Shown in pieces: positions 1 to 64,000 of a stretch of 64,000 nucleotides of DNA. The notes under the pieces were generated by a model. That model was not told where the DNA came from and ran no database searches. It saw nothing but the letters and a program-made list of their open reading frames with translations. Source of the stretch: Dehalococcoidia bacterium (GTDB lineage: Bacteria > Chloroflexota > Dehalococcoidia > Bin125); contig CAXXSR010000001.1 of assembly GCA_963662615.2 (NCBI GenBank), forward strand, positions 512,001 to 576,000. The letters run 5' to 3'. Position 1 is the first letter of the stretch; every line of letters starts with the position of its first letter. Made by a program: the position numbers and the translations under genes.

Positions 1-1011
1 CCTCCCGACGCGATTCGCCACGAATATCTGGCGGACCGCGAAGGCGAGCGCTTGGACGTGTTCCTCGCGCGCCGGCTGCCGGGGCTCTCGCGCACGGCGG
101 CGCGCCGGCACATTGTGAAAGGTCTTGTTTTCGTAGAGGACGAGATCGAGCGCCCCAGCTACCGCCTCCGCTTTGGCAACACGGTGGGAGTCTGGCCTGC
201 GCCGCCGCCCCAGCCGGTGGCGGAAGCGGAGGATATCCCGTTCGACGTTCGCTACGAGGACGCCGAAGTCATTGTCGTCAACAAGCCGCCCGGCCTGACG
301 GTGCATCCCGCGCCGGGCGAGCCGCGGGGGACGCTGGTCAACGCCCTGCTCGCCCGCTGTCCCGACCTCCAGGCGATCGGCGACGCCATCCGTCCCGGCA
401 TCGTGCACCGGCTCGACAAGGACACCAGCGGCGTGATGATGGTGGCCAAGCAGCAGTCGGCCATGCACGAACTCCAGGAGCAGATCCGCGCTCGCACGGT
501 GGAGAAGCGCTATTGGGCCGTGGTCGCCGGCACGCCCGACCCGCTCAGCGGCAAGATCGACGCCCCCATTGGCCGCGACTTCGCCGATCCCCGCCGCATG
601 GCGGTCGTTGAAGGCGGCCGCCCGTCCCAGACCGAGTACGAGGTCCGCGAGCGTTTCCTGGATACGTCGCTGCTGGAATGCCGGCTGATCTCCGGGCGGA
701 CCCACCAGATCCGGGTCCATCTGACCGCGCTGGGCCATCCCATCATTGGCGACCGCATTTACGGCTTCCCCTCCGACCTCATCGACCGGCAGGCGCTCCA
801 CGCGCGCGTGCTCGCGTTCGCACACCCCCGCAGCGGGGAGCGAATCCGGATTGAGGTGGAGCCGCCGCCGGACTTTCTCGCCCTCCTGGACGAGCTGCGC
901 CGGATGGAGCCCGTGCATGGACCGGACATCGCTCCGCTTGCTACGGTGACGACGCCGCCTGACGCTCCCGGCTGGCGCCCGTCGCGGCACCGATCGCGGC
1001 ACGTCCGTTAG
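1..1011 (+). CDS. rluD: RluA/RluD-family pseudouridine synthase (5' end probably lies upstream of the window)
   Basis: N-terminal S4-like RLDVFLA, then VNKPPGLTVHP, HRLDKDTSG (catalytic Asp), GRTHQIRVH and LHA motifs; frame is open from base 1. Confidence 0.92.
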   Translation, partial: PPDAIRHEYLADREGERLDVFLARRLPGLSRTAARRHIVKGLVFVEDEIERPSYRLRFGNTVGVWPAPPPQPVAEAEDIPFDVRYEDAEVIVVNKPPGLTVHPAPGEPRGTLVNALLARCPDLQAIGDAIRPGIVHRLDKDTSGVMMVAKQQSAMHELQEQIRARTVEKRYWAVVAGTPDPLSGKIDAPIGRDFADPRRMAVVEGGRPSQTEYEVRERFLDTSLLECRLISGRTHQIRVHLTALGHPIIGDRIYGFPSDLIDRQALHARVLAFAHPRSGERIRIEVEPPPDFLALLDELRRMEPVHGPDIAPLATVTTPPDAPGWRPSRHRSRHVR

Positions 1012-1050
1012 CGCCCGCCCCAGACCGCCGCCACAACGCAACAGCGATCC

Positions 1051-2532
1051 ATGACGGTACGCGTACGCTACGGCCCCAGCCCCACCGGTGAGCCCCATGT
1101 GGGCAACATCCGCACCGCCCTCTTCGACTGGCTCTTCGCACGCCACCACGGCGGGCAGTTCCTCGTTCGCATTGAGGACACCGACCAGCGGCGCACGGTG
1201 GAAGGAGCGGAGGAGCGCATCTTTGACGCTCTCCGCTGGTTAGGCATCGACTGGGATGAGGGACCCGACATCGGCGGGCCCTACGCCCCCTACCGCCAGT
1301 CCCAGCGGCTTCCTCTCTATGACGAAGCCGTGGAGAAGCTCCTGGCCGACGGCGCCGCCTATCGCTGCGCCTGCACGCCCGAGCGGCTCGACGCGTTGCG
1401 CAAGGTACAGCAATCGCACAAGCAGCCGCCGGGGTACGACGGCCACTGCCGCTCGCGGCCGCTGGCGGAGGTCGAGCGCGAGATCGCGGAGCACGAAGGC
1501 CGCTTCGTCGTGCGCCTGCGGATACCGGAGGACGGTGTTACGGAGGTCGTCGATGCGCTCCGCGGCGCTGTCTCCTTCGACAACGCGCTTTTGGACGACC
1601 ACGTCTTGCGCAAGGCGGACGGCTACCCCACGTACCACCTCGCCTCCGTGGTGGACGACGCGGCGATGGCGATCACGCACGTCTTCCGCGGCGACGAGTG
1701 GCTCTCCAGCGCTCCCCGGCACCTCCTCCTCTACCGCGCGCTGGCGCTGGAGCCGCCGGTCTTCGTGCACCTGCCGGTGATCCTGGGGCCGGACAAGGGC
1801 AAGCTCAGCAAGCGCCACGGCGCCGTCAGCGTGCGCGAGTACGCCGCGCAGGGCTTTCTCCCGGAAGCGATGATGAACTTCCTGGCACTGTTGGGCTGGG
1901 CCAAGGACGACCGCACGGTCCAGATGAGCGTGGACGAGATCATCGCGGCGTTCGACATCGACGGCCTCGGCACGACCAGCGCCACGTTCGATCTGGAACG
2001 GCTCACGTCCATGAACGGCGCCTACATCCGCGATCTGTCGGCGGACGCGTTCCTCGCGCGCGTTGGTCCTTGGCTGGAGGAACGGTTGCCGGCCGCCGTC
2101 CCCCGGCCCGTCGATGCGGGAATCCTCCGGCCCGTCGCCCCGTTGATTCAGGAGCGGGTGAAGCTGCTCAGCGAAGTCGTGGACTACACCGACTTCTTCT
2201 TCCTGGAGGGGCCGCTCCCCTACGCCGGCGAGTCGCTGCTGGGCAAGGGCTTCCGCAACGACCGGTCGGGCGCGCTGGCGGCGCTGACGGAAGTGCGATC
2301 GGTGCTGGCGGGCGTCGAGCCGTGGACGGCGGAGCGTATTGAGGCGGCGCTGCGGGGCTTGGCGGATCGGCTGGAGCTGAAGCCCGGCGTGCTCTTCACG
2401 CCCGTCCGTATCGCCGTGACCGGGAGGACAGTGGCGCCGCCGCTCTTTGAGACGATCGCGCTGCTGGGTAAGGAGAGGACGCTGGCGCGGCTGCAGGACG
2501 CGGCGGAGCGTCTTGAGCAGGTCGCGGGCTAA
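1051..2532 (+). CDS. gltX: Glutamate--tRNA ligase
   Basis: RYGPSPTGEPHVG (HIGH-like), RIEDTD, KLSKRHG (KMSKS-like); C-terminal anticodon-binding domain. Confidence 0.97.
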   Translation: MTVRVRYGPSPTGEPHVGNIRTALFDWLFARHHGGQFLVRIEDTDQRRTVEGAEERIFDALRWLGIDWDEGPDIGGPYAPYRQSQRLPLYDEAVEKLLADGAAYRCACTPERLDALRKVQQSHKQPPGYDGHCRSRPLAEVEREIAEHEGRFVVRLRIPEDGVTEVVDALRGAVSFDNALLDDHVLRKADGYPTYHLASVVDDAAMAITHVFRGDEWLSSAPRHLLLYRALALEPPVFVHLPVILGPDKGKLSKRHGAVSVREYAAQGFLPEAMMNFLALLGWAKDDRTVQMSVDEIIAAFDIDGLGTTSATFDLERLTSMNGAYIRDLSADAFLARVGPWLEERLPAAVPRPVDAGILRPVAPLIQERVKLLSEVVDYTDFFFLEGPLPYAGESLLGKGFRNDRSGALAALTEVRSVLAGVEPWTAERIEAALRGLADRLELKPGVLFTPVRIAVTGRTVAPPLFETIALLGKERTLARLQDAAERLEQVAG

Positions 2533-2540
2533 GGCGCCCA

Positions 2541-2604
2541 CGTCTTTCGACCCTTCGTCCTTCCCGCAGGGAAAGATCAGGACAGGCGGGCTCGGGACGA
2601 GCGG
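2541..2604. repeat. REP-like short intergenic element (cgtccttcgac-aggctcaggacgagcgg family) with a nested insert
   Basis: 2556-2593 is the reverse complement of 48143-48180 (about 3 mismatches in 38 nt); the outer part matches 15400-15425. Confidence 0.7.
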
Positions 2605-2658
2605 CGCCCGTCCGCTGGAATTGCCCGATTTCCGCCGTGTTGCCTACACTGGATCAGG

Positions 2659-2732
2659 TGGGGATTAGTCTAGTGGTAGGACGACTGACTCTGGATCAGT
2701 TAGCGGGGGTTCGAATCCTCCATCCCCAGCCA
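2659..2732 (+). tRNA. tRNA-Gln(CTG)
   Basis: Acceptor stem TGGGGAT/ATCCCCA, anticodon arm ACTGA-CTCTGGA-TCAGT, GGTTCGAATCC T-arm, encoded CCA. Confidence 0.97.
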
Positions 2733-2741
2733 AACCCAAGC

Positions 2742-2818
2742 GGCGCATTCGTCTAGCGGCCCAGGACACCGCCCTCTCAAGGCGGAGATCGGGGGTTCGA
2801 ATCCCCCATGCGCTACCA
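2742..2818 (+). tRNA. tRNA-Glu(CTC)
   Basis: Acceptor stem GGCGCAT/ATGCGCT, anticodon arm CCGCC-CTCTCAA-GGCGG, GGTTCGAATCC, encoded CCA. Confidence 0.97.
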
Positions 2819-2829
2819 AACGAGTCACC

Positions 2830-2853
2830 GGCTCCCCTTGGGGGAGCCTTTTT
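2830..2853 (+). terminator. Rho-independent terminator after the tRNA pair
   Basis: GGCTCCCC-ttg-GGGGAGCC followed by TTTTT. Confidence 0.85.
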
Positions 2854-3095
2854 GTGTGGCGGCGCCTCGACACGGATCGGCCTCCAGCGGCCGCCGCCGC
2901 TGTCTCAGCCTGTCGCCCGTGCTCGTTCGCACAGGACGACACAGCCAACGCAGCAACGGTGAGGAGTGCGACTCCACCGAGTTGCTTAACCAACCTTGAG
3001 GAGAGCCGTACCATCGGTGGGGAGCTGCGCCTGTTTTCCGCTGCGCACGGACGTCAGTGATGCAGTGAGTCAACCCGTTAGGAGAGTGGACGACC

Positions 3096-4280
3096 ATGGC
3101 TCTACCAGAGCGAATGAAATTCGGAATCTTCATGGGGCCGTTCCACCGGGTGGGAGAAAACCCCACGCTCGCCTTGGACCGCGACCTGGAATTGATCCAG
3201 TGGCTCGACAGTCTCGGGTATGACGAGGCGTGGATCGGCGAACACCATAGCGCCGGATGGGAGACGATCTCCTCTCCCGAGATCTTCATTGGCGTGGCCG
3301 CCGACCGCACGAAGCACATCAAGCTGGGAACAGGCGTGATCAGCCTTCCCTACCACCATCCCTTTAACGTCGCCAACCGCATGGTCCAACTGGACCACAT
3401 GAGCCGCGGGCGCGTGATGCTGGGCGTAGGGCCCGGCGCCTTGCCCGGAGATGCCTACATGCTGGGCATTGACTCCACCGTGCAACGACAGCGTATGGAC
3501 GAGGCGTTCGGGATGGTCTTGCGGCTGATGACCGAGACCGAGCCCATCACCTACAAGAGCGACTGGTTCGAACTTCGAGAAGCCCTCTTACAGTTGCGGC
3601 CTTTCAGCAAACCCCACATGCCCATCGCGGTTGCCGCGGTCCAATCCCCCGCTGGGGTCGCATTAGCTGGGAAATATGGCGCGGCGCTGCTGACCATCAC
3701 CATTCCCCGCGACCCGTCCGCCGCTCCCGCGGCCGACCTCGCCGGGCTCTGGAACATCGCCGAGGAGTCAGCGGCGGAACACGGGCAGAGAGTGTGCCGC
3801 GACGACTGGCGCTTGGTCTTGCCGGTACACCTGGCCGAAACCAAAAAGGAAGCGCTGGAGCAGGCCCGGTTGGGCGCCGGCCGCTTCCAACGAGAGTACA
3901 TGGAGCACACCATCGGCCGGGCACAGATGGTAGACGGCCCGCCGGAGAGGATCGTCGACGCGATGGCCGACAGCGGCGCCTGGATCATCGGCACGCCGGA
4001 TGACTGCATCGAGGGCATCAAACGGTTGGATGAGCAGAGCGGGGGCTTTGGCGGCTTTCTGGTCCAGGCCATTGACTGGGCCCCTCGGGAGCACCTCCTG
4101 CACAGCTTTGAGCTGTTAGCCCGGTACGTCATGCCCCATTTCCAGGGCAGCACCTTGAGCACCGTCGCATCCAACGCGTGGGCCTACGAGCGGCAGGGAA
4201 CGCTGAACGCGGGCCGCGATCGAGCCATCGACCGAGCCAGATCGGACTACGCCAATCGAGCACTGGAAAGACGGCTCTAA
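3096..4280 (+). CDS. LLM-class (luciferase-like) flavin-dependent monooxygenase
   Basis: MKFGIFMGPFH, GYDEAWIGEHHS, IKLGTGVISLPYHHP, LDHMSRGR motifs. Confidence 0.92.
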   Translation: MALPERMKFGIFMGPFHRVGENPTLALDRDLELIQWLDSLGYDEAWIGEHHSAGWETISSPEIFIGVAADRTKHIKLGTGVISLPYHHPFNVANRMVQLDHMSRGRVMLGVGPGALPGDAYMLGIDSTVQRQRMDEAFGMVLRLMTETEPITYKSDWFELREALLQLRPFSKPHMPIAVAAVQSPAGVALAGKYGAALLTITIPRDPSAAPAADLAGLWNIAEESAAEHGQRVCRDDWRLVLPVHLAETKKEALEQARLGAGRFQREYMEHTIGRAQMVDGPPERIVDAMADSGAWIIGTPDDCIEGIKRLDEQSGGFGGFLVQAIDWAPREHLLHSFELLARYVMPHFQGSTLSTVASNAWAYERQGTLNAGRDRAIDRARSDYANRALERRL

Positions 4281-4386
4281 GCGGCGCACGACGCCAGGAA
4301 AGCGGTCTGGCCCGAACGCAACGGCGCGGCGGCGGGCGCAGGGCCTCCAGCCGTCCTTGCCACGACGAATGCCTCGGCTACCTCCC

Positions 4387-4611
4387 CTACGCCTCGACGA
4401 AGAACGACCAGAAAGCCAGGGACGGGACGAACTCGAAAAGCAAATTCTCGCACTCTAGGCAAGCCCAGACCCAGGCGTCTGGGGATTCGAGGGAGCGGAG
4501 GCATTTTCGACAGTACCGACTCCCGCAGGGCTCGCAGGTCTCCCACCCGGAGTACAGGCGCCACAGCCACCCTCGCTTCTTGCCGCATCCCCGACATGCC
4601 TTGGTCCTCAT
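4387..4611 (-). CDS. 74-aa Cys8 zinc-finger protein, FYVE/rabphilin-like spacing
   Basis: MRTKACRGC...CEPC-x4-CRKC...WACLEC; GAGAGG RBS before the ATG at 4611. Confidence 0.65.
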   Translation of the reverse strand: MRTKACRGCGKKRGWLWRLYSGWETCEPCGSRYCRKCLRSLESPDAWVWACLECENLLFEFVPSLAFWSFFVEA

Positions 4612-4784
4612 GAGGCACCTCTCAAGCCGTTCTGCTCGTTCACCAGCCTGATACTCGCTGCCTCGATGCGCCGCGGGCAGGTGCACCCGCCCCATCCGCC
4701 ATGGGACGAATGACCCATTCGTCTCTTTTGCTGGTGAGCGAAGCATCCTGCCTCCCATCTGTCTTCGTCCCCTGCGGCATTCAG

Positions 4785-4915
4785 GAGGCGCCGAGTCCTT
4801 GCGCCCCAGTCGCTCGGCGACCGTGTACACACCCTCTCCGGCCCTCATCCAAAGCGTCGTCGCGGTGTGCCACGCGGCCAGATCGAGGCCGCCTGCCCTC
4901 ACGCAGAAGATCGAC
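4785..4915 (-). pseudogene. Tyrosine recombinase/integrase C-terminal remnant
   Basis: CVRAG..LAAWHTATTLWMRAGEGVYTVAERLGRKD resembles the box II pattern LRHT.AT..L.AG....V..RLGH.D, with the catalytic R and second H degenerate. Confidence 0.6.
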
Positions 4916-5148
4916 TCCGCGGACGGCGAGCGGGCTCGTCCCCAGTGCGCTAGTCTCCGGCCGCGGGCACCGATCGGACCTGCTCCCCGGCGGCGTCGGC
5001 TGGGGCCCCCACGCTTGCGGACACGACGCCGGCGACAGCATCGTGACCCTCATCTGGACGCCGCCACGGCCGCACTGCCTGTCTGCTGCGCTCGACGTAC
5101 TCTGCATCCCTGCCCGCATCGTGCCTCACAAAACGAGGGGAGGAGACC

Positions 5149-5562
5149 GTGACGCATTTCAGTGCTGCCGCCGAGAAGCGCTTGCGCGCCGACCAGATCG
5201 CCTGGCTCACCACCGTGAGCCCCAGCGGGATGCCGCGGTCGTCGCCGATCTGGTTCCTCTGGGACGGCGAGACCTTCCTCATCTTCAGTCAGCCGAACAA
5301 GCCCAAAGTCCGCAACGTCGAAGCGCACTCCAAAGTCTCACTGCACCTCGACGGCGACGGGCGGGGCGGCAACATCGTCACGATCGAGGGGACGGCGCGG
5401 ATCGACCGCGATGCGCCGCCGGCCGATGCCGTCTCCGCTTACGCGGAGAAATACGCGGCTGGCATCAGGCGCCTGGGGATGGATGCGGCCAGGTTCGCCG
5501 CGGACTACTCGGTGGCGATCCGGATCTCTCCCCTGCGCGCCCGCGCCTGGCTGGTGTCGTGA
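5149..5562 (+). CDS. PPOX-class F420-dependent oxidoreductase (Rv3369-like)
   Basis: IAWLTTVSPSGMPRSSPIWFLWDG, KVRN, GGNIVTIEGTA; GGAGGAG RBS. Confidence 0.88.
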   Translation: MTHFSAAAEKRLRADQIAWLTTVSPSGMPRSSPIWFLWDGETFLIFSQPNKPKVRNVEAHSKVSLHLDGDGRGGNIVTIEGTARIDRDAPPADAVSAYAEKYAAGIRRLGMDAARFAADYSVAIRISPLRARAWLVS

Positions 5563-5818
5563 CGATCGGATGCTTCTCGACCTCGACTCCGAGAGCAGAC
5601 GAACGACCTGGGGGCGCTGGGTAGAACTGCACCCGGCGAGGCGCGGTGTATCCCGCAAATGGAGCCGCGGGGCGCCCTCCTGCGAAATCCAGGCAGCGTT
5701 AACCCACAATCTCCTACGAGTATCCTGTGCCCCCTGAAGACTGGCGGTGTCGTGCGCCGCCATCTAGCAGAGAATGCAGGGCCAGCCAATTCGGTTCTTT
5801 CGCGGATAGGGGTGACGA

Positions 5819-6532
5819 ATGCGGTGGTTCGTGGTCGCGCTCGCATTGGCAACCGTTCTCACATCAAGTGTGGTGTTTGCGGCAGAGAAAGCGCACGCCC
5901 CGGCCCAAGGAGCTCCCTCGGCTGACATCACGCTGGAGGCGGGCATCAACGAGCTGGTGTATCTGGGTGAGACGGCGACGGTAGAGGAGGCGCTGAACTC
6001 GATTGCTGGCCTCTATTCTGCGGTGTTCCATTGGGACAACACCACGCAAACGTGAAGCGTGAATCGACCGGGCGAGCCGGCCTTCCTCTCCGACTTGGAG
6101 ACGATGGAGTTCGGCCAGATCTATTGGATTGTCGTCTCCGCGCAAGTCCAGCTTACGATCGCGGAGATTGGCGGATTAGCCGGCCCGACCATCGCGATTA
6201 CGGGTCTGGACTTCGCGTTCGACGGTGTGCCCGAAACCGTGGACGCCGGACTCGTGACCTTCACGTTCGAGAACACGGGCGCCGAGTTTCACGAGATGAT
6301 CTTGGCGCGGCTGCCCGAGGGAATGACGTTGGAAGAGGCTCTGGCACTCCCCCCAGACGATGAGAGCCTTCTCCCGATCGGGGTCCTCTTTGCCCTGCCG
6401 GGAGTCCAGGGTGGCAGCTTGACCGTCGACCTCGAGCCCGGGACCTACGCGTTCATCTGCTTCTTCGAGAACGAGCAGGGCCCGCATGCCTTCCAGGGGA
6501 TGGCCGCCGAGTTCATCGTCGCCGGGCCCTGA
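5819..6532 (+). pseudogene. Secreted protein (conserved N-terminal module plus cupredoxin domain) interrupted by in-frame TGA at 6053-6055
   Basis: Signal peptide; ORFs 5819-6055 and 6059-6532 share one frame; type-1 Cu ligands HEMIL...C-x7-H-x4-M; the TGA aligns to Trp in the paralog at 59201. Confidence 0.8.
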
Positions 6533-6628
6533 GCTTGGCGCTCAGCGGCGGCCCCACCTACACCTGCGCCCCCCGACAGGCAGCAAGTTCTCGCCACTGG
6601 TCGCGCCAGCTCATGCGGATCATGTGCC

Positions 6629-7165
6629 TCATACCGTCGGCGAAAGGCTCTTGGTGGGCGCGTCCCACCATATCTCGTCCTTGGCGTCCGTGTACTCGAA
6701 GACGCCGAGGTATTTCGCCGCCCAGCTTAGCGCCGGCAGTCCGAAGCCAGATTTCATCGCCCGCGCCTTGATCTCGCGTGCCGGTAAGGGACCTTCGGCC
6801 AGCCAGCGCATCAGGTCGTGCGCTGCAGCGTCGCGAGAGGCGGGGCTGCACGGTGGGGGCGGGGCTCCATTACGGCGAGCCCCCAACATGCGCGTCGTGT
6901 CACACTCGCCGCACAACCTCTTGTCCCCAAGCGACTTGGAACATTCGCCGCAATAGGCGCGACGACATTGGGAGCATTCGCTCCAGAAGGGGAAGCGCCA
7001 GATCGCCGCGCGCTCATCACCGCACTTCGAACATTGCCCCTGCGCGAGGCTTCGCAGCCCTCGCTTGCGGCCCCTGAGTCGGTACGTGAGCGAGAGAAGG
7101 ATGTCGACCAGCACGTAAGCGAGAAGACCGCAGAGATAGATGGCCAAGAGTGCGAGCAGCGGCAT
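6629..7165 (-). CDS. Membrane-anchored Cys8 FYVE-like zinc-finger protein with possible C-terminal winged-helix-like domain
   Basis: N-terminal hydrophobic helix; CSKC...CSQC-x4-CGEC...RLCGEC; tail WLAEGPLPAREIKARA. Confidence 0.7.
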   Translation of the reverse strand: MPLLALLAIYLCGLLAYVLVDILLSLTYRLRGRKRGLRSLAQGQCSKCGDERAAIWRFPFWSECSQCRRAYCGECSKSLGDKRLCGECDTTRMLGARRNGAPPPPCSPASRDAAAHDLMRWLAEGPLPAREIKARAMKSGFGLPALSWAAKYLGVFEYTDAKDEIWWDAPTKSLSPTV

Positions 7166-7530
7166 GTCCCACCCCTTTCATCCGACGCCAGCTCATCCCG
7201 GGCTGAGGCAAGGATGGATGTCCTGGCCGCCTGAAGGGAGGTGCGGGTGCCCCATCCGCCGTGGGACGAACGACCCCGCCGCTCGTCGGCCGGCAGGAAG
7301 TCCGGACTCGGTACGGAGCGAAGCCGCGTACGAGGTTCCGCCCGTCACAGCCACCTCGCGCCCGGTTTCAGGCCCCCAACCTCGAGACCCCCGGACCTGC
7401 CGTGCGGGGTCATGTTCGACGTCACGCGGCGACGGAGCGCGGGACTGGAGGACAGATGGACGCGCTGGTTCCAGATGGCGGCAGCACCCGTCGACGGGCG
7501 CCGTCACCTCACGTCAGCGACCGTTGCGAA

Positions 7531-7612
7531 CTCTCAAGGCGAAGGTCGTGGTTTCGAATCCCGCAGGCGCTGCCACACGCGTCACCGGCTCCCCGAACGG
7601 GGAGCCGGTTTT
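7531..7612 (+). repeat. Degenerate duplicate of the tRNA-Glu 3' half and terminator (att site)
   Basis: Ungapped match of 7531-7594 to 2774-2837 (about 9 mismatches in 64 nt), starting at the anticodon loop. Confidence 0.88.
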
Positions 7613-7638
7613 CGCCTGCTGGGGGGCGATTCGGCCCT

Positions 7639-7851
7639 TCAGGGGACGACGTGGGCGACCCGCCAGCGAGCGCCCTCCCGGAGAAGGTGAACCGTCGCCC
7701 GCACTCCCTGGGGGTTGACGAGACACACCTGTGCTCGGCCCCCATGAACGTTGACCGATTCCACCGTGGGGGAAGCGAGCGCCGCTGCGCCGAAGGACTC
7801 GGTGACGGCGGTGACGCGGGCAGAGTCCCGGTCCATGGCGACGCAGGTCAT
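7639..7851 (-). CDS. Small hypothetical protein (70 aa)
   Basis: GGAGAGG RBS before the ATG; beta-rich, ends LLREGARWRV (NTF2-like ending). Confidence 0.45.
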   Translation of the reverse strand: MTCVAMDRDSARVTAVTESFGAAALASPTVESVNVHGGRAQVCLVNPQGVRATVHLLREGARWRVAHVVP

Positions 7852-7912
7852 GCTTCCGCCTCTCCAAGTTGCTTGCGCGTCCCCGACCGCCGGGGTCCGG
7901 CGCCTCGGCGCT

Positions 7913-7968
7913 ATCGCTAAGGAGCGATCGCGAAAGATCGATTGCGAAAGAGCCATCGCTAAGGAATA
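7913..7968. repeat. 4 x 14-bp tandem array (ATyGCkAArGA-NNN), probable regulator-binding array
   Basis: Units start at 7913, 7927, 7941 and 7955. Confidence 0.75.
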
Positions 7969-8215
7969 GACGGGTTATCGCTCCGGGCGTGACGATCCTC
8001 GTGGACCCGGGCGGCCCGAGTGCGCTCCATCTGGTGGTGGCGCCGCTGTCGCGTCGCGCCCCTGGGCTCGACGGCGGCTTGATTGAACAGCGGCGGGATT
8101 AAACGGCGGTGGGCTCGCTCGGAGCGGCTGCGAGTAGACTGACCTGGCCTGAGACGGAGAGGGCCCCGATATCTTGGCTCGACCGCAGACAGCGAAGCGA
8201 TGCGCTGCCAGCTGA

Positions 8216-9217
8216 ATGGAGTCCATCATGCCCGACCGCGACCTGTTCCGCTCCGAGACGTTCCGCCCCGAGACGTTCCGCCCCGAGGCGATCGACGCGG
8301 AGACCGCCGCCTTCAACGCCGATCTAGCGCGGCAGTTGGCCGGCGCGCCTCGCAACGAGGATCGGCCCATCGACGTGGCGCGGCGCGAGCGCGAATCGGG
8401 CGAGGGCGTCTTTGGTCCCATCACGTTGCTGGAGCAGGCGGTTGAACGGCGCATCCCGGGCCCGGGCGGCGAGGTGCCGCTGCGGCTCTTGGTGCCGGAT
8501 GCGGTCCACGGCGTCTATCTCTACCTCCACGGCGGCGGCTGGGTCTTCGGGCGCGCCCACCTCCAGGACGACGCGCTCTGGCGCATTGCGACCGAGGCCG
8601 GCGTGGCCGTGGTCAGCGTGGACTACCGCCTGGCGCCGGAGCACCCCTATCCCGCGGGCCCCGACGACTGCGAGGCCGCCGCGGTCTGGCTCGCGCGCAA
8701 CGCGTTGGCGGAGTTCGGCACGGATCGGCTCGTGATCGGCGGCGGTTCCGCAGGCGCGCACCTGGCCGCGGTCACGCTCCTGCGGATGCGGGACCGGCAC
8801 GGCTACACCGGCTTCGCCGGCGCCGATCTGCTCTATGGCATCTATGACCTCTCCATGACGCCCAGCCAGCGGCTGATCGGCCGCGACAGCCTCGTCATCG
8901 ACGCGAGGTCGATGGCCTGGTTCTACGACCAGTTCGTGCCCACGCAAGACCGTCGCGATACGGACGTCTCGCCCCTGCACGCGGAGCTGGCCGACATGCC
9001 GCCGGCGCTGTTCACCGTGGGCACGCAGGATCCGTTGCTCGACGATTCGCTCTTCATGTGCGCGCGCTGGATCGCGGCCGGGAACGAGGCCGAGCTGGCT
9101 GTCTATCCCGGCGGGGTGCACGGCTTTACGAACTTTGCCGGCTCCTTGCCCCGCCGGGCGAACGAGCAGCGCACGGAGTTCATCGCCGAGGCCGCGCGCG
9201 AGCGGGTCGAAGCCTAG
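8216..9217 (+). CDS. Alpha/beta hydrolase, HSL-family esterase
   Basis: YLHGGGW, DYRLAPEHPYPA, GGSAG nucleophile, DPLLDD, HGF. Confidence 0.92.
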   Translation: MESIMPDRDLFRSETFRPETFRPEAIDAETAAFNADLARQLAGAPRNEDRPIDVARRERESGEGVFGPITLLEQAVERRIPGPGGEVPLRLLVPDAVHGVYLYLHGGGWVFGRAHLQDDALWRIATEAGVAVVSVDYRLAPEHPYPAGPDDCEAAAVWLARNALAEFGTDRLVIGGGSAGAHLAAVTLLRMRDRHGYTGFAGADLLYGIYDLSMTPSQRLIGRDSLVIDARSMAWFYDQFVPTQDRRDTDVSPLHAELADMPPALFTVGTQDPLLDDSLFMCARWIAAGNEAELAVYPGGVHGFTNFAGSLPRRANEQRTEFIAEAARERVEA

Positions 9218-9222
9218 CCGTC

Positions 9223-11370
9223 CTAATCTCTCCTCATTGCCGCGGTGCGCGCGGCCGTCGCCAGCACGACCGCGGCGGCGGCGGCGACGCCGACAGCCGC
9301 CAACGGCGAGAGCCGGTCGGCATCGTCGTCGTGCGCAAGACCGCCGCTCCCTGTGGAAGGAAGGGCTGCGGGCGCCTCGGCACCCGCTGGTTCGCCCGTT
9401 GGCGCCTCCGGCACCGCGGGCGCCTCCGGCGCCGTGGGCGTGACCGTGGTGTCTGCAAGCACGAGGTGGAACACGTAGGCGCTGCCGGACGCGTCGTGAT
9501 CGCCGAACGCGCCCACGGAAACCGTGTCGCCGCTGATGGCGACGCTCGCGCCAAACTGGTCACCGCGGGCGGCGTCGGCGGCGGTTAGTTTGGCCACCTG
9601 GCCCCAGGCCCCCGCGCCCCCTTGATCGCGCGCGAAGAGGTAGGCGCTGCCGGAAGAGGTGCCGGCGTCGTCATCGCCCGCGGCGCCCACGATCACCGTG
9701 TCGCCGCTGATGGCGACGCTCTCGCCAAACGCAGCGAACGCGGCGGCGGCGGCGGCGGTCAGTTTGGCCACCTGGCCCCAGGCCCCGGCGCCCCCTTGAT
9801 CGCGCGCGAAGAGGTAGGCGCTGCCGGACTCGGCGCCCGCGTGGTCATCGAACAGTGCGCCCACGATCACCGTGCCGCCACTGATGGCGACGCTCACGCC
9901 GAACCCGTCACCCGAGGCACCATCGGCGGCGGTCAGTTTGGCCACCTGGCCCCAGGCCTCGGCGCCCCCCTGATCGCGCGCGAAGAGGTAGGCGCTGCCG
10001 GATCGCTCGCCCGCGTCGTCATCGCCGCTCGCACCCACGATCACCGTGTCGCCGCTGATGGCGACGCTCGAGCCAAATCCGTCACCTGCAGCGGCGTCGG
10101 CGGCGGTCAGTTTCGCCACCTGGCCCCAGGCCCCGGCGCCTCCCTGATCGCGCGCGAAGAGGTAGGCGCTGCCGGAATCGTCGCCCGCGTCGTCATCGTG
10201 GATCGCGCCCACGATCACTGTGTCGCCGCTGATGGCGACGCTCCTGCCGAAGCGATCGTCGGCGGCGGCATCGGCGGCGGTCAGTTTGGCCACCTGGCCC
10301 CAGGCCTCGGCGCCACCCAGATCGCGCTCGAAGAGGTAGGCGCTGCCGGACCGGTCGCCCGCGTCGTTATCACCGCGCGCACCCACGATCACCGTATCGC
10401 CGCTGATGGCGACGCCCACGCCAAAGCGGTCAACCGCGGCGTCGGCGGCGGCGGTCAGTTTCGCTACCTGGCCCCAGGCCCCGGCGCCACCCGAATCGCG
10501 CGCGAAGAGGTAGGCGCTGCCAGACAGATTGCCCGTGTCGTCATCGTCGGGCGCACCCACGATCGCCGTGTCGCCACTGATGGCGACACTCCAGCCAAAC
10601 CGATCCTTCGCGACGGCGTCGGCGGCGGTCAGTTTGGCCTGCTCGGTGGGAGCCGTGGGAGTGGTCGGCGGCGACGCCGTCGTATCGACCTCGGTGGGAC
10701 CCGTGGGCGTGGTCGGCGGCGACGCCCCGGCGTCAACAACCTGCAAGAATCCGTCGCCCGCGGCCATGCGCTCGCCCGGGCCTGTCACCGCCTGGGGTAC
10801 ATGGTCTTCCGCTCCCCAAATCGCGAGGTCGGCCGCGCCGAAGTCGTCGACGCGTTCACAGAGCTGAATCGTGACGCCGTGGACCCCGAGGACACGCTGG
10901 AGCTCGGCGGCGAGGGCCAGGGCCACACGCGATCGATCGACGTCGTCGATGGCCGCGTCCGCCGTTGCCGGCGCGGCCCAGATCCGACACGGACGGGCTT
11001 CTTCCACAGACGACGTCCCGGCCGTGTCGAAGCCCCCGGCCACGAGCCAAGATTCGGCCAGGTCGGCGGTGATTCCGAACTGGGCAATGTTCGAACGGAT
11101 TGCGGGGATCGCGTAGTGCAGACGCGTCCGGGGATTCAAGCCGGCCTCGACCACCACCGCGTCCGCGTCCATGACAATGGCCAAGGCGAGCACGAGGCGC
11201 CCAGGTGAGAGTGTCTCGGAGGATGTCGACGCCCAGAGGGCTGCGAAGGCCCAGCGGAGGTCATCCGCGTCCGGCTCGGCCGGCTCCTGCGCCTGCGCGG
11301 GAGCCTGGGCAAGGGCGACGAGGAGCAGGCCAATGGCGGCGCCCATGACTACGCGAAGCGGGTATCGCAT
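9223..11370 (-). CDS. Surface protein with 7 FG-GAP (integrin-alpha-like) repeats and an LPSTG sorting signal
   Basis: Signal peptide; 7 x KLTAADA..D.FG.SVAISGDT.IVGA..D..G..SGSAYLF; LPSTGSGG + hydrophobic helix + RR tail. Confidence 0.9.
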   Translation of the reverse strand: MRYPLRVVMGAAIGLLLVALAQAPAQAQEPAEPDADDLRWAFAALWASTSSETLSPGRLVLALAIVMDADAVVVEAGLNPRTRLHYAIPAIRSNIAQFGITADLAESWLVAGGFDTAGTSSVEEARPCRIWAAPATADAAIDDVDRSRVALALAAELQRVLGVHGVTIQLCERVDDFGAADLAIWGAEDHVPQAVTGPGERMAAGDGFLQVVDAGASPPTTPTGPTEVDTTASPPTTPTAPTEQAKLTAADAVAKDRFGWSVAISGDTAIVGAPDDDDTGNLSGSAYLFARDSGGAGAWGQVAKLTAAADAAVDRFGVGVAISGDTVIVGARGDNDAGDRSGSAYLFERDLGGAEAWGQVAKLTAADAAADDRFGRSVAISGDTVIVGAIHDDDAGDDSGSAYLFARDQGGAGAWGQVAKLTAADAAAGDGFGSSVAISGDTVIVGASGDDDAGERSGSAYLFARDQGGAEAWGQVAKLTAADGASGDGFGVSVAISGGTVIVGALFDDHAGAESGSAYLFARDQGGAGAWGQVAKLTAAAAAAFAAFGESVAISGDTVIVGAAGDDDAGTSSGSAYLFARDQGGAGAWGQVAKLTAADAARGDQFGASVAISGDTVSVGAFGDHDASGSAYVFHLVLADTTVTPTAPEAPAVPEAPTGEPAGAEAPAALPSTGSGGLAHDDDADRLSPLAAVGVAAAAAVVLATAARTAAMRRD

Positions 11371-11430
11371 CGGGATGCTCCCTTGCCGGCCTGACGCTGG
11401 GGGGACGGCCAAGGATCAGCCTCCCTGTTC

Positions 11431-12417
11431 CTACCCATCCCCGAGTGTACGGCGGTATCCATTACCTTCGCTGCTGAGCACGTAGGCGGTGGTGGTGCAG
11501 CCCGCGTCGTCACAGAGAAGTTCGTCGAAGGAGATGTCGCGCCGCGCGTCGCCGTTCACGTCCTCGACGCTGCGCACGATGATATTCAGGCTTGAAGCGG
11601 TCTCGCCGCGCAGCTGCTTGACCGCGTTGTGATCGTAGGCGATGCGGAAGACCCCCGGGCTGTCCGGCAGCGGGTCGTAGATGACGAGGTTGCTGCCGAC
11701 GTCCGGGGCGCCGCCCGTGGCCGGGTCCGTGAACACGAGCACGATGCTGGAGCGGCCGTCGCCCGGCTGGATCGCGTCGCGGTTGGTGTCCGCGAGATTC
11801 CAGCGGGAGCCGTCCGCCACCCGCGGCAGGGCCCAGGCGCTGGAGAGCGGCAGCAGCGCGTCGATGGTGGTCCGTCCCTGGATCCAAGGCACAAGCGTGC
11901 TCCCGAAATCGGCGAACGCGTCCGGCCGGTCCGGCACCTCCGCCACCGTCACGCCCGGATCGGGCTGATCGAAGAGGCTGGGGGTGGTGACGATCTCGTC
12001 GCCCGTCAAGGCCGCGGAATCCACTGCCGGCGCTGTTGTGTCGGCTTCAACGGCGGGTTCAACTTCGTCCTCGCTGGCTGCAGGCTCGTCAACGGTCGGC
12101 GCCTCGGCCGGGGCGGTCGCCGCTGCAGGCTCCGCCGGGGGCGCAGCCTGCTCGGCCGGCGCCTCAGTTACTTGGGCTGGCTCCGTTGGGCGCGGCGGCG
12201 CCTCCGCGCGGGGGGCGGCGTCGTCGGCGTCGTCGGCGGGAGCGTCTCGGGCGGCAGCGTCGTCAGGGGTCTCGATCGGCGCGGCTGTGTCTGCCGCCGG
12301 CGACTGCGCTGCGTCAGCGCTGGCCTCGCTCGCGTCGTCGTTCCCGCCGCCGCACGCGGCCGCGACGAACGCTGCCAGGCAGGCGCCCGTCGCCAGGATC
12401 GTGATCCGCTTTGTCAT
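11431..12417 (-). CDS. Lipoprotein with Ala/Pro/Glu-rich stalk and C-terminal domain bearing DxNxD motifs
   Basis: Lipobox VAAAC; DTNRD and DVNGD. Confidence 0.75.
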   Translation of the reverse strand: MTKRITILATGACLAAFVAAACGGGNDDASEASADAAQSPAADTAAPIETPDDAAARDAPADDADDAAPRAEAPPRPTEPAQVTEAPAEQAAPPAEPAAATAPAEAPTVDEPAASEDEVEPAVEADTTAPAVDSAALTGDEIVTTPSLFDQPDPGVTVAEVPDRPDAFADFGSTLVPWIQGRTTIDALLPLSSAWALPRVADGSRWNLADTNRDAIQPGDGRSSIVLVFTDPATGGAPDVGSNLVIYDPLPDSPGVFRIAYDHNAVKQLRGETASSLNIIVRSVEDVNGDARRDISFDELLCDDAGCTTTAYVLSSEGNGYRRTLGDG

Positions 12418-12697
12418 CGCAATCCTCCCCTTGACCTAACCGGCGCCGATCACGTCGCCGATTTCCAAGCTAGACGGCGGCAAGCGGCATTCGGTTCCAC
12501 GGTGAAGAGCGGCCTCGCGAAGCGTCACGCACTCGACCTGAAGAGATGGCTGCGCTGCCCGCTCTGGAATGGGGGCTGGACGGGAACAATTCCGGCGTGG
12601 GATCGTTCCCGCTAGTAACGGCGCGCGCGGGTAAGGGAGAGGCCCTTCGACCGTGCGGCGTGCTGGGCACGCCTCGCGCCTCGGAAAGGACGGCATC

Positions 12698-13366
12698 ATG
12701 CGACGCTTGCTCGCGTTCCTGTTGGTGGTGGCGGCCGGCGCGGTCGCTGCCGCGGCGGTCCTGTATCTGGTCGTGTTCGACTCCGGCAGCGACGAACTCG
12801 CCGTGGGCGTCAACTTCCATCCCTTCACCTCGTCGCCGGGCAATGAGAGCTGCATCCCCGCCGTCGACGGTGGCAGCGGCCCTCCCAACAGCTGCGATCC
12901 GATCAACCTCGTCTTCGACGGCGTCGCCCTCGATGTCGCCGTCGGGGCGTTCATCGACGCCGGCTGGACGACGATCGGATTCGGCTCCACGCAGTTGCTC
13001 TTCTTTGACGACGAACAGCGACTGCGGCCTCAGAACGTGCAACTGTTCTTGCAAAACAGCCTCGACGAGCGCTTCCACATGCGGCTCTGGGGCGCCGCCG
13101 ATCCAGGCGGGAACGTTGTCATCATCGGCGCGGTCCATCACGAGCGGGGCTTCATCAATCACGCGATCGATCGCGACTGGGAAGCGGCGGAGCGTCGCGT
13201 GCGCGACGATCTCTGCGAGGACGGCCCTTTCCGCTGCCGCGGCAACTCGACGCTCAAGGAACAGTTGGAGATTCAGGGCGACGACACCGAGTGGCGCGGC
13301 TGGACCAACGACGGCAAGCCCGCGCTGATCAGCAGACCGGGCAAGCCGGATGCCGTTACGGAATGA
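12698..13366 (+). CDS. Exported protein with LssY C-terminal-like domain
   Basis: N-terminal TM; DPINLVF, AGW, RFHMRLW, GAVHHE, HAIDRDWE, TNDG motifs. Confidence 0.7.
   Translation: MRRLLAFLLVVAAGAVAAAAVLYLVVFDSGSDELAVGVNFHPFTSSPGNESCIPAVDGGSGPPNSCDPINLVFDGVALDVAVGAFIDAGWTTIGFGSTQLLFFDDEQRLRPQNVQLFLQNSLDERFHMRLWGAADPGGNVVIIGAVHHERGFINHAIDRDWEAAERRVRDDLCEDGPFRCRGNSTLKEQLEIQGDDTEWRGWTNDGKPALISRPGKPDAVTE
13126..13357 (+). repeat. 232-bp imperfect direct repeat, copy 1 (3' end of the LssY-like gene)
   Basis: Ungapped match to 14540-14771, about 10 substitutions. Confidence 0.95.
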
Positions 13367-13475
13367 CCATCCGACTTTGAGCGCACGCCTGGGATACGAG
13401 AGGCCTCGGTGGGAGCCGGGGAGGACGAGGCCGGCCCTGCTCGCCGTTCCCGGGGGCGAGGGCTAGGCTGACGAC

Positions 13476-13997
13476 ATGGGCAGCTTCCGCGTCGAGATCG
13501 AGATCGGCGATTCGCAGGGAGAGCGCTGGGAGACGGTGGAGGCCCTGGTAGACACCGGGTCGAGCTACACTTGGGCGCCGGCGGAGATGCTGGGACGGTT
13601 GCGCCTGCGGCCACAGTTCCGGCGGGAGTTCGAGACCGCCGACGGGCGGGTGATAGAGCGGGAGATGGCGGTAGCGATGGCCCGTTGGGACGGCCAGGCG
13701 CTGCCTACGCTAGTCGTCTTCGGCGATGAGGGGTCGTCAGCGCTGCTCGGGGTGGTGACGCTGGAGGAGTTCGGCCTGGGCGTTGACCCGGTGAACCGAC
13801 GGCTGATCCGCGGGCGCAGTCTGGCGGCGGAGGAGCTGGCGACGGTGTCGCGGGTGATGCGGGATGAAGACCGGGAGTTGTTCCTGCGGAGCCTGCTGGC
13901 GGCGACGAGCCCAGAATACCTTCGCCGCGTCGAGGAGGCACGGGGGGACTATCGGCAGGAGCGCGCCGGCGGGGCCGCCGAGGTGCTCCAGGCCTAG
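13476..13997 (+). CDS. Clan AA (retropepsin-like) aspartic protease with an antitoxin-like C-terminal extension
   Basis: ALVDTGSS, TADGR, LLGVVTLEEFGLGVDP; extra tail LLAATSPEYLRRVEEARGDY. Confidence 0.8.
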   Translation: MGSFRVEIEIGDSQGERWETVEALVDTGSSYTWAPAEMLGRLRLRPQFRREFETADGRVIEREMAVAMARWDGQALPTLVVFGDEGSSALLGVVTLEEFGLGVDPVNRRLIRGRSLAAEELATVSRVMRDEDRELFLRSLLAATSPEYLRRVEEARGDYRQERAGGAAEVLQA

Positions 13998-14025
13998 CGG
14001 CCGTGGCTGATGGCCGAAGTGGGGT

Positions 14026-14214
14026 ATGCCTAAAGTCGCTGACGCGATCCATCTCGTCGAGCGCGACGGCTGGGTGCTGGTCCGGACCAGCGGGAGCCAC
14101 CGGCAGTACAAGCACCCGGAGAAGCGAGGCACGGTTACGATCGCCGGCCCGGAAAGCAGTGACCTGGCTGCGGGTACTTGGAACAGCGTCTTGAACCAGG
14201 CCGGGCTGAAGTGA
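14026..14214 (+). CDS. hicA: HicA-family toxin
   Basis: DGWVLVRTSGSHRQYKHPEKRGTVTI, GTWNSVLNQAGLK. Confidence 0.93.
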   Translation: MPKVADAIHLVERDGWVLVRTSGSHRQYKHPEKRGTVTIAGPESSDLAAGTWNSVLNQAGLK

Positions 14215-14225
14215 AGGGCGCCCTG

Positions 14226-14432
14226 ATGAAATACGTTGTGGTGTATGAGCAGACGCCGAAGAACTGGTCGGCGTATGTGCCGGACCTGCCGGGCTGCGTT
14301 GCGGCCGCGGACACGCGCGAGGAGGTGGAGCAGCTGATTCGGGAAGCGATCGCGCTGCACATCGCGGCCATGCGCGAGAGCGATGAGCCGGTGCCGGAGC
14401 CCGGGGCCTGGACGAGCCTGGTGGAGGTGTAG
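14226..14432 (+). CDS. hicB: HicB-family antitoxin (short form)
   Basis: YVVVYE..NWSAYVPDLPGCVAAADTREE..IREAIALH. Confidence 0.93.
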   Translation: MKYVVVYEQTPKNWSAYVPDLPGCVAAADTREEVEQLIREAIALHIAAMRESDEPVPEPGAWTSLVEV

Positions 14433-14539
14433 CGAGCCGGCGGCTCTGCAGGTGGGGCGCCGCAGCCAGATCTCTCGATTCGCCGAACGGAAACCGCGCC
14501 GCACGCGGGATAAATCAAAAAAAGTGGGGCGGGGCCCGG

Positions 14540-14771
14540 CGGCGCGGTCCATCACGAGCGGGGCTTCATCGATCACGCGATCGATCGCGACTGGGAAGCG
14601 GCGGAGCGTCGCGAGCGCGACGATCTCTGCGAGAACGGCCCCTTCCGCTGCCGCGGCAACTCGACGCTCAAGGAGCAGCTGGAGATTCGGGGCGACGACA
14701 GCGAGTGGCGCGGCTGGACCAACGACGGCGAGCCCGCGCTGATCAGCAGCCCGGGCAAGCCGGACGCCGTT
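14540..14771 (+). repeat. 232-bp imperfect direct repeat, copy 2 (orphan 3' fragment of the LssY-like gene)
   Basis: Matches 13126-13357; no start codon or 5' part of the gene. Confidence 0.95.
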
Positions 14772-14851
14772 CTCATGAGAGGCGGACCGCTGGCGTTGAG
14801 CCGCTAGAATTGCGAGGCGCGCGATGGTAGACGTGCGCAGGGAGCGGCTCA

Positions 14852-15244
14852 ATGGTCGAGGGGCTGGCGGATCGGCTGGGGACGCTGTCGCGTGAGCGGA
14901 CGCAGGTGCTGCCCGCGCTGCACCTGCTCCACGACCTCGCCCACCACCTCCCCTCCGACGGCTTAGAGGAGGTGGCGGCCTGGCTCCATATCCCCAAGTC
15001 GGAGCTGTACGCCATCGCCACGTCCTACACCGAGTTCCGCCTTGCGCCACCGGCGCCGGAAACTCTGCGCGTCTGTCGGGGCCTGAGCTGCGTCATCGCC
15101 GGCAGCGGCGCCTTGGCCGACGCCCTTCGCGCCGCGGGACGCGAAGTGGAGGAGTGCGAGTGCCTCTTCGCCTGCGCCGTCGCGCCGGTGGCGACGGATC
15201 AGGGCCGCCTCGTGGGCCGGGCCCGCACCGAGGCGCTCACCTGA
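14852..15244 (+). CDS. NuoE/FdsG-like [2Fe-2S] subunit of NAD-linked formate dehydrogenase
   Basis: VLPALH, VCRGLSC, ECLFACAVAP; TGATG-coupled to the next gene. Confidence 0.85.
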   Translation: MVEGLADRLGTLSRERTQVLPALHLLHDLAHHLPSDGLEEVAAWLHIPKSELYAIATSYTEFRLAPPAPETLRVCRGLSCVIAGSGALADALRAAGREVEECECLFACAVAPVATDQGRLVGRARTEALT

Positions 15245-16770
15245 TGCCCCGCATCAACGTCCGCGCCGGCTCCATGGGTCGCGCTGTGGGCGCCCTCGAT
15301 CTGATCGACACGCTCCGCGCCGCCCTGCCCGACGTCGAGATCGTGGAGACGGGCAGTGACGGCGCCGGCTGGGCCGCGCCCGTGATCGCCGCCGCCGCCC
15401 GTCCTTCGACAGGCTCAGGACGAGCAGCGGCCGCCCCGGCGACGCCGGACGAGGCGGTGCGCGTCGCCCGCTCCCTCCTCGACGGCGACGGCGCCGACGA
15501 CGCCGTACTGCGCAGCTATCTGAGCGCGCAGACGCGCCGGCTGTTGGCGCGGGCCGGCGACATCGATCCCACATCGCTGGAGGAGGCGCGGGAGGCTGGG
15601 GCCTACCTGGGCTGGGAGCGCGCGCGCGGCGCTGCAGCGGAAGAGGTCGTGGCGACGGTGGAGGCGTCGGGGCTGCGCGGGCGCGGCGGCGCCTACTTTC
15701 CCCTGCACCTCAAGTGGCGCAGCGCCCGCGAGGCCGCGCAACGGAACGGCCGGCCCTTGCTCGTGATCAATGCGGAAGAAGGAGAGCCGGGCGTGTTCAA
15801 GGACCGCGTGCTGATGGAGTCAGATCCGCACGCGCTGATCGAGGGCATCCGCATCGCGGCGCATGCCATCGGCGCGGAGCGCGCCTATTGTTACATCAAC
15901 GGACAGGCCGAGCTTTCGGCGGAGCGCGTGCGCGGGGCGATCGACGCCGCGGAGACGGCCGGGATCGTGGGGCCGGACGCCGGGCTGGTGATCGAGATTC
16001 GCCTCGGCGCCGGCGGCTACGTCTGCGGTGAGGAGACCGTCATCCTGGAGAGCATCGAAGGGCAACGCGCCGTGCCGCGACTGCGTCCGCCCTTCCCCAC
16101 GGAGAGCGGCCTCTGGGGCCGGCCCACGGTGATCAACAACGTCGAGACGTTGTGCAACCTCCCGGCCATCTTCCGCGACGGTCCGGAACGGTTCCGCGAG
16201 GTCGGCACGGAGGAGGCGCCCGGCACCAAGCTGATCTGCCTGACCGGCAGCCTGCCGCACCCCGGCCTGATCGAGGTGCCGATGGGCACCTCCATCGCCG
16301 AGATCCTCCGCATCGGCGGCGCCGAGGATGCGGCGGAGCCGGTTGAGGGCGTCGTCGCCGGGGGGCCGTCCGGCGGCTTGCTGCCACCCAGCAAGTTCGA
16401 CCGCCCCATTGGCCCCGGATTCATTGACGAGGCCGGCGCGGTGCTGGGATCGGGCGGCATGGTGGCGTTCGGCGCCGCCTTCCCCGTCGCCGACGTGCTC
16501 GCCCTGGAGGCCGACTACAACGCGCAGGAATCCTGTGGCAAATGCACGCCCTGCCGCGAAGGCAGCGGCCGCCTCGCCGACGCCCTCCGCCGCCTGCGCG
16601 ACGGCAACGCCGCCGGCAAGCGCGCGGCGCTCCGCGACATTGAAGAGCTAGTACCCGTGCTGCGCCTGGCCTCGCTGTGCGGCCTGGGCCAGATGGCGCC
16701 TCACCCCGCGACCAGCGCCCTGCAGGACTTTGCGGAGGAGATCGGTGCGACGGCGAGGAGGGGACCATGA
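15244..16770 (+). CDS. NuoF/FdsB-like FMN/NADH-binding subunit
   Basis: SGLRGRGGAYFP, NAEEGEPG.FKDR, GAGGYVCGEET, ESCGKCTPCREG, SLCGLG. Confidence 0.93.
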   Translation: MPRINVRAGSMGRAVGALDLIDTLRAALPDVEIVETGSDGAGWAAPVIAAAARPSTGSGRAAAAPATPDEAVRVARSLLDGDGADDAVLRSYLSAQTRRLLARAGDIDPTSLEEAREAGAYLGWERARGAAAEEVVATVEASGLRGRGGAYFPLHLKWRSAREAAQRNGRPLLVINAEEGEPGVFKDRVLMESDPHALIEGIRIAAHAIGAERAYCYINGQAELSAERVRGAIDAAETAGIVGPDAGLVIEIRLGAGGYVCGEETVILESIEGQRAVPRLRPPFPTESGLWGRPTVINNVETLCNLPAIFRDGPERFREVGTEEAPGTKLICLTGSLPHPGLIEVPMGTSIAEILRIGGAEDAAEPVEGVVAGGPSGGLLPPSKFDRPIGPGFIDEAGAVLGSGGMVAFGAAFPVADVLALEADYNAQESCGKCTPCREGSGRLADALRRLRDGNAAGKRAALRDIEELVPVLRLASLCGLGQMAPHPATSALQDFAEEIGATARRGP

Positions 16771-19547
16771 CGACCGCGGATGCGCCCGCGACGACCGTGA
16801 CGCTCACAATCGACGGCGAAGCCCTGGCGGTGCCGGAGGGCAGCACGGTCCTGGATGCGGTGCTGCGAAACGACGGCAACTTCCCTCATCTCTGCAAGGA
16901 CCCCAACGGCCCGCCGCTGGGCGCCTGTCGCACTTGTCTGGTGGAGATCGATGGCACGCGCGGAATGCCGGCATCGTGCCACACGCCGGCGGCGGAGGGC
17001 ATGGTGGTGCGGACGACGGCGCCGGCGGTGGTCGCGGTGCGCAAGGGCGTGCTGGAGCTGACCCTGGCGATGCGCGACGCGTCGCAGACGGCGGAGCCGG
17101 ACTCGGAGTTGACGGTCAACGCCGCCTCCCACGCCGCCGATGCCCGTCGTTGGGACGGCAGCGCCAACACCCACCGCGATGACTCCAACCCCTTCTACCT
17201 CTTCGATGCGAGCGAGTGCATCCTTTGCGGGCGCTGCACGTCCGCCTGCAATGACCTGCAGAGCATCGGCGCGATCGGCATCGCCGGGACCGCCAAGGAG
17301 GCGCGCATCGCCCCGTTCGACGATGAACCGTTGAGCGAGTCCACCTGCACCTCTTGCGGCCAGTGCGTCGCCGCCTGCCCCACGGGCGCGCTGCGGCCGA
17401 AGCGCGCCGGCGCGCCGATCAAGACCGTCTCCACCGTTTGCCCCTACTGCGGCGTGGGCTGCGGCATCAAGGTCAGCGTCGACGCCGAGGAGCGGATTAT
17501 CCAAGTCGACGATGACCCCGACAACCGCTCCTCCGAGGGGCTGCTCTGCGTGAAGGGCCGCTTCGGCACCACCTTCGTCAACCACCCCGACCGGCTGACG
17601 ACGCCGCTGATCCGTCGCGCCGGCGAACTCCAGCCCGCTTCCTGGGACGAGGCGTTGGACCTCGTCGCCGACAAGTTCGTCGAGCACCGCGGCGCCTTCG
17701 GCGCCTTCTCCAGCGCCAAGGCCACCAACGAGGACAACTACATGATCCAGAAGTTCGTGCGCCTGTTGATGGGCACGAACAACATTGACCACTGCACGCG
17801 GCTGTGCCACGCGCCGTCAGTGGAGGCGATGCTGGCGCAGTTCGGCAGCGGCGCCACCTCCAACTCCTACACCGACTATGAGGACGCCGGCTGTCTCTTC
17901 ATCGTCGGCGCTGACCCCTCATCGAACCATCCGGTGGTGGCCAGCCGCATGCGTCGCGCCATTGAGGAGCGCGGCGTCAAGCTGATCGTGCTCAACCCCA
18001 AGCGCATCGAGATGTGCGACCACAGCGACCTCTGGCTGCGCGAGTTCCCCGGCACCGACGTGGCCGTGCTCAACGGCATGGCCCACGTCATCCTGGCGGA
18101 GGGGTTGGCGGACGAAGCGTTTATTCGTGATCGCACGGAGGGCTTCGAGGAGTGGCGCAGCGGCGTCGAACGGTACACGCCGGAGCACGCCTCCGAACTC
18201 TCCGGCGTCCCCGCCGAGCTGATCCGCCGGGCGGCGCGCCTCTACGCCGCTCCCGCCGGCGACGGCGCGCGCGAGGGGCGCAACGGCTCCTGCCTGGTCT
18301 GGGGCATGGGCGTCACCCAGCACACCAACGGACTGGCCAACTGCACGGCGCTGCTGAATCTCGCTCTCTTGGTTGGGCAGGTCGGCAGGGTGGGCAACGG
18401 CGTCTCGCCCTTGCGCGGCCAGAACAACGTGCAGGGCGCCGGCGACGCCGGCTGCATCCCCGACGCGCTCCCCGGCTACCAGCGCTACACGCCCGACGTG
18501 CTGGAGCGGTTTGAGGCCGCCTGGGGCGGTCCGCTCCCGGCCGAGGAGGGGCTGCGCGCCACCGACATGGTGGAGGCGATCGGTGAGGGGGCGGTCCGCT
18601 GCATGTACGTCGTGGGGGAGAATCCCGCCCTGACCGACCCCAACCTGGCCCACGCCACGAAGCTGCTGGAGAAGCTCGACTTCCTCGTCGTGCAGGACAT
18701 CTTCATGCACGAGACGGCGGATCTGGCCGACGTCGTCCTGCCCGCCGCCTCCTTCGCCGAGAAGGAGGGCACGTTCTGCAATAGTGAGCGACGGGTCCAG
18801 CGCGTCCGCCAGGCGATCCCGCCCATCGGCGGGAGCCGGCCCGACTGGGAGATCGTGCAGGATCTGGCGCCCCGCGTCGCGCAGCGGCTCGGCGTCTCGC
18901 TCCGAGGCTTCGACCACCCCGGCTCCGCCTCCATCTTCGACGAGATGGCGTCGCTGATGCCGATCGTCGCCGGCCTCTCGCATGCGCGCCTCGATCGGGA
19001 GGGCGGCATCCAGTGGCCCTGCCCCACGCCGGACCATCCCGGCTCGGCGCGGCTCTACGCCCAGGACTTTCCGCGCGGGCTGGGGAAGTTCATCGCCGTG
19101 GCGCAGACGGCCCCCAGCGCCGAGGAGCCCGACGAGCGCTACCCCTTCATTCTCAACACGGGCCGCGTCCTCTACACCTGGCACGGCGGCACCCTCACGC
19201 GCAGAGTCGAGGGGCTGGTGGAGAGCTTCCCCGAGCTGCGCGTCGCGCTGAACCCCAGTGACGCCGCCCGCCTGGAGATCGAGAACGAGGAGGCGATCTG
19301 GGTCGCCTCGCGGCGGGGCCGGCTAGAGGGCGTCGCCTTCGTCACGCAGGACGTGGCGCCGGGCTCCGTCTTCCTGCCCTTCACGCGCCTCAAGGAGAGC
19401 GCCGCCAACTGGCTGACCAACAACGTCTACGACGAGACCTCGCGCATCCCCGAGTTCAAGGTCTGCGCCGTCCGCATCGAGCGGGCGGGCGAGCCCACGG
19501 AGTGGCGGCGCGAGCGGCGGCGGGGCAAGCGGAAGCAGTACTGGTAG
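16767..19547 (+). CDS. fdhF: Formate dehydrogenase alpha subunit (Mo/W-bisPGD, Cys ligand) with N-terminal Fe-S domains
   Basis: GACRTC, CILCGRC, CTSCGQC, CPYCGVGC, DHCTRLCH, LRGQNNVQGAGD, PEFKVCAV. Confidence 0.95.
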   Translation: MTTADAPATTVTLTIDGEALAVPEGSTVLDAVLRNDGNFPHLCKDPNGPPLGACRTCLVEIDGTRGMPASCHTPAAEGMVVRTTAPAVVAVRKGVLELTLAMRDASQTAEPDSELTVNAASHAADARRWDGSANTHRDDSNPFYLFDASECILCGRCTSACNDLQSIGAIGIAGTAKEARIAPFDDEPLSESTCTSCGQCVAACPTGALRPKRAGAPIKTVSTVCPYCGVGCGIKVSVDAEERIIQVDDDPDNRSSEGLLCVKGRFGTTFVNHPDRLTTPLIRRAGELQPASWDEALDLVADKFVEHRGAFGAFSSAKATNEDNYMIQKFVRLLMGTNNIDHCTRLCHAPSVEAMLAQFGSGATSNSYTDYEDAGCLFIVGADPSSNHPVVASRMRRAIEERGVKLIVLNPKRIEMCDHSDLWLREFPGTDVAVLNGMAHVILAEGLADEAFIRDRTEGFEEWRSGVERYTPEHASELSGVPAELIRRAARLYAAPAGDGAREGRNGSCLVWGMGVTQHTNGLANCTALLNLALLVGQVGRVGNGVSPLRGQNNVQGAGDAGCIPDALPGYQRYTPDVLERFEAAWGGPLPAEEGLRATDMVEAIGEGAVRCMYVVGENPALTDPNLAHATKLLEKLDFLVVQDIFMHETADLADVVLPAASFAEKEGTFCNSERRVQRVRQAIPPIGGSRPDWEIVQDLAPRVAQRLGVSLRGFDHPGSASIFDEMASLMPIVAGLSHARLDREGGIQWPCPTPDHPGSARLYAQDFPRGLGKFIAVAQTAPSAEEPDERYPFILNTGRVLYTWHGGTLTRRVEGLVESFPELRVALNPSDAARLEIENEEAIWVASRRGRLEGVAFVTQDVAPGSVFLPFTRLKESAANWLTNNVYDETSRIPEFKVCAVRIERAGEPTEWRRERRRGKRKQYW

Positions 19548-19676
19548 GGCGTGAGCATAAACGGCCGGAACGAATCGATTCACATGATCTAGGCTGGTTG
19601 CGCTGCGACAGCGTCGAGCGTCGTGGTGAGCGCACGGCGCGTTGGATAGGCGCAGCAGCGTTAGGGAGTGCAGGCC

Positions 19677-20021
19677 ATGGTGGACAGAGGCATCTGGACC
19701 ACTACTGACGAATTGCGGCCCGAAGACCTCGACGGACTGATGGGGTCAGTGCGGCTGGTTTGTATCACATTCAACGCGTACAGCGACTTGAAGAGAGCAC
19801 TCGGCAGCGACGAGACCGTCCAGAAACTCCTTGTGGAAAAGGCGACCGCCTTCGAGAAGCCCATCGCGGTCAACATCCCGATCGGGCAGGGTGCCTCTAA
19901 CACGGTCTTCATGTCGCCGGCTACCTGGACGGAGGAGAGGCTCAAAGGATGGGTTGGCACGTACAAGCCGCTCATCGATCACGCGTTCGGGGAGAGCGGG
20001 CGACCGGAGCGGCCGGGTTAG
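19677..20021 (+). CDS. Hypothetical protein (cassette cargo)
   Basis: GGGAG RBS; coding-like composition; flanked by the duplicated fdhF 3' end. Confidence 0.65.
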   Translation: MVDRGIWTTTDELRPEDLDGLMGSVRLVCITFNAYSDLKRALGSDETVQKLLVEKATAFEKPIAVNIPIGQGASNTVFMSPATWTEERLKGWVGTYKPLIDHAFGESGRPERPG

Positions 20022-20192
20022 TGCCGGGCGCGGGTCGGCGCAAGGGGAAGCGGCGGCAGTACTGGTGGGTGCACACACTTCGTGACATATGATGGAAAGA
20101 GACAGCAGATAGACGGCCCTTCGGATTCACGTTCGACGTACCCCTAGCCCGAACACGCTCGGCCAGGTTCACGGACGAACTTGGTCATCGTT

Positions 20193-20228
20193 GGAAAACA
20201 AAATGGGCTCCCATTGCGGGGAGCCCAT
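20193..20228 (-). terminator. Rho-independent terminator on the minus strand
   Basis: ATGGGCTCCC/GGGAGCCCAT stem followed by TTTTGTTTT on the minus strand. Confidence 0.75.
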
Positions 20229-20251
20229 CACATGGCTGGCAATGCTCGTCC

Positions 20252-20674
20252 TTACAGTCGTTCGATCATCTTGACAACAAAGTCCGCGGCGGCACTACCA
20301 AGGCCGCTGAGCATAATTGCGCGCGGAGCGCTCGAGTTCTGACGTAATTCGGCGTGGTCTCCAAGGATATCGCCGTCGTCTTCAAAAGCAGGAACAACCT
20401 CGCAGATGCCGATTTCGCGTTCACCATCGGCATCACGAATGACTTCAAATCGGTGCCTATGCTCTTGGTTGTGAAAAAGGGCCGTGTGGCCACAATCATC
20501 TTGTAATACGCAAAATTCATGTGGCCGGGATGACATCTCAGGACGCCCCCGGCTTCCAACGCCGTCTTCGTTTGCGACCCATGGCCGCACCTCCTCATCA
20601 TGCGCACGCGCCCGATCTTCCGATCGAGCCTTATCCCTGCCCCCGTGGCAAAGTTCCACGTGCCCATGCCTCAA
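20252..20674 (-). CDS. Possible orphan protein in a lower-GC segment (start and frame uncertain)
   Basis: ORF ends just upstream of the minus-strand terminator; no recognisable motif. Confidence 0.3.
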   Translation of the reverse strand: MRHGHVELCHGGRDKARSEDRARAHDEEVRPWVANEDGVGSRGRPEMSSRPHEFCVLQDDCGHTALFHNQEHRHRFEVIRDADGEREIGICEVVPAFEDDGDILGDHAELRQNSSAPRAIMLSGLGSAAADFVVKMIERL

Positions 20675-20834
20675 GCATACCTGACTCCCTCAAGCTCGCA
20701 GTTGACACATCTCTTACGGAGGAGAGACAGACACACGCTTAACCTATTAGTGCTTGAGAGTAACCACACCACCCCGCCCTCGCGTCGTAAGCGGCGACCC
20801 GCTCGATTTCCGACGTATGACTCGCTGCCACTGA

Positions 20835-21284
20835 TCATGCCAGAGCCAGCACTGCCGCGAAGCGGACCGGCGAAACGATAGGAATGCCTGCGTACTCCTG
20901 CAGGGCCAGCAGGTGGCGATCTCCGGAGACGATGTAGTCAACCGCGCCGGCCACGGCCGCTTCCAAGACGCGATTGTCCGCGGGGTCGTCGCGGATGCCG
21001 TCGAGGTGTGACTGCGGCGTGACGACCGTCGCGCGTTCCCGCAGCGTCTCCGCGAAGGCGACCGTTTCCTGCTCGGAGTGCTTGTGGGCGCGTGCAACGT
21101 GCGGGCGCAAGAGCACGCGCTGCAGTTCGTCCAAGAGCGGCGGCGATGTGACCAAGACAAACGCGCCGCGGCGCCACGCGCGCAGGACGCGCCAGGGTGC
21201 ACCGCGCTCACTGATCACCGCGCTGACGAGGACGTTGGTATCGAGAACGGCGCGGATCGGAGTCGGCTCACGGTCAGCGGGCAC
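20835..21284 (-). CDS. PIN-domain toxin (putative TA toxin)
   Basis: AVLDTNVLVSA, RDDPADNRVLEAA, YIVSGDRHLL. Confidence 0.92.
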   Translation of the reverse strand: MPADREPTPIRAVLDTNVLVSAVISERGAPWRVLRAWRRGAFVLVTSPPLLDELQRVLLRPHVARAHKHSEQETVAFAETLRERATVVTPQSHLDGIRDDPADNRVLEAAVAGAVDYIVSGDRHLLALQEYAGIPIVSPVRFAAVLALA

Positions 21285-21287
21285 GCG

Positions 21288-21575
21288 TCAGTCCGTGGCT
21301 GGGTACGGCCGCCCGCGGACCTCGGCGATGGCCCGCTCTATATCATGCTCAATCTCCTCGTAAGGAACGTCCGCCGTGGCCTTCTGCGCCCGCTCGATGA
21401 ACCCCCACAGGCGCTCCTCTTCACGTTGGAGGGCCTTGTAGCGCTCGACGGGAATCACGACCGCCATGGGCTTGCCCGCCCGCTCAATGACGACCTCGTC
21501 GCCGCGGTAGAAAACCCACTCAAGGAGTTCCCCCAGCCGCTTGCGCGCCTCTCCGGCCGAGACCTTCCGCTTCAT
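21288..21575 (-). CDS. Phd/YefM-family antitoxin
   Basis: VSAGEARKRLGELLE..GDEVVIERAGKPMAVVIP. Confidence 0.92.
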   Translation of the reverse strand: MKRKVSAGEARKRLGELLEWVFYRGDEVVIERAGKPMAVVIPVERYKALQREEERLWGFIERAQKATADVPYEEIEHDIERAIAEVRGRPYPATD

Positions 21576-21588
21576 CGCCGTTTCTGCC

Positions 21589-21617
21589 TATCAATTGATA
21601 TGACCATATGGATTATA
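21589..21617 (-). promoter_or_regulatory. TA promoter with perfect -10 (TATAAT) and operator palindromes
   Basis: TATAAT on the minus strand at 21612-21617; palindrome TATCAATTGATA at 21589-21600; CCATATGG. Confidence 0.75.
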
Positions 21618-21647
21618 TCGGTTCGTAGGGGAGCGTACGAGGCGGCT

Positions 21648-22421
21648 CTAGAGGCTCCTGGCGAATTTCTTCCCTGCGTCGAAGGCGACCACCCGCTCGA
21701 TGCCGGCGGCGTGGCAGGCGGCGGCGATGGCCGCCGCGCTGGGCTCGTTGAGCGCGGCCTGCGCGATCACGACCGCGAACTCGGCGGCCGGCGGGACCTG
21801 CTTGCGCCCGCCCTGCGGATGCGCCAGCACGGCGGCGATCAGGTCCGGCGTCAGCGGCTCGCCCGCCGTCGCGCCGGTGAGCGCCGTCACCCGCTCGGGC
21901 CGGTGCACGGCGCGCTCATCGAGGGGGCGGCCCAGCACCGTCACCGCTACGACGGCGAGCACGTGCGTCACCGCCTCCGGCAGCACCGGCTCGTGATCGG
22001 CGGGCGCCTTGAAGGCGCGCCCGGCGGCGCCGTCCGCCTCCACGCCCACCAGCTCCACCCCCTCCAGCGCCAGCGCCTGCCGCGGCCAGTCCGGCGCGAC
22101 CGCGCTGATGCGGCCGCGTTCGCCGCGGCCGCTGCCGACGATGATGGCGGCGTGGCCGCGGCGCTGCGCATCGTCGATGGCGGTGGCGCGCACGAGCGGA
22201 TTGGTCGCCAGCGCCAACGGCAGTTCAGACGCCTCGCGGGGGATCGTGAACTTGGTGGTGGTGGTCAGGACGCTGAAGCCGTGCCGGCCGGCGGGCGCCG
22301 CCGGGGCCCAGCGCTCTTGGGCGAGCGCGAAGAGCAGCGTCGTCTTGCCGCCCCCGCCCACCGTGGCGACTATCGCGGGTCCGTCGATCCCAATCGCATC
22401 ATGCAGCGGCTGTGAGGCCAT
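21648..22421 (-). CDS. yqeC: YqeC-family protein (selenium-dependent molybdenum hydroxylase accessory)
   Basis: VGGGGKTTL, TTTTKF, VEADGAAGRAFKAPADHEPVLP, VHRPE. Confidence 0.88.
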   Translation of the reverse strand: MASQPLHDAIGIDGPAIVATVGGGGKTTLLFALAQERWAPAAPAGRHGFSVLTTTTKFTIPREASELPLALATNPLVRATAIDDAQRRGHAAIIVGSGRGERGRISAVAPDWPRQALALEGVELVGVEADGAAGRAFKAPADHEPVLPEAVTHVLAVVAVTVLGRPLDERAVHRPERVTALTGATAGEPLTPDLIAAVLAHPQGGRKQVPPAAEFAVVIAQAALNEPSAAAIAAACHAAGIERVVAFDAGKKFARSL

Positions 22422-22475
22422 CCCCGCGCATCGTACCGTTTCGAGACGCCGCATTGAGACGGATACACTGTCCGC

Positions 22476-23132
22476 GTGACGGAGCCTGAGTCTCCTCAAC
22501 CGTTCAGCGTCGCGATCCTGGCTGGGGGCTTCGGCACTCGCCTAGGCCAGGAGAAGGCGGGCGCGCTCGCGGCGGGCCGCCCGCTGCTGGAATGGACGGC
22601 GGAAGCGCTGGCAGGCTTGAGCGACGACCTCCTGGTCGTCCGCCGTGTTGACCAGACGCTGCCGCCCGCGCCGGCCGGCGTCACCTGGCGCGAGATCACC
22701 GATCGCCGCGCGCAGGCCGGGCCGCTGGCCGGCATTGAGGCCGCGCTGCAGGCGATCCGCCACGACGTCGTGGTGACGGTCGCCTGCGACATGCCGCTGA
22801 TCCGGCCGACGCTGGTCCGCGCGCTCGCCGCCGCCTGCGCCGATGTCGACGTGGTGATGCCGTACCTGGACGGGCGCGACCAGCCGCTCCTGGCGGCCTA
22901 CCGGCGCACCTGCCTTGCCACCATTGACGCGCAGCTCGCCGCGGGCGACGGTCGCATCCGCGCCATCGTGCCGAAGCTGCGCAGCCGCCGCCTGGAACGG
23001 CCGCAGCTGGAAGCGTTCGATCCTGATCTGATCTCCTTCACGAACATCAACTACCCCGCCGATCTGGAACGCGTCGCGACCGAGCTGACGCGTCGCGCGA
23101 CGGCGGGCGAGCGCGCGGAGGATGCACCATGA
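22476..23132 (+). CDS. mobA: Molybdenum cofactor guanylyltransferase
   Basis: ILAGGFGTRLGQEK, GPLAGI, VACDMP, FTNINYPADL. Confidence 0.9.
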   Translation: MTEPESPQPFSVAILAGGFGTRLGQEKAGALAAGRPLLEWTAEALAGLSDDLLVVRRVDQTLPPAPAGVTWREITDRRAQAGPLAGIEAALQAIRHDVVVTVACDMPLIRPTLVRALAAACADVDVVMPYLDGRDQPLLAAYRRTCLATIDAQLAAGDGRIRAIVPKLRSRRLERPQLEAFDPDLISFTNINYPADLERVATELTRRATAGERAEDAP

Positions 23133-23338
23133 CGATCTACCGGCGGGTGTTGACGGGGCAGGTGGCGCCCGGCCAGCACGGCGACTTCCTGGCAGCGCTG
23201 GAAGCGGCGCTGGACTACCAGGCGCAGCGCGGGGTTGAAGCGCGCTTCGCCGTCTGGGACTCAATTACCGCCGTCTTCTCTAGAGCCACGAGTGCTCTCC
23301 AGCGACGGGTGAGCCACATCGCCGGGCGCGCGCCTTAG
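23129..23338 (+). pseudogene. Probable truncated small alpha/beta-barrel-type gene
   Basis: ATGA-coupled to mobA; coding character appears lost after WDSIT. Confidence 0.4.
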
Positions 23339-24918
23339 CCGGACAGCGCCGCCGCCACGCGGTCTACATCGTCGGCCTCTGTGCCGGCGACGATCCAGGT
23401 CGCCGCGGGCGAGCGCTGGACCCAATAGGCGCGGTCGTCCCCCGCCCAGGAGATCACGGGACCCCCGTCGGCGAGGCCCGCCCGGCCGGAGCGCGCCTCC
23501 AACCAGCGCCCGAAGGCGTCGAAGAATTCGTCGCCTTCCGCCACGCTGTCCCAGCGGAGGTTCCAGGCCAGCAGCTCGGCGCCGTTGGCGCTGCGATAGG
23601 CGGCGGCCCGATCGCCGCCCCAGCCGTCCGCCCCTCGCGCGGCCGAACTGTCGCCAAGCTCGTCGTCCAGCAACACGCGCAGGAAGAATTCGCCCAACGT
23701 GTCCGTGAGGATGAGCGACCAATCAGGACCCAACACACCGCCCAAGTCGGGATCGGCGACGGCGAGCGGCGGCTCGCGGGTGGCTAGCTTGGGCAGATGC
23801 AGCAGCTGCTCGGTGGAATCCGGTGGGTCGGCCAGGAGCGCGTCAATGAAGGCGGCGCCGCGCTCGTCCCGCAGCCTCGCGACGGCGTTCACCCCCTCTT
23901 GGTAGGGCGCATTGAAGATCCGTCGCAGGACGAAGGGCACGGCCGCGCTCACCCCCGGCAGCCGGTCCAGGGCGGGCTCCAGGCCCCCAACGACCTCCGC
24001 CTCCAGGTCCGCGAAAAGCGCCTCCGTCAGCCGTGCATCCCCCTCCACAATGAAGCGAAACGCCAGCCCCCTGTCCGAGTTGTCGTCGAACGCGTCGAAC
24101 GTTCCCTCCAGATCGAAGTGCTGGTCCTGCAAGGCATGGACGAACTCATGCGTGACGGTGTCAATGTCGCGGCGGGCGATGTGGTCGTTGCCGCTGACGA
24201 TGACGAACGACTTGATGTCGGGGTCGTAGAAGCCCAGCACGGCGCCGACGTACAGATCTTCCAGCAGCGGGATCAGCTCGCTGTCGGCGCGGAACACGCC
24301 CAGCAGCTGGAAGAGGGTTTCGGTGAAATCCGCTTCCAGCAGATCGTCCGGCTCATAGGAGTCGCGGAAGTATTCGGCCAAGTTGGAGCGACGGATGAGA
24401 TAGACGGGCACGTCGGCGAGGAGCGGCAGCCCCCGCCGCTCGCCCACCACCTCACCAATGCGACGGAGCAGCTCTACGTCCTAGTCGGCGGTCAGCTCAA
24501 TCAACAGGTCGCGACGGAGAACGCCCCAGTCCACCTCGGTCGGCGCATCGCCGTCGTCTTCTTCGGGCAGCTCCAGCGGCGGCTCAACGGACGCTTCGTC
24601 GGGCCCGGCGGGCGCGGGCGCCGCTGCGGGCGCCGCTGCGGGCGCCGCTGCGGCCGTCTCCGCCTCGCTACCTGATGACGGCGTTCTTGCTTCCTCGCCT
24701 TCGGCCGTCGTTGCGCCGCCATCGTTCGGCTCCGGCGCGGCGGCGGGCGCGCCCTCGACTTCCGCGGGTGCCGGCGTGCTGGCTTCCTGAGCCGCCGGCG
24801 GCGACGGATCGTCGCTGCCTCCGCCGCAGGCGGCCACGAAGATCGCGAGGGCGCCCATCAGGACGCCCATCAGGATGAGGGACGGGTGGCGTGGGTGGAG
24901 GTGAACGCGTTCGCGCAT
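23335..24918 (-). pseudogene. Lipoprotein with HExxH zincin-like domain, split by in-frame TAG at 24481-24483
   Basis: Lipobox VAAC; ORFs 24481-24936 and 23335-24450 share one frame; GFYDP, HEFVHALQDQHF, EGDA, PPDSTEQLLH. Confidence 0.8.
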
Positions 24919-25009
24919 GATGCAGCCGTTCCGCACGTATACTCAGCGTAGTACGGCGTCTGGGACTGCGAAGGCGGTGGGCCCGTGCGCGGGACGACGG
25001 GGGGCGCCT

Positions 25010-25300
25010 GTGGTGTCGGTTGACCCGGCCAAGGCGGAGGCGTATCGCGCCGCCTGGGAGGCATGGCAGAAACAGTTGCAGACGCTGCACCGCGTCTTTC
25101 TGGAGGGCGAGCCCATGGGGGCGCCCCAGCTCAAGGGCCTGCTGAACCGGGAAGCCCGCGCCAAGGCGCGCTACGACGAGGCCAGGCTCAAGCTGCTGGG
25201 CATCCCGGCCGGGGCCGCTTCCGGCGACGCCGCGGCCGTGGCGGCGCCCGGGCCACCCGGCCCCGCTGCCTCGGCGTCAAGAGCCGGAGGCGCGCCCTAG
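25010..25300 (+). CDS. Small helical hypothetical protein
   Basis: Amphipathic helices WQKQLQTLHRVFLEG..KGLLNREARAK; start uncertain. Confidence 0.6.
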   Translation: MVSVDPAKAEAYRAAWEAWQKQLQTLHRVFLEGEPMGAPQLKGLLNREARAKARYDEARLKLLGIPAGAASGDAAAVAAPGPPGPAASASRAGGAP

Positions 25301-26016
25301 ACGCCGGCGTCGTCCAGCAGCGGACGGGCGATCACGACCAAGCGTTGACAGCCCACATTGCAACTGCGGCAGGTGATCAACGTGAGCTGTTCGCCGTCGG
25401 TCGCCGCCATGATCTCGACCGCCGTCGGCTCCACGAAACGGATCTCGCGGACCACGTACTCGCTCAAGCCCGCGTCCGTGTAAAGCTCCACGCGGTCGCC
25501 CAACTCCATCTGCTGCAGGTCCCGAAAAACGTGCCCGCCGCGACCGTCGCGGGTACCCACGTGGCCGGCCAGCACCACGTTGCCGCCCTCGCCGGGGTTG
25601 ACGCCGCGGTACTGTCCCACCACGTGATTCGGCGCTTCGTAGCGCAGTTCCCCGTCCTGCCGAGCGATGCCGACCTGCGCCACTGCGGAGTCCAGGGAGA
25701 TGCGCGGAATCACGATCCGCTCAACGGCCCCCGGCCGCTCGATCGCGTCCTCTTCCTCGACCAGGGGGGTGGCCCGCGCCGCCAGCGTAAAGGTCAGGAC
25801 CGTGGGCTCCGCCTGCGTGGCGGGCAGGACCGGCACGCCATCCTCACGGGGGAGTTCGGCGACCGCCACGGGGCCCGAGACGGCGCGGGTCTGAATCGGT
25901 GGGGGCGGCGCCAACTCGGCGGGCTCGGCCGGGGGCGCACTCAGCCCAATCATGACCAGGAGCAGGCCGGCGATCGCCGCGCCGCCCGGCAGCAGATACC
26001 CGCGCAGCGGGGCCAT
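25297..26016 (-). CDS. Sortase
   Basis: N-terminal TM; IVIPRI, GNVVLAGH (His), LTLITC (Cys), RLVVIA (Arg); GGAGG RBS. Confidence 0.9.
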   Translation of the reverse strand: MAPLRGYLLPGGAAIAGLLLVMIGLSAPPAEPAELAPPPPIQTRAVSGPVAVAELPREDGVPVLPATQAEPTVLTFTLAARATPLVEEEDAIERPGAVERIVIPRISLDSAVAQVGIARQDGELRYEAPNHVVGQYRGVNPGEGGNVVLAGHVGTRDGRGGHVFRDLQQMELGDRVELYTDAGLSEYVVREIRFVEPTAVEIMAATDGEQLTLITCRSCNVGCQRLVVIARPLLDDAGV

Positions 26017-26160
26017 GTCGCGCCTCCATGCCGTCGCCGCCACCCCTGTGGCGGGTTCCCTCGCTCGCTCCTCCGCGTTAATTGTCGTCAGAGCCGGTCC
26101 ACAAATTGACCCTTCCAAAAGGCCGGGCCTAGACTGGCGCTGAACACGGAGGTCGCGCTG

Positions 26161-26598
26161 GTGGACGATTTCGGGGTCGATCTTGACGAGATCGCCCGCG
26201 TTATCGAGCGCGCCGACGTCTTGGTCATGCGCTTCCAGGTCATTGAGAAGCGACTACTGGTTGACTTTCGCACCTCTGAGGCGGAGGGCCCGCTGATCAA
26301 GGCGGTGCCGCCTGCCTCTTCGGTTGAGGAGCGCTTCCGCAGCTTGAAGGCGCTGCGCCCCGACTTTCCCCTCCCGGAACGGATCCTCTCGTTCATGTGG
26401 CCCCGCGGGCTCGGCTCCTTCCAGGAGGCCGGCCTCCTGGACATGCTGCAGAAACGGCTCATCTCCGTTGGCTCGGAGGCCGTGGATGGGGCGGTGCGAG
26501 AGAGCTACGCGGAGTTGCTGGCGGAGGAGCGTGAGACCGTCCGCGCCGCCATTCGCGGGGGAGAAGGCTTTCAGACCATCTGGGAACGGGGCACATGA
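26161..26598 (+). CDS. Conserved hypothetical protein
   Basis: GGAGG RBS; coding-like composition; ATGA-coupled to ltaE. Confidence 0.75.
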   Translation: MDDFGVDLDEIARVIERADVLVMRFQVIEKRLLVDFRTSEAEGPLIKAVPPASSVEERFRSLKALRPDFPLPERILSFMWPRGLGSFQEAGLLDMLQKRLISVGSEAVDGAVRESYAELLAEERETVRAAIRGGEGFQTIWERGT

Positions 26599-27653
26599 TG
26601 GCCAACCGCGATCACTCCAGGGACCGACGCCCCATTGACCTGCGCAGCGACACCGTCACCCGGCCCACCCCGGCGATGCGCCGCGCCACGGCCGACGCCG
26701 AAGTGGGTGACGACGTCTTCGGCGAGGACCCCACCGTCAACGCCTTGGAGGCCGCCGCCGCCGCGCGCGTGGGCAAGGAAGCGGCGCTCTTGGTGCCCAG
26801 CGGCACCATGGCGAACCTGACCGCCCTGCTGACCCACTGCCGCCCGGGCGATGAAGTGCTCCTGGGGGACCGCGCCCACATCGTCCGCGCCGAGGTCGGC
26901 GGGGCCGCCCGCCTCGGCGGGCTCCTGCTCACGACCCTGGAGAACCTGGACGATGGCAGCGTGGACCCGGAGCGAGTCCGCACCGCGGCGCGCGGCGCCA
27001 ATCTTCACCATCCGCCCACCACGCTGCTGGCCCTGGAGAACACGCACAACTACTGCGGCGGCGCCGTGCTGTCGCTGGAGATGACCCGCATCCTCACGGG
27101 CGTGGCCCGCGACTTGGGCCTGCGCATGCACTTGGACGGCGCCCGCCTCTTCAACGCCCAGATCGCCACGGGCGTGCAGGCGGCGGAGCTGGCGGCCACA
27201 TTCGACTCGGTCAACTTCTGCCTCTCCAAAGGGCTGGGCGCGCCGGTGGGATCGCTCGTCTGCGGCGATGCCGACTTCATTGCCCGCGCCCGCAAGGTCC
27301 GCAAGATGCTGGGCGGCGGCATGCGCCAGGCCGGCGTCTTCGCGGCCGCCGGCCTCGTCGCGCTCGACACCATGGTCGATCGCCTCGCCGACGACCATCG
27401 CAACGCGCAGGTGCTCAGTGCCGGCCTCCGTGAACTCGGCTTGGAGGTGGATCCTGACCGCGTCGCCACGAACATCGTGGTGGTGCCGGTCGGTGACGCA
27501 CCGGCCTTGCAGCGCCAACTCGCCGAGCAGGGCGTCCTCATCACTGTCCTCTCCGACCGGCTCGCGCGGTTGGTGACCAGCGCCGAGGTCGAAGCGGCGG
27601 ACATTGACGAGGCGCTGGGCCGTATCGAAAGAGCGTTACGGGTCCCCGTTTGA
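26595..27653 (+). CDS. ltaE: Low-specificity L-threonine aldolase
   Basis: DLRSDTVTRPT, GDDVFGEDPTV, SGTMAN, ENTHN, HLDGARLFNA, CLSKGLGAPVGS. Confidence 0.95.
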   Translation: MMANRDHSRDRRPIDLRSDTVTRPTPAMRRATADAEVGDDVFGEDPTVNALEAAAAARVGKEAALLVPSGTMANLTALLTHCRPGDEVLLGDRAHIVRAEVGGAARLGGLLLTTLENLDDGSVDPERVRTAARGANLHHPPTTLLALENTHNYCGGAVLSLEMTRILTGVARDLGLRMHLDGARLFNAQIATGVQAAELAATFDSVNFCLSKGLGAPVGSLVCGDADFIARARKVRKMLGGGMRQAGVFAAAGLVALDTMVDRLADDHRNAQVLSAGLRELGLEVDPDRVATNIVVVPVGDAPALQRQLAEQGVLITVLSDRLARLVTSAEVEAADIDEALGRIERALRVPV

Positions 27654-28426
27654 TGGTGGGCGCCGGCGCCCTGCGCGGCTTCCTGCGGCTGCCCCTCCTC
27701 CTGGCGGCGAGCGTGGTCGCGACGGCCTGCGCCGCCGCGGGCGACTTTCCCGACCCCAGCAACCCCGTCACTTCGATCTCTTGGCCCGACTACGAGCTGC
27801 TCCGCTACCTGATCACCGACCAGACCAACGCGACGCTGGGCACCGCGGAGTTCGAGATCGAGCGGGACGGCGACGAATTCCAGATGCGCATCCTCTTCCT
27901 CCTGCCCGACAGCGGCGTGAGTGACGAAGTCTTCCTCCGCACGCGCGCCGACACCCTCAAGCCGGTGCGCTACTCGCGCCTCGCGACGAGCCCTGACGAA
28001 CGGATCGAGGCCGGCGGCGTTTACGGTCGCGACGCCGAGGGCCAGTCGATCGTGGACACCACGCTCGCTGAAAACGGCGAGCAGAAGCTGAAGCGGGTGA
28101 CGATCGGCGAGTTCGCCTTCGACAACGACTCCGCGGCCTGGCTCTGGCGCAGCATCGCGTTCGCGCAGGACTTCGGCGTCACCTACCGCTCCGTCAACGT
28201 GCGGCAGCAGCGCAGCCAACTGGTCCGGCTCCGCGTGGTGGGTCAGGACCTGGTTCGCACGCCCGCCGGCGAATTCCTGGCTTGGCAACTTGAGGTCTTG
28301 GGTGGAGCGGAAGTGCAGCACGTCTGGTTTCAAGTGGAGCCCCCGCATCGCCTGGTCCGCTGGGACCTGCAGCCGCGGCAGTACCACCTCATGGAGATCG
28401 TCACGCAGCGCCCCGCCGGCGATTGA
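27650..28426 (+). CDS. Putative lipoprotein (DUF3108-like beta-rich fold)
   Basis: ATAC lipobox-like; VRTPAGEFLAW and VWF...HRLVRW motifs. Confidence 0.65.
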   Translation: MMVGAGALRGFLRLPLLLAASVVATACAAAGDFPDPSNPVTSISWPDYELLRYLITDQTNATLGTAEFEIERDGDEFQMRILFLLPDSGVSDEVFLRTRADTLKPVRYSRLATSPDERIEAGGVYGRDAEGQSIVDTTLAENGEQKLKRVTIGEFAFDNDSAAWLWRSIAFAQDFGVTYRSVNVRQQRSQLVRLRVVGQDLVRTPAGEFLAWQLEVLGGAEVQHVWFQVEPPHRLVRWDLQPRQYHLMEIVTQRPAGD

Positions 28427-28442
28427 AGGCGACGCCCGCCGC

Positions 28443-29012
28443 TCACGATCCGCGCGACCAGAGGCAGCCGACGCCGGCCGCCCGCGTGCGCCCTTCCAGC
28501 GCCACGAGCTGATCGCGCAACTGTCCGTCGCGCCGCCAGGCTCGGGCCAGCCCCTCACCGATGAGCACCGCCTCCACCGACGTCCGCTCGGGCGCAGTGA
28601 AGGCGTAGCGCAGAAGCCGGCTTCCGTCGTCGTTTCGCGGTCCCGGCAGCAGCAAGAGCGGCGCGCCCACCGGCAGGAGCCCCGCCAGACGCAGGCGCGC
28701 CTCCTGGGCGCAGCGCTCTCCCCGTTCCGGCGCGTCCACGCCGAACAGCCGGACCCGCACGCGCGCTCCCTCCACGCTGGCGTCAAGCGTGTCGCCGTCA
28801 AGGATGCGCACCGTCCGTGCTCGCTCGAAGGCGCTGAGCGGGAGGTCGGCACGGTGTTGCGGATCGAGGCTGACGAAGCCGGCCGGCACGGTGGCGGCGG
28901 GCAGCTGGACGTGGTCGCCCCCGCCGCTGATCCCCGCCCGCGCCGCCAGCACGGCGATGGCGATGACGAAGGCGGCTGCCGGCAGGCCGACAAGGATCAG
29001 GCGCTGGCGCAC
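28443..29012 (-). CDS. Exported thermonuclease (SNase-like)
   Basis: RILDGDTL, VRLFGVDAPE, RLLRY, GLA, GVGCLW. Confidence 0.9.
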   Translation of the reverse strand: MRQRLILVGLPAAAFVIAIAVLAARAGISGGGDHVQLPAATVPAGFVSLDPQHRADLPLSAFERARTVRILDGDTLDASVEGARVRVRLFGVDAPERGERCAQEARLRLAGLLPVGAPLLLLPGPRNDDGSRLLRYAFTAPERTSVEAVLIGEGLARAWRRDGQLRDQLVALEGRTRAAGVGCLWSRGS

Positions 29013-29135
29013 TGGTGCGGCGTCCGTCGCGCGTCAAGGGGTCGGCGCGGCGGTGGGGTCGCCGCCCGCCCTCGCTGGCGCGCAGCGATCGTAGCAGGCC
29101 GGCCCCGCTGCTAGCCGCGTTGCTAGACTGCGGCG

Positions 29136-29750
29136 GTGCGCTGTCTTCTGATCACGCCGGACGCGCGCTTCGAACGTGAGCTGCGCGAGCGCGGCCCGGA
29201 CGATGTCGCCTTCACCGTCGTGGCGGACGCCGCGGCGGCCATGCGCGCCTGGGCCCGCGGCCGCTTCGCCGCCGCTATCTTGGACGCCGCCACCCCCGCG
29301 CCCGTGGCCCGGGAGTTCCTGCACTGGTGGAGCGCCGCGCCGGAGCGCGCCACGCGCAGGCTGATCCTTGCCGGCCCGGGCGAGGCGGCGCCGCCCCCGG
29401 GCGCCGCGCTCGCCGAGCGCAGCGCGGAGGGAATCGTCCGCGCCTTCTCCTCCCGCGCCGCCACCGTCATCGACACGCAGCGGCACGGCCTCAGCAGTCC
29501 CCAGGCCGGTGTCTCGCTGACGCCGTCGGAGGCGGCGCTGCTGACGTATCTCGTCGAGCGTGGCGGCACCGTCCCCACCGGGGAGCTGCTCCGCAACGCG
29601 CTCGGCTATGCCGATGACAGCTCGCCGGCCGTCGTGCGCACGCATCTGACCAACATTCGCCGCAAGTGCCGGCAGGCCGGTATGGAAGACCCCGTGGGCA
29701 CCGTCCGCCGCCGGGGCTACTTCGCCCGCGGCGTTGCGCTGCGCTCGTAA
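29136..29750 (+). CDS. OmpR-type winged-helix regulator with degenerate receiver domain
   Basis: LTPSEAALLTYL, VVRTHLTNIRRK, TVRRRGY; receiver lacks the acidic pair and conserved Lys. Confidence 0.75.
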   Translation: MRCLLITPDARFERELRERGPDDVAFTVVADAAAAMRAWARGRFAAAILDAATPAPVAREFLHWWSAAPERATRRLILAGPGEAAPPPGAALAERSAEGIVRAFSSRAATVIDTQRHGLSSPQAGVSLTPSEAALLTYLVERGGTVPTGELLRNALGYADDSSPAVVRTHLTNIRRKCRQAGMEDPVGTVRRRGYFARGVALRS

Positions 29751-29758
29751 CGGCGCGG

Positions 29759-30298
29759 CTACGAGAACGGGCCGGTCACCCAGTCCCAGATCGCCTCCAC
29801 CGCTTCGACGGCGGTGAAGTCGTCGAGCCATCTGCCCTCGTGGAGCGCGAATTCCTGGAACTCCTTCAACGCCAGCAGGAACGCTCCCCAGCGCAAGACC
29901 GGGCCACGCTGAAAGCGGAAGCCGGGATTCCAGTGGGGCAGGCTGGCGACGAAGAGGAACCAGAACTCGAAGAGGTTGGGGAAGAAGAGCAGGACGAAGC
30001 GGTCGCCGCTCGCCTCGAAGGCGACGAACCCCACCAGGCGGAAGGCGAAGAGCCCCACAGCGATGCTGCGCGCCGGTCCCGTCCAGCGGTTCGCCACGAT
30101 CAGGAAGGTGACGAGGTAGACCTGGTCGAGGTACTTGTCGAAGCTCTGGTAATTGGCCACGCCCCCCAGGTCCAGCAGGTTGCGCCAGAAGAGGTCGCTG
30201 AGATCGACGAAGACGGCGATCAGCCCGCCCACGAACGCCCATCGCAGCACCGGCACGGATCCGGCTACGCGAATCGCGCCGATGACGAGCACTTCCAT
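29759..30298 (-). CDS. Integral membrane hypothetical protein
   Basis: Several hydrophobic helices; YQSFDKYLD and FFPNLFEFWF motifs. Confidence 0.75.
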   Translation of the reverse strand: MEVLVIGAIRVAGSVPVLRWAFVGGLIAVFVDLSDLFWRNLLDLGGVANYQSFDKYLDQVYLVTFLIVANRWTGPARSIAVGLFAFRLVGFVAFEASGDRFVLLFFPNLFEFWFLFVASLPHWNPGFRFQRGPVLRWGAFLLALKEFQEFALHEGRWLDDFTAVEAVEAIWDWVTGPFS

Positions 30299-30376
30299 GG
30301 ATTCAGCGTGCGCGGCGGCGGGCGCGCTGTCCAGGGGCCGCCGACGCTGGCGAGATCGCCGGCGTGATCGCCGGCG

Positions 30377-31051
30377 CTAGTAGCTGGAGACGTTGATCTC
30401 TTCCAGCTTGCCGGTGACGAGAAAGATGGCGCGTTCGCAGATGTTGGTGGCGCGATCGGCGATGCGCTCCAGGTTGTGCGACGCCCACAGCACGTGCGTG
30501 ATCACGTCGAACTCCTGCGCGTCGTGCGGCAGCCCCGCCAAGCGCTGGATCAGGTGCCGGTGCACCGTCTCATAGACCGCATCCACCTCGTCATCCAAGT
30601 CACAGGTCGTGCGGGCCAGCTTCACGTTGCGCTCCATGAACGCGGTGATCGCGGAGCGCAGCATCTCCTGGGCCTTTGCCGCCATCTCCCAGAGCGCCGG
30701 CTCCATGGTCGCGGTTGGATCTTCGCCCAGGAAGAGCACGATCCGCGCGATGCCTTCCGCGTGGTCGCCAATGCGCTCCAGGTCTCCAACGATGGAGAGG
30801 ATGGAGACCATCTCCCGCAGGTCGGAGGCCACCGGCGCCTGCAGCGCCATGAGATTGACCACGGCCTCTTCAATGGCGTAGCGCTGGTCGTTGATCTCGC
30901 GGTCGCCATCCACCACGGCGCGGGCCAGCGTCATGTCCCGCGTGCGCATCGCCTCCATGGCGTCGGCGATCGCCTTGTCCACCCGCGCCGCGAGCAGGCG
31001 GACGGCGTCCGTCGATTGGCCCAGCCCTTGGTCGAAGGCGGTGCGTGGCAC
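30377..31051 (-). CDS. phoU: Phosphate signalling protein PhoU
   Basis: QAPVASDLR, DLERIGDHA, NLERIADRATNICE. Confidence 0.96.
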   Translation of the reverse strand: MPRTAFDQGLGQSTDAVRLLAARVDKAIADAMEAMRTRDMTLARAVVDGDREINDQRYAIEEAVVNLMALQAPVASDLREMVSILSIVGDLERIGDHAEGIARIVLFLGEDPTATMEPALWEMAAKAQEMLRSAITAFMERNVKLARTTCDLDDEVDAVYETVHRHLIQRLAGLPHDAQEFDVITHVLWASHNLERIADRATNICERAIFLVTGKLEEINVSSY

Positions 31052-31098
31052 TGGGGACCCCCTTTGCCCGCGGGCGGCGGCGCGGCCGCCGCGGCGGC

Positions 31099-32001
31099 CT
31101 AGCCGTAGCGACCGGTGATGTAGTCTTCCGTCCGTTTCTCCTGGGGCGTCGTGAAGATCGTCCCCGTGGGGCCGTACTCCACCAGACGCCCCGTGCGATC
31201 CTGGCCCGCCAGCAAGAAGGCGGTGTAGTCCGAGACGCGAGCAGCCTGCTGCATGTTGTGCGTGACCACGATGATCGTGTACTGCTCCGCCAGCTCGCGC
31301 ATCAGGTCCTCGATTTTGAGGGTAGCAATAGGGTCAAGTGCGCTGGCGGGCTCGTCCATCAAGATGATGTCCGGCTGCACCGCGATGGCGCGGGCGATAC
31401 AGAGGCGCTGCTGCTGGCCACCGGACAGCGCCAGCCCGCTCGTCTTCAGAATGTCGTGCACTTCGTCCCACAGCGCCGCCCGCCGCAACGACGCCTCCAC
31501 CAGCGCGTCCAGGTCGCCCTTGAAGCCGTTGACGCGCGGCCCGAAAGCCACGTTGGCGTAGATGGACTTGGGGAACGGGTTGGGCTTTTGGAACACCATC
31601 CCCACCCGCCGGCGGATATCCACGGCGTCGACCTCGTCACCGAGAATGTTCTCTCCCTCGTAGTCAATCACGCCGCTCATGCGCGCGCTGGGGATCAGAT
31701 CGTTCATGCGGTTGAAGCAGCGCAAGAGCGTGCTCTTGCCACAGCCCGACGGTCCGATCAGCGCCGTGACCTTGCGCTTGGCGATGTCCAGTGAGATCGA
31801 GTCCAGCGCCTGGAACCGCCCGTAGTAGACGGAGACGTCGCGAAGCTCCAGCGCCAGCTCTTCATCCAGCTTGTGGATGACCGACGCCTGCGGTTGGTCG
31901 ATGGCGCCTCGCAGCGAGGCCGCGTCGTCCTGCTGAGTGCTCCGCTCAACCGTCACGGGATATGCCCTGCGCCCATGCCCCTGCTCCGTCCGCAATTCCA
32001 C
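31099..32001 (-). CDS. pstB: Phosphate ABC transporter ATPase (start may be GTG at 31956)
   Basis: [49 protein letters not shown]. Confidence 0.96.
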
Positions 32002-32027
32002 TGCCGGCGTCGCCCCGGCTGCCTATC

Positions 32028-32939
32028 CTACCAGCGCACGCGCGTCCGCTGCCGCAAGACGATGGCGGCACTGTTCATGACCAGCAGCATAATCAGCAGC
32101 AGCAGGATGCCCGCGGCGGCGACCTGCTGGAAATCCGCCTGCGGCCGCGAGATCCAGTTGAAGATCTGAATGGGCAGGACGGTGTACGGATCGAGTGGGT
32201 CCTGCGGCAAGAAGGCGACGAAGGTCAGCGCGCCGACGATGATCAGCGGCGCCGTCTCGCCAATGGCGCGGGACATGGCCAGGATGTTGCCAGTCATCAT
32301 CCCGCCGAGGGCATAGGGCAGGACGCTGTGCCGCACCATCTGCCAGCGCGTGGCGCCCAGGGCGTAGGCGCCTTCCCGCATGGACGGCGGCACCGCTCGC
32401 AGCGACTCCTGCGCGCTCACGATGATGATGGGCATGACCAGCAGGGCCATCGTCAGTGCGGCCGCCAGGACGCTGCGCTCCAGCTCCATGGTCCGCACGA
32501 ACAGCTGCAGCCCCAGCAGCCCGTAGACAATAGAAGGTACCCCCGCCAGGTTGCTGATGTTGATCTGGATGAACCGCAGGAACCAGTTCGGGCGGGCGTA
32601 CTCCTCCAGATAGATCGCGGCCCCCACCCCCAGCGGAAAAGCGATCGCCGCCGTCAGCGCCATCATGTAGAGCGTGCCGATCACGCCGGCGTAGACGCCC
32701 GCCCGCGCTGGGAAGCGGGAAGGGAAGTTCGTGAGGAAACCGACGTCCAGGATGGTGGGCAGGTTGAACAGCCGCGCCGCCCCGTCCAGCGCGACGTCGA
32801 TGATCAGCGCGCCTAGCAGCAGCAGGCTTACGACTATAGCCAGCACGCAGGCGCCCACGAACAACCGGCCGATCCAGATGCGCAGGGCCACCTTGGGGCG
32901 CCATTCCCCCTCCACCGACATGGGCGCCGCGTCGCTCAT
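32028..32939 (-). CDS. pstA: Phosphate ABC transporter permease
   Basis: [27 protein letters not shown]. Confidence 0.95.
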
Positions 32940-33922
32940 TCGTACGCCTCCCGAAAGCGGCTGCGCACGTACTGCGCGGCGATGTTCATGACGAGCGTGA
33001 GCACGAAGAGGGTCATGGCCACGGCGAAGAGCGTCTTGAACTCCAGGCTGCCGGCGGGCGTGTCACCCAGACTGATCTGCACAATGAACGCCGTCATCGT
33101 TTGCACGGCCTCCAACGGGTTGAGCGTGAAGTGCGGATTCGCTCCCGCCGCAATGGTCACGATCATCGTCTCGCCAATCGCCCGCGAGGCAGCCAGGATC
33201 ACCGACGCGACCACCCCCGACAGCGCCGCCGGCAGGACCACCCGCAGGGCCGTCTCCATGCGCGTCGCGCCCAGGGCGTAGGCCCCTTCGCGCAGCGCGG
33301 CGGGCACGGCGGCGAAGGCATCCTCACTCAGCGACGAGATCATGGGGATGATCATGATCCCCATCACAATGCCGGCGCTGAGCGCGTTGAACACGCCCAC
33401 TTCGGGAAAGATCTCGCGGGTAATGGGGCTGACGAAGAGCAGCGCGAAGTAGCCGTAGACCACGGTGGGGATGCCGGCCAACACCTCCAGCGCCGGCTTC
33501 AGGACCGCGTGGAGTCGGGGCGGCGCGTACTCGCTCATGAAGATGGCGGCGAGCAGGCCCAGCGGGATCGCCACGCTCAAGGCGATCGCCGCCACCAGCA
33601 CGGTCCCCGCAACCAGCGCCCACACGCCGAAGCTCTGGTCCAGGAAGAGCGGCGCCCAGGTGGTGGAGCCGAAGAAGTCGCCGAAGGGGACCTCCTGGAA
33701 GAACTCAACCGTCTGGAAAATGAGCACCAGCACGATCCCGACGGTGACGAAGGCGGAGAGGGCGGCGGAGAGAAACAGCGCCAGGTGGATGACGCGACCG
33801 CTGCGCGTCTCCCGGCCGGTCCCGCCACGGCTCGGATTCAGGTAGTCCCGCCAGAGGCGGCGAAGGCGCTGCCTGGCGCGCCCACGGGGTCTCGGCCCCA
33901 ACGGCCGCGCTCCCGCGGTCAC
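32936..33922 (-). CDS. pstC: Phosphate ABC transporter permease
   Basis: [28 protein letters not shown]. Confidence 0.95.
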
Positions 33923-33985
33923 CGCCCCACCCCGGGCGTCGCGCGACGCCCCTGCGAGGGAGAGAACGACCTGCTCACACCGCCG

Positions 33986-34028
33986 AACTTAAGCAGCACG
34001 GTGGCGGCCATGGTCAACGGCCGGTTAG
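33986..34028 (-). promoter_or_regulatory. Putative Pho-box promoter upstream of pstC
   Basis: Minus-strand CTAACC/TTGACC at 11-bp period, then TAAGTT -10 at the same spacing as upstream of pstS. Confidence 0.5.
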
Positions 34029-34093
34029 CGTTCGCGGGCGCCGCCCCTTGGCAGGCCCAACGGCGCTGGCACCGCCGCGCCGCGGCCTGGGCG

Positions 34094-35122
34094 TCATCCG
34101 CCACCGTACAACGCCACCAGGTCCGCGCCCGGCTCTACCTCTTGCAACAAGGAGCCGGTGACCGCGCCGCGGGCGCGCTCCAGCCCCAGCGCGTACAGCT
34201 CTTCCGGCAACTGCACGTAGCCGATCTCCGGGTCGTCTACCAGCGTGCGCCCCAGCGTCAGCAGGAAGGCGATGAACTCTTGCACGACCGGCTCCGCCAG
34301 CGAGGCCGGCCGCACGTAGATCAGCAGCGGCCGGGACAGCGGCGAGTAGCTGCCGTCGTTGATCGTCTCCGCCGACGGCAGCACCGGCCCCGCGCCGCCG
34401 TCGATGGGGACGGCGCGCAGGATCTCCTTATTGTTTTCGAAGAACGAGATGCCGAAATAGCCCAGCCCAAAGCGCTCGCCGGACACGCCGAGCACCAGCA
34501 GGTTGTCGTCCTCGCTGGCCGTGAAGTCCGTCCGGATCGCGCCGACCGCCCCGTTCACCGTCTCCGTGAAGTAGTCGAAGGTGCCGGAGTCGACCCCCGG
34601 CCCGAACAGCTCCATCGCCTCGTCCGGCCAGACGGGCCGGACGTCGGACCAGCGCTCGGCGGGGTCGTTGGGGCGCCAAATCCGGTTCAGTTCCTCCAAG
34701 GTGAGGAGATCCACGAACTGGTTGTCGGGATTGACGACGATCGTGAGCCCGTCGAAGGCGATGGGGATCTCCACGAACTCCACCCCTTCCTCGGCGCACA
34801 GCTCGATCTCCGATGGTTTGATCGGCCGGGAAGCGTTGCTGATGTCGGTCTCGCCGTTGCAAAAGCGTTTGAAGCCGCCCCCGGTGCCGGAGACGCCCAC
34901 CGTCACCCGCGCGCCGCGGTGCTCCAGGCTGAACTCCTCCGCCACCGCCTCCATGATCGGAAAGACCGTGCTGGATCCGTCGATCTCGACAGTGCCGGAG
35001 AGGCCGCTGGTGTCCTGGCAGGCGGCGAGGGCCATGGCGCCGGCCAGCGCCGCGACCGCGAGAACGAGAGCGAGAGCGAGGCGCCGGTTGCGCACGCGGT
35101 CGGGGAGAGCGGCAGTGAGCAC
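34094..35122 (-). CDS. pstS: Phosphate-binding lipoprotein
   Basis: LAAC lipobox, IDGSSTVFPI, SGTGGGFKRFC, SGTFDYF, YSPLSRPL. Confidence 0.96.
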   Translation of the reverse strand: MLTAALPDRVRNRRLALALVLAVAALAGAMALAACQDTSGLSGTVEIDGSSTVFPIMEAVAEEFSLEHRGARVTVGVSGTGGGFKRFCNGETDISNASRPIKPSEIELCAEEGVEFVEIPIAFDGLTIVVNPDNQFVDLLTLEELNRIWRPNDPAERWSDVRPVWPDEAMELFGPGVDSGTFDYFTETVNGAVGAIRTDFTASEDDNLLVLGVSGERFGLGYFGISFFENNKEILRAVPIDGGAGPVLPSAETINDGSYSPLSRPLLIYVRPASLAEPVVQEFIAFLLTLGRTLVDDPEIGYVQLPEELYALGLERARGAVTGSLLQEVEPGADLVALYGGG

Positions 35123-35164
35123 GTCCCGCCTCCAGCAACGCTTGCTGCGCGCGATTCGAATGGG

Positions 35165-35208
35165 AGCGTAGAGGCGCCCGCCGCGGATCCGGTTAAGAGA
35201 CGATTAAA
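35165..35208 (-). promoter_or_regulatory. Putative Pho-box promoter of pstS
   Basis: Minus-strand TTAATC/TTAACC at 11-bp period, then TACGCT -10. Confidence 0.6.
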
Positions 35209-36646
35209 ATCTTGACTCCGCCACGTCGGCGGAGGACGGCCGCTGCCGCGGCAGCGAAAAGCCGAACGTGGAGCCGGCGCCCAGCTCGCTCTCCACCATG
35301 ACGGAGCCGCCGTGAGCTTCCGCGATGTGGCGGACGAGCGCGAGCCCCAGGCCCGTGCCGCCCGCCCGCTGTCGCGCCCGGTCCGCCCGATAGAAGCGTT
35401 GGAAGATGCGCGCTTGATCCTCGACCGACAGGCCAATGCCCGTATCGCGGACCTGCAGCCAGATGACCTCGTCCGCGGCTCGGAGGGAGAGCGTCACTTC
35501 GCCGGGCGCGGGCGTGAATTTAATGGCGTTCTGGAGCAGGTTGACGAGTGCCCGCTGGGCCAGGTCCGGGTCCGCGTTCACCGTCATGTCCTCTGCGGGC
35601 CTGTCCTCGGCAGGAGAATGCTCGGCGGGCTCGCTCACGCTGAGGGTCAGCCCGGCCCGCTCCGCTTGGGGGCGCAACCGCCCGACTGCTTCCTGGACGG
35701 CCGCGCGCAGGTCCAGCCGGCGCGGCTGCGGCTGCGCCAGCCCTGACTCCAGCCGCGCCAGCTCCAGCATCTCTTCCACCAGCGCCGCCATCCGATCCGA
35801 TTCCGTCCCAATAATCGCGTGAAAGCGTTTGGCGTCCGCGGCGGCCACGCCCTGCTCTAGCGTCTCGACGGCCGCGGAGATGGCGGCCAGCGGCGTGCGC
35901 AGTTCATGCGAGACGTTGGCCACGAACTCGCGTCGCGCCGCTTCCGCCGCATGCATGGCGGTGACGTCGTGCATGACCAGCACGGCGGCCCAGAGCCCGC
36001 CGCCGCTGACCGGCTTCGCCGTTGCCTGAAACTGGCGGCCGTCGCGGCGGACTGGCTGCGGCGGCGCCTCTTGGCCCCGCAGCGCCTGCGAAACCAGTTC
36101 GTAGACCTCGTGATCAAAGAGCACGGAGAGGAGCGGCTGGCCCACGGCGCTCTTGGGCGCGGCGGTGAGGGCGGTGGTGGCGGCGCGATTGGCATAGACG
36201 ACGCGGCCCTCGCGATCGACGGCGACCACCACGTCCGCGGAGGCGGCCAGGGTTTGCTCTAGCCGCTCCCGTTCCGCCGCTGCCGCCGCCAGCTGCTGCC
36301 GGAGCGTGCCGGCCAGATCGTTGAAGGCGGCGCCCAGATCGCGGACCTCCTGGGGATCGCTCAGGCACAGCGGTGCCGTCCCCTCGCCCCGCACCAGTGC
36401 CGTCGCCGCCGTTCGCAGCCGCCGGAACGGCCGCACCGTGACGTGCGCCACCACGGCTCCCGTCGCCAGGACCAGCGCGGCCGCCACCAAGAGCGCCACC
36501 ACGATGCCGACGGTGGCGCGCCCCTCGTCCCCGTCCCGGGCGGCGTCGCGGATGAACGGCACCAGGATCCCGCCCAGCCCCGCCAGGAGCGCTGAACCGA
36601 TCAGCGCGGTCATCAGGAGGATGCGGCTGCGCGGTCCACGAGCCAC
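35204..36646 (-). CDS. phoR: PhoR-like sensor histidine kinase (HAMP-PAS-HisKA-HATPase)
   Basis: FVANVSHELRTP, NLLQNAIKFT, DTGIG, FYRADRAR, GTGLGL; adjacent to the pst genes. Confidence 0.88.
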   Translation of the reverse strand: MARGPRSRILLMTALIGSALLAGLGGILVPFIRDAARDGDEGRATVGIVVALLVAAALVLATGAVVAHVTVRPFRRLRTAATALVRGEGTAPLCLSDPQEVRDLGAAFNDLAGTLRQQLAAAAAERERLEQTLAASADVVVAVDREGRVVYANRAATTALTAAPKSAVGQPLLSVLFDHEVYELVSQALRGQEAPPQPVRRDGRQFQATAKPVSGGGLWAAVLVMHDVTAMHAAEAARREFVANVSHELRTPLAAISAAVETLEQGVAAADAKRFHAIIGTESDRMAALVEEMLELARLESGLAQPQPRRLDLRAAVQEAVGRLRPQAERAGLTLSVSEPAEHSPAEDRPAEDMTVNADPDLAQRALVNLLQNAIKFTPAPGEVTLSLRAADEVIWLQVRDTGIGLSVEDQARIFQRFYRADRARQRAGGTGLGLALVRHIAEAHGGSVMVESELGAGSTFGFSLPRQRPSSADVAESRF

Positions 36647-36648
36647 GA

Positions 36649-37332
36649 TTACATCTCGAAACGGTAGCCGGCCCCGCGCACGGTGATCAGGTGACGGGGC
36701 CGGGCAGGGTCTTGCTCAATCTTCTGACGCAGCCAGCGGACATGGACGTCCACCGTGCGGGTGCCGCCGGCGAAGCTGATGCCCCAGACGTCGTTGAGCA
36801 GTTGATCGCGTGTGAAGGTCTGACCGGGATGGCGGCTGAGATAGGCGAGCAGTTCGTACTCCTTCGGCCGCAAGGGCACGACCGCTTCCCCGCGGCGCAG
36901 TTGGCGGCGGGCCCGGTCCAGCGTGAAGGCGCCGAAGTGGATCGCCGCCGGCTCTACGGCCTCGACCGCGCTTGCACGCCGCCGCAGGTGCGCGCGCACC
37001 CGCGCCAGCAGCTCCACGACGGAAAATGGCTTGGTGACATAGTCATCCGCGCCCAAGTCCAGCCCCTGCACTCGGTCGGACTGGGCCGTGCGCGCGGTGA
37101 GCAGGAGAACGGGCACATCAGACTCTCGGCGCAGGCGCCGCAACATCTCCGTCCCACTCAGGACGGGCAGCATCACGTCCAGCAGGATCAGGTCGGGTTG
37201 GACGCTGCGGGCCAGCGAGAGCCCGGCCGCACCGTCGGCGGCCGTATGAACGTCGTAGCCTTCGCGCTCAAGGTTGAAACGGAGGGTTTCCGTGAGACTC
37301 GCCTCATCCTCAACCACTAAGACGCTTGTCAC
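36649..37332 (-). CDS. phoB: PhoB/PhoP-like response regulator
   Basis: VLVVEDE, LDVMLP, GADDYVTKPF, TRTVDVHVRWLRQKIE. Confidence 0.88.
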   Translation of the reverse strand: MTSVLVVEDEASLTETLRFNLEREGYDVHTAADGAAGLSLARSVQPDLILLDVMLPVLSGTEMLRRLRRESDVPVLLLTARTAQSDRVQGLDLGADDYVTKPFSVVELLARVRAHLRRRASAVEAVEPAAIHFGAFTLDRARRQLRRGEAVVPLRPKEYELLAYLSRHPGQTFTRDQLLNDVWGISFAGGTRTVDVHVRWLRQKIEQDPARPRHLITVRGAGYRFEM

Positions 37333-37428
37333 CGATGCCGCCTCCCGCCGGGCCCTGCCTTGTCGCTATTGTTCGTGTCCCCCTCGTGGCGCGCAAGCGC
37401 TGGGACCCGGGACGGGAAGGGTGGGACC

Positions 37429-37860
37429 ATGACGGCGGCCCGCGTAACCGGATCAGGCGCCACCAGCGAACCCGCGCCGCCAGCGCGTGGCATCCTTGTG
37501 GTGGACGACATGGAGCCGCTGCGCCGGGCCTGCGCCGTCGTGCTGGAGCGGGCGGGCTACCGCGTGCAGGAAGCGGGCAGCGGTGCGGAGGCGCTGGCGC
37601 TCCTGCGAGAGAGGGCGGACGCCGCCGCCGACGTGATGGTGCTGGACTTGACGCTGCCCGACCTCTCCGGCCGCGACACCTACGCTGCAGTGCGCGACTT
37701 GCCCCAGCCGCCCCAGGTCGTCTTCGTCAGCGGCTACGACGAAACCGCCCTCAGCGGCCTGAGGCCCGCGCCGGACTGGACCTTCCTGCAGAAGCCGTTC
37801 ACGGCGGCCGAACTCCTCGCGGCGATCCGGGAGATGGAGCTGCGGCCCCGCTGCGCCTAG
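37429..37860 (+). CDS. Single-domain response regulator
   Basis: ILVVDD, LDLTLPD, VSGY, LQKPF. Confidence 0.85.
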   Translation: MTAARVTGSGATSEPAPPARGILVVDDMEPLRRACAVVLERAGYRVQEAGSGAEALALLRERADAAADVMVLDLTLPDLSGRDTYAAVRDLPQPPQVVFVSGYDETALSGLRPAPDWTFLQKPFTAAELLAAIREMELRPRCA

Positions 37861-40239
37861 CCGCCCGCCGGCGTGGGAGCCGGCCCCGGCTCCGACTCCA
37901 GCTCGCGCTCCTCCCGATCGCGCTCGGGGGAATCCTTGGGGCCGCCGGGCAGCCATTCGAGCCACCAGGGCAAATACCACAGGCGATCGTGGGCGAGCCG
38001 CATCATCGCCGGCAGCACCACGATGAGGATGATCGTCGCGTCCAAGAGGACGGTCAGCGCCAGCGCGAAGCCGAACTGCTGCAGCGCGATGCTGCGCGTG
38101 AAGGCGAAGACGGTCGCCACGGCCACCATGATCGCGGCGGCGCTGAAGACGATCCCAAACCCGTCGCGCACACCCATCAGGATCGCGTCCTCCGTGCTGT
38201 AGCCGCGCCGGTACAGCTCCTGCACGCGCCCCATGGCGAAGGTGAGATAGTCCATGGAGATCCCGAACGTGATCGCGAAGACCAACAGGGGCAGCCACGA
38301 CTCAATGATGCCGGTGGCCTCGAAATCCAAGATCCCCTCCAGCAGCCAGCCTTCCTGAAACACCTGCACCAGGATGCCGTAGGCCGCTCCCACCGCCAGC
38401 AGGTTCAGGACCACGGCGATGGCCGGGAGGATCAGCGAGCGGTACATCACCACCAGGATGATGTAGGCCGTGATGATCACGAAGGCGATGACGAGGGACG
38501 TCTTGGCGTTGATGTTGTCGCGGAAGTCAATCTGGCCGGCGGTCACGCCGCCGGTCAGCGCCGCCACGTCGCTGTCGCCGAAGGCGGCGGGCACCAGCTC
38601 ATCGCGGAGGAGGTTGACGGCGTCAATGGCCTCTTGGTCGCCAGTGTCGGCGTTGATGGGGATCTCGATGATCTCCGTATCGCCGGCCCGGTTGATCTCG
38701 GTGCCGATCGGCTGAGCGAAGGGCACGTGCTCCCCGGCGGCCTCGGCCCGGTCGATCTCGCGGCCGACGGCGTCGGTCAGCGCCGTCACCCCCGCCTGCA
38801 CGTCGGCGGCGAAGATGTTCTTGCCTCTGCCCGGGTCCACGATCACCTCGGCCGGCGCGAGGATGCCGATGGTGAAGTCCTCTTCCAGCGCCTCGATCGC
38901 CGCCTTCGACTCCAAGTCGTCGCTAAACGAGGTGACGCCGTTGAAGCCCAGGTTGAAGTTGAGGATGGGATAGGCGAACACCAGCAGGACGGCGATTCCC
39001 AGAGCCCCGGAGATCCACCAGCCGCGGCCCGTGCAGGAGCGCTTCACCAGGAAGCCGGCGGCCGCATTGAGGACGCCCGTCTGGGCGACGTTGTGGCGGC
39101 GCAGACCGGGGATGCTCCACTTGCTCAGCCCGTCGCCCAGGATCGCCGGCATCAGCGTCTGCGCCACCACCAGCGCCACGGCGATGGCGACCACCGCGGC
39201 AATCGCCAGACTGGTGAAGACGGGATCGCCCACCAAGAACATCCCCAAGATGGCCAGCATCGTCGTCGTGCCCGCGATCAGCACGCCCTTGCCCGCGGTC
39301 GTGCCGGCGATGGCCGCCGCGACCGCTTCGTCGCGCCCCCGCCCCCGCTCGTAGCGGAAGCGGGTGAAGAGGAAGAGGGCGTAGTCAATGCCGGCCGCCA
39401 GCCCCATTAACAGCACCACTTGGAGCCAGACGCTGAGCATGGGGGTGAATTGGCTGATGATCGTGACCACGCCGGCCGCCATCGCCACGCCGAGATAGGC
39501 GAGGGCGATGGGCACGCCCGCCGCCACGATCGCGCCCAGCGCAAGGACCATGATGATGATGGTCAGCGGCAGGTTGACCAGTGAAGCGAAGCTGAAGTCT
39601 TCGTCACTGAGTTTTTCGTCGTCGTCGATTAATAGGAACCCACCCCCGATCAGGATCTGGAATCCGTTTGAGCGGGACGCATGTTCCTCCACCAAGTCGC
39701 GGATGGTGTCCAGCTCTTCGTCAACGTCGTCGAACTCCGCCGTGGCGTAGACGGCGCTGGCGAAGGTGACGTCGCCACCTCCATCACCGCTGCCGGCGCT
39801 GACCAGCGGCGACTGATCGCGCGGCTCGCCGATGTCGTAGTGGCTCTCGGTGGCGGCGAACACGCGCGTGCTGGATGCCACCTCCGTACCGGTCACCGAC
39901 TCGGTGTTGAGGGCGCGCAGCGCGCGCAGCTCCCCCAGCAGCCCCTCCACCGTGGCCCGATACTCCCGGTCGTCGACGGTCAGGGTGGGGTGTTCGAAGA
40001 CGATCGTCTCCGAAACGCTGTCGCCGGCCTCGCCGAAGCGCTCCTCCCGTAGATTGAAGACGTCGGCCGACTCGCCCGTCCCCTCGCTGTCCAGCTCGTC
40101 GTCGCTGGCTGAAGCAGGCGCCCACGGTGAAGACGGCGATGAACAGCCACGCCACCAGCACCAGGCGGCGGTGGCGGCGGCTCCAGCCCGCGATGCGGCC
40201 GGTAAAGAAAGGGGGCGGGTCCCGCGCGATTTCCGCCAT
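37857..40239 (-). pseudogene. MMPL/RND-family transporter, frameshifted near 40110
   Basis: RRHRRLVLVAW N-terminus lies in a different frame from the body (GIDYALF, FGISMDY, DATII). Confidence 0.8.
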
Positions 40240-40284
40240 GGCGCCGTTTCTTCTTCCCATCCGGGCGCGGCCGCCCCCGCCCCC

Positions 40285-41643
40285 CTACTCTTCGAAGAAG
40301 GCGATGGTCCCGTTCTCTACGAAGCAGGGCACCAGCCCCAGATCGCGCGCCACATGCTCCAGACCCTCGACCTCCCCGATCAAACGCCGATCGCCGGAGG
40401 AGTCGAAGGCGACGTTGCCGGAGAGGCCGCCCGACAACAGCGAGGCAGCCACCACGCCCCGCAGCAACGTCGGATCGACGCGCAGCGAGCCGTCCGCTTG
40501 GGACTGCGCCACTGCCGCCACGGCGTCCAGGAGGATGGTGGCCGCGTCCGCGTAGTGCGCCACGAACGCGGCCGTGGGCCGGCCGTCATCGTCGTCGGGG
40601 TCGCTGTCGTCATGTACCGCCTCGAAGGCGTCCACGAACGTCGCCGGCAGCGGCGGCGAACAGCCGGAAAACGCCGCGCCCTCCGCCAGGGCGCCCAGGC
40701 TGACCAGGAAGTCACAGCCGGGCCCGCCGCAGACGTCGTCGCCGGTGGCGTAGGAGCCGCCCCAGCCGGCGTCGCGGAGTTGCCGCAGCAGCAGGCCCGC
40801 CTCCGGGTTGCGGCCCGCGAAGATGACGACGTCCGGATCGGCCCGCGCGATCTCTGCCGCCAGGTCGCTAAAGTCCACCGCCCCCGGCTCAATGCTGGCG
40901 CGTGTGACACGTACCCGCGCCTCCCCGCCGGACAGCTCCTCCACCGACAGCAGCTCGCGCTCAATGTCATCCGCCAGACCGCGGCCGTAGGGCTCACTGT
41001 CATCCACGATGTAGGCATCGTCCGCCTCTAAGAAGTCGGGGTCCGACACGTACACGCGGAAGAGGATGCCTTGGGTGTCGTTGCGATAGGCCGTCCGGAA
41101 GAAGAAGTGGCCAGCGGGCTGCTCGTCGGCGAGTTCGCTGAGGGTGGCCGAGCCCGAGATCGCGACGATGCCGGCGTCGGCGTAGATGGGGAGCACGGCC
41201 AGCGCTCTGCCGCTGCATTGCGGGCCGATCACGCCCACCAGCCCCGGCCGTTACGCGTGCCGTTGCGCGGCCAGCGCCGTCACGTCCGCCTCCGTGCAGC
41301 CGTCGTCCTCGGCCACCACGCTGATGGCGTGCCCGCCGATCTGCTCCCCGTTGGCCTCCATCCACAGCTGCACCGCCACGACGACCGCGTCGCGGTACTC
41401 CAGGCCGAGGCTGGCGATGGGGCCCGTCAGCGCTGAGGAGACGCCGATCACGATCGGCTCACCCGCCGCAATGACAAGGGGGATGTCGGGGCCGCGTTGG
41501 ATGTCGGTGAGACCCGTGTTCGGGTCCTCTGCATCCTCGCCGGCGATGGCGGTCAGCACGAGGAAGACCACGATCAGCGCGCCGACCACGATGCCAACAG
41601 ACTTGCGCCGCCTCAGCAGGAAGCGGACCGGATTGGCAGCCAT
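40285..41643 (-). pseudogene. Branched-chain amino acid-type ABC substrate-binding protein split by in-frame TAA at 41251-41253
   Basis: SALTG..EDDGC...RHA*RPGLVGVIGPQCSG..ISGSAT..FFRT reads in one frame. Confidence 0.82.
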
Positions 41644-41738
41644 AAGATGTACCGCCCTTGGCCTACCCGCCGGAGCCTAGCAATTCGGTGACACCGTGGC
41701 AACGAAGTGGAGGCCGGTCGCTCCCCCGGCCTGAGGTC

Positions 41739-41999
41739 CTACGTGCGGCCTGCCTCCTCGCCTGGCGGGGGGGAGGGCTGCAGCGGCCGTCGCGAAGCCC
41801 ACACGATCTCCCATAGCTGCGGCTCCGGTTGAGGCTCCGCTGGCACGCTGTCGCGCGAGGGGAGCCCCTCCATGCAGGCGGCAATGAAATCCGGGAAGTC
41901 CAGCGGGCGGCCACTCAGCAAGAAGCGGTCCGCCTCAGCGACGTTCACCTGAGTGACGTCGTCCGGTTCTGGGGTCGGATCCGGCTCCGTTGACGGCAT
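41739..41999 (-). CDS. Small hypothetical protein
   Basis: ATG-started acidic/Pro-rich ORF; no motif. Confidence 0.4.
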   Translation of the reverse strand: MPSTEPDPTPEPDDVTQVNVAEADRFLLSGRPLDFPDFIAACMEGLPSRDSVPAEPQPEPQLWEIVWASRRPLQPSPPPGEEAGRT

Positions 42000-42274
42000 G
42001 GCGCTCTCAAGCGAACGTCTTGCTGCAGGGCTCTGCGACGGCGGGGTTCAGCATCCTCCCGGGGCATGCGTCGGTCCAGCGCCGCCCGCCCCGAAGCTGC
42101 GAGACCGGATCCCGCCCCGCATCCACCCCGCCCTCGTCATGGGCCCGCATGGTGGCGACGCCCGCGCGGGGCACGGTAGACTGAAACGACCGGCCGGCCC
42201 TGGATGGGGCGGACTACCGACCTGCTACGACGACGCCGCCGCGAGGCTTTCTTGCCGACCGCCGGAGGTGCTTG

Positions 42275-44095
42275 ATGAGCCCTGGAGTGTACGACTTCGC
42301 CATCGCCATCGGCGGTGCTGCCGGTCAGGGCATCGCCGTGCCGGGCAACATTCTCGCCCGCACCATGGTGCGCCACGGCCTACAGATCTACGCCTACAAC
42401 GCCTACCAGTCCATCATCCGCGGCGGACACATCTTTCTGACCGTGCGCATCCGCGACGGCGAAGTCCCCACCCACGGCGACAAGCTCGATCTGCTTATGT
42501 GCCTGAACCAGGACACCATGGACCGCCACCTGCGCCTGCTGGCGCCGGGCGCCAAGGCGATCTTCAACAGCGACGCGGTGCAGCCCGGCGAGGCGACGGC
42601 GGGGGTGCAGCTCTGCCCGACTCCGGTCGCCGACCTGACCGACAAGAACCCCAACAAGGTGCTGCAGAACACCGTCTTTCTGGGGATGGCCATGGCGATG
42701 ATGGGCCTGGAGTTCCAGGTGCTGGAGGAGGCGCTGAGGCAGCAGTTCGGTCGCAAGGGGGAGAAAGTCGTCGGCGAGAACCTCGGCGTCGCCCGGGCCG
42801 GATTCGACTACGCCCGGGCCACCTTCGACCCCTATCCGGATCCGGTCCCTCAGGGGTCCAAGCCCATGGCCGTGTGGACCGGCAATGAGGCGCTGGCCAT
42901 GGGCGGCGCCGCGGCGGGGGTGAAGTTCTACTGTGCCTATCCCATGAGCCCTGCCACCGGCGTGCTGCACTGGATGGCCAACAACTCGCGCGACCTCGGC
43001 ATCATGGTGCGCCAGGTGGAGGACGAGATCGGCGTCGCCAACATGACGATCGGCGCGGCGCTTGCCGGCTGCCGGGCGATGTGCGCCACCTCGGGCGGCG
43101 GCTTCGCCCTGATGAGCGAGGCGATCGGCTCGGCGGCGATGATGGAGATCCCCCTCGTCTTCATCGACGTGCAGCGCGCGGGCCCGTCCACGGGCGTGCC
43201 CACGAAGACGGAGCAGGGAGACCTGTGGCAGACGCTGGGCGCCAGCCAGGGCGACTTCGAGCGCTTTATCGTGGCGCCGAAGAACGCGCTTGACGCCTTC
43301 AACACAATGCCGGAGCTGTTCAACTTGGTGGACCGCTGCCAGTGCCCCGGCATCGTCGTTTCCGACCTGCTGATCTCGGAGGGCACCTTCAGCGTCGATC
43401 CGGACGCCATCGACCTGCACCCAGGCATCGACCGGGGCGCGCTGATCACTGAGCCGGCCCCGTCCTCCGACGGGGATCTCGCCGATCCGGGCACGCGCGA
43501 GGGCACCCGCTACCTGCGCTACAAGAACACCGAGAGCGGCGTCTCCCCGCGGGCGCTTCCCGGCCTGGAGGGCTACGCGCACGTCGTTGCCACGGATGAG
43601 CACGACGAGGACAGCGTCCTGATCAGCGACGAGTTCACCAACCCCCATAAGCGCCGCATGATGGTGGAGAAGCGCGCCCGCAAGATGGAGGGCATCCTTG
43701 ACATCATCGCCGCGCCCGAGTTGGAGGGGCCGGCGGACGCCCAGGTGACCTTGATCGGCTGGGGCTCGACGCACGGCGTCATCAAAGAGGCCGTGGCGCA
43801 GCTGGCGGCGATCGGCATCGTGGCGAACCATCTGCCCATCAAGTGGATCGTGCCGTTCCACGCCGAGGCGGTGCGGCGGATCCTGTCGTCGGCCAAGCGC
43901 ACGATCATCGTGGAGAATAACTACAGCGGGCAGTTCTACCGCTACATGCGCGGCGAAGCCGGCATCGATGTCGACGGCCACATCCGCAAGTACGATGGCG
44001 AGCCGTTCATGCCGCACCACATCGTCCGCGCCGTGGAGGAGCAGCTCGCCGGGAACACCGTTCACTCGGTGCCCGAACAGGAGATCATGGTCTAG
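42275..44095 (+). CDS. korA: 2-oxoacid:ferredoxin oxidoreductase alpha subunit
   Basis: GGAAGQG, IRGGH, YPMSPAT, EDEI, ATSGGGFALMSE, QRAGPSTGVPTKTEQGD. Confidence 0.94.
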   Translation: MSPGVYDFAIAIGGAAGQGIAVPGNILARTMVRHGLQIYAYNAYQSIIRGGHIFLTVRIRDGEVPTHGDKLDLLMCLNQDTMDRHLRLLAPGAKAIFNSDAVQPGEATAGVQLCPTPVADLTDKNPNKVLQNTVFLGMAMAMMGLEFQVLEEALRQQFGRKGEKVVGENLGVARAGFDYARATFDPYPDPVPQGSKPMAVWTGNEALAMGGAAAGVKFYCAYPMSPATGVLHWMANNSRDLGIMVRQVEDEIGVANMTIGAALAGCRAMCATSGGGFALMSEAIGSAAMMEIPLVFIDVQRAGPSTGVPTKTEQGDLWQTLGASQGDFERFIVAPKNALDAFNTMPELFNLVDRCQCPGIVVSDLLISEGTFSVDPDAIDLHPGIDRGALITEPAPSSDGDLADPGTREGTRYLRYKNTESGVSPRALPGLEGYAHVVATDEHDEDSVLISDEFTNPHKRRMMVEKRARKMEGILDIIAAPELEGPADAQVTLIGWGSTHGVIKEAVAQLAAIGIVANHLPIKWIVPFHAEAVRRILSSAKRTIIVENNYSGQFYRYMRGEAGIDVDGHIRKYDGEPFMPHHIVRAVEEQLAGNTVHSVPEQEIMV

Positions 44096-44172
44096 CGTGA
44101 CAAGAAGGCCGAGCTCGTCCACGGCTCGCGGCAGGCCCGTCCTGGCCACGGTGACCTGAGGAGAGGAACACG

Positions 44173-45081
44173 ATGAGCGCAGTAAGCACCGAGACCATTG
44201 AAGGTGAGCGCCGGGAGCTAAGCGCGAAGGACTTCAAGGGCAAGAGTGATCCGGACTGGTGTCCGGGCTGCGGCGACTTCGGCGTGCTGCGCAGTCTGCA
44301 GGCGGTCTGCGCGGAGCTTGGCCTCAGGCCGCACCAGTTGCTCACCATCAGCGGCATTGGCTGCTCGTCCAACTTCCCCGGCTACTTCAACTCCTACGGC
44401 GCCCACACGCTGCACGGCCGGATCCTGCCCGTGGCCACGGGCGCCAAACTGGCCAACCATGAGCTGACGGTGGTCTGCGCGGGCGGCGACGGCGACGGCT
44501 ACGGAATTGGCGGCAACCACTTCGTTCACATCGCCCGGCGCAACGTGGATCTGACCTACATCGTCATGAACAATCAGATCTACGGCCTGACCACGGGCCA
44601 GGTTTCGCCCACCAGCGAACTGGGCATGAAAACGAGAAGCACGCCGTTCGGCAACGTCGAGCGGCCGATCAACCCGATCACATCCGCGATCATGAACGGC
44701 GCCACCTTCGTGGCGCGCGGCTACACGGGCGACCAGAAGCAGCTGCAATCCTTGATCCGCCAGGCGATCGAGCATAGCGGCTTCTCACTGATCGACGTGT
44801 TCAGCCCCTGCGTCACCTTCAACCACGACAACTCCTACGCCTTCTTTAAGCCGCGCGTGCGGCGCCTGGAGGACGAAGGGCACGACGCCTCCGACTGGAA
44901 GGCGGCCTGCGAAAAGGCGATGCTCTGGGGCGACGACATCTATACGGGCCTCTTCTTGCAAACTCAGGTGCCCACCCTGGGCGAGAACGAGCCGGTACTG
45001 CAGGAGGGCGGCCCGCTCGCCTTCCGGCCGCTCGGCCTCAGCGAGGAGGAGACGGGCCGGATCATTCAGCGGATGATGTAG
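44173..45081 (+). CDS. korB: 2-oxoacid:ferredoxin oxidoreductase beta subunit
   Basis: WCPGCGDF, SGIGCS, LHGR, GDGD TPP motif, NNQIYGLTTGQ, SPCVTFN. Confidence 0.94.
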   Translation: MSAVSTETIEGERRELSAKDFKGKSDPDWCPGCGDFGVLRSLQAVCAELGLRPHQLLTISGIGCSSNFPGYFNSYGAHTLHGRILPVATGAKLANHELTVVCAGGDGDGYGIGGNHFVHIARRNVDLTYIVMNNQIYGLTTGQVSPTSELGMKTRSTPFGNVERPINPITSAIMNGATFVARGYTGDQKQLQSLIRQAIEHSGFSLIDVFSPCVTFNHDNSYAFFKPRVRRLEDEGHDASDWKAACEKAMLWGDDIYTGLFLQTQVPTLGENEPVLQEGGPLAFRPLGLSEEETGRIIQRMM

Positions 45082-45217
45082 GCGCCGCCGGCGAGTCGGT
45101 CGCCGGGGCGCCGGCGCAGCGCTACGCTGCAAGGCCCATGCCTTCCACGCCTCCAACGCGGCGGATCCCCCTCCCTCTTTCCAGCGTGATGGAGCCCGCG
45201 TTGATCCCAACTGCGAG

Positions 45218-46342
45218 ATGACGCCCGCACGAGCCGACGTCGTGATCTGTGGCGGCGGGGTGATCGGCGCCGCCGTGGCCTACTACCTGGCCAAGCGCGG
45301 TGTTCGCGGCCTGATCGTGGAGGCGGAGGGGATCGCCTCCGGTGCCAGCGGCGCCGCCGCGGGGATCCTAACCCCGCCGATGCTCCCCGACCCGCGCGAT
45401 CCGCTGGGTGCCATGCTGCGCGCCGGCTTCGACCTCCACCTGGAGCTGGCGCGGACGTTGCCCCAGGAGTCAGGCCTGGACTACGCCTTCGCGCGCACCC
45501 CCCGCCTCTGGCTCGCCGTGAGCGAGGCGGAGGAGCGCCACGGCCGTCGTGTCGCGCAGACGCTGCGCGCGGCGGGCGCGGAGGGACGGTGGCTGACCCC
45601 GCCCCAGGTGCATGATCTGTGCGACTGGATCGACCGTCCCATCCGCGGCGCGCTGCTGGGCGAACTCGCCGCGCAGCTCGATCCGCATCGCTTCACCCAC
45701 GCGCTCATCGCGGCGGCGGAGCGGCTGGGCGCATCGACGCTGACGGGGCGCGTGACCGGCTTGGACCGCAAGGGCGAGCGGTTGACGGGCGTGCGCGTCG
45801 ACGGCCGCCTAATCCCCACGGACACCGCCGTCATCGCCATGGGGCCCTGGTCGAGCGAGGCGGCCGCCTGGCTCGGCAGCCCCGTGCCGGTGGAGCCGCT
45901 CAAGGGCCAGATCGTGCGCGTTCGCCCGCCCCGCGACCTGGCCCCCTGCGGCTTCTCCGACGCCAACGACGACTACGCCGTGCCCAAGCTCGGCGGCCTG
46001 GTCTACCTGGGGACCACGGAGGAGCGCGTGGGTTTTGATGTGACCCCCACGGCCGCCGCGCGCGATCGCATCCTCCGCTTCGGGGCCCGCTTCGCCTCGG
46101 TGTTGGAGGGCGCGGAGGTCGTGGAGCAGACGGCCTGCCTGCGCCCGCTCTCCAGGGACGGCCTCCCCATCATGGGCCCCGCCCCCGGCCTGGCCGGCGC
46201 CTACGTCGCCACCGGCCACGGCCGCAAGGGGCTGATGCTCGCTCCCGCCAGCGGACGCGCCTTGGCCGAGCTGGTCGTCGCGGGGCGAGCGTCGTCCATT
46301 GATCTGACTGCCTTCGCTCCCGGCCGCTTTCAGAACGCGTAA
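45218..46342 (+). CDS. FAD-dependent oxidoreductase (glycine oxidase/DAO family)
   Basis: [34 protein letters not shown]. Confidence 0.88.
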
Positions 46343-46464
46343 CGGGATCTCGCCGCGGCGCTCCGCGTCCGCTCAAGCAGTCGCCGCGCTCGACATTTCG
46401 TCCCGATCTGGTAGGTTCGCGGGAGCGATCCAACGGCTGCGCACCATCCCATGAGGAGCACGCG

Positions 46465-48078
46465 ATGACCCGCACGAGTGAGCAGGACCGAACGGCCGCG
46501 CGCCCATCCGGCGCTGGGATTGAGGTGCTGGGCAAGGTGACACCGGCCTTCGAGGCGATCCTCACCCCGGAGGCGCTGGCCTTCCTGGCGGGCCTCCAGC
46601 GGGAGTTCAACGCCCGGCGCCAGGAGCTGCTCCAGCGTCGCACCGAGCGGCAGGCCGAGTTTGATCGCGGCGTCCTGCCCGACTTCCTCCCCGAGACCGA
46701 AGCGGTCCGCCACGGCGACTGGCGGGTCGCGGAGACTCCGGACGACCTGCAGCAGCGCTGGGTGGAGATCACCGGCCCGGTGGAGCGCAAGATGATGATC
46801 AACGCGCTCAACTCCGGCGCCGACGTCTTCATGGCCGACTTTGAGGACGCGCTCTCTCCTACCTGGACCAATGTCATGGACGGGCAGATCAACCTCTACG
46901 ACGCCGTCCGCCGCGACATTGTCTTCGAGAACCCCGACGGCCGCCGCTACACCCTCAACGACGAGGTGGCCACCCTCCTCGTGCGGCCGCGGGGCTGGCA
47001 CCTGCCGGAAAAAAACGTCCTCGTTGACGGGGAGCCGGTCTCGGCGAGCCTCTTCGACGTTGGCCTGTACTTGTTCCACAACGCCAAGGAACGGCTGGAT
47101 CGGGGCACCGGCCCCTACTTCTATCTCCCCAAGCTGGAGAGCCACTTGGAAGCGCGCCTCTGGGACGACGTCTTCACCTTCGCCGAGGACGCGCTCGCCA
47201 TCCCGCACGGCAGCGCGCGCGCCACCGTCTTGATTGAGACGATCCCGGCGGCGTTCGAGATGGAGGAGATCCTCCACGCCCTCCGCGACCACATGTCGGG
47301 GCTCAACGCCGGCCGCTGGGACTACATCTTCAGCGTCATCAAGCGCTTCCAGCGTCGTGACGACGTCCTCTTCCCGGACCGCGCCCAGGTCGTCATGACC
47401 GTCCCCTTCATGCGCGCCTACACGGATCTGCTCGTCCGCACCTGCCACAAGCGTGGAGCGCACGCGATTGGCGGGATGGCGGCGTTCATCCCCAACCGCC
47501 GCGATCCGGAACTGACCGCCATGGCGCTGGCCAAGGTGCACGAGGACAAGGAGCGCGAGTCCGGCGACGGCTTCGACGGTACCTGGGTCGCGCACCCCGA
47601 TCTGGTCCCCGTTGCCCACGAGGTCTTCGCGCGCGTGCTCGGCGACTGGCCGCACCAGAAGGAGCGCCTGCGCGAGGACGTCCACACGGAGGCCGCCGAT
47701 CTGACGGACACCCGCATCCCCGGCGGGACCATTAGCGAAGAGGGCGTCCGCGCCAACGTCACCGTCGCCTTGCAGTACATCAATGCCTGGCTCAACGGCA
47801 CGGGCGCCGCCGCCATCAACAACCTCATGGAGGATGCGGCAACGGCCGAGATCTCGCGCGCGCAGCTCTGGCAGTGGCTGCGCCACGGCGCGCGTCTTGA
47901 CGACGGCCGCGCCGTCACCCGGGAGCTGTACCAGGAGATCCGCGTGGAGGCGCTGGCCGCGCTGGGCCGCGCTAACGAAAGCCGCTACGGAGAGGCCGCG
48001 GAGATCCTGGACGACCTTGTCCTGCGCGACGATTTCGAAGAGTTCTTGACGCTGCCGGCCTACCGGCTGCTTCCCTAG
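46465..48078 (+). CDS. aceB: Malate synthase A
   Basis: [59 protein letters not shown]. Confidence 0.96.
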
Positions 48079-48104
48079 GCGGCCCTCGCCGCACGCGCCG
48101 CCGC

Positions 48105-48187
48105 CGTCCGTTCGTCCTGACCTGTCCTTCGCACAGCAGAAGGAGCCTGCCTGTCCTGATCCTTCCCTGCAGGAAGGACGAGCGGCG
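48105..48187. repeat. REP-like element between convergent genes (same family as 2541-2604)
   Basis: ccgttcgtcctga start; 48143-48180 is the reverse complement of 2556-2593. Confidence 0.7.
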
Positions 48188-48214
48188 ACTGCCCACCCTC
48201 AGAGCCGCCCCGCC

Positions 48215-49165
48215 TCAGAACATCGCGATGGGGTTCACCGGCGATCCGGTTCCCCCCGGCAGCAGCAGCGGGCCCAGCATGAGGAGGAAGTCCCAGCGCT
48301 TGCGCTGGCGGCAGGCGTCCAGCAACCGGTCCAGCCGCATGTTGTCGATCAGGTGCAGCCCGATGTAGACGATCCCGATCTGGTGCACCGGGCTGGCCCA
48401 GCCCTCAATCGCGGCGGGAACGGCGTCGGAGAAGCCGTCGCTGCCCAGCGCCGCCACGCCGCGTTCGTGCAGCCAGGGGAGGCAGTCGGCGCCCAGGCCG
48501 GCCATGCCGTCCTGGAAGCCCCAGGGGCCCTTCGCCGCGCGACGCGCATCCCGGCCGACCGACACCACCAAGATGTCGCCCTCTTCCACCTGCACCCCCT
48601 GACGCTGCTCCGCCGCGTCCAGCTCGCTTCGCGCCACCGTCTCGCCCAGCTCCAGCCAGTCAACGCCGCGAAGGCCGGGGATGTCGAGGAGCACGCCCCG
48701 GGAAAGGATGCCGTCTTCACAGGCCATGATGTTGTTACGGTTGGCGCCGGTGCTCGTGACCTCACTGGCGTCAACGCCGTTGTACATCTTGCCGTCCACA
48801 ATGAAGTGGCAGAGCGCATCCAGGTGGGTGTTCGCGAGCCCGTGCGGGGCGATCGCCATGTAGTCCGCGGTGAAGCTGAGGCCGGGGAGGACGGCGCCTT
48901 CCGGCATGTCGCCCGCCACCAGCATGTGATGCAGGACCGGCTCCGGATTGTCAACGTCCGGCATGACGGCGAGCGGGTGCGAGCAGCTCACCGTTGCGCC
49001 CTCACGGACGAGCCACGCGGCCGCCGCCCGTTTCGCTTGAGTGATGAGGTTGAGGGCGCCCCGCTCGTCCTCGGCGCCCCAGCGCCCCCAGTTCGAGACC
49101 TGCTGTGCCATCGCGTTCAGGTCGGCCTGGGTCAGAGTGGCGGCAGGAGTAGGGGCTTCGGCCAT
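48215..49165 (-). CDS. Cyclase-family (kynurenine formamidase-like) metallohydrolase, paralog 1
   Basis: NWGRWG.EDERGALN, HG...THLDALCH, RGVLLD, GTGSPVNP. Confidence 0.9.
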   Translation of the reverse strand: MAEAPTPAATLTQADLNAMAQQVSNWGRWGAEDERGALNLITQAKRAAAAWLVREGATVSCSHPLAVMPDVDNPEPVLHHMLVAGDMPEGAVLPGLSFTADYMAIAPHGLANTHLDALCHFIVDGKMYNGVDASEVTSTGANRNNIMACEDGILSRGVLLDIPGLRGVDWLELGETVARSELDAAEQRQGVQVEEGDILVVSVGRDARRAAKGPWGFQDGMAGLGADCLPWLHERGVAALGSDGFSDAVPAAIEGWASPVHQIGIVYIGLHLIDNMRLDRLLDACRQRKRWDFLLMLGPLLLPGGTGSPVNPIAMF

Positions 49166-49350
49166 GAGAGGACCTCCGGCTTCTTGCTCGCGGTGGAGGA
49201 GGGAGTATAGGCGGTACCGCCGCGCCGCGCCCCGCGCCGCACCGCGATATAGTGGCTGCTCCCGAGCGACGTAGGGGTTCTTCCCAACGTGGGCGCCGCG
49301 GCCCTGGCCTATCGTGAAAGTGCCACGCGCCAGTTAGCCGGGGGGCGTCC

Positions 49351-49623
49351 ATGCTCATCTTGACGCGTAAGATCGACCAAGCGATCATCATTGACGGGGA
49401 GATCCAGGTACGCGTCCTGGCCGTCAACGGCGAGCGTGTCAAGCTGGGCATCGCCGCGCCTCGCTCCGTCACCGTCCTCCGCGACGAACTCTGCGATGCC
49501 GTCCGCGCTGAGAACCGCGCCGCCGGCGCCGCCCGTCCCGCGGAGCTCCGCACCCTACGCGAGCGGATCAACGCCCATCACGCTTCCGACTCAGGAGCGG
49601 TTGACTCGGAAGCGACCGGGTAG
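49351..49623 (+). CDS. csrA: Carbon storage regulator
   Basis: MLILTRK..QAIII.GEIQVRVL....RVKLGIAAP..V.VLRDEL. Confidence 0.92.
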   Translation: MLILTRKIDQAIIIDGEIQVRVLAVNGERVKLGIAAPRSVTVLRDELCDAVRAENRAAGAARPAELRTLRERINAHHASDSGAVDSEATG

Positions 49624-49680
49624 GCTGCGTCCGGCTGCGCAGCGCGCGCCGTTCCCACCACACATACGCTCAAGGCACGG

Positions 49681-49709
49681 CAAGAGCGGCGCCCGCCGCG
49701 CCGCTCTTG
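49681..49709. terminator. Hairpin between convergent csrA and SBP genes
   Basis: CAAGAGCGGCGC-ccgcc-GCGCCGCTCTTG. Confidence 0.6.
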
Positions 49710-49737
49710 ATCCGTTCGTTGGCCCGTAGCAAGCGGT

Positions 49738-51027
49738 CTACGAGCTGGCCTCGCGGAACGCGCAGTCAATGTCGCCGTTTTCGGCCAGGCAGATGTCGAA
49801 GCCGTGCACGGACATGTGCAGGTCGTCAAAACTGAGCGAGCCCAGCACACCGTCGTAGGTGAGGCTCTCCAACGCCGCCACAATGGCGTCGGTGTCCGTC
49901 ACCGTGCCAGCCTGCTGCCAGGCCTCCGTGAGCATGTAGACGTAGTCGTAGAAGAAGAGGCTGATCCCGGCGGCGAAGTTGAGATCCCCGCCCCCAGCGT
50001 CGAACCGGGCCCAGTAGTCCGCGGCGCGCTCGCTCGACGGGATCCCCCAGCAGCGCGTCTTGCACTCCAAGATTACCGGCACGTCCAAGGGGTCGTCGAA
50101 CAGCTCGGCGAATTCGGCGGGGTCCACCCCGTACACCACGTACGCCGGCGCCGCTTCCAGTTCAATGGCCGTGCGCAGTACGTTGACGGCGTCGCGCGGG
50201 TTGTGCCAGACGTGCAGGATGTCCGGCTCCCGGTTCTTGATCCGCGTGAGGAACGCCCCGTAATCCGTGGTTCCGACGGGATAGCGGATGGTGTCGAACA
50301 CTTCGTGCCCTGCCGCTGTCATCGCCGCCTCCCAGGCGGGGTCGATGAATTGCCCCGCTTGATCGTCGGCGATCAACAGCTGCGACGTGCGCGCCTCGGG
50401 CAGCAGCTCCACGACCGCCCGGGCCGAGATCGCCTGGCGCGCGTCCTCCGCTAGGAGGCTCCGGAAAAGCCAGTGGCTCTCGCCGCCGGGGGCCACGGAT
50501 TCCGCGGTGAGGAACTCGTCCAGGAGGATGGAGGGGGCGATCATGATCACCTCCTCGGTCTGCGTCACGTCCTGCGCGACCCGCGCATGGAAATCCTGCA
50601 ACGGCCCGAAGAGGAACTGCACGTCGTCGTTGTCCACGAGTTTGCGCGTGGCCGCAGCGGCCGTGTTGACGTCGGAGAAGGTGTTCTCGTTCTCCAGGTC
50701 AAGGGTGTAAACCGTGTCGCCTACGAGGACGCCGCCGGCGGCGTTGATCTCGTCCACCGCCAGCTCCACCCCGTCCAGCGCCGTCTCGCCGTACAGCACA
50801 AAATTGCCCGCCTGCGAGGCCACGCTGCCGATCTTTACGGTCCCCCGCTTCGTGGCGGCCGTCCCATCGTCGTCATCGCCGCCGCAGGCGGCCGCCAACC
50901 CCAGCGCCAGGACGGCAAGGCAGAACAACGCTGCCACGCTCAGCTGTCGGTTGCGGAAAAGGATGCCCCGCCGAAGTGGACCCATCCCGGCGTCTACCAA
51001 TGGTGCCATCTCGTTCGTGTCTGTCAC
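49738..51027 (-). CDS. ABC substrate-binding lipoprotein (branched-chain amino acid/PBP type 1)
   Basis: LAAAC lipobox; GVELAVDEINAAGG; YPVGTTDY..LTRIK. Confidence 0.88.
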   Translation of the reverse strand: MTDTNEMAPLVDAGMGPLRRGILFRNRQLSVAALFCLAVLALGLAAACGGDDDDGTAATKRGTVKIGSVASQAGNFVLYGETALDGVELAVDEINAAGGVLVGDTVYTLDLENENTFSDVNTAAAATRKLVDNDDVQFLFGPLQDFHARVAQDVTQTEEVIMIAPSILLDEFLTAESVAPGGESHWLFRSLLAEDARQAISARAVVELLPEARTSQLLIADDQAGQFIDPAWEAAMTAAGHEVFDTIRYPVGTTDYGAFLTRIKNREPDILHVWHNPRDAVNVLRTAIELEAAPAYVVYGVDPAEFAELFDDPLDVPVILECKTRCWGIPSSERAADYWARFDAGGGDLNFAAGISLFFYDYVYMLTEAWQQAGTVTDTDAIVAALESLTYDGVLGSLSFDDLHMSVHGFDICLAENGDIDCAFREASS

Positions 51028-51137
51028 TACTCAGCCCTTTCGCTGTAGAGCACTGCTGCCCTACGTCAGACAGTGCCATGCGGGGGCAGGGATCGCGCCT
51101 TCACCTCGGGCGGTATTGGGGCACGCAATTGGGGTGG

Positions 51138-51169
51138 GCGGCATCCCTCCCAAACGGGAGGGATGCCGC
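51138..51169. other. Perfect 14-bp hairpin
   Basis: GCGGCATCCCTCCC-aaac-GGGAGGGATGCCGC; no U-tract. Confidence 0.6.
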
Positions 51170-51276
51170 TCCGTCGCATTCCGTGAGGCCGCTTGCGTGA
51201 AGGCACGGCAAGAGCGGCACCCGCCGCAGCCGAGGGCGGGTCTCGGCATGACCAGAGAGCGAACGAGCGGGCGCTC

Positions 51277-52218
51277 CTAGAACATCGCGATGGGGTTCAC
51301 GGGCGAGGCCGTGCCCCGCTCCAGACGCAACGGCGCCAGCGTGAAGAGGAACTCCCAGCGGTTGCGCTCGGAGCAGGCCGCCGTCAGCCGGCCCAGCTGC
51401 ATGTTGTCGATCAGGTGCACGCCGAGGGAGGGGATGACGATCTGATGGATGGGCATGGGCCAACCTTCCACGTCATGGGGGATGGCGTCGGAGATGCCGT
51501 CGCAGCCCAACACCGCAACGTCGCGCTCGCGCAACCAGGGAATGCAGTCGGCGCCGAGGCCGGCCATCCCATCCATGAAACCCCAAGGGCCGCGGGCGTC
51601 GCGGCGGGCGTCGCGCCCGGTCCCAATGAGGAGGACGTCGCCGGCCTCCACCTGCACACCCTGGCGCTCCTCGGCTGCCTCCAGCTCGCCGCGGGCGATG
51701 CGTTCGCCCGGCTCCAGCCAGTCGACGCCGCGCAGGCTGGGGATGTCGAGCAGCACGCCGCGGCTGACGATGCCGTCCTTGCCGGCCATGATGCTGTCGC
51801 GGTGGGCGCCGTTGCTGCGAACCTCGGCGACGTCGAAGCCGTTGTAAATCTTTCCTCCCACGGAGATATGGCAGAGCGCGTCCAGGTGGGTATTGGCAAT
51901 GCCGTGCGGTGCCATGGCGAAGTAGTCGGCGGTGAAGGCCAAGCCGGGCAGGAGGAGGCCCGCCGGCAGATCGCCCGCCATCAGCATGAAGTGCGCCACC
52001 GGCGCTTCGTTGTCCGCCGCCGGCGTCACCGCGACGGGCAGGGCGCAGCTCACCGCCACTCCGTCCTGTAGCAGGCCGCCCGCGGCGGCCCGCTTGGCGT
52101 CCGTGATCAGGTTCAGGGCGCCGCGCTCGTCCTCGGCGCCCCAGCGGCCCCAGTTCGAGACCTGCTGCGCCATAGCGTCCAAGTCGGCTGTGGTGAACGT
52201 GGCGGTCGTCTGGACCAT
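51277..52218 (-). CDS. Cyclase-family metallohydrolase, paralog 2
   Basis: Co-linear with and highly similar to 48215-49165. Confidence 0.9.
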   Translation of the reverse strand: MVQTTATFTTADLDAMAQQVSNWGRWGAEDERGALNLITDAKRAAAGGLLQDGVAVSCALPVAVTPAADNEAPVAHFMLMAGDLPAGLLLPGLAFTADYFAMAPHGIANTHLDALCHISVGGKIYNGFDVAEVRSNGAHRDSIMAGKDGIVSRGVLLDIPSLRGVDWLEPGERIARGELEAAEERQGVQVEAGDVLLIGTGRDARRDARGPWGFMDGMAGLGADCIPWLRERDVAVLGCDGISDAIPHDVEGWPMPIHQIVIPSLGVHLIDNMQLGRLTAACSERNRWEFLFTLAPLRLERGTASPVNPIAMF

Positions 52219-52291
52219 CGGACGTCCCTCCTCTCCGTCGCGTGGGAAAGAGCGCGAGTATAGGTCGCGGTCAGATGGGGCTCAACAGCGC

Positions 52292-54037
52292 TCAGTCGCG
52301 CGGAATCAGCGGCAGCGTGATCTGGGAAGGGTGCTGGGCGTCGTGCAGGACGGTCTGTGCCGCCGGCGCCAGCTCCGTCTCCGTGGCGATGGTCCGGCCC
52401 GTGTTGGGGTTGCGATCGAAGCGAGGGAAGTTGGAGGAGCTGACCTCCAGCCGCAGCCGGTGGCCCGCCTTGAAGACGTGACTCGTCGCCCACAGGTCAA
52501 TGGTGAATCGATACGGCTGTCCCGGCGTGATCAGTCGCGGCTCGCTTGCGGAGTCGCGATAGCGCGCGCGCATCATGCCGTCCTGAATGTTCTGGGCGTA
52601 GCCGTCCGGGCGCACGTCCACGAGCTTGGCGGTGAAGTCGGTATCCACGGCGGAGGAGGCGGCGTAGAGCGTGACACTAATGGGGCCGGTCACCTCCAGC
52701 TCCTCGGGAAGGGCGTCCGTCGTATAGACCAGCACGTCGTCGCGGGCCTCGACCGGCCGCTGGTCGTAGACGCCCGACGGGATCACGAGCGTGCTGCCGC
52801 CGCGCGTCGGGGCCGGGTCGCGCGGGTCGTAGACGAAGCGGTCGGGCGGCTCGGGGCCGGGCGTGTCGCGGCTGAGGCGGCCGTCGTCGGGATGCGCGTT
52901 GGCGCGGCCGCCGCTGTGCAGGTAGTAGGGAGTGAACGCCGCGCGCGCCGGCGGCCATTCGTCCTCGTGGCGCCAGCGATTCTCCCCCATGACGAAGATC
53001 TTCACCGGCGGCTCGTCCATGATGCCGGTATCGAGCTCCTTCAGCCAGTAGTCGAACCAGCGCCGCTGCTCCTCCAGCAGCTCAATCCGCGCCGCCGGCC
53101 CGAAGTCAATGTCGCCGCTGCCGCCGCTCGTCGGCGCGGTGTAGGGAAACAGGTGCGCCCAAGGGCCCATCAGCAGCTTTTGCGCGCCTCGGGCCCGCTC
53201 CGTGCCCAGGGCGCGGATGCCCGCGAAGTTCTGCCAGGTCCCTTCCTGGAAGATGTCGTACCAGGAGCCGACGTGGTACATGGGCACGTCCACCTCGTGG
53301 TAGCGACGGCGCAGGTTGATCGCCCACCAATAAGGGCCGTCGTCGGGGTGGTCCAGGTAGTCGGCGAAGTACGGCGCGACGGGGCGCAGCCGCTCGGCCC
53401 AGTCCGCCAGGGGCAGGCGCCGGTACCAGGAGTCGGTCAAGGGCTGCGCGAAGTTCACGGCCGCATCGACGTACTCGTCAAGCGAGCGCAGGACGTCGTC
53501 GCCGAGCCCGCGACGCTCGGCGGTGTTGCGGGCCATAAAGATGGCGTAAGGCGCCATCCAGCCCCATTCCATGGCCCCGCCGCTGTGGTAGACCCAGCTC
53601 TCGTGAAAATCCGACGACCCCGACACCGGCATCATCGCCTTGAGCTGCGGCGCGCCCGCTGGCGCCAGCACGTGCTGGTCCGCCGCCATGTACGACTGGC
53701 CGTGGGTCGCCACCGCCCCGTTCGACCAGGGCTGCTCGGCCGCCCACGCCAGCGTGTCGTAGCCGTCGTCGGCCTCGGTGATCAGGGGGTAGTACTCGCC
53801 CTCCGAATCGAAGCGGCCGCGACAGTCCTGCGAGACCACTACGTAGCCGTGCGGCACCCAGAACTCGTGATTGCTGCGCTGGGGGGCGACGCGGCCGTAG
53901 GGCGTGCGGACCACCAGTACTGGGTAACGGCCCGGCTTCGACGGGCGGTAGACGTCGGCGCGCAGACGCACGCCGTCGCGCATGGGGATCGCGACGCCCT
54001 CGTCGACGGTCATGCGGATGGTGCGCTCTTGCGTCAT
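52292..54037 (-). CDS. CocE/NonD-family hydrolase
   Basis: IPMRDGVRLRAD, RTPY, QDCRGRFDSEG, GQSY, GSWYD, GPWAH, SSSNFPRFDRN. Confidence 0.93.
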   Translation of the reverse strand: MTQERTIRMTVDEGVAIPMRDGVRLRADVYRPSKPGRYPVLVVRTPYGRVAPQRSNHEFWVPHGYVVVSQDCRGRFDSEGEYYPLITEADDGYDTLAWAAEQPWSNGAVATHGQSYMAADQHVLAPAGAPQLKAMMPVSGSSDFHESWVYHSGGAMEWGWMAPYAIFMARNTAERRGLGDDVLRSLDEYVDAAVNFAQPLTDSWYRRLPLADWAERLRPVAPYFADYLDHPDDGPYWWAINLRRRYHEVDVPMYHVGSWYDIFQEGTWQNFAGIRALGTERARGAQKLLMGPWAHLFPYTAPTSGGSGDIDFGPAARIELLEEQRRWFDYWLKELDTGIMDEPPVKIFVMGENRWRHEDEWPPARAAFTPYYLHSGGRANAHPDDGRLSRDTPGPEPPDRFVYDPRDPAPTRGGSTLVIPSGVYDQRPVEARDDVLVYTTDALPEELEVTGPISVTLYAASSAVDTDFTAKLVDVRPDGYAQNIQDGMMRARYRDSASEPRLITPGQPYRFTIDLWATSHVFKAGHRLRLEVSSSNFPRFDRNPNTGRTIATETELAPAAQTVLHDAQHPSQITLPLIPRD

Positions 54038-54834
54038 CCTTGATCCTCCGCCCCGCTCGCCGCCCCTCTACTTGCGCCGGTCGAGGGATAGGCTGGCATC
54101 TCGCTCGGCGCCCGCCCCGCGTACCTTGCCTGCAGCAGGCCGCGACAGAGCTGCGCGTTGAACTCCGTGCTGACGCGCACGCGGCGCAGCTCTCGCAGAT
54201 ACGCGACGAACGTGTCGCTGTCGAGCGGCCGCCCTTCCACCGTGAGGAAGGCGGGGCCGCTGGCGTCCGTCCCACCGCCCACCTCGCGGATGATCTCGAC
54301 ATAACGCATACGCAGCCGCGATGCCTCGGCGTCATGCAGAGGCAAGTCGGTCAGTTCAGGCAGGCTCAGGCGGGTCAACGCGGCCGCTGTGTATCCCCGC
54401 TTGACCAGGCAGCGCAGCAGCAGCTCCTGGCGGCGCTGAAACGCCTTGCGGCGGAAGCGCAGGCGCAGCGCCTCCAGGCCCCCGTCCGCCTCGCCGGAGA
54501 ACGTCTCCTGGAAGGGGAGCCCGCCGTTGACGCCGAGGTTGATCTGGTCGGCGCAGTAGTGCTCCTGCAGCTCCACCGTGACGGTTCCTGCCCACGGCAG
54601 CGCCTCCACCGCCTCCCGCGTGTCGCTGGCCATGAGGAAGGCGAAGTTGGCCGCGCACCAGTACGTGGGCAGCCGCAGGCGGATCTGCACGTCGCCCGCG
54701 CCGTCGACCCGCACCGACTCCGCGAAGCCCATCGCCGCCACCGACTCGTCCAGCTCTGGGTCGGTCACGGTCGCCAGGCGCTCCCAGACGTCTCGCAGCC
54801 GCGCGCTCTCGTCTGTGGTAAGCGCGGCCGTCAC
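54034..54834 (-). CDS. DUF59/MIP18-like metal-sulfur cluster assembly protein (prm-cluster type)
   Basis: VTDPELDES, LRLPTYWCAANFAFLM, FRRKAF, CRGLL..RY. Confidence 0.85.
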   Translation of the reverse strand: MTAALTTDESARLRDVWERLATVTDPELDESVAAMGFAESVRVDGAGDVQIRLRLPTYWCAANFAFLMASDTREAVEALPWAGTVTVELQEHYCADQINLGVNGGLPFQETFSGEADGGLEALRLRFRRKAFQRRQELLLRCLVKRGYTAAALTRLSLPELTDLPLHDAEASRLRMRYVEIIREVGGGTDASGPAFLTVEGRPLDSDTFVAYLRELRRVRVSTEFNAQLCRGLLQARYAGRAPSEMPAYPSTGASRGAASGAEDQG

Positions 54835-55838
54835 GCGCGCGCTCCCGCCAGCTTCAGCTTCTGCGCCTCCACGTCAATCCCGTACAGCCGGGCCGCGTTC
54901 TCGCCCAGGATCTTCTTCTTCACGTCCAGATTGAGCGTGACCCCGGTCTCTTCCTGGATGTCCTCCGGCAGCTCAAACGCCATGAACTTCTCAATGAGCC
55001 ACTTCGGCTGCCAGATCGCGTAGTCGCTGCCGAAGAGCAGCCGGTCCTCTCCCAGCCAGAAGAGCAGCTCCGAGATTATCTCCGCGAAGTAGCGCGGCCG
55101 CGCGTTGATGAACGCCATCGCCACCGCCAGGCCTCCGTACACGTTCGGCTCCTGCGTGGCGATCCAGCAGAAGTCGTCCAGGCGCGGCAGGCCCACGTGC
55201 TCCACGATGAAGTTGAGGTCGGGGAAGTTCGTGGCGGCCTCATCCACGTCGGCCACGTCGAAGGCGTCGCGGTTGAGCGGGAGGATCGTGGGCCCCTTGT
55301 GGGGGTGAATGTTCTTGATGCCCAGCTCCTGGCACTTCGCCAGGTAGCGCTGGGCCCACGGGTCGGACAGCTTGTACCCCTTCGAGTCGCCCCGCCACTC
55401 CGCCGTGTACAGCTTCACGCCGGTGAGGGCGTACTTTTCGGCCAGCGCCTCCAGCGCCTCCAGGCCCGCTTCGCCGTCGCGCGGGTCAAAGGCGCCGTTG
55501 AGGATGATGCGATCGGGATAGCGCTCTTTGAGCCGGGCGTTCCGCTCCGTGGTGTTGAAGCCGTCCTTGTAGAAATCGGTCAGGTAGGTGGGCTGGCAGA
55601 TCGCCATGTCGTCGTAGCCCTGCACGAAGAGGTCTTCGTACAGCGTTTCCGGCGAGTACTTTTGGAACTTTTCGATCGGCCAGACGTACTCGGCGGGGCT
55701 CAGCCCCGAGTGATAGTCGTGGAAGCAGTTGATGAACTGAGCCCCGTGCACGTTCCGCTGGTTCTCCGGACTGGCGTCCCACAGATGCACGTGCCCATCG
55801 ATGATGAACACCTCTTCACCGTCGGCCGTCCGAAACAT
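54831..55838 (-). CDS. Amidohydrolase-2 family protein (prm-cluster type)
   Basis: IDGHVHLWDASPENQRN, KLYTAEW, HKGP, FIVEHVG, LFGSDY. Confidence 0.9.
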   Translation of the reverse strand: MFRTADGEEVFIIDGHVHLWDASPENQRNVHGAQFINCFHDYHSGLSPAEYVWPIEKFQKYSPETLYEDLFVQGYDDMAICQPTYLTDFYKDGFNTTERNARLKERYPDRIILNGAFDPRDGEAGLEALEALAEKYALTGVKLYTAEWRGDSKGYKLSDPWAQRYLAKCQELGIKNIHPHKGPTILPLNRDAFDVADVDEAATNFPDLNFIVEHVGLPRLDDFCWIATQEPNVYGGLAVAMAFINARPRYFAEIISELLFWLGEDRLLFGSDYAIWQPKWLIEKFMAFELPEDIQEETGVTLNLDVKKKILGENAARLYGIDVEAQKLKLAGARA

Positions 55839-55931
55839 GCCTTCCCCCTCTCGTCCGAAGCTCCTCTAGCGGACCTCGCCCCAGAGCGACGACGACGCTG
55901 CCGCCATCACCGTCCGCCGCCGACGGCCCCT

Positions 55932-56843
55932 CTACGACCCGCGCTGCCCGAGATGCTGCACGAACCAGTCGCGCGCCGCCGCGCTCGTCACCGCAAACCC
56001 GCCGTTCACGTACGCGTCGAAGTGCCCGCCCTGGAGGACGACGAGTTTCTTCGGTTCCCGCGCCTGCTCGTACGCCGCGAACGCTTCGTCGGCCACCGCG
56101 AGGTGGTCGCGATCCGCGATCACCATGAGCAGGGGCGTGGGGCTGATGTAGGGGATGTAGGCGCCGGGCTCGTATTCGGTGAACAGCTCCACCGACTGCA
56201 GGGTGACCTCGTTGCGCCAGGAAGGCGCCCGGGCCTTCGCCGTCTCCATGAACCACTCGAACGAATCGCGCGTGGGCAGGACGGCGGCCCCTGCCGGATC
56301 GTCCGTGACGACGGGGATCATCCCCGGCGGCTCCCCGGCGTAGCGCGCCTTGCGGTCCGCCACGAACCCGTCCCGCAGCGCGGCGATCTGGTCCGCCCGC
56401 ACCAGCCGGCGCACCAGCCGGGGACCGCTGATCAGCATCACCTGCGAGGCCACACACTTGACGCGCCGGTCAATGGCCCCCACCACCAGGACATGGCCAC
56501 CGCTGTAGCTCGACCCCCACACGCCGATGCGCTCTTCATCGACTTCCGGCAGCGTGGAGGCGTAGGTGATGGCGTCGCGGTAGTCGCCGACCTGCTCCCA
56601 GGGGTCCAGGTGCTGGCGCGGCTTCCCCTCGCTGGCGCCGGTGTTGCGGTAGTCGAACATCAGCGCGCCCAAGCCGGCGTCCGCGAAGACCTCGCCGAAG
56701 CGGTCGAGATACATCTCTTTCACCGCCGAGAAGCCGTGCGCCATCACCACCGTGGGCGCGGGCCCGCTGCCGGCGTCCGGCAGGTAGAGCCAGCCTCGCA
56801 GGGTCAGCCCGTCTTCCGTCTTGAATTCCAAGTCCCGGCGCAT
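55932..56843 (-). CDS. Alpha/beta hydrolase (peptidase S15/acetyl xylan esterase-like)
   Basis: VMAHGFSAVKE, DYRNTGASEG.PR, WGSSYSGG, GGHFDAY. Confidence 0.9.
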   Translation of the reverse strand: MRRDLEFKTEDGLTLRGWLYLPDAGSGPAPTVVMAHGFSAVKEMYLDRFGEVFADAGLGALMFDYRNTGASEGKPRQHLDPWEQVGDYRDAITYASTLPEVDEERIGVWGSSYSGGHVLVVGAIDRRVKCVASQVMLISGPRLVRRLVRADQIAALRDGFVADRKARYAGEPPGMIPVVTDDPAGAAVLPTRDSFEWFMETAKARAPSWRNEVTLQSVELFTEYEPGAYIPYISPTPLLMVIADRDHLAVADEAFAAYEQAREPKKLVVLQGGHFDAYVNGGFAVTSAAARDWFVQHLGQRGS

Positions 56844-56903
56844 TGGCTCCTCCCCGCGCGGCTAACGAGCCGCCGAATTCTAGTCCCTCGCGCCCCCGTT
56901 CGC

Positions 56904-57947
56904 TCAGGGCACCAGCACCGCCCGACCCTTGACCCGGCCGGCGTGCAGATCGTGCAGCGCGACGTTCGCATCGCGCAGCGGATACTCCCGCGTCGCCAGA
57001 GTGACCAGCCCGCGGTCGGCCAGCGCCATCAACTCCACCAGCTCCGCATACGTCCCCACCAGATTGCCGACGATGGTCCGCTCGGAGATGATCATCTCGA
57101 TAGCGGGGATCTGGATCTGGCCGCCATAGCCCACGATGTAGTAGGAGCCGGCATTGCGCGTCATGGCCAAGCCCGTGTCCGTCGTGCCGCCTTCGCCCAC
57201 GAAGTCGATCACCGCCTCGGCGCCGTTGCCGCCCGTCAGCTCCCGCACCGTCTCGACCTCGTTGCCGTCGGCCGCGACCACGTGGTCGGCGCCCAACTCC
57301 TGCGCCAGCCCGCGCGCCGTCTCCGACCGATCGACCACGATGATCTCCGCGGCGCAGAGCGCCCGCAGCGACTGCAGCCCAATGTGCCCCAGGCCGCCCG
57401 CCCCGATGATCACGGCGTATTCGCCCGGCAGCAGATGCCGCGACGCCTTCTTGGCCGCGCGGTAGGCGGTCAGGCCGGCGTCGGCGTAGGGCGCCACCTC
57501 CTTCGGCGCGAGCGTCTGCGGCAGCTTCGCCAGCGTGCGGGCGTTGGTCTTGAACAGCTCCGCGTAGCCTCCGTCTGCATTGATGCCGGGGAAGACGCCG
57601 TCCGTCGCGTGCATGTCCTGCCCGCGGCGCGATGCCAGGGAATAGCCGCCGCTGACCAAGGGATGGCAGATGACGGGATCGCCGGCCTTGAACCCGTCGA
57701 CGCCGCTGCCCACCTCCTCCACCCAGCCGGCGTTCTCATGCCCCATCACGTACGGCAGCGTCACCTCCACCTTGTCCCGCCACAGCGCCTCAATCACGTG
57801 CAGGTCGGTGCGGCAGACGCCCGCCCCGCCCACGCGGACAATGACGTCCAGCGGACTCTCAATGCGCGGGTCCGGGACCTCCTCATACACCACCCACTCG
57901 GCCTGGCTGACGCTGGGGTCGTACTCATGCAGCACTGCCGCCTTCAT
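56904..57947 (-). CDS. Zn-dependent NAD(P) alcohol dehydrogenase (prm-cluster type)
   Basis: GVCRTDLH, GHENAGW, ADAGLTAY, GAGGLG; GGGAGGAGG RBS. Confidence 0.92.
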   Translation of the reverse strand: MKAAVLHEYDPSVSQAEWVVYEEVPDPRIESPLDVIVRVGGAGVCRTDLHVIEALWRDKVEVTLPYVMGHENAGWVEEVGSGVDGFKAGDPVICHPLVSGGYSLASRRGQDMHATDGVFPGINADGGYAELFKTNARTLAKLPQTLAPKEVAPYADAGLTAYRAAKKASRHLLPGEYAVIIGAGGLGHIGLQSLRALCAAEIIVVDRSETARGLAQELGADHVVAADGNEVETVRELTGGNGAEAVIDFVGEGGTTDTGLAMTRNAGSYYIVGYGGQIQIPAIEMIISERTIVGNLVGTYAELVELMALADRGLVTLATREYPLRDANVALHDLHAGRVKGRAVLVP

Positions 57948-58232
57948 TGCCGCTGCCTCCTCCCCTTCCGGCGTCCTCCCGGAAGGTCCGTATAGTACAA
58001 CCGCGACGGCGCTCCGCTGCAGCCGCGCTGCGAATATCCTGGCAGGGGGACGCGGCGGCAAGGCGAACGATGGCAACGCGACTCACGCCACACGCACGAC
58101 CGACCGTGTTCGACGGTCCGCTGCGGCGCTCGCCGCGGGCGCCGGCAAACCCCGCGGCAGCGGCGCTCGTATCCCCTGCTAGCCGCGATGTCGTCCTGCG
58201 GCTCGAGGAGGAGAATGTGACGCTGGCTGACG

Positions 58233-58856
58233 ATGCCGACGGCACTGGCACGCGTGGCGGCACTGCTGGGCGTGGCGGCTCTCCTCGCCGCGGCCTGCGG
58301 CGGCGACGGCGCCGCGGACGAGAACGAGGACGAAGCCCGCGTCGCCGAGGCGCGCGCGGCCGTCGCGTCTGCGACCGGCGGCTTCGACGACCCGGATCGC
58401 GTGCTCACCCTGGAGGAGTACTTCCAGAGCCTGCACGTTCGGATTCGCAGCTTCGAGCTGACCCGGGCGAACGTGGAAAACACCGTCATGGCGATTGTCC
58501 TGAGGGCGCAGGACCGGCTCGACGCCGTCCCGGCGCTGCGGGAGTACTACGAGTTCACCGCATCGTCTCGGGGCGCCTTGGCGGATCAACTCGATGGGAT
58601 GCGGCCGCCAGAGGCCGTTGCGGCGGGGCACGGCGCCTTGCTGGCGAACACTCGCGCCCAGCAGGCGATCGAGATGGACATCCTGGACACGATGGCGCAG
58701 AACGTGCCGACCTCCGACGAGCTTGAAGAAGCGGAAACCCTGCAAGCTGAACAACGACGTCTAGAGGTCGAGGCGGCGGAGATCTGCCGCGGCCTCCAGG
58801 CGCTCGCCACCGCCAACGGCGTCCAGGTCACGCTCTTTTGCGCCCTGCCGCAGTGA
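58233..58856 (+). CDS. Helical lipoprotein, unknown function
   Basis: LAAAC lipobox; helical; C-terminal Cys pair. Confidence 0.75.
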   Translation: MPTALARVAALLGVAALLAAACGGDGAADENEDEARVAEARAAVASATGGFDDPDRVLTLEEYFQSLHVRIRSFELTRANVENTVMAIVLRAQDRLDAVPALREYYEFTASSRGALADQLDGMRPPEAVAAGHGALLANTRAQQAIEMDILDTMAQNVPTSDELEEAETLQAEQRRLEVEAAEICRGLQALATANGVQVTLFCALPQ

Positions 58857-59200
58857 GAGCCCGCGGCCACTGAAGGCTGCGGCGGCCGCCCCCGCTCCGG
58901 GCCGGCTCGTGGCGAACGCGATCCCCAAGGGCGAACTCCATGCCCAACAGTTCGGCCCGACGTTGCATCCGTCCGGCGACCGAGCGCGGGGCGCGCCTGA
59001 CTGAGAGCGGGCGTCGCTGTGGAGGTGGAGCGGGCGGGAACCGATGGTGCGGCTGTGCTTGAGTGCGGCCCCTTGCGCTGAATCCCTCACAACGTTTCCG
59101 AGAAAGGAGGGGGCCGGAAGCAGCAAGATTCTCTGCCGGTGTGGCCCCTGCGCCGAACTGGTTGATCGGCTACCTTCGCGCGACAGCGAAGGGGGAACAA

Positions 59201-59988
59201 ATGTATCGATTGCTCACGGTGGTAGCGGTGGTGCTGGTCGGTGTCGCGCTTCTCTGGCCACAGGAGACTTCAGCGGATACGGAGCTGCTGCTACAGCCCG
59301 GGTTGAACGAGTTCGTCTATACGGGCGAAACGTCGCCGGTGGCGGAGGCGCTGAACACTATCGAGGGCCTGTATGACGTGGTCTACCACTGGGACATCGC
59401 GGCACAGGTGTGGCGGACATTCCGGCCTCCGCCGGCCCCGGCGTTTCTGTCCGACTTCGAGCTGATGGAGCCGGGCAAGATCTATTGGGTCGTGGTGGCG
59501 CAGCAACTACAACTGACCATCACCGAGCCCGACCCGCCCAGCCCAGCCCGTTCCTTGCCATCGGAGACTCGTGGGTCCGCTCGGACGGCCTGGAGCTGAC
59601 GCTGCTGGAGTGCGGGGCGAACGTCCACCAGGATCGCCCCTTCGCGTGTAGCTTGCGGCTGTCCAATACGGGGTCGCGCGTGATTTCGGAACTCTCCTTC
59701 CCGAATGATGCAGCGCGGTTCCGCTCGGTACCCGGTACAGCTATCTCGGTGTACTTCACTGACGACACGCCCGGGGCGACCGATTGCTTCGACCTTCCGG
59801 ATCAGATTCAGATCTGCCCTCACACCGACCTCCTGCTGAACCCGGGAGATTCCGTGACGTACGTAATCACCGACTTTTGGGGCAATGTTTCGTCGTCATC
59901 AGACACGCCCGTTAGCGAGGTGGTGCGGCTCGAGTTCCTTGACGACGGTGCCGACGCGATGGCCGCATGGGACTTGTTCGCGTCCTAA
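59201..59988 (+). pseudogene. Secreted protein (same N-terminal module as 5819) frameshifted by a 5-bp tandem duplication near 59536-59550
   Basis: Signal peptide; removing one AGCCC unit joins ORF 59201-59599 to ORF 59410-59988 (DPPSPFLAIG). Confidence 0.78.
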
Positions 59989-60068
59989 GCTGTCCACCGA
60001 GGCTGCTGAGGCGATCGAGCAGCCAAGTCGCTCGCGGATGTCCCGCGTTGCAGGCGCCGCTGTGGGGG

Positions 60069-60143
60069 TGGAGCGGCGGACGGGATTCGAACCCGTGGCC
60101 CCCTGCTTGGAAGGCAGGAGCTCTACCCCTGAGCTACCGCCGC
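60069..60143 (-). tRNA. tRNA-Gly(TCC)
   Basis: Acceptor stem GCGGCGG/CCGCCGC, anticodon arm CCTGC-CTTCCAA-GCAGG, GGTTCGAATCC, encoded CCA. Confidence 0.96.
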
Positions 60144-60375
60144 GCGCCGGCACCAGCGTACGGCCAGGCGACGGCGTCGGGAAGGGCGGCCACCCGGCCA
60201 CCACCGTCGGCGGCCTCGATGCTCGACGAGTGGACGCGCTCGGCATCCACCCGTCCCGGCTCCTGACCGACGACCAGACGCGCCGAACATCGCGCCGCTC
60301 CTGCTAGCCTGCCTGCGTGGCCACGCGATCGAGCGCCACGGCACGGCCCGACAGGAAGAGGAAACCGAGGTTGCC

Positions 60376-60807
60376 ATGACCGTACCGACGAGAAGACGCC
60401 GACGTGGGCCGGCCGGGACGCCGATCCCCGACAGCCATGCTGATCTGATCGGCGCGCCGCACCTCGCCCACCTGGCGACGCTCAACGCCGACGGCTCCCC
60501 GCAGGTTTCACCCGTATGGGTGAAGCGCGACGGCGATGATGTGCTCTTCAGCACCACCGCCGACCGCCTCAAGGCGCGCAACCTGCAGCGAGATGGCCGC
60601 CTCGCCCTGTCGATCCACGACTCCGCGGACCCCTATCGCTACATCGAGCTGCGCGGGACCGTAACGATCACCCCCGATCCCGAGCACACCCTCCTGGACG
60701 GCCTGGCGAAGGCCTATCTGGGAGTGGAGAAGCATCCCTGGACACGGCCGGAAGACGTTCGTGTCGCGGTCCGCCTGCGAGTCCGCTACACCTACACGAT
60801 GGAGTAG
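60376..60807 (+). CDS. PPOX-class F420-dependent oxidoreductase
   Basis: AHLATLNADGSPQVSPVW, KARNLQRD, DPYRYIELRG. Confidence 0.9.
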   Translation: MTVPTRRRRRGPAGTPIPDSHADLIGAPHLAHLATLNADGSPQVSPVWVKRDGDDVLFSTTADRLKARNLQRDGRLALSIHDSADPYRYIELRGTVTITPDPEHTLLDGLAKAYLGVEKHPWTRPEDVRVAVRLRVRYTYTME

Positions 60808-60906
60808 TCCGCAGCCGCGCTTGCCGAACTCCGCTCGGATGCCGCGCTGCATATGTCAGGATCTCAGCCGACGAAGCTTTTTCAACCAATGCGTGGGAGG
60901 GAACAG

Positions 60907-61344
60907 ATGGCGTTCAGCATGAGTGAGACCGTCGAGATCAACCGCCCGGCGGGCGAGGTGTTCGCTTACCTATCCGACCTGAACAACGACCCAAAGTGGC
61001 AGAAGACAATCGTCGAAGCGAAGTACACGTCGGAAGGCCCGGTCGCCGTCGGGACGACCGGCGTGCATCGAGGGAAGGGCCTGGGCAAGACCTTCGATTT
61101 CGGGTGGGAGATGACCGAATACGAGGAGCCCAGGCGGGCCGGATGGAAGTTCATCTCGGGCCCATTCAGCGGCACCGATGGCTATACGCTGGAATCCACG
61201 CCGGGCGGGACGAAATTGACGCATGCAGCCGAGCTTCAGCCCCATGGCCTCTTCCGTCTCCTCACCCCTATCCTGGGCGGCGGGTTCGCGAGGCAGGCGC
61301 GGAACGACCTGCAGACCCTGAAGAGGATTCTCGAGTCTCAGTAA
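60907..61344 (+). CDS. SRPBCC (polyketide cyclase-like) protein
   Basis: VEINRPAGEVFAYLSDLNNDPKW...DLQTLKRILE; GGGAGG RBS. Confidence 0.88.
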   Translation: MAFSMSETVEINRPAGEVFAYLSDLNNDPKWQKTIVEAKYTSEGPVAVGTTGVHRGKGLGKTFDFGWEMTEYEEPRRAGWKFISGPFSGTDGYTLESTPGGTKLTHAAELQPHGLFRLLTPILGGGFARQARNDLQTLKRILESQ

Positions 61345-61523
61345 AGGCGGCTTCGTGAGACCAGGCTGCTCGCCGGCCGCCGCTGGGACGGGCGTAATCC
61401 TCGGCGAACCGTTCGTTGCGGCGTCTTCCCGGAAGGTCCGTATCGTACGCCCATGACGGCGGCCGATGATAAGGCCGTCGCGCTTTACCAGCCCCCTAAG
61501 CGTCGGGCCGGTACCCTAGGCGC

Positions 61524-64000
61524 ATGGCACGCGCGGTCATCGAAGGCGAGGCGGCCTCTGCGTATCGGACCGTCACGCAGGCCCGGCAGTTGCTGCACGA
61601 TGGCGATGCCGCCCTCGCGGCGCTGGCCTCGGACCTCGCCGACGGCCTGATCGGCGGTCACGCCGATGTCCGCTGCGACCGCCCCTCCCGCCTCCTCTAC
61701 GCCACGGACGCCTCCATCTACGAGATGGAGCCGGTGGCGGTGCTGTTCCCGCGCGCGCTCGCCGACGTGCAGCATGCGGTCGCCGTGGCGCGTGATCACG
61801 GCGTGCCCCTGCTGCCACGCGGGGGCGGCACCAGCCTGGCCGGCCAGGGCGTCAACCATGCCATCGTGCTCGACTTCACCGTGCACATGGACCGCGCCCT
61901 GGAGATCGATCCCGCTCGACGCCTGGCGCGCGTCCAACCGGGCGTCGTGCTCAGCGAGCTGAACAAGGCGCTGCGGCCCCACGACCTGCACTATCCGATC
62001 GACCCCTCCACGGCCAACCGCGCCACGATCGGCGGCGGCATCGGCAACAACTCCTGCGGCACCCACTCAGCGCTGTATGGCAAGACGCAGGACGTGGTTG
62101 AGTCCGTGCAGGCGGTGCTGTCGGATGCGACGCCGGCGAGCTTCGCGCTGCGCCAAGGCGCGGCCTTGGAGGAGGCGCTCGCACGGCCGGGCTTCGAGGG
62201 CGACCTCTACCGGGGCGTTCGCCGCATCGTCGATCGGCATCACGCTGAGATCGAGGACCGGTTCCCGCGCATACTGCGCCGCGTCTCCGGCTACAACCTC
62301 GATGCCTTCTTGGACGCGCGCTCCATGGATCTCACGCAACTCCTGGTGGGGTCCGAGGGCACGCTCGCGATCACCACCGAGGCAACGCTGCGGCTGGCGT
62401 CGCTGCCGGCGGCGCGCGGCATCGTGGCGGCGCACTTCGACTCGCTCGTGCACGCCGCCGAGGCCACGCTGGCCGCGAACACGCACGCTCCCGCCGCCGT
62501 CGAGCTGATCGACGCGATCATCATCGACCGCTGCCGCCGCAGCCCCGGCTACGCGTCATTGGCGGAGTTCGTGGAGGGTGAGCCGAAGGCGGTCCTGCTG
62601 ATCGAGCTCTTCGCCGACGACGAGGACGCGCTTGGCGACAAACTGGCGGCGCTGGAAGCGGACCTGCGGGCGCGGGGGATGGGCTACGCGTTCGTCACCA
62701 CCACCGACGCGGAGGTGCAAGCGCGCATGTGGGGCATGCGCCAGGCCGGCTTGGGCCTGCTGATGAGCATGAAGGGGGACCCCAAGCCCGTCGCCTTCGT
62801 AGAGGACACGGCGGTCGCACCGGAGCGGCTCCCGGCCTTCGTCGCCCGCTTCGACGAGACCGTACGCTCCCATGGCCTGACCGCCGGCTATTACGGCCAC
62901 GCCAGCGTCGGCTGCCTGCATATCCGCCCCGTGGTCAATTTGAAGGACGCCGACGGGCTCGCGACGGCAGAGCTTCTCGCCGGGCAGATCGCCGATCTGG
63001 TCGTGGAGTTCGGCGGCAGCCTCAGCGGCGAGCACGGCGACGGCATCGTCCGCGGCGCCTTCATTGAGCGTATGTTTGGGCCGCGCTTGCTCGATGCCTT
63101 TCGTGAGGTCAAGGGACTGTTCGATCCCGAAGGCTTGCTCAACCCCGGCAAGATCGTCGATACGCCTGCGTTCGCCGACAATCTCCGCCTCAGCCCGAGC
63201 ACCACGAACCTTCAACCTCCTACCTACCTGAACTTCGACGCGGACGGCGGCCTCGCCCGGGCCGCCGAGCAGTGCAACGGCCAAGGGACCTGTCGGAAGT
63301 TCGATGGCGGGATGTGCCCCTCGTTCATGGTCACGAAGGATGAGGAGCACTCCACGCGCGGCCGCGCCAACCTCCTGCGGCACGTGCTCAACGGCGCGCT
63401 GCCCGCGTCGGAGCTGACCGGCGAACGGGTCCACAGCGCTTTGGATCTGTGCGTGGAGTGCAAGGCCTGCAAGGCGGAGTGTCCGTCCGCCGTGGACATG
63501 GCCAAGCTCAAATATGAGATCCTCACGCAGTACCACGAGGCTCACGGGCTCCCGCTGCGGGCACGCGCCTTCGGGCACATCAACACGCTGGCGCGCTGGG
63601 GAAGCCGCGCCGCCCCGCTCGCGAACGTGTTGGGACGGTCGTGGCCGGCCCGTCAGCTGCTGCACCGCACGGTTGGCATCCATCGTGAGCGGCGGCTGCC
63701 TCGATTCGCCGGCGAACCGTTCGAGCGTTGGTTCGCGCGCCACGAGCCGCCCGATGCGGCGACGCGTGGCGACGCGATCTACTTCGACGACACCTTCACC
63801 AACTATTTCCACCCCGAGGTCGGCATCGCCGCTGTGCGCGTGCTGGAGGCGCTCGGTTACCGCGTCAAACGGGTGTCTCAGCGCGCCTGCTGCGGCCGTC
63901 CCGCCATCTCCAAGGGGATGCTGCCCACCGCGCGGCGCTGGGCCGCAGCCAACATCGAAGCGCTGCGCCCATTCGCTGAGGATGGCGTGCCCATCGTCGG
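61524..64000 (+). CDS. FAD-binding and Fe-S-binding oxidoreductase (GlcD/GlcF-type fusion), runs off the window
   Basis: Read directly from sequence: YATDASIY, PRGGGTSLAGQ, NNSCG, GSEGTL, GHASVGCLH, GEHGDG, LNPGK, CNGQGTC, CVECKACKAECP, CCGRP. Confidence 0.92.
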   Translation, partial: MARAVIEGEAASAYRTVTQARQLLHDGDAALAALASDLADGLIGGHADVRCDRPSRLLYATDASIYEMEPVAVLFPRALADVQHAVAVARDHGVPLLPRGGGTSLAGQGVNHAIVLDFTVHMDRALEIDPARRLARVQPGVVLSELNKALRPHDLHYPIDPSTANRATIGGGIGNNSCGTHSALYGKTQDVVESVQAVLSDATPASFALRQGAALEEALARPGFEGDLYRGVRRIVDRHHAEIEDRFPRILRRVSGYNLDAFLDARSMDLTQLLVGSEGTLAITTEATLRLASLPAARGIVAAHFDSLVHAAEATLAANTHAPAAVELIDAIIIDRCRRSPGYASLAEFVEGEPKAVLLIELFADDEDALGDKLAALEADLRARGMGYAFVTTTDAEVQARMWGMRQAGLGLLMSMKGDPKPVAFVEDTAVAPERLPAFVARFDETVRSHGLTAGYYGHASVGCLHIRPVVNLKDADGLATAELLAGQIADLVVEFGGSLSGEHGDGIVRGAFIERMFGPRLLDAFREVKGLFDPEGLLNPGKIVDTPAFADNLRLSPSTTNLQPPTYLNFDADGGLARAAEQCNGQGTCRKFDGGMCPSFMVTKDEEHSTRGRANLLRHVLNGALPASELTGERVHSALDLCVECKACKAECPSAVDMAKLKYEILTQYHEAHGLPLRARAFGHINTLARWGSRAAPLANVLGRSWPARQLLHRTVGIHRERRLPRFAGEPFERWFARHEPPDAATRGDAIYFDDTFTNYFHPEVGIAAVRVLEALGYRVKRVSQRACCGRPAISKGMLPTARRWAAANIEALRPFAEDGVPIV

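Follow-up and report, generated by a model that had tools for sequence, protein, structure and literature searches.

Repeat-bracketed segments behind gene and tRNA ends in a Dehalococcoidia genome and their possible origins

Seven short segments in the 64,000-nt stretch of Dehalococcoidia DNA analyzed here (the window) are each bracketed by an imperfect direct repeat, which raises the question of whether they all arose in the same way. The initial annotation had regarded them as one phenomenon and as a candidate for an undescribed system. All seven repeat pairs (7/7) were found near the places that it gave, and each outscored all 300 Markov shuffles (boxes of approximately 150 x 150 nt). Four pairs are strong, namely those of tRNA-Glu and the LssY-like gene end as well as a 33-nt and a 46-nt pair. 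The other three (fdhF, yqeC, and tRNA-Gly) are weak at the DNA level and not significant by DNA score alone, because a genome-wide scan of gene ends showed no enrichment below approximately 35 bits. Translation backs two of them: the decayed copy (orphan) of the fdhF end is confirmed on the protein level, and the yqeC orphan, like that of tRNA-Gly, is only plausible. Identity between copies spans 72 to 96%, a range as wide as first reported, and the order of intact end, cargo, and orphan was true in all five gene and tRNA cases. The window was also correctly described as free of recombinases: no match to PF00589 or PF00239 was detected within it, and 21 PF00589 and 5 PF00239 matches lie elsewhere in the genome.

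The tRNA-linked repeats and the intergenic pairs

The intact tRNA-Glu(CTC) gene (2742-2818, + strand) matches its counterpart in three related genera at 100% identity. The first copy of an 80-nt direct repeat (2774-2853, +) starts at tRNA position 33, in the anticodon loop, and continues through the 3' end and a further 35 nt with a hairpin, resembling an attL site. Its attR-like partner (7531-7611, +) is an orphan that repeats the 3' half of tRNA-Glu and the hairpin, with 86% identity over the first 64 nt. Between them (2854-7530) are genes for a luciferase-like monooxygenase (3114-4280), a PPOX-class F420 oxidoreductase (5149-5562), and a small secreted-looking protein (6059-6532), and no integrase was found in this cargo. 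The content of the island is metabolic, with F420-type oxidoreductases. In three related genera (G008, G004, G010), gltX, tRNA-Gln, tRNA-Glu, and the fdh operon are all found within approximately 1-2.5 kb. Judging from this comparison, positions 2819-14851, which separate tRNA-Glu from the fdh operon, are a variable region of 12 kb; the interval measures approximately 1.0-2.5 kb in these genera. The repeat pair at tRNA-Glu resembles the usual scar of an integrase that is itself gone, and the first 4.7 kb of the region, bounded by the 80-nt repeat, would be the footprint of a tyrosine-integrase island.

Integrase-less island derivatives that keep both attachment sites are termed cis-mobilizable elements (CIMEs), and sublocation classes of tRNA-linked integration sites were reportedly described by Williams in 2002. 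Several features are those of tRNA-linked integrase islands: the tRNA-Glu repeat begins in the anticodon loop and includes the 3' end, that of tRNA-Gly takes in the 3' acceptor end, each island sits directly behind its tRNA, and the site is variable among genera. Unlike such islands, the window contains no detectable integrase or integrase remnant, and the cargo is metabolic.

The tRNA-Gly(TCC) gene (60069-60143, -) is the sole copy in the genome. Its 27-nt repeat (60050-60076, -) comprises the last 8 nt of the tRNA and 19 nt downstream, so that the tRNA portion is just 8 of 27 nt, and the partner (59007-59033, -) is identical at 25/27 positions. The 1-kb cargo holds a gene (59141-59599) that is a paralogue of the small-protein gene in the tRNA-Glu island (6059-6532), and this pair probably represents another, smaller scar of that type. 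The 46-nt pair (57966-58011 and 61416-61461, both +; 85% identity) has its copies 19 nt upstream from the start codon of adh, a - strand gene, and 63 nt upstream of a FAD-oxidase gene (start 61524), respectively. It is probably not a cassette, because the only genomic tRNA-Gly(UCC) sits between its copies. The copies of the 33-nt pair (49672-49703 and 51200-51232, both +; 94% identity) are located 35 nt past the stop codon of a binding-protein gene (49738-51027, -) and 45 nt past that of a cyclase gene (51277-52218, -). For both the 33-nt and the 46-nt pair, the partner is the top other match genome-wide. A common origin of all seven cases was not supported, the set being a mixed one that includes the integrase-like tRNA-Glu pair and the 46-nt pair around tRNA-Gly(UCC).

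Duplicated ends of protein-coding genes

The LssY-like gene (12653-13366, +; weak LssY_C match) is present in 1/61 genomes, that of the window itself (G000), and absent from the other 60 family genomes. Its 3' end forms the first copy of a 232-nt repeat (13126-13357, +) that stops 9 nt short of the last base of the stop codon, and the last two codons and stop of the gene now come from the cargo (13358-14539, +). This cargo encodes a clan-AA aspartic protease (13476-13997), HicA (14026-14214), and HicB (14211-14432). The closest relatives of the protease gene in the genome collection are mostly from Dehalococcoidia/Chloroflexota metagenome-assembled genomes. The orphan copy (14540-14771, +) shares 95% identity with the gene end, from which it differs at 11 sites (7 non-synonymous, 4 synonymous). 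Its frame stays open to 14807 with an altered tail and has no start codon.

The fdhF-like gene for a formate dehydrogenase alpha subunit (16767-19547, +) carries a repeat copy at 19479-19548, matched at 74% in a gapped alignment by an orphan 3' end (19994-20069, +). The latter reads GRRKGKRRQYW, the conserved C-terminus of the family, followed by TGG at the former stop codon. The cargo between them (19549-19993, +) is low in GC (0.59 versus 0.68) and includes most of an ORF of 117 aa with no family (19668-20021). On the opposite strand, the intact yqeC (21648-22499, -; repeat copy 21672-21701) is followed by a cargo (20835-21575, -) with a Phd/YefM antitoxin (21288-21575, -) and a PIN toxin (20835-21284, -), and then by a weak putative orphan of 31 nt (20777-20807, -). 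The orphan's translation, IERVAAYDA, agrees with the family pattern, though short. The last 24 nt of yqeC are missing from it; an extra deletion is therefore required, which counts against an insertion at this gene. A further low-GC ORF of 140 aa with no family (20252-20674, -) lies between both orphans. The fdhF-yqeC gap is 6 nt at the empty site of G016 and approximately 164 nt, from coordinates, in G003. Judging from gene order, these related genera show that fdhF and yqeC were formerly adjacent. The expectation of empty sites in relatives was borne out at fdhF/yqeC and in the tRNA-Glu region, always in other genera rather than in same-species strains, but not for the LssY event, whose gene occurs in G000 alone among the 61 genomes, the genomes compared with G000 being from other genera.

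We performed the genome-wide self-comparison of gene ends that had been proposed, using 1,907 genes of at least 150 aa and defining an orphan by at least 50 bits and at least 25 coding nt. Orphans of 3' ends were downstream-direct for 20 genes, downstream-inverted for 1, upstream-direct for 2, and upstream-inverted for none, while 5'-end orphans were upstream-direct for 10, downstream-direct for 5, and inverted for none. With multi-copy families removed (11 genes dropped for 3' ends and 6 for 5' ends, one IS pair being left in each set), the downstream-direct, downstream-inverted, upstream-direct, and upstream-inverted counts were 11/0/1/0 for 3' ends and 2/0/6/0 for 5' ends. The acquisition of small segments at the ends of genes, accompanied by duplication of the end, is hence real, recurrent, and statistically clear genome-wide, and its non-destructive character held, or nearly so. 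The supposed specificity for 3' ends was refuted by the 5'-end orphans sitting upstream. Nothing supports a single agent acting in trans, and no shared core motif emerged in 153 pairwise comparisons of 18 repeats (best raw score 16). Cargo was as short as 454 nt with a single gene and as small as one gene of 128 aa, and none of the cargos scanned contained an integrase. An rSAM case that resembled a gene-end duplication was rejected as an array of small dispersed repeats.

One further locus (L013) also has empty sites in other genera: the acyl-CoA dehydrogenase gene directly adjoins the Rieske gene in G008, and approximately 120 nt separate the two in G012 and G003; in G000, a clan-AA protease gene and two nested orphans lie between them. 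Among the copies of the acyl-CoA dehydrogenase end, identity is 94-95%, compared with 84% between this stretch and its G008 counterpart. Clan-AA protease genes were located between the duplicated ends of three unrelated genes, i.e. the LssY-like gene, acyl-CoA dehydrogenase, and purC (L064). Summed by hand over LssY, HAD, acyl-CoA dehydrogenase, PLP decarboxylase, unk183, and fdhF, mismatches at the three codon positions numbered 27/30/27. In PD40, two CoA-transferases, and OsmC, the hand sum was 34/27/63, a third-position excess as expected of old paralogues and at odds with an insertion. The even distribution in the younger pairs fits a duplication made on the spot, followed by decay. It would exclude only a diverged donor allele and is compatible with a same-species donor.

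Origin of the segments

We favor, with a probability of about 0.55, the reading that the window holds a mix of ordinary island scars rather than one system: an integrase footprint at tRNA-Glu and insertions with long target duplication at protein genes. The LssY-like gene and fdhF, and probably also yqeC, would each have received a segment of 0.45-1.2 kb at the end, together with a target duplication of 30-232 nt spanning or nearly spanning the stop codon; two of these three segments carry toxin-antitoxin pairs. The duplication would be copied in place from sequence of the recipient itself as foreign DNA joins, after which one copy would preserve the gene and the other decay. The fixed order of intact end, cargo, and orphan would then be a survivor effect, because the gene keeps working only if the duplicated target covers the gene boundary. 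The observed part of this reading comprises the repeats with their cargo, the bias found across the genome, the empty sites of other genera, and decay that is uniform among codon positions. Host replication or repair, rather than a dedicated recombinase, is the probable maker of the duplication, with widely staggered breaks and fill-in or template switching as candidate routes.

The type of insertion is known, yet mechanistically unexplained, and is not a new system. The claim of an undescribed system does not stand beside the cases presented by Furuta et al. (2010, PMC2853133; see also Nobusato et al., 2000, cited therein), in which restriction-modification units with no other mobile genes are flanked by repeats of 46-423 bp, often spanning a start or stop site, and the target gene is intact. 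The segments studied here resemble those cases in having a small insert without transposase or integrase between direct repeats that measure from tens to hundreds of bp, a start or stop codon often inside the repeat so that the target gene stays whole, variable lengths, unrelated targets, and an addiction-type (selfish) cargo unit. In contrast to the cases presented there, the cargo consists of HicAB, Phd-PIN, clan-AA protease, and assorted genes, with no restriction-modification genes seen, the host belongs to a high-GC lineage, and the empty sites come from other genera instead of same-species strains.

Of the alternatives, the one that survives best, though unlikely, is that all cases are site-specific integrations by tyrosine recombinases, with elements that mimic the target 3' end and integrases that were deleted or act in trans. 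The classic form of the tRNA-Glu pair, which starts like integrase attachment sites, argues for it, as do the recombinase matches outside the window and an intact integrase (L024:8019-9149) whose 3' end has an orphan copy located 7.9 kb upstream. Among the integrated elements of Thaumarchaeota tabulated by Krupovic et al. (2019, PMC6563490), targets were protein genes in 14 cases, tRNA genes in 39, and intergenic in 15; such elements integrate in 3'-distal parts of protein genes and supply a stop codon. The LssY-like gene is comparable, its end still working with a new stop codon from the insert. However, those elements have integrases and short attachment sites, whereas the repeats described here are up to 232 nt long, have their mismatches evenly distributed, and lack an identical core. 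The lack of a common motif, cargo as small as one gene, 5'-end orphans upstream, and clan-AA protease genes within three unrelated duplicated ends also argue against it.

It is improbable that the segments were added through homology, i.e. that DNA of a relative with the same gene end and other downstream genes entered by single crossover of a circularised fragment or by homology-facilitated illegitimate recombination and left two anchor copies. The latter process, reportedly described in transformation by de Vries and Wackernagel in 2002, similarly joins foreign DNA beside a homologous anchor with no dedicated recombinase; it normally replaces or deletes recipient DNA past the anchor, which is not duplicated, unlike here. 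ComEC and DprA are present in the genome, and several repeats end 0 to +5 nt from the stop codon, as expected if the donor shares the gene only. Most cases of Furuta et al. (2010, PMC2853133), as presented there, come from naturally competent species. Nevertheless, the younger pairs do not show the third-position bias expected between two working alleles, so the codon-position pattern argues against a diverged donor allele, and they end from -22 to +74 relative to the stop codon. The repeats ending at stop codons are mostly old (72-82% identity), and non-coding similarity would be lost anyway. Ku was not found in the genome, which is 93.6% complete.

We also doubt that there was no insertion and that the orphans are the last remnants of tandem or segmental duplicates whose rest was deleted. 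This would suit the third-position excess in the PD40, CoA-transferase, and OsmC pairs, the housekeeping genes purD, purB, and purC between a gene and its orphan at L021, which do not fit an insertion, and the numerous tandem paralogues, with 430 direct versus 12 inverted repeats at most 10 kb apart genome-wide. It conflicts with the empty sites of other genera at fdhF|yqeC and Rieske|acyl-CoA dehydrogenase, the low GC of the fdhF cargo, and the finding of no second cargo copy beside the orphan, and symmetric tandem decay does not predict 3' orphans downstream together with 5' orphans upstream.

A chimeric assembly of strain variants, a concern raised at the outset, is very improbable: contigs of the public runs do end within the LssY repeat (13155-13283 and 14569-14645), as expected from a repeat or strain variants alike, but the 11 differences between the LssY copies are fixed and kept, and an artefact is excluded because the junctions are spanned, with 0-1 differences, by Logan contigs of 4 public runs belonging to 3 studies, covering LssY copy 1 through cargo into copy 2 (13283-14569), the fdhF end through yqeC (19443-22351), and the right end of the tRNA-Glu island (3542-9597).

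Repeat pairs in the window

The genome of origin comprises 2.66 Mb in two contigs, with a G+C content of 68%. The window was mapped using Pfam scans of ORFs and a purpose-written codon-bias gene caller, so that gene starts are approximate. It opens with an rluD-like gene, gltX, tRNA-Gln and tRNA-Glu, followed by an island region, a hydrolase gene, an FG-GAP repeat protein gene, an LssY-like gene and genes for a clan-AA protease, HicA and HicB. Then come a three-gene fdh operon (the third gene being fdhF-like), two small ORFs, PIN and Phd on the minus strand, yqeC, mobA and housekeeping genes. The last part carries a binding-protein gene flanked by two cyclase paralogues, then adh, a lipoprotein-like gene, tRNA-Gly and a glcD-like FAD oxidase gene.

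All seven repeat pairs proposed in the initial annotation were present, and each outscored every one of 300 Markov shuffles of its local box. Four were recovered by BLAST of the window against itself, namely the LssY pair (232 nt, 95% identity), the tRNA-Glu pair (64 nt, 86%; 80 nt when gapped), a 46-nt pair (85%) and a 33-nt pair (94%). The fdhF, yqeC and tRNA-Gly pairs were below detection in this search and, since the gene-end scan showed no enrichment below about 35 bits, they are unsupported by DNA score alone.

The 33-nt repeats (49672 and 51200) lie 35 and 45 nt, respectively, past the stop codon of a minus-strand gene and enclose the binding-protein gene, which fits an intergenic target duplication. 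The 46-nt repeats (57966 and 61416) begin with a hairpin, lie upstream of adh and the FAD oxidase gene, oriented oppositely with respect to the two, and enclose 3.4 kb with the only tRNA-Gly(UCC) of the genome. A cassette is less likely here than a regulatory or structural element common to both sites, or a rearrangement of some age. Synteny in relatives revealed no empty site for either pair. The two cyclase-family paralogues (48215-49165 and 51277-52218) share 75% DNA identity, and more copies were found on contig 1 at 1894509 (86%), 576521 (84%) and 194065 (76%). A Peripla_BP_6 binding-protein gene occupies two adjacent minus-strand ORFs (41251-41643 and 40285-41238) and is probably a frameshifted pseudogene. 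The adh gene (57150-58026) is 88% identical to a gene in the relative G004, against about 70-75% for the adjoining genes and their relatives, which suggests a recent transfer of adh.

Probable islands behind tRNA genes

The repeat at tRNA-Glu begins within the anticodon loop (tRNA position 33) and extends across the 3' end to include a hairpin further on. This is the position expected of an integrase-type tRNA island, whose direct repeat equals the 3' part of the tRNA and begins at one of three places (anticodon loop, T-loop or acceptor end). The intact tRNA-Glu and those of three other genera are 100% identical, and the orphan differs at 9 of 64 positions. The island cargo includes F420-type oxidoreductases, with no detectable integrase. 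No recombinase match lies in the window, in agreement with the initial annotation: none of the 21 PF00589 matches of the genome (E ≤ 0.01) falls within 512001-576000, and the five PF00239 matches are likewise all outside. At tRNA-Gly, the repeat comprises the final 8 nt of the tRNA and 19 nt downstream, with 25 of 27 positions identical, and its partner is the best other match within the 2.66-Mb genome (E 0.015). A small secreted-looking gene of the tRNA-Glu island (6059-6532) has a paralogue (59141-59599) within the 1-kb segment bounded by the tRNA-Gly repeat, which fits related integrative elements at the two tRNAs. We read both as integrase scars from which the integrase has since been lost.

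The nearest relatives belong to other genera of the family, with approximately 70-78% DNA identity. In the three relatives, out of 20, for which coordinates were worked through (G008, G004 and G010), gltX, tRNA-Gln and tRNA-Glu are followed by the fdh operon within about 1.0-2.5 kb, compared with 12 kb in the window, which makes 2819-14851 as a whole a variable region behind tRNA-Glu. Within it, the minus-strand gene of the FG-GAP repeat protein (9223-11412) contains six to seven tandem 174-nt repeats (9469-10639; 78-85% identity).

Elsewhere in the genome, in locus L024 (contig 1, 1189000-1198500), an intact tyrosine integrase gene (locus positions 8019-9149) has an orphan of its own 3' end 7.9 kb upstream, and the two enclose a TIR-domain gene and IS3-type transposase genes; the arrangement recalls elements whose attachment site lies inside the integrase gene. 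At each of two places on contig 1, 1643143-1645486 and 1680563-1683027, two tyrosine-recombinase matches adjoin one serine-recombinase match, and these clusters may be multi-recombinase mobile elements.

Duplicated gene boundaries and their origin

Behind the LssY-like gene, fdhF and yqeC, the inserts measure 0.45-1.2 kb, with 1182 nt at the LssY-like gene and 445 nt at fdhF, and encode HicA/HicB, PIN/Phd, the clan-AA protease and ORFs without known family; Pfam found neither transposase nor integrase in them. The unassigned cargo ORFs had no PADLOC or PHROGs match, and the PIN protein had one weak PADLOC match. The fdhF orphan, part of a 76-nt gapped repeat, translates as GRRKGKRRQYW, after which TGG replaces the stop codon; the fdhF C-termini of nine relatives have the form ...RGKR(K/R/G)QY(W/A/S)-stop, and we accepted the pair because of this match to the family C-terminus. 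The yqeC orphan (IERVAAYDA; family C-termini are, for example, GIDWVIAYDA) is considered plausible, being only 31 nt long and without the last 24 nt of the gene. The LssY-like gene was found in one of 61 genomes, its own, and not in the 60 family genomes or a metagenome scan, and these searches yielded no empty site either; the gene is itself accessory. Between fdhF and yqeC, the window has 2.1 kb holding two orphans and their cargos. Among nine loci of relatives, four had the yqeC end within the fetched locus, with gaps of 6 nt (G016), 976 and 974 nt (G008 and G015, filled by one membrane-protein gene) and 1199 nt (G004); in G003, coordinates indicate about 164 nt.

We then searched the whole genome with the terminal 150 nt and the adjoining 30 nt downstream from each of 1,907 genes of at least 150 aa, and with the first 150 nt plus 30 nt upstream as 5' queries. 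Copies were counted when located within 10 kb, with at least 50 bits and at least 25 coding nt, outside other genes of at least 150 aa. Copies of 3' ends were downstream direct for 20 genes, downstream inverted for one, upstream direct for two and upstream inverted for none. For 5' ends the picture was reversed, with copies upstream direct for 10 genes, downstream direct for 5 and inverted for none. Removal of multi-copy families left 11, 0, 1 and 0 genes for 3' ends (11 dropped) and, in the same order, 2, 0, 6 and 0 for 5' ends (6 dropped), each filtered set including one IS pair. A 3'-end orphan lay within 10 kb for 23 genes and solely beyond that distance for 60. The duplication of gene ends is therefore real and recurrent across the genome. 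It is not restricted to 3' ends, and the pattern concerns gene boundaries in general. With copy identities spanning 72-96% in the genome, the proposed difference in age between events was borne out.

Serial events are visible at an acyl-CoA dehydrogenase locus (L013; contig 1, 1053600-1056500), which contains three copies of the dehydrogenase 3' end and a clan-AA protease gene. The intact end has a 69-nt spacer after its stop codon. A 78-nt orphan (94%) has the same spacer ahead of it and is separated from the intact dehydrogenase gene by the protease gene, and a 37-nt orphan (92%) directly follows the stop codon of the Rieske gene. The three copies mean that insertion took place here twice in succession at the end of a single gene, and that each insertion brought a duplication. 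The Rieske and dehydrogenase genes are about 120 nt apart in the relatives G012 and G003.

A set of 16 gene-end pairs comprised the three of the window and 13 from the rest of the genome. Their repeats begin 32-245 nt ahead of the gene end and stop between -38 and +74 nt from the last base of the stop codon. We considered repeats halting at the stop codon as a sign of a donor allele and rejected this, as pairs ending at 0 to +5 nt are mostly old and younger ones end at -22 to +74. Mismatches at codon positions 1/2/3 were even in the LssY (4/3/4), HAD (6/6/7), acyl-CoA dehydrogenase (1/3/1), PLP decarboxylase (2/3/2), unk183 (10/10/9) and fdhF (4/5/4) pairs. Such evenness fits a copy that was initially identical and then decayed neutrally, and it argues against a pair of alleles that selection shaped while they diverged. 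A third-position excess marks four older pairs (PD40, two CoA-transferases and OsmC), which may be paralogue remains; the 16 pairs pooled gave 67/67/99 mismatches on 550/552/558 sites (p = 0.016). No empty site was found by synteny for the IlvD and HAD pairs.

Several known processes could be considered for the protein-gene cases. The main rival explanation is integrase-type integration into the 3'-distal parts of genes; integrase-bearing elements that integrate there are documented in the consulted part of PMC6563490. In our genome, the cargo at 20 scanned loci was varied (TauE, clan-AA protease, HicA-/HicB-like proteins, a histidine kinase with a GGDEF set, STAND NTPase, IspH and others), no gene-end cargo contained an integrase, and 18 repeats shared no core (153 pairwise comparisons, best raw score 16). 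In homology-facilitated illegitimate recombination, a homologous anchor from a donor acts together with a microhomology junction, and the donor allele should be recognisable; the even codon-position mismatches argue against a diverged donor allele but not against a donor of the same species. Integron cassettes depend on IntI, attI and a shared structured attC, whereas the window has no integrase and its repeats no common motif. Finally, an assembly chimera is ruled out by single public contigs that cross the junctions, with 0-10 differences from the window, in four runs from three studies. The four runs with these metagenome contigs are among 11 public runs containing part of the window; runs X1-X5 contain only 0.05-0.08 of the sampled words. 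One contig (13283-14569) leads from the first LssY copy through the cargo to the second, another (19443-22351) holds the fdhF end, both orphans, PIN-Phd and yqeC, and a third (3542-9597) crosses the right end of the tRNA-Glu island. No cargo-skipping or circle-closing joint was among those listed in the public-run contigs, which has no bearing either way.

The closest known counterpart is the 'insertion with long target duplication' of restriction-modification units (Furuta et al., 2010; PMC2853133). The consulted text of that study, which cites Nobusato et al. (2000), reports repeats of 46-423 bp without other mobile elements, most cases being in naturally competent species; it gives no mechanism and only suggests double-strand breakage. 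(PMC2654758 names Nobusato solely in its reference list.) The search criteria were direct repeats above 30 bp, an insert below 20 kb without other mobile-element genes, a repeat aligning to a single-copy target at the empty site of a related genome, and R and M homologues in the insert. The LssY, fdhF and, at the borderline, yqeC repeats exceed 30 bp and their short inserts lack transposase and integrase genes. Candidate empty sites come from other genera, with the closely spaced fdhF and yqeC of G016 and the Rieske and dehydrogenase genes that abut in G008. Unlike the published cases, the inserts of the window have no R and M homologues and carry toxin-antitoxin, protease and unassigned ORFs instead. 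Among the retrieved papers on the subject, judged mainly by title and abstract, none reported toxin-antitoxin cassettes inserted by long target duplication.

Our verdict is that integrase-type tRNA scars stand in the window side by side with insertions of a kind that is known but mechanistically unexplained, here carrying toxin-antitoxin cassettes. The original observation was largely right, and stronger genome-wide than could be known from the window alone, but the single undescribed trans-acting system drawn from it was not upheld. We give roughly one chance in five to a recombinase-independent route, unusually active in this lineage, that would duplicate 30-250 bp of target and move minimal selfish cassettes (toxin-antitoxin, perhaps solitary clan-AA retropepsin-like genes) between gene boundaries. 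If true, about 15-30 events in 2.66 Mb would form a natural record of toxin-antitoxin spread without mobile-element genes. More generally, the genome provides a set of events dated by 72-96% identity at 3' and 5' boundaries, including serial insertions at one gene end. This bears on how toxin-antitoxin and restriction-modification cassettes reach chromosomal sites without a transposase or integrase trace. The toxin-antitoxin cargo makes the phenomenon wider than restriction-modification units, and the predictions are copies identical at insertion, no sequence specificity and survivors solely at gene boundaries. For annotation, the phenomenon accounts for short orphan ORFs and altered C-termini beside accessory genes.

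Dispersed repeats and protease loci

Two dispersed intergenic repeat families, named S and W, consist of sequences of about 40-60 nt with hairpins, with 36 and 14 genome-wide BLAST matches, respectively. They lie mostly just past gene ends (for example, 2546-2604 and 48108-48181 in the window, 813-881 and 1344-1412 in L013) and look like REP or MITE elements. At L013, an S copy is part of the duplicated unit. We rejected S elements as makers of long target duplications; long flanking repeats occur at 2 of 15 S copies and are therefore not a property of the element. An rSAM-B12 "orphan" was dropped because a 301-nt tandem array built of dispersed S and W elements makes up that gene end.

A special tie between the clan-AA protease and flanking repeats was also rejected. 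Direct flank scores of at least 28 were obtained at two of 20 protease loci in other genomes (one clear, one marginal) and at 4 of 72 neighbouring control ORFs, which is no enrichment; the count in the window's own genome was two of three. HicA/HicB adjoined the protease in none of 22 loci, and protease-bearing cargos have the protease ORF alone in common. A metagenome-assembled Methylomirabilis genome, from a different phylum, provides a case with the same architecture (L064), in which the purC end (3464-3572 of the locus) is followed by a solitary protease gene (3701-4063) and a purC orphan (4070-4178; 109 nt, 86%).

The end of contig 1 (2001847-2004080) and the start of contig 2 (542-2775) share an internal repeat pattern down to its spacings and identities, and may be one sequence, i.e., a contig overlap.
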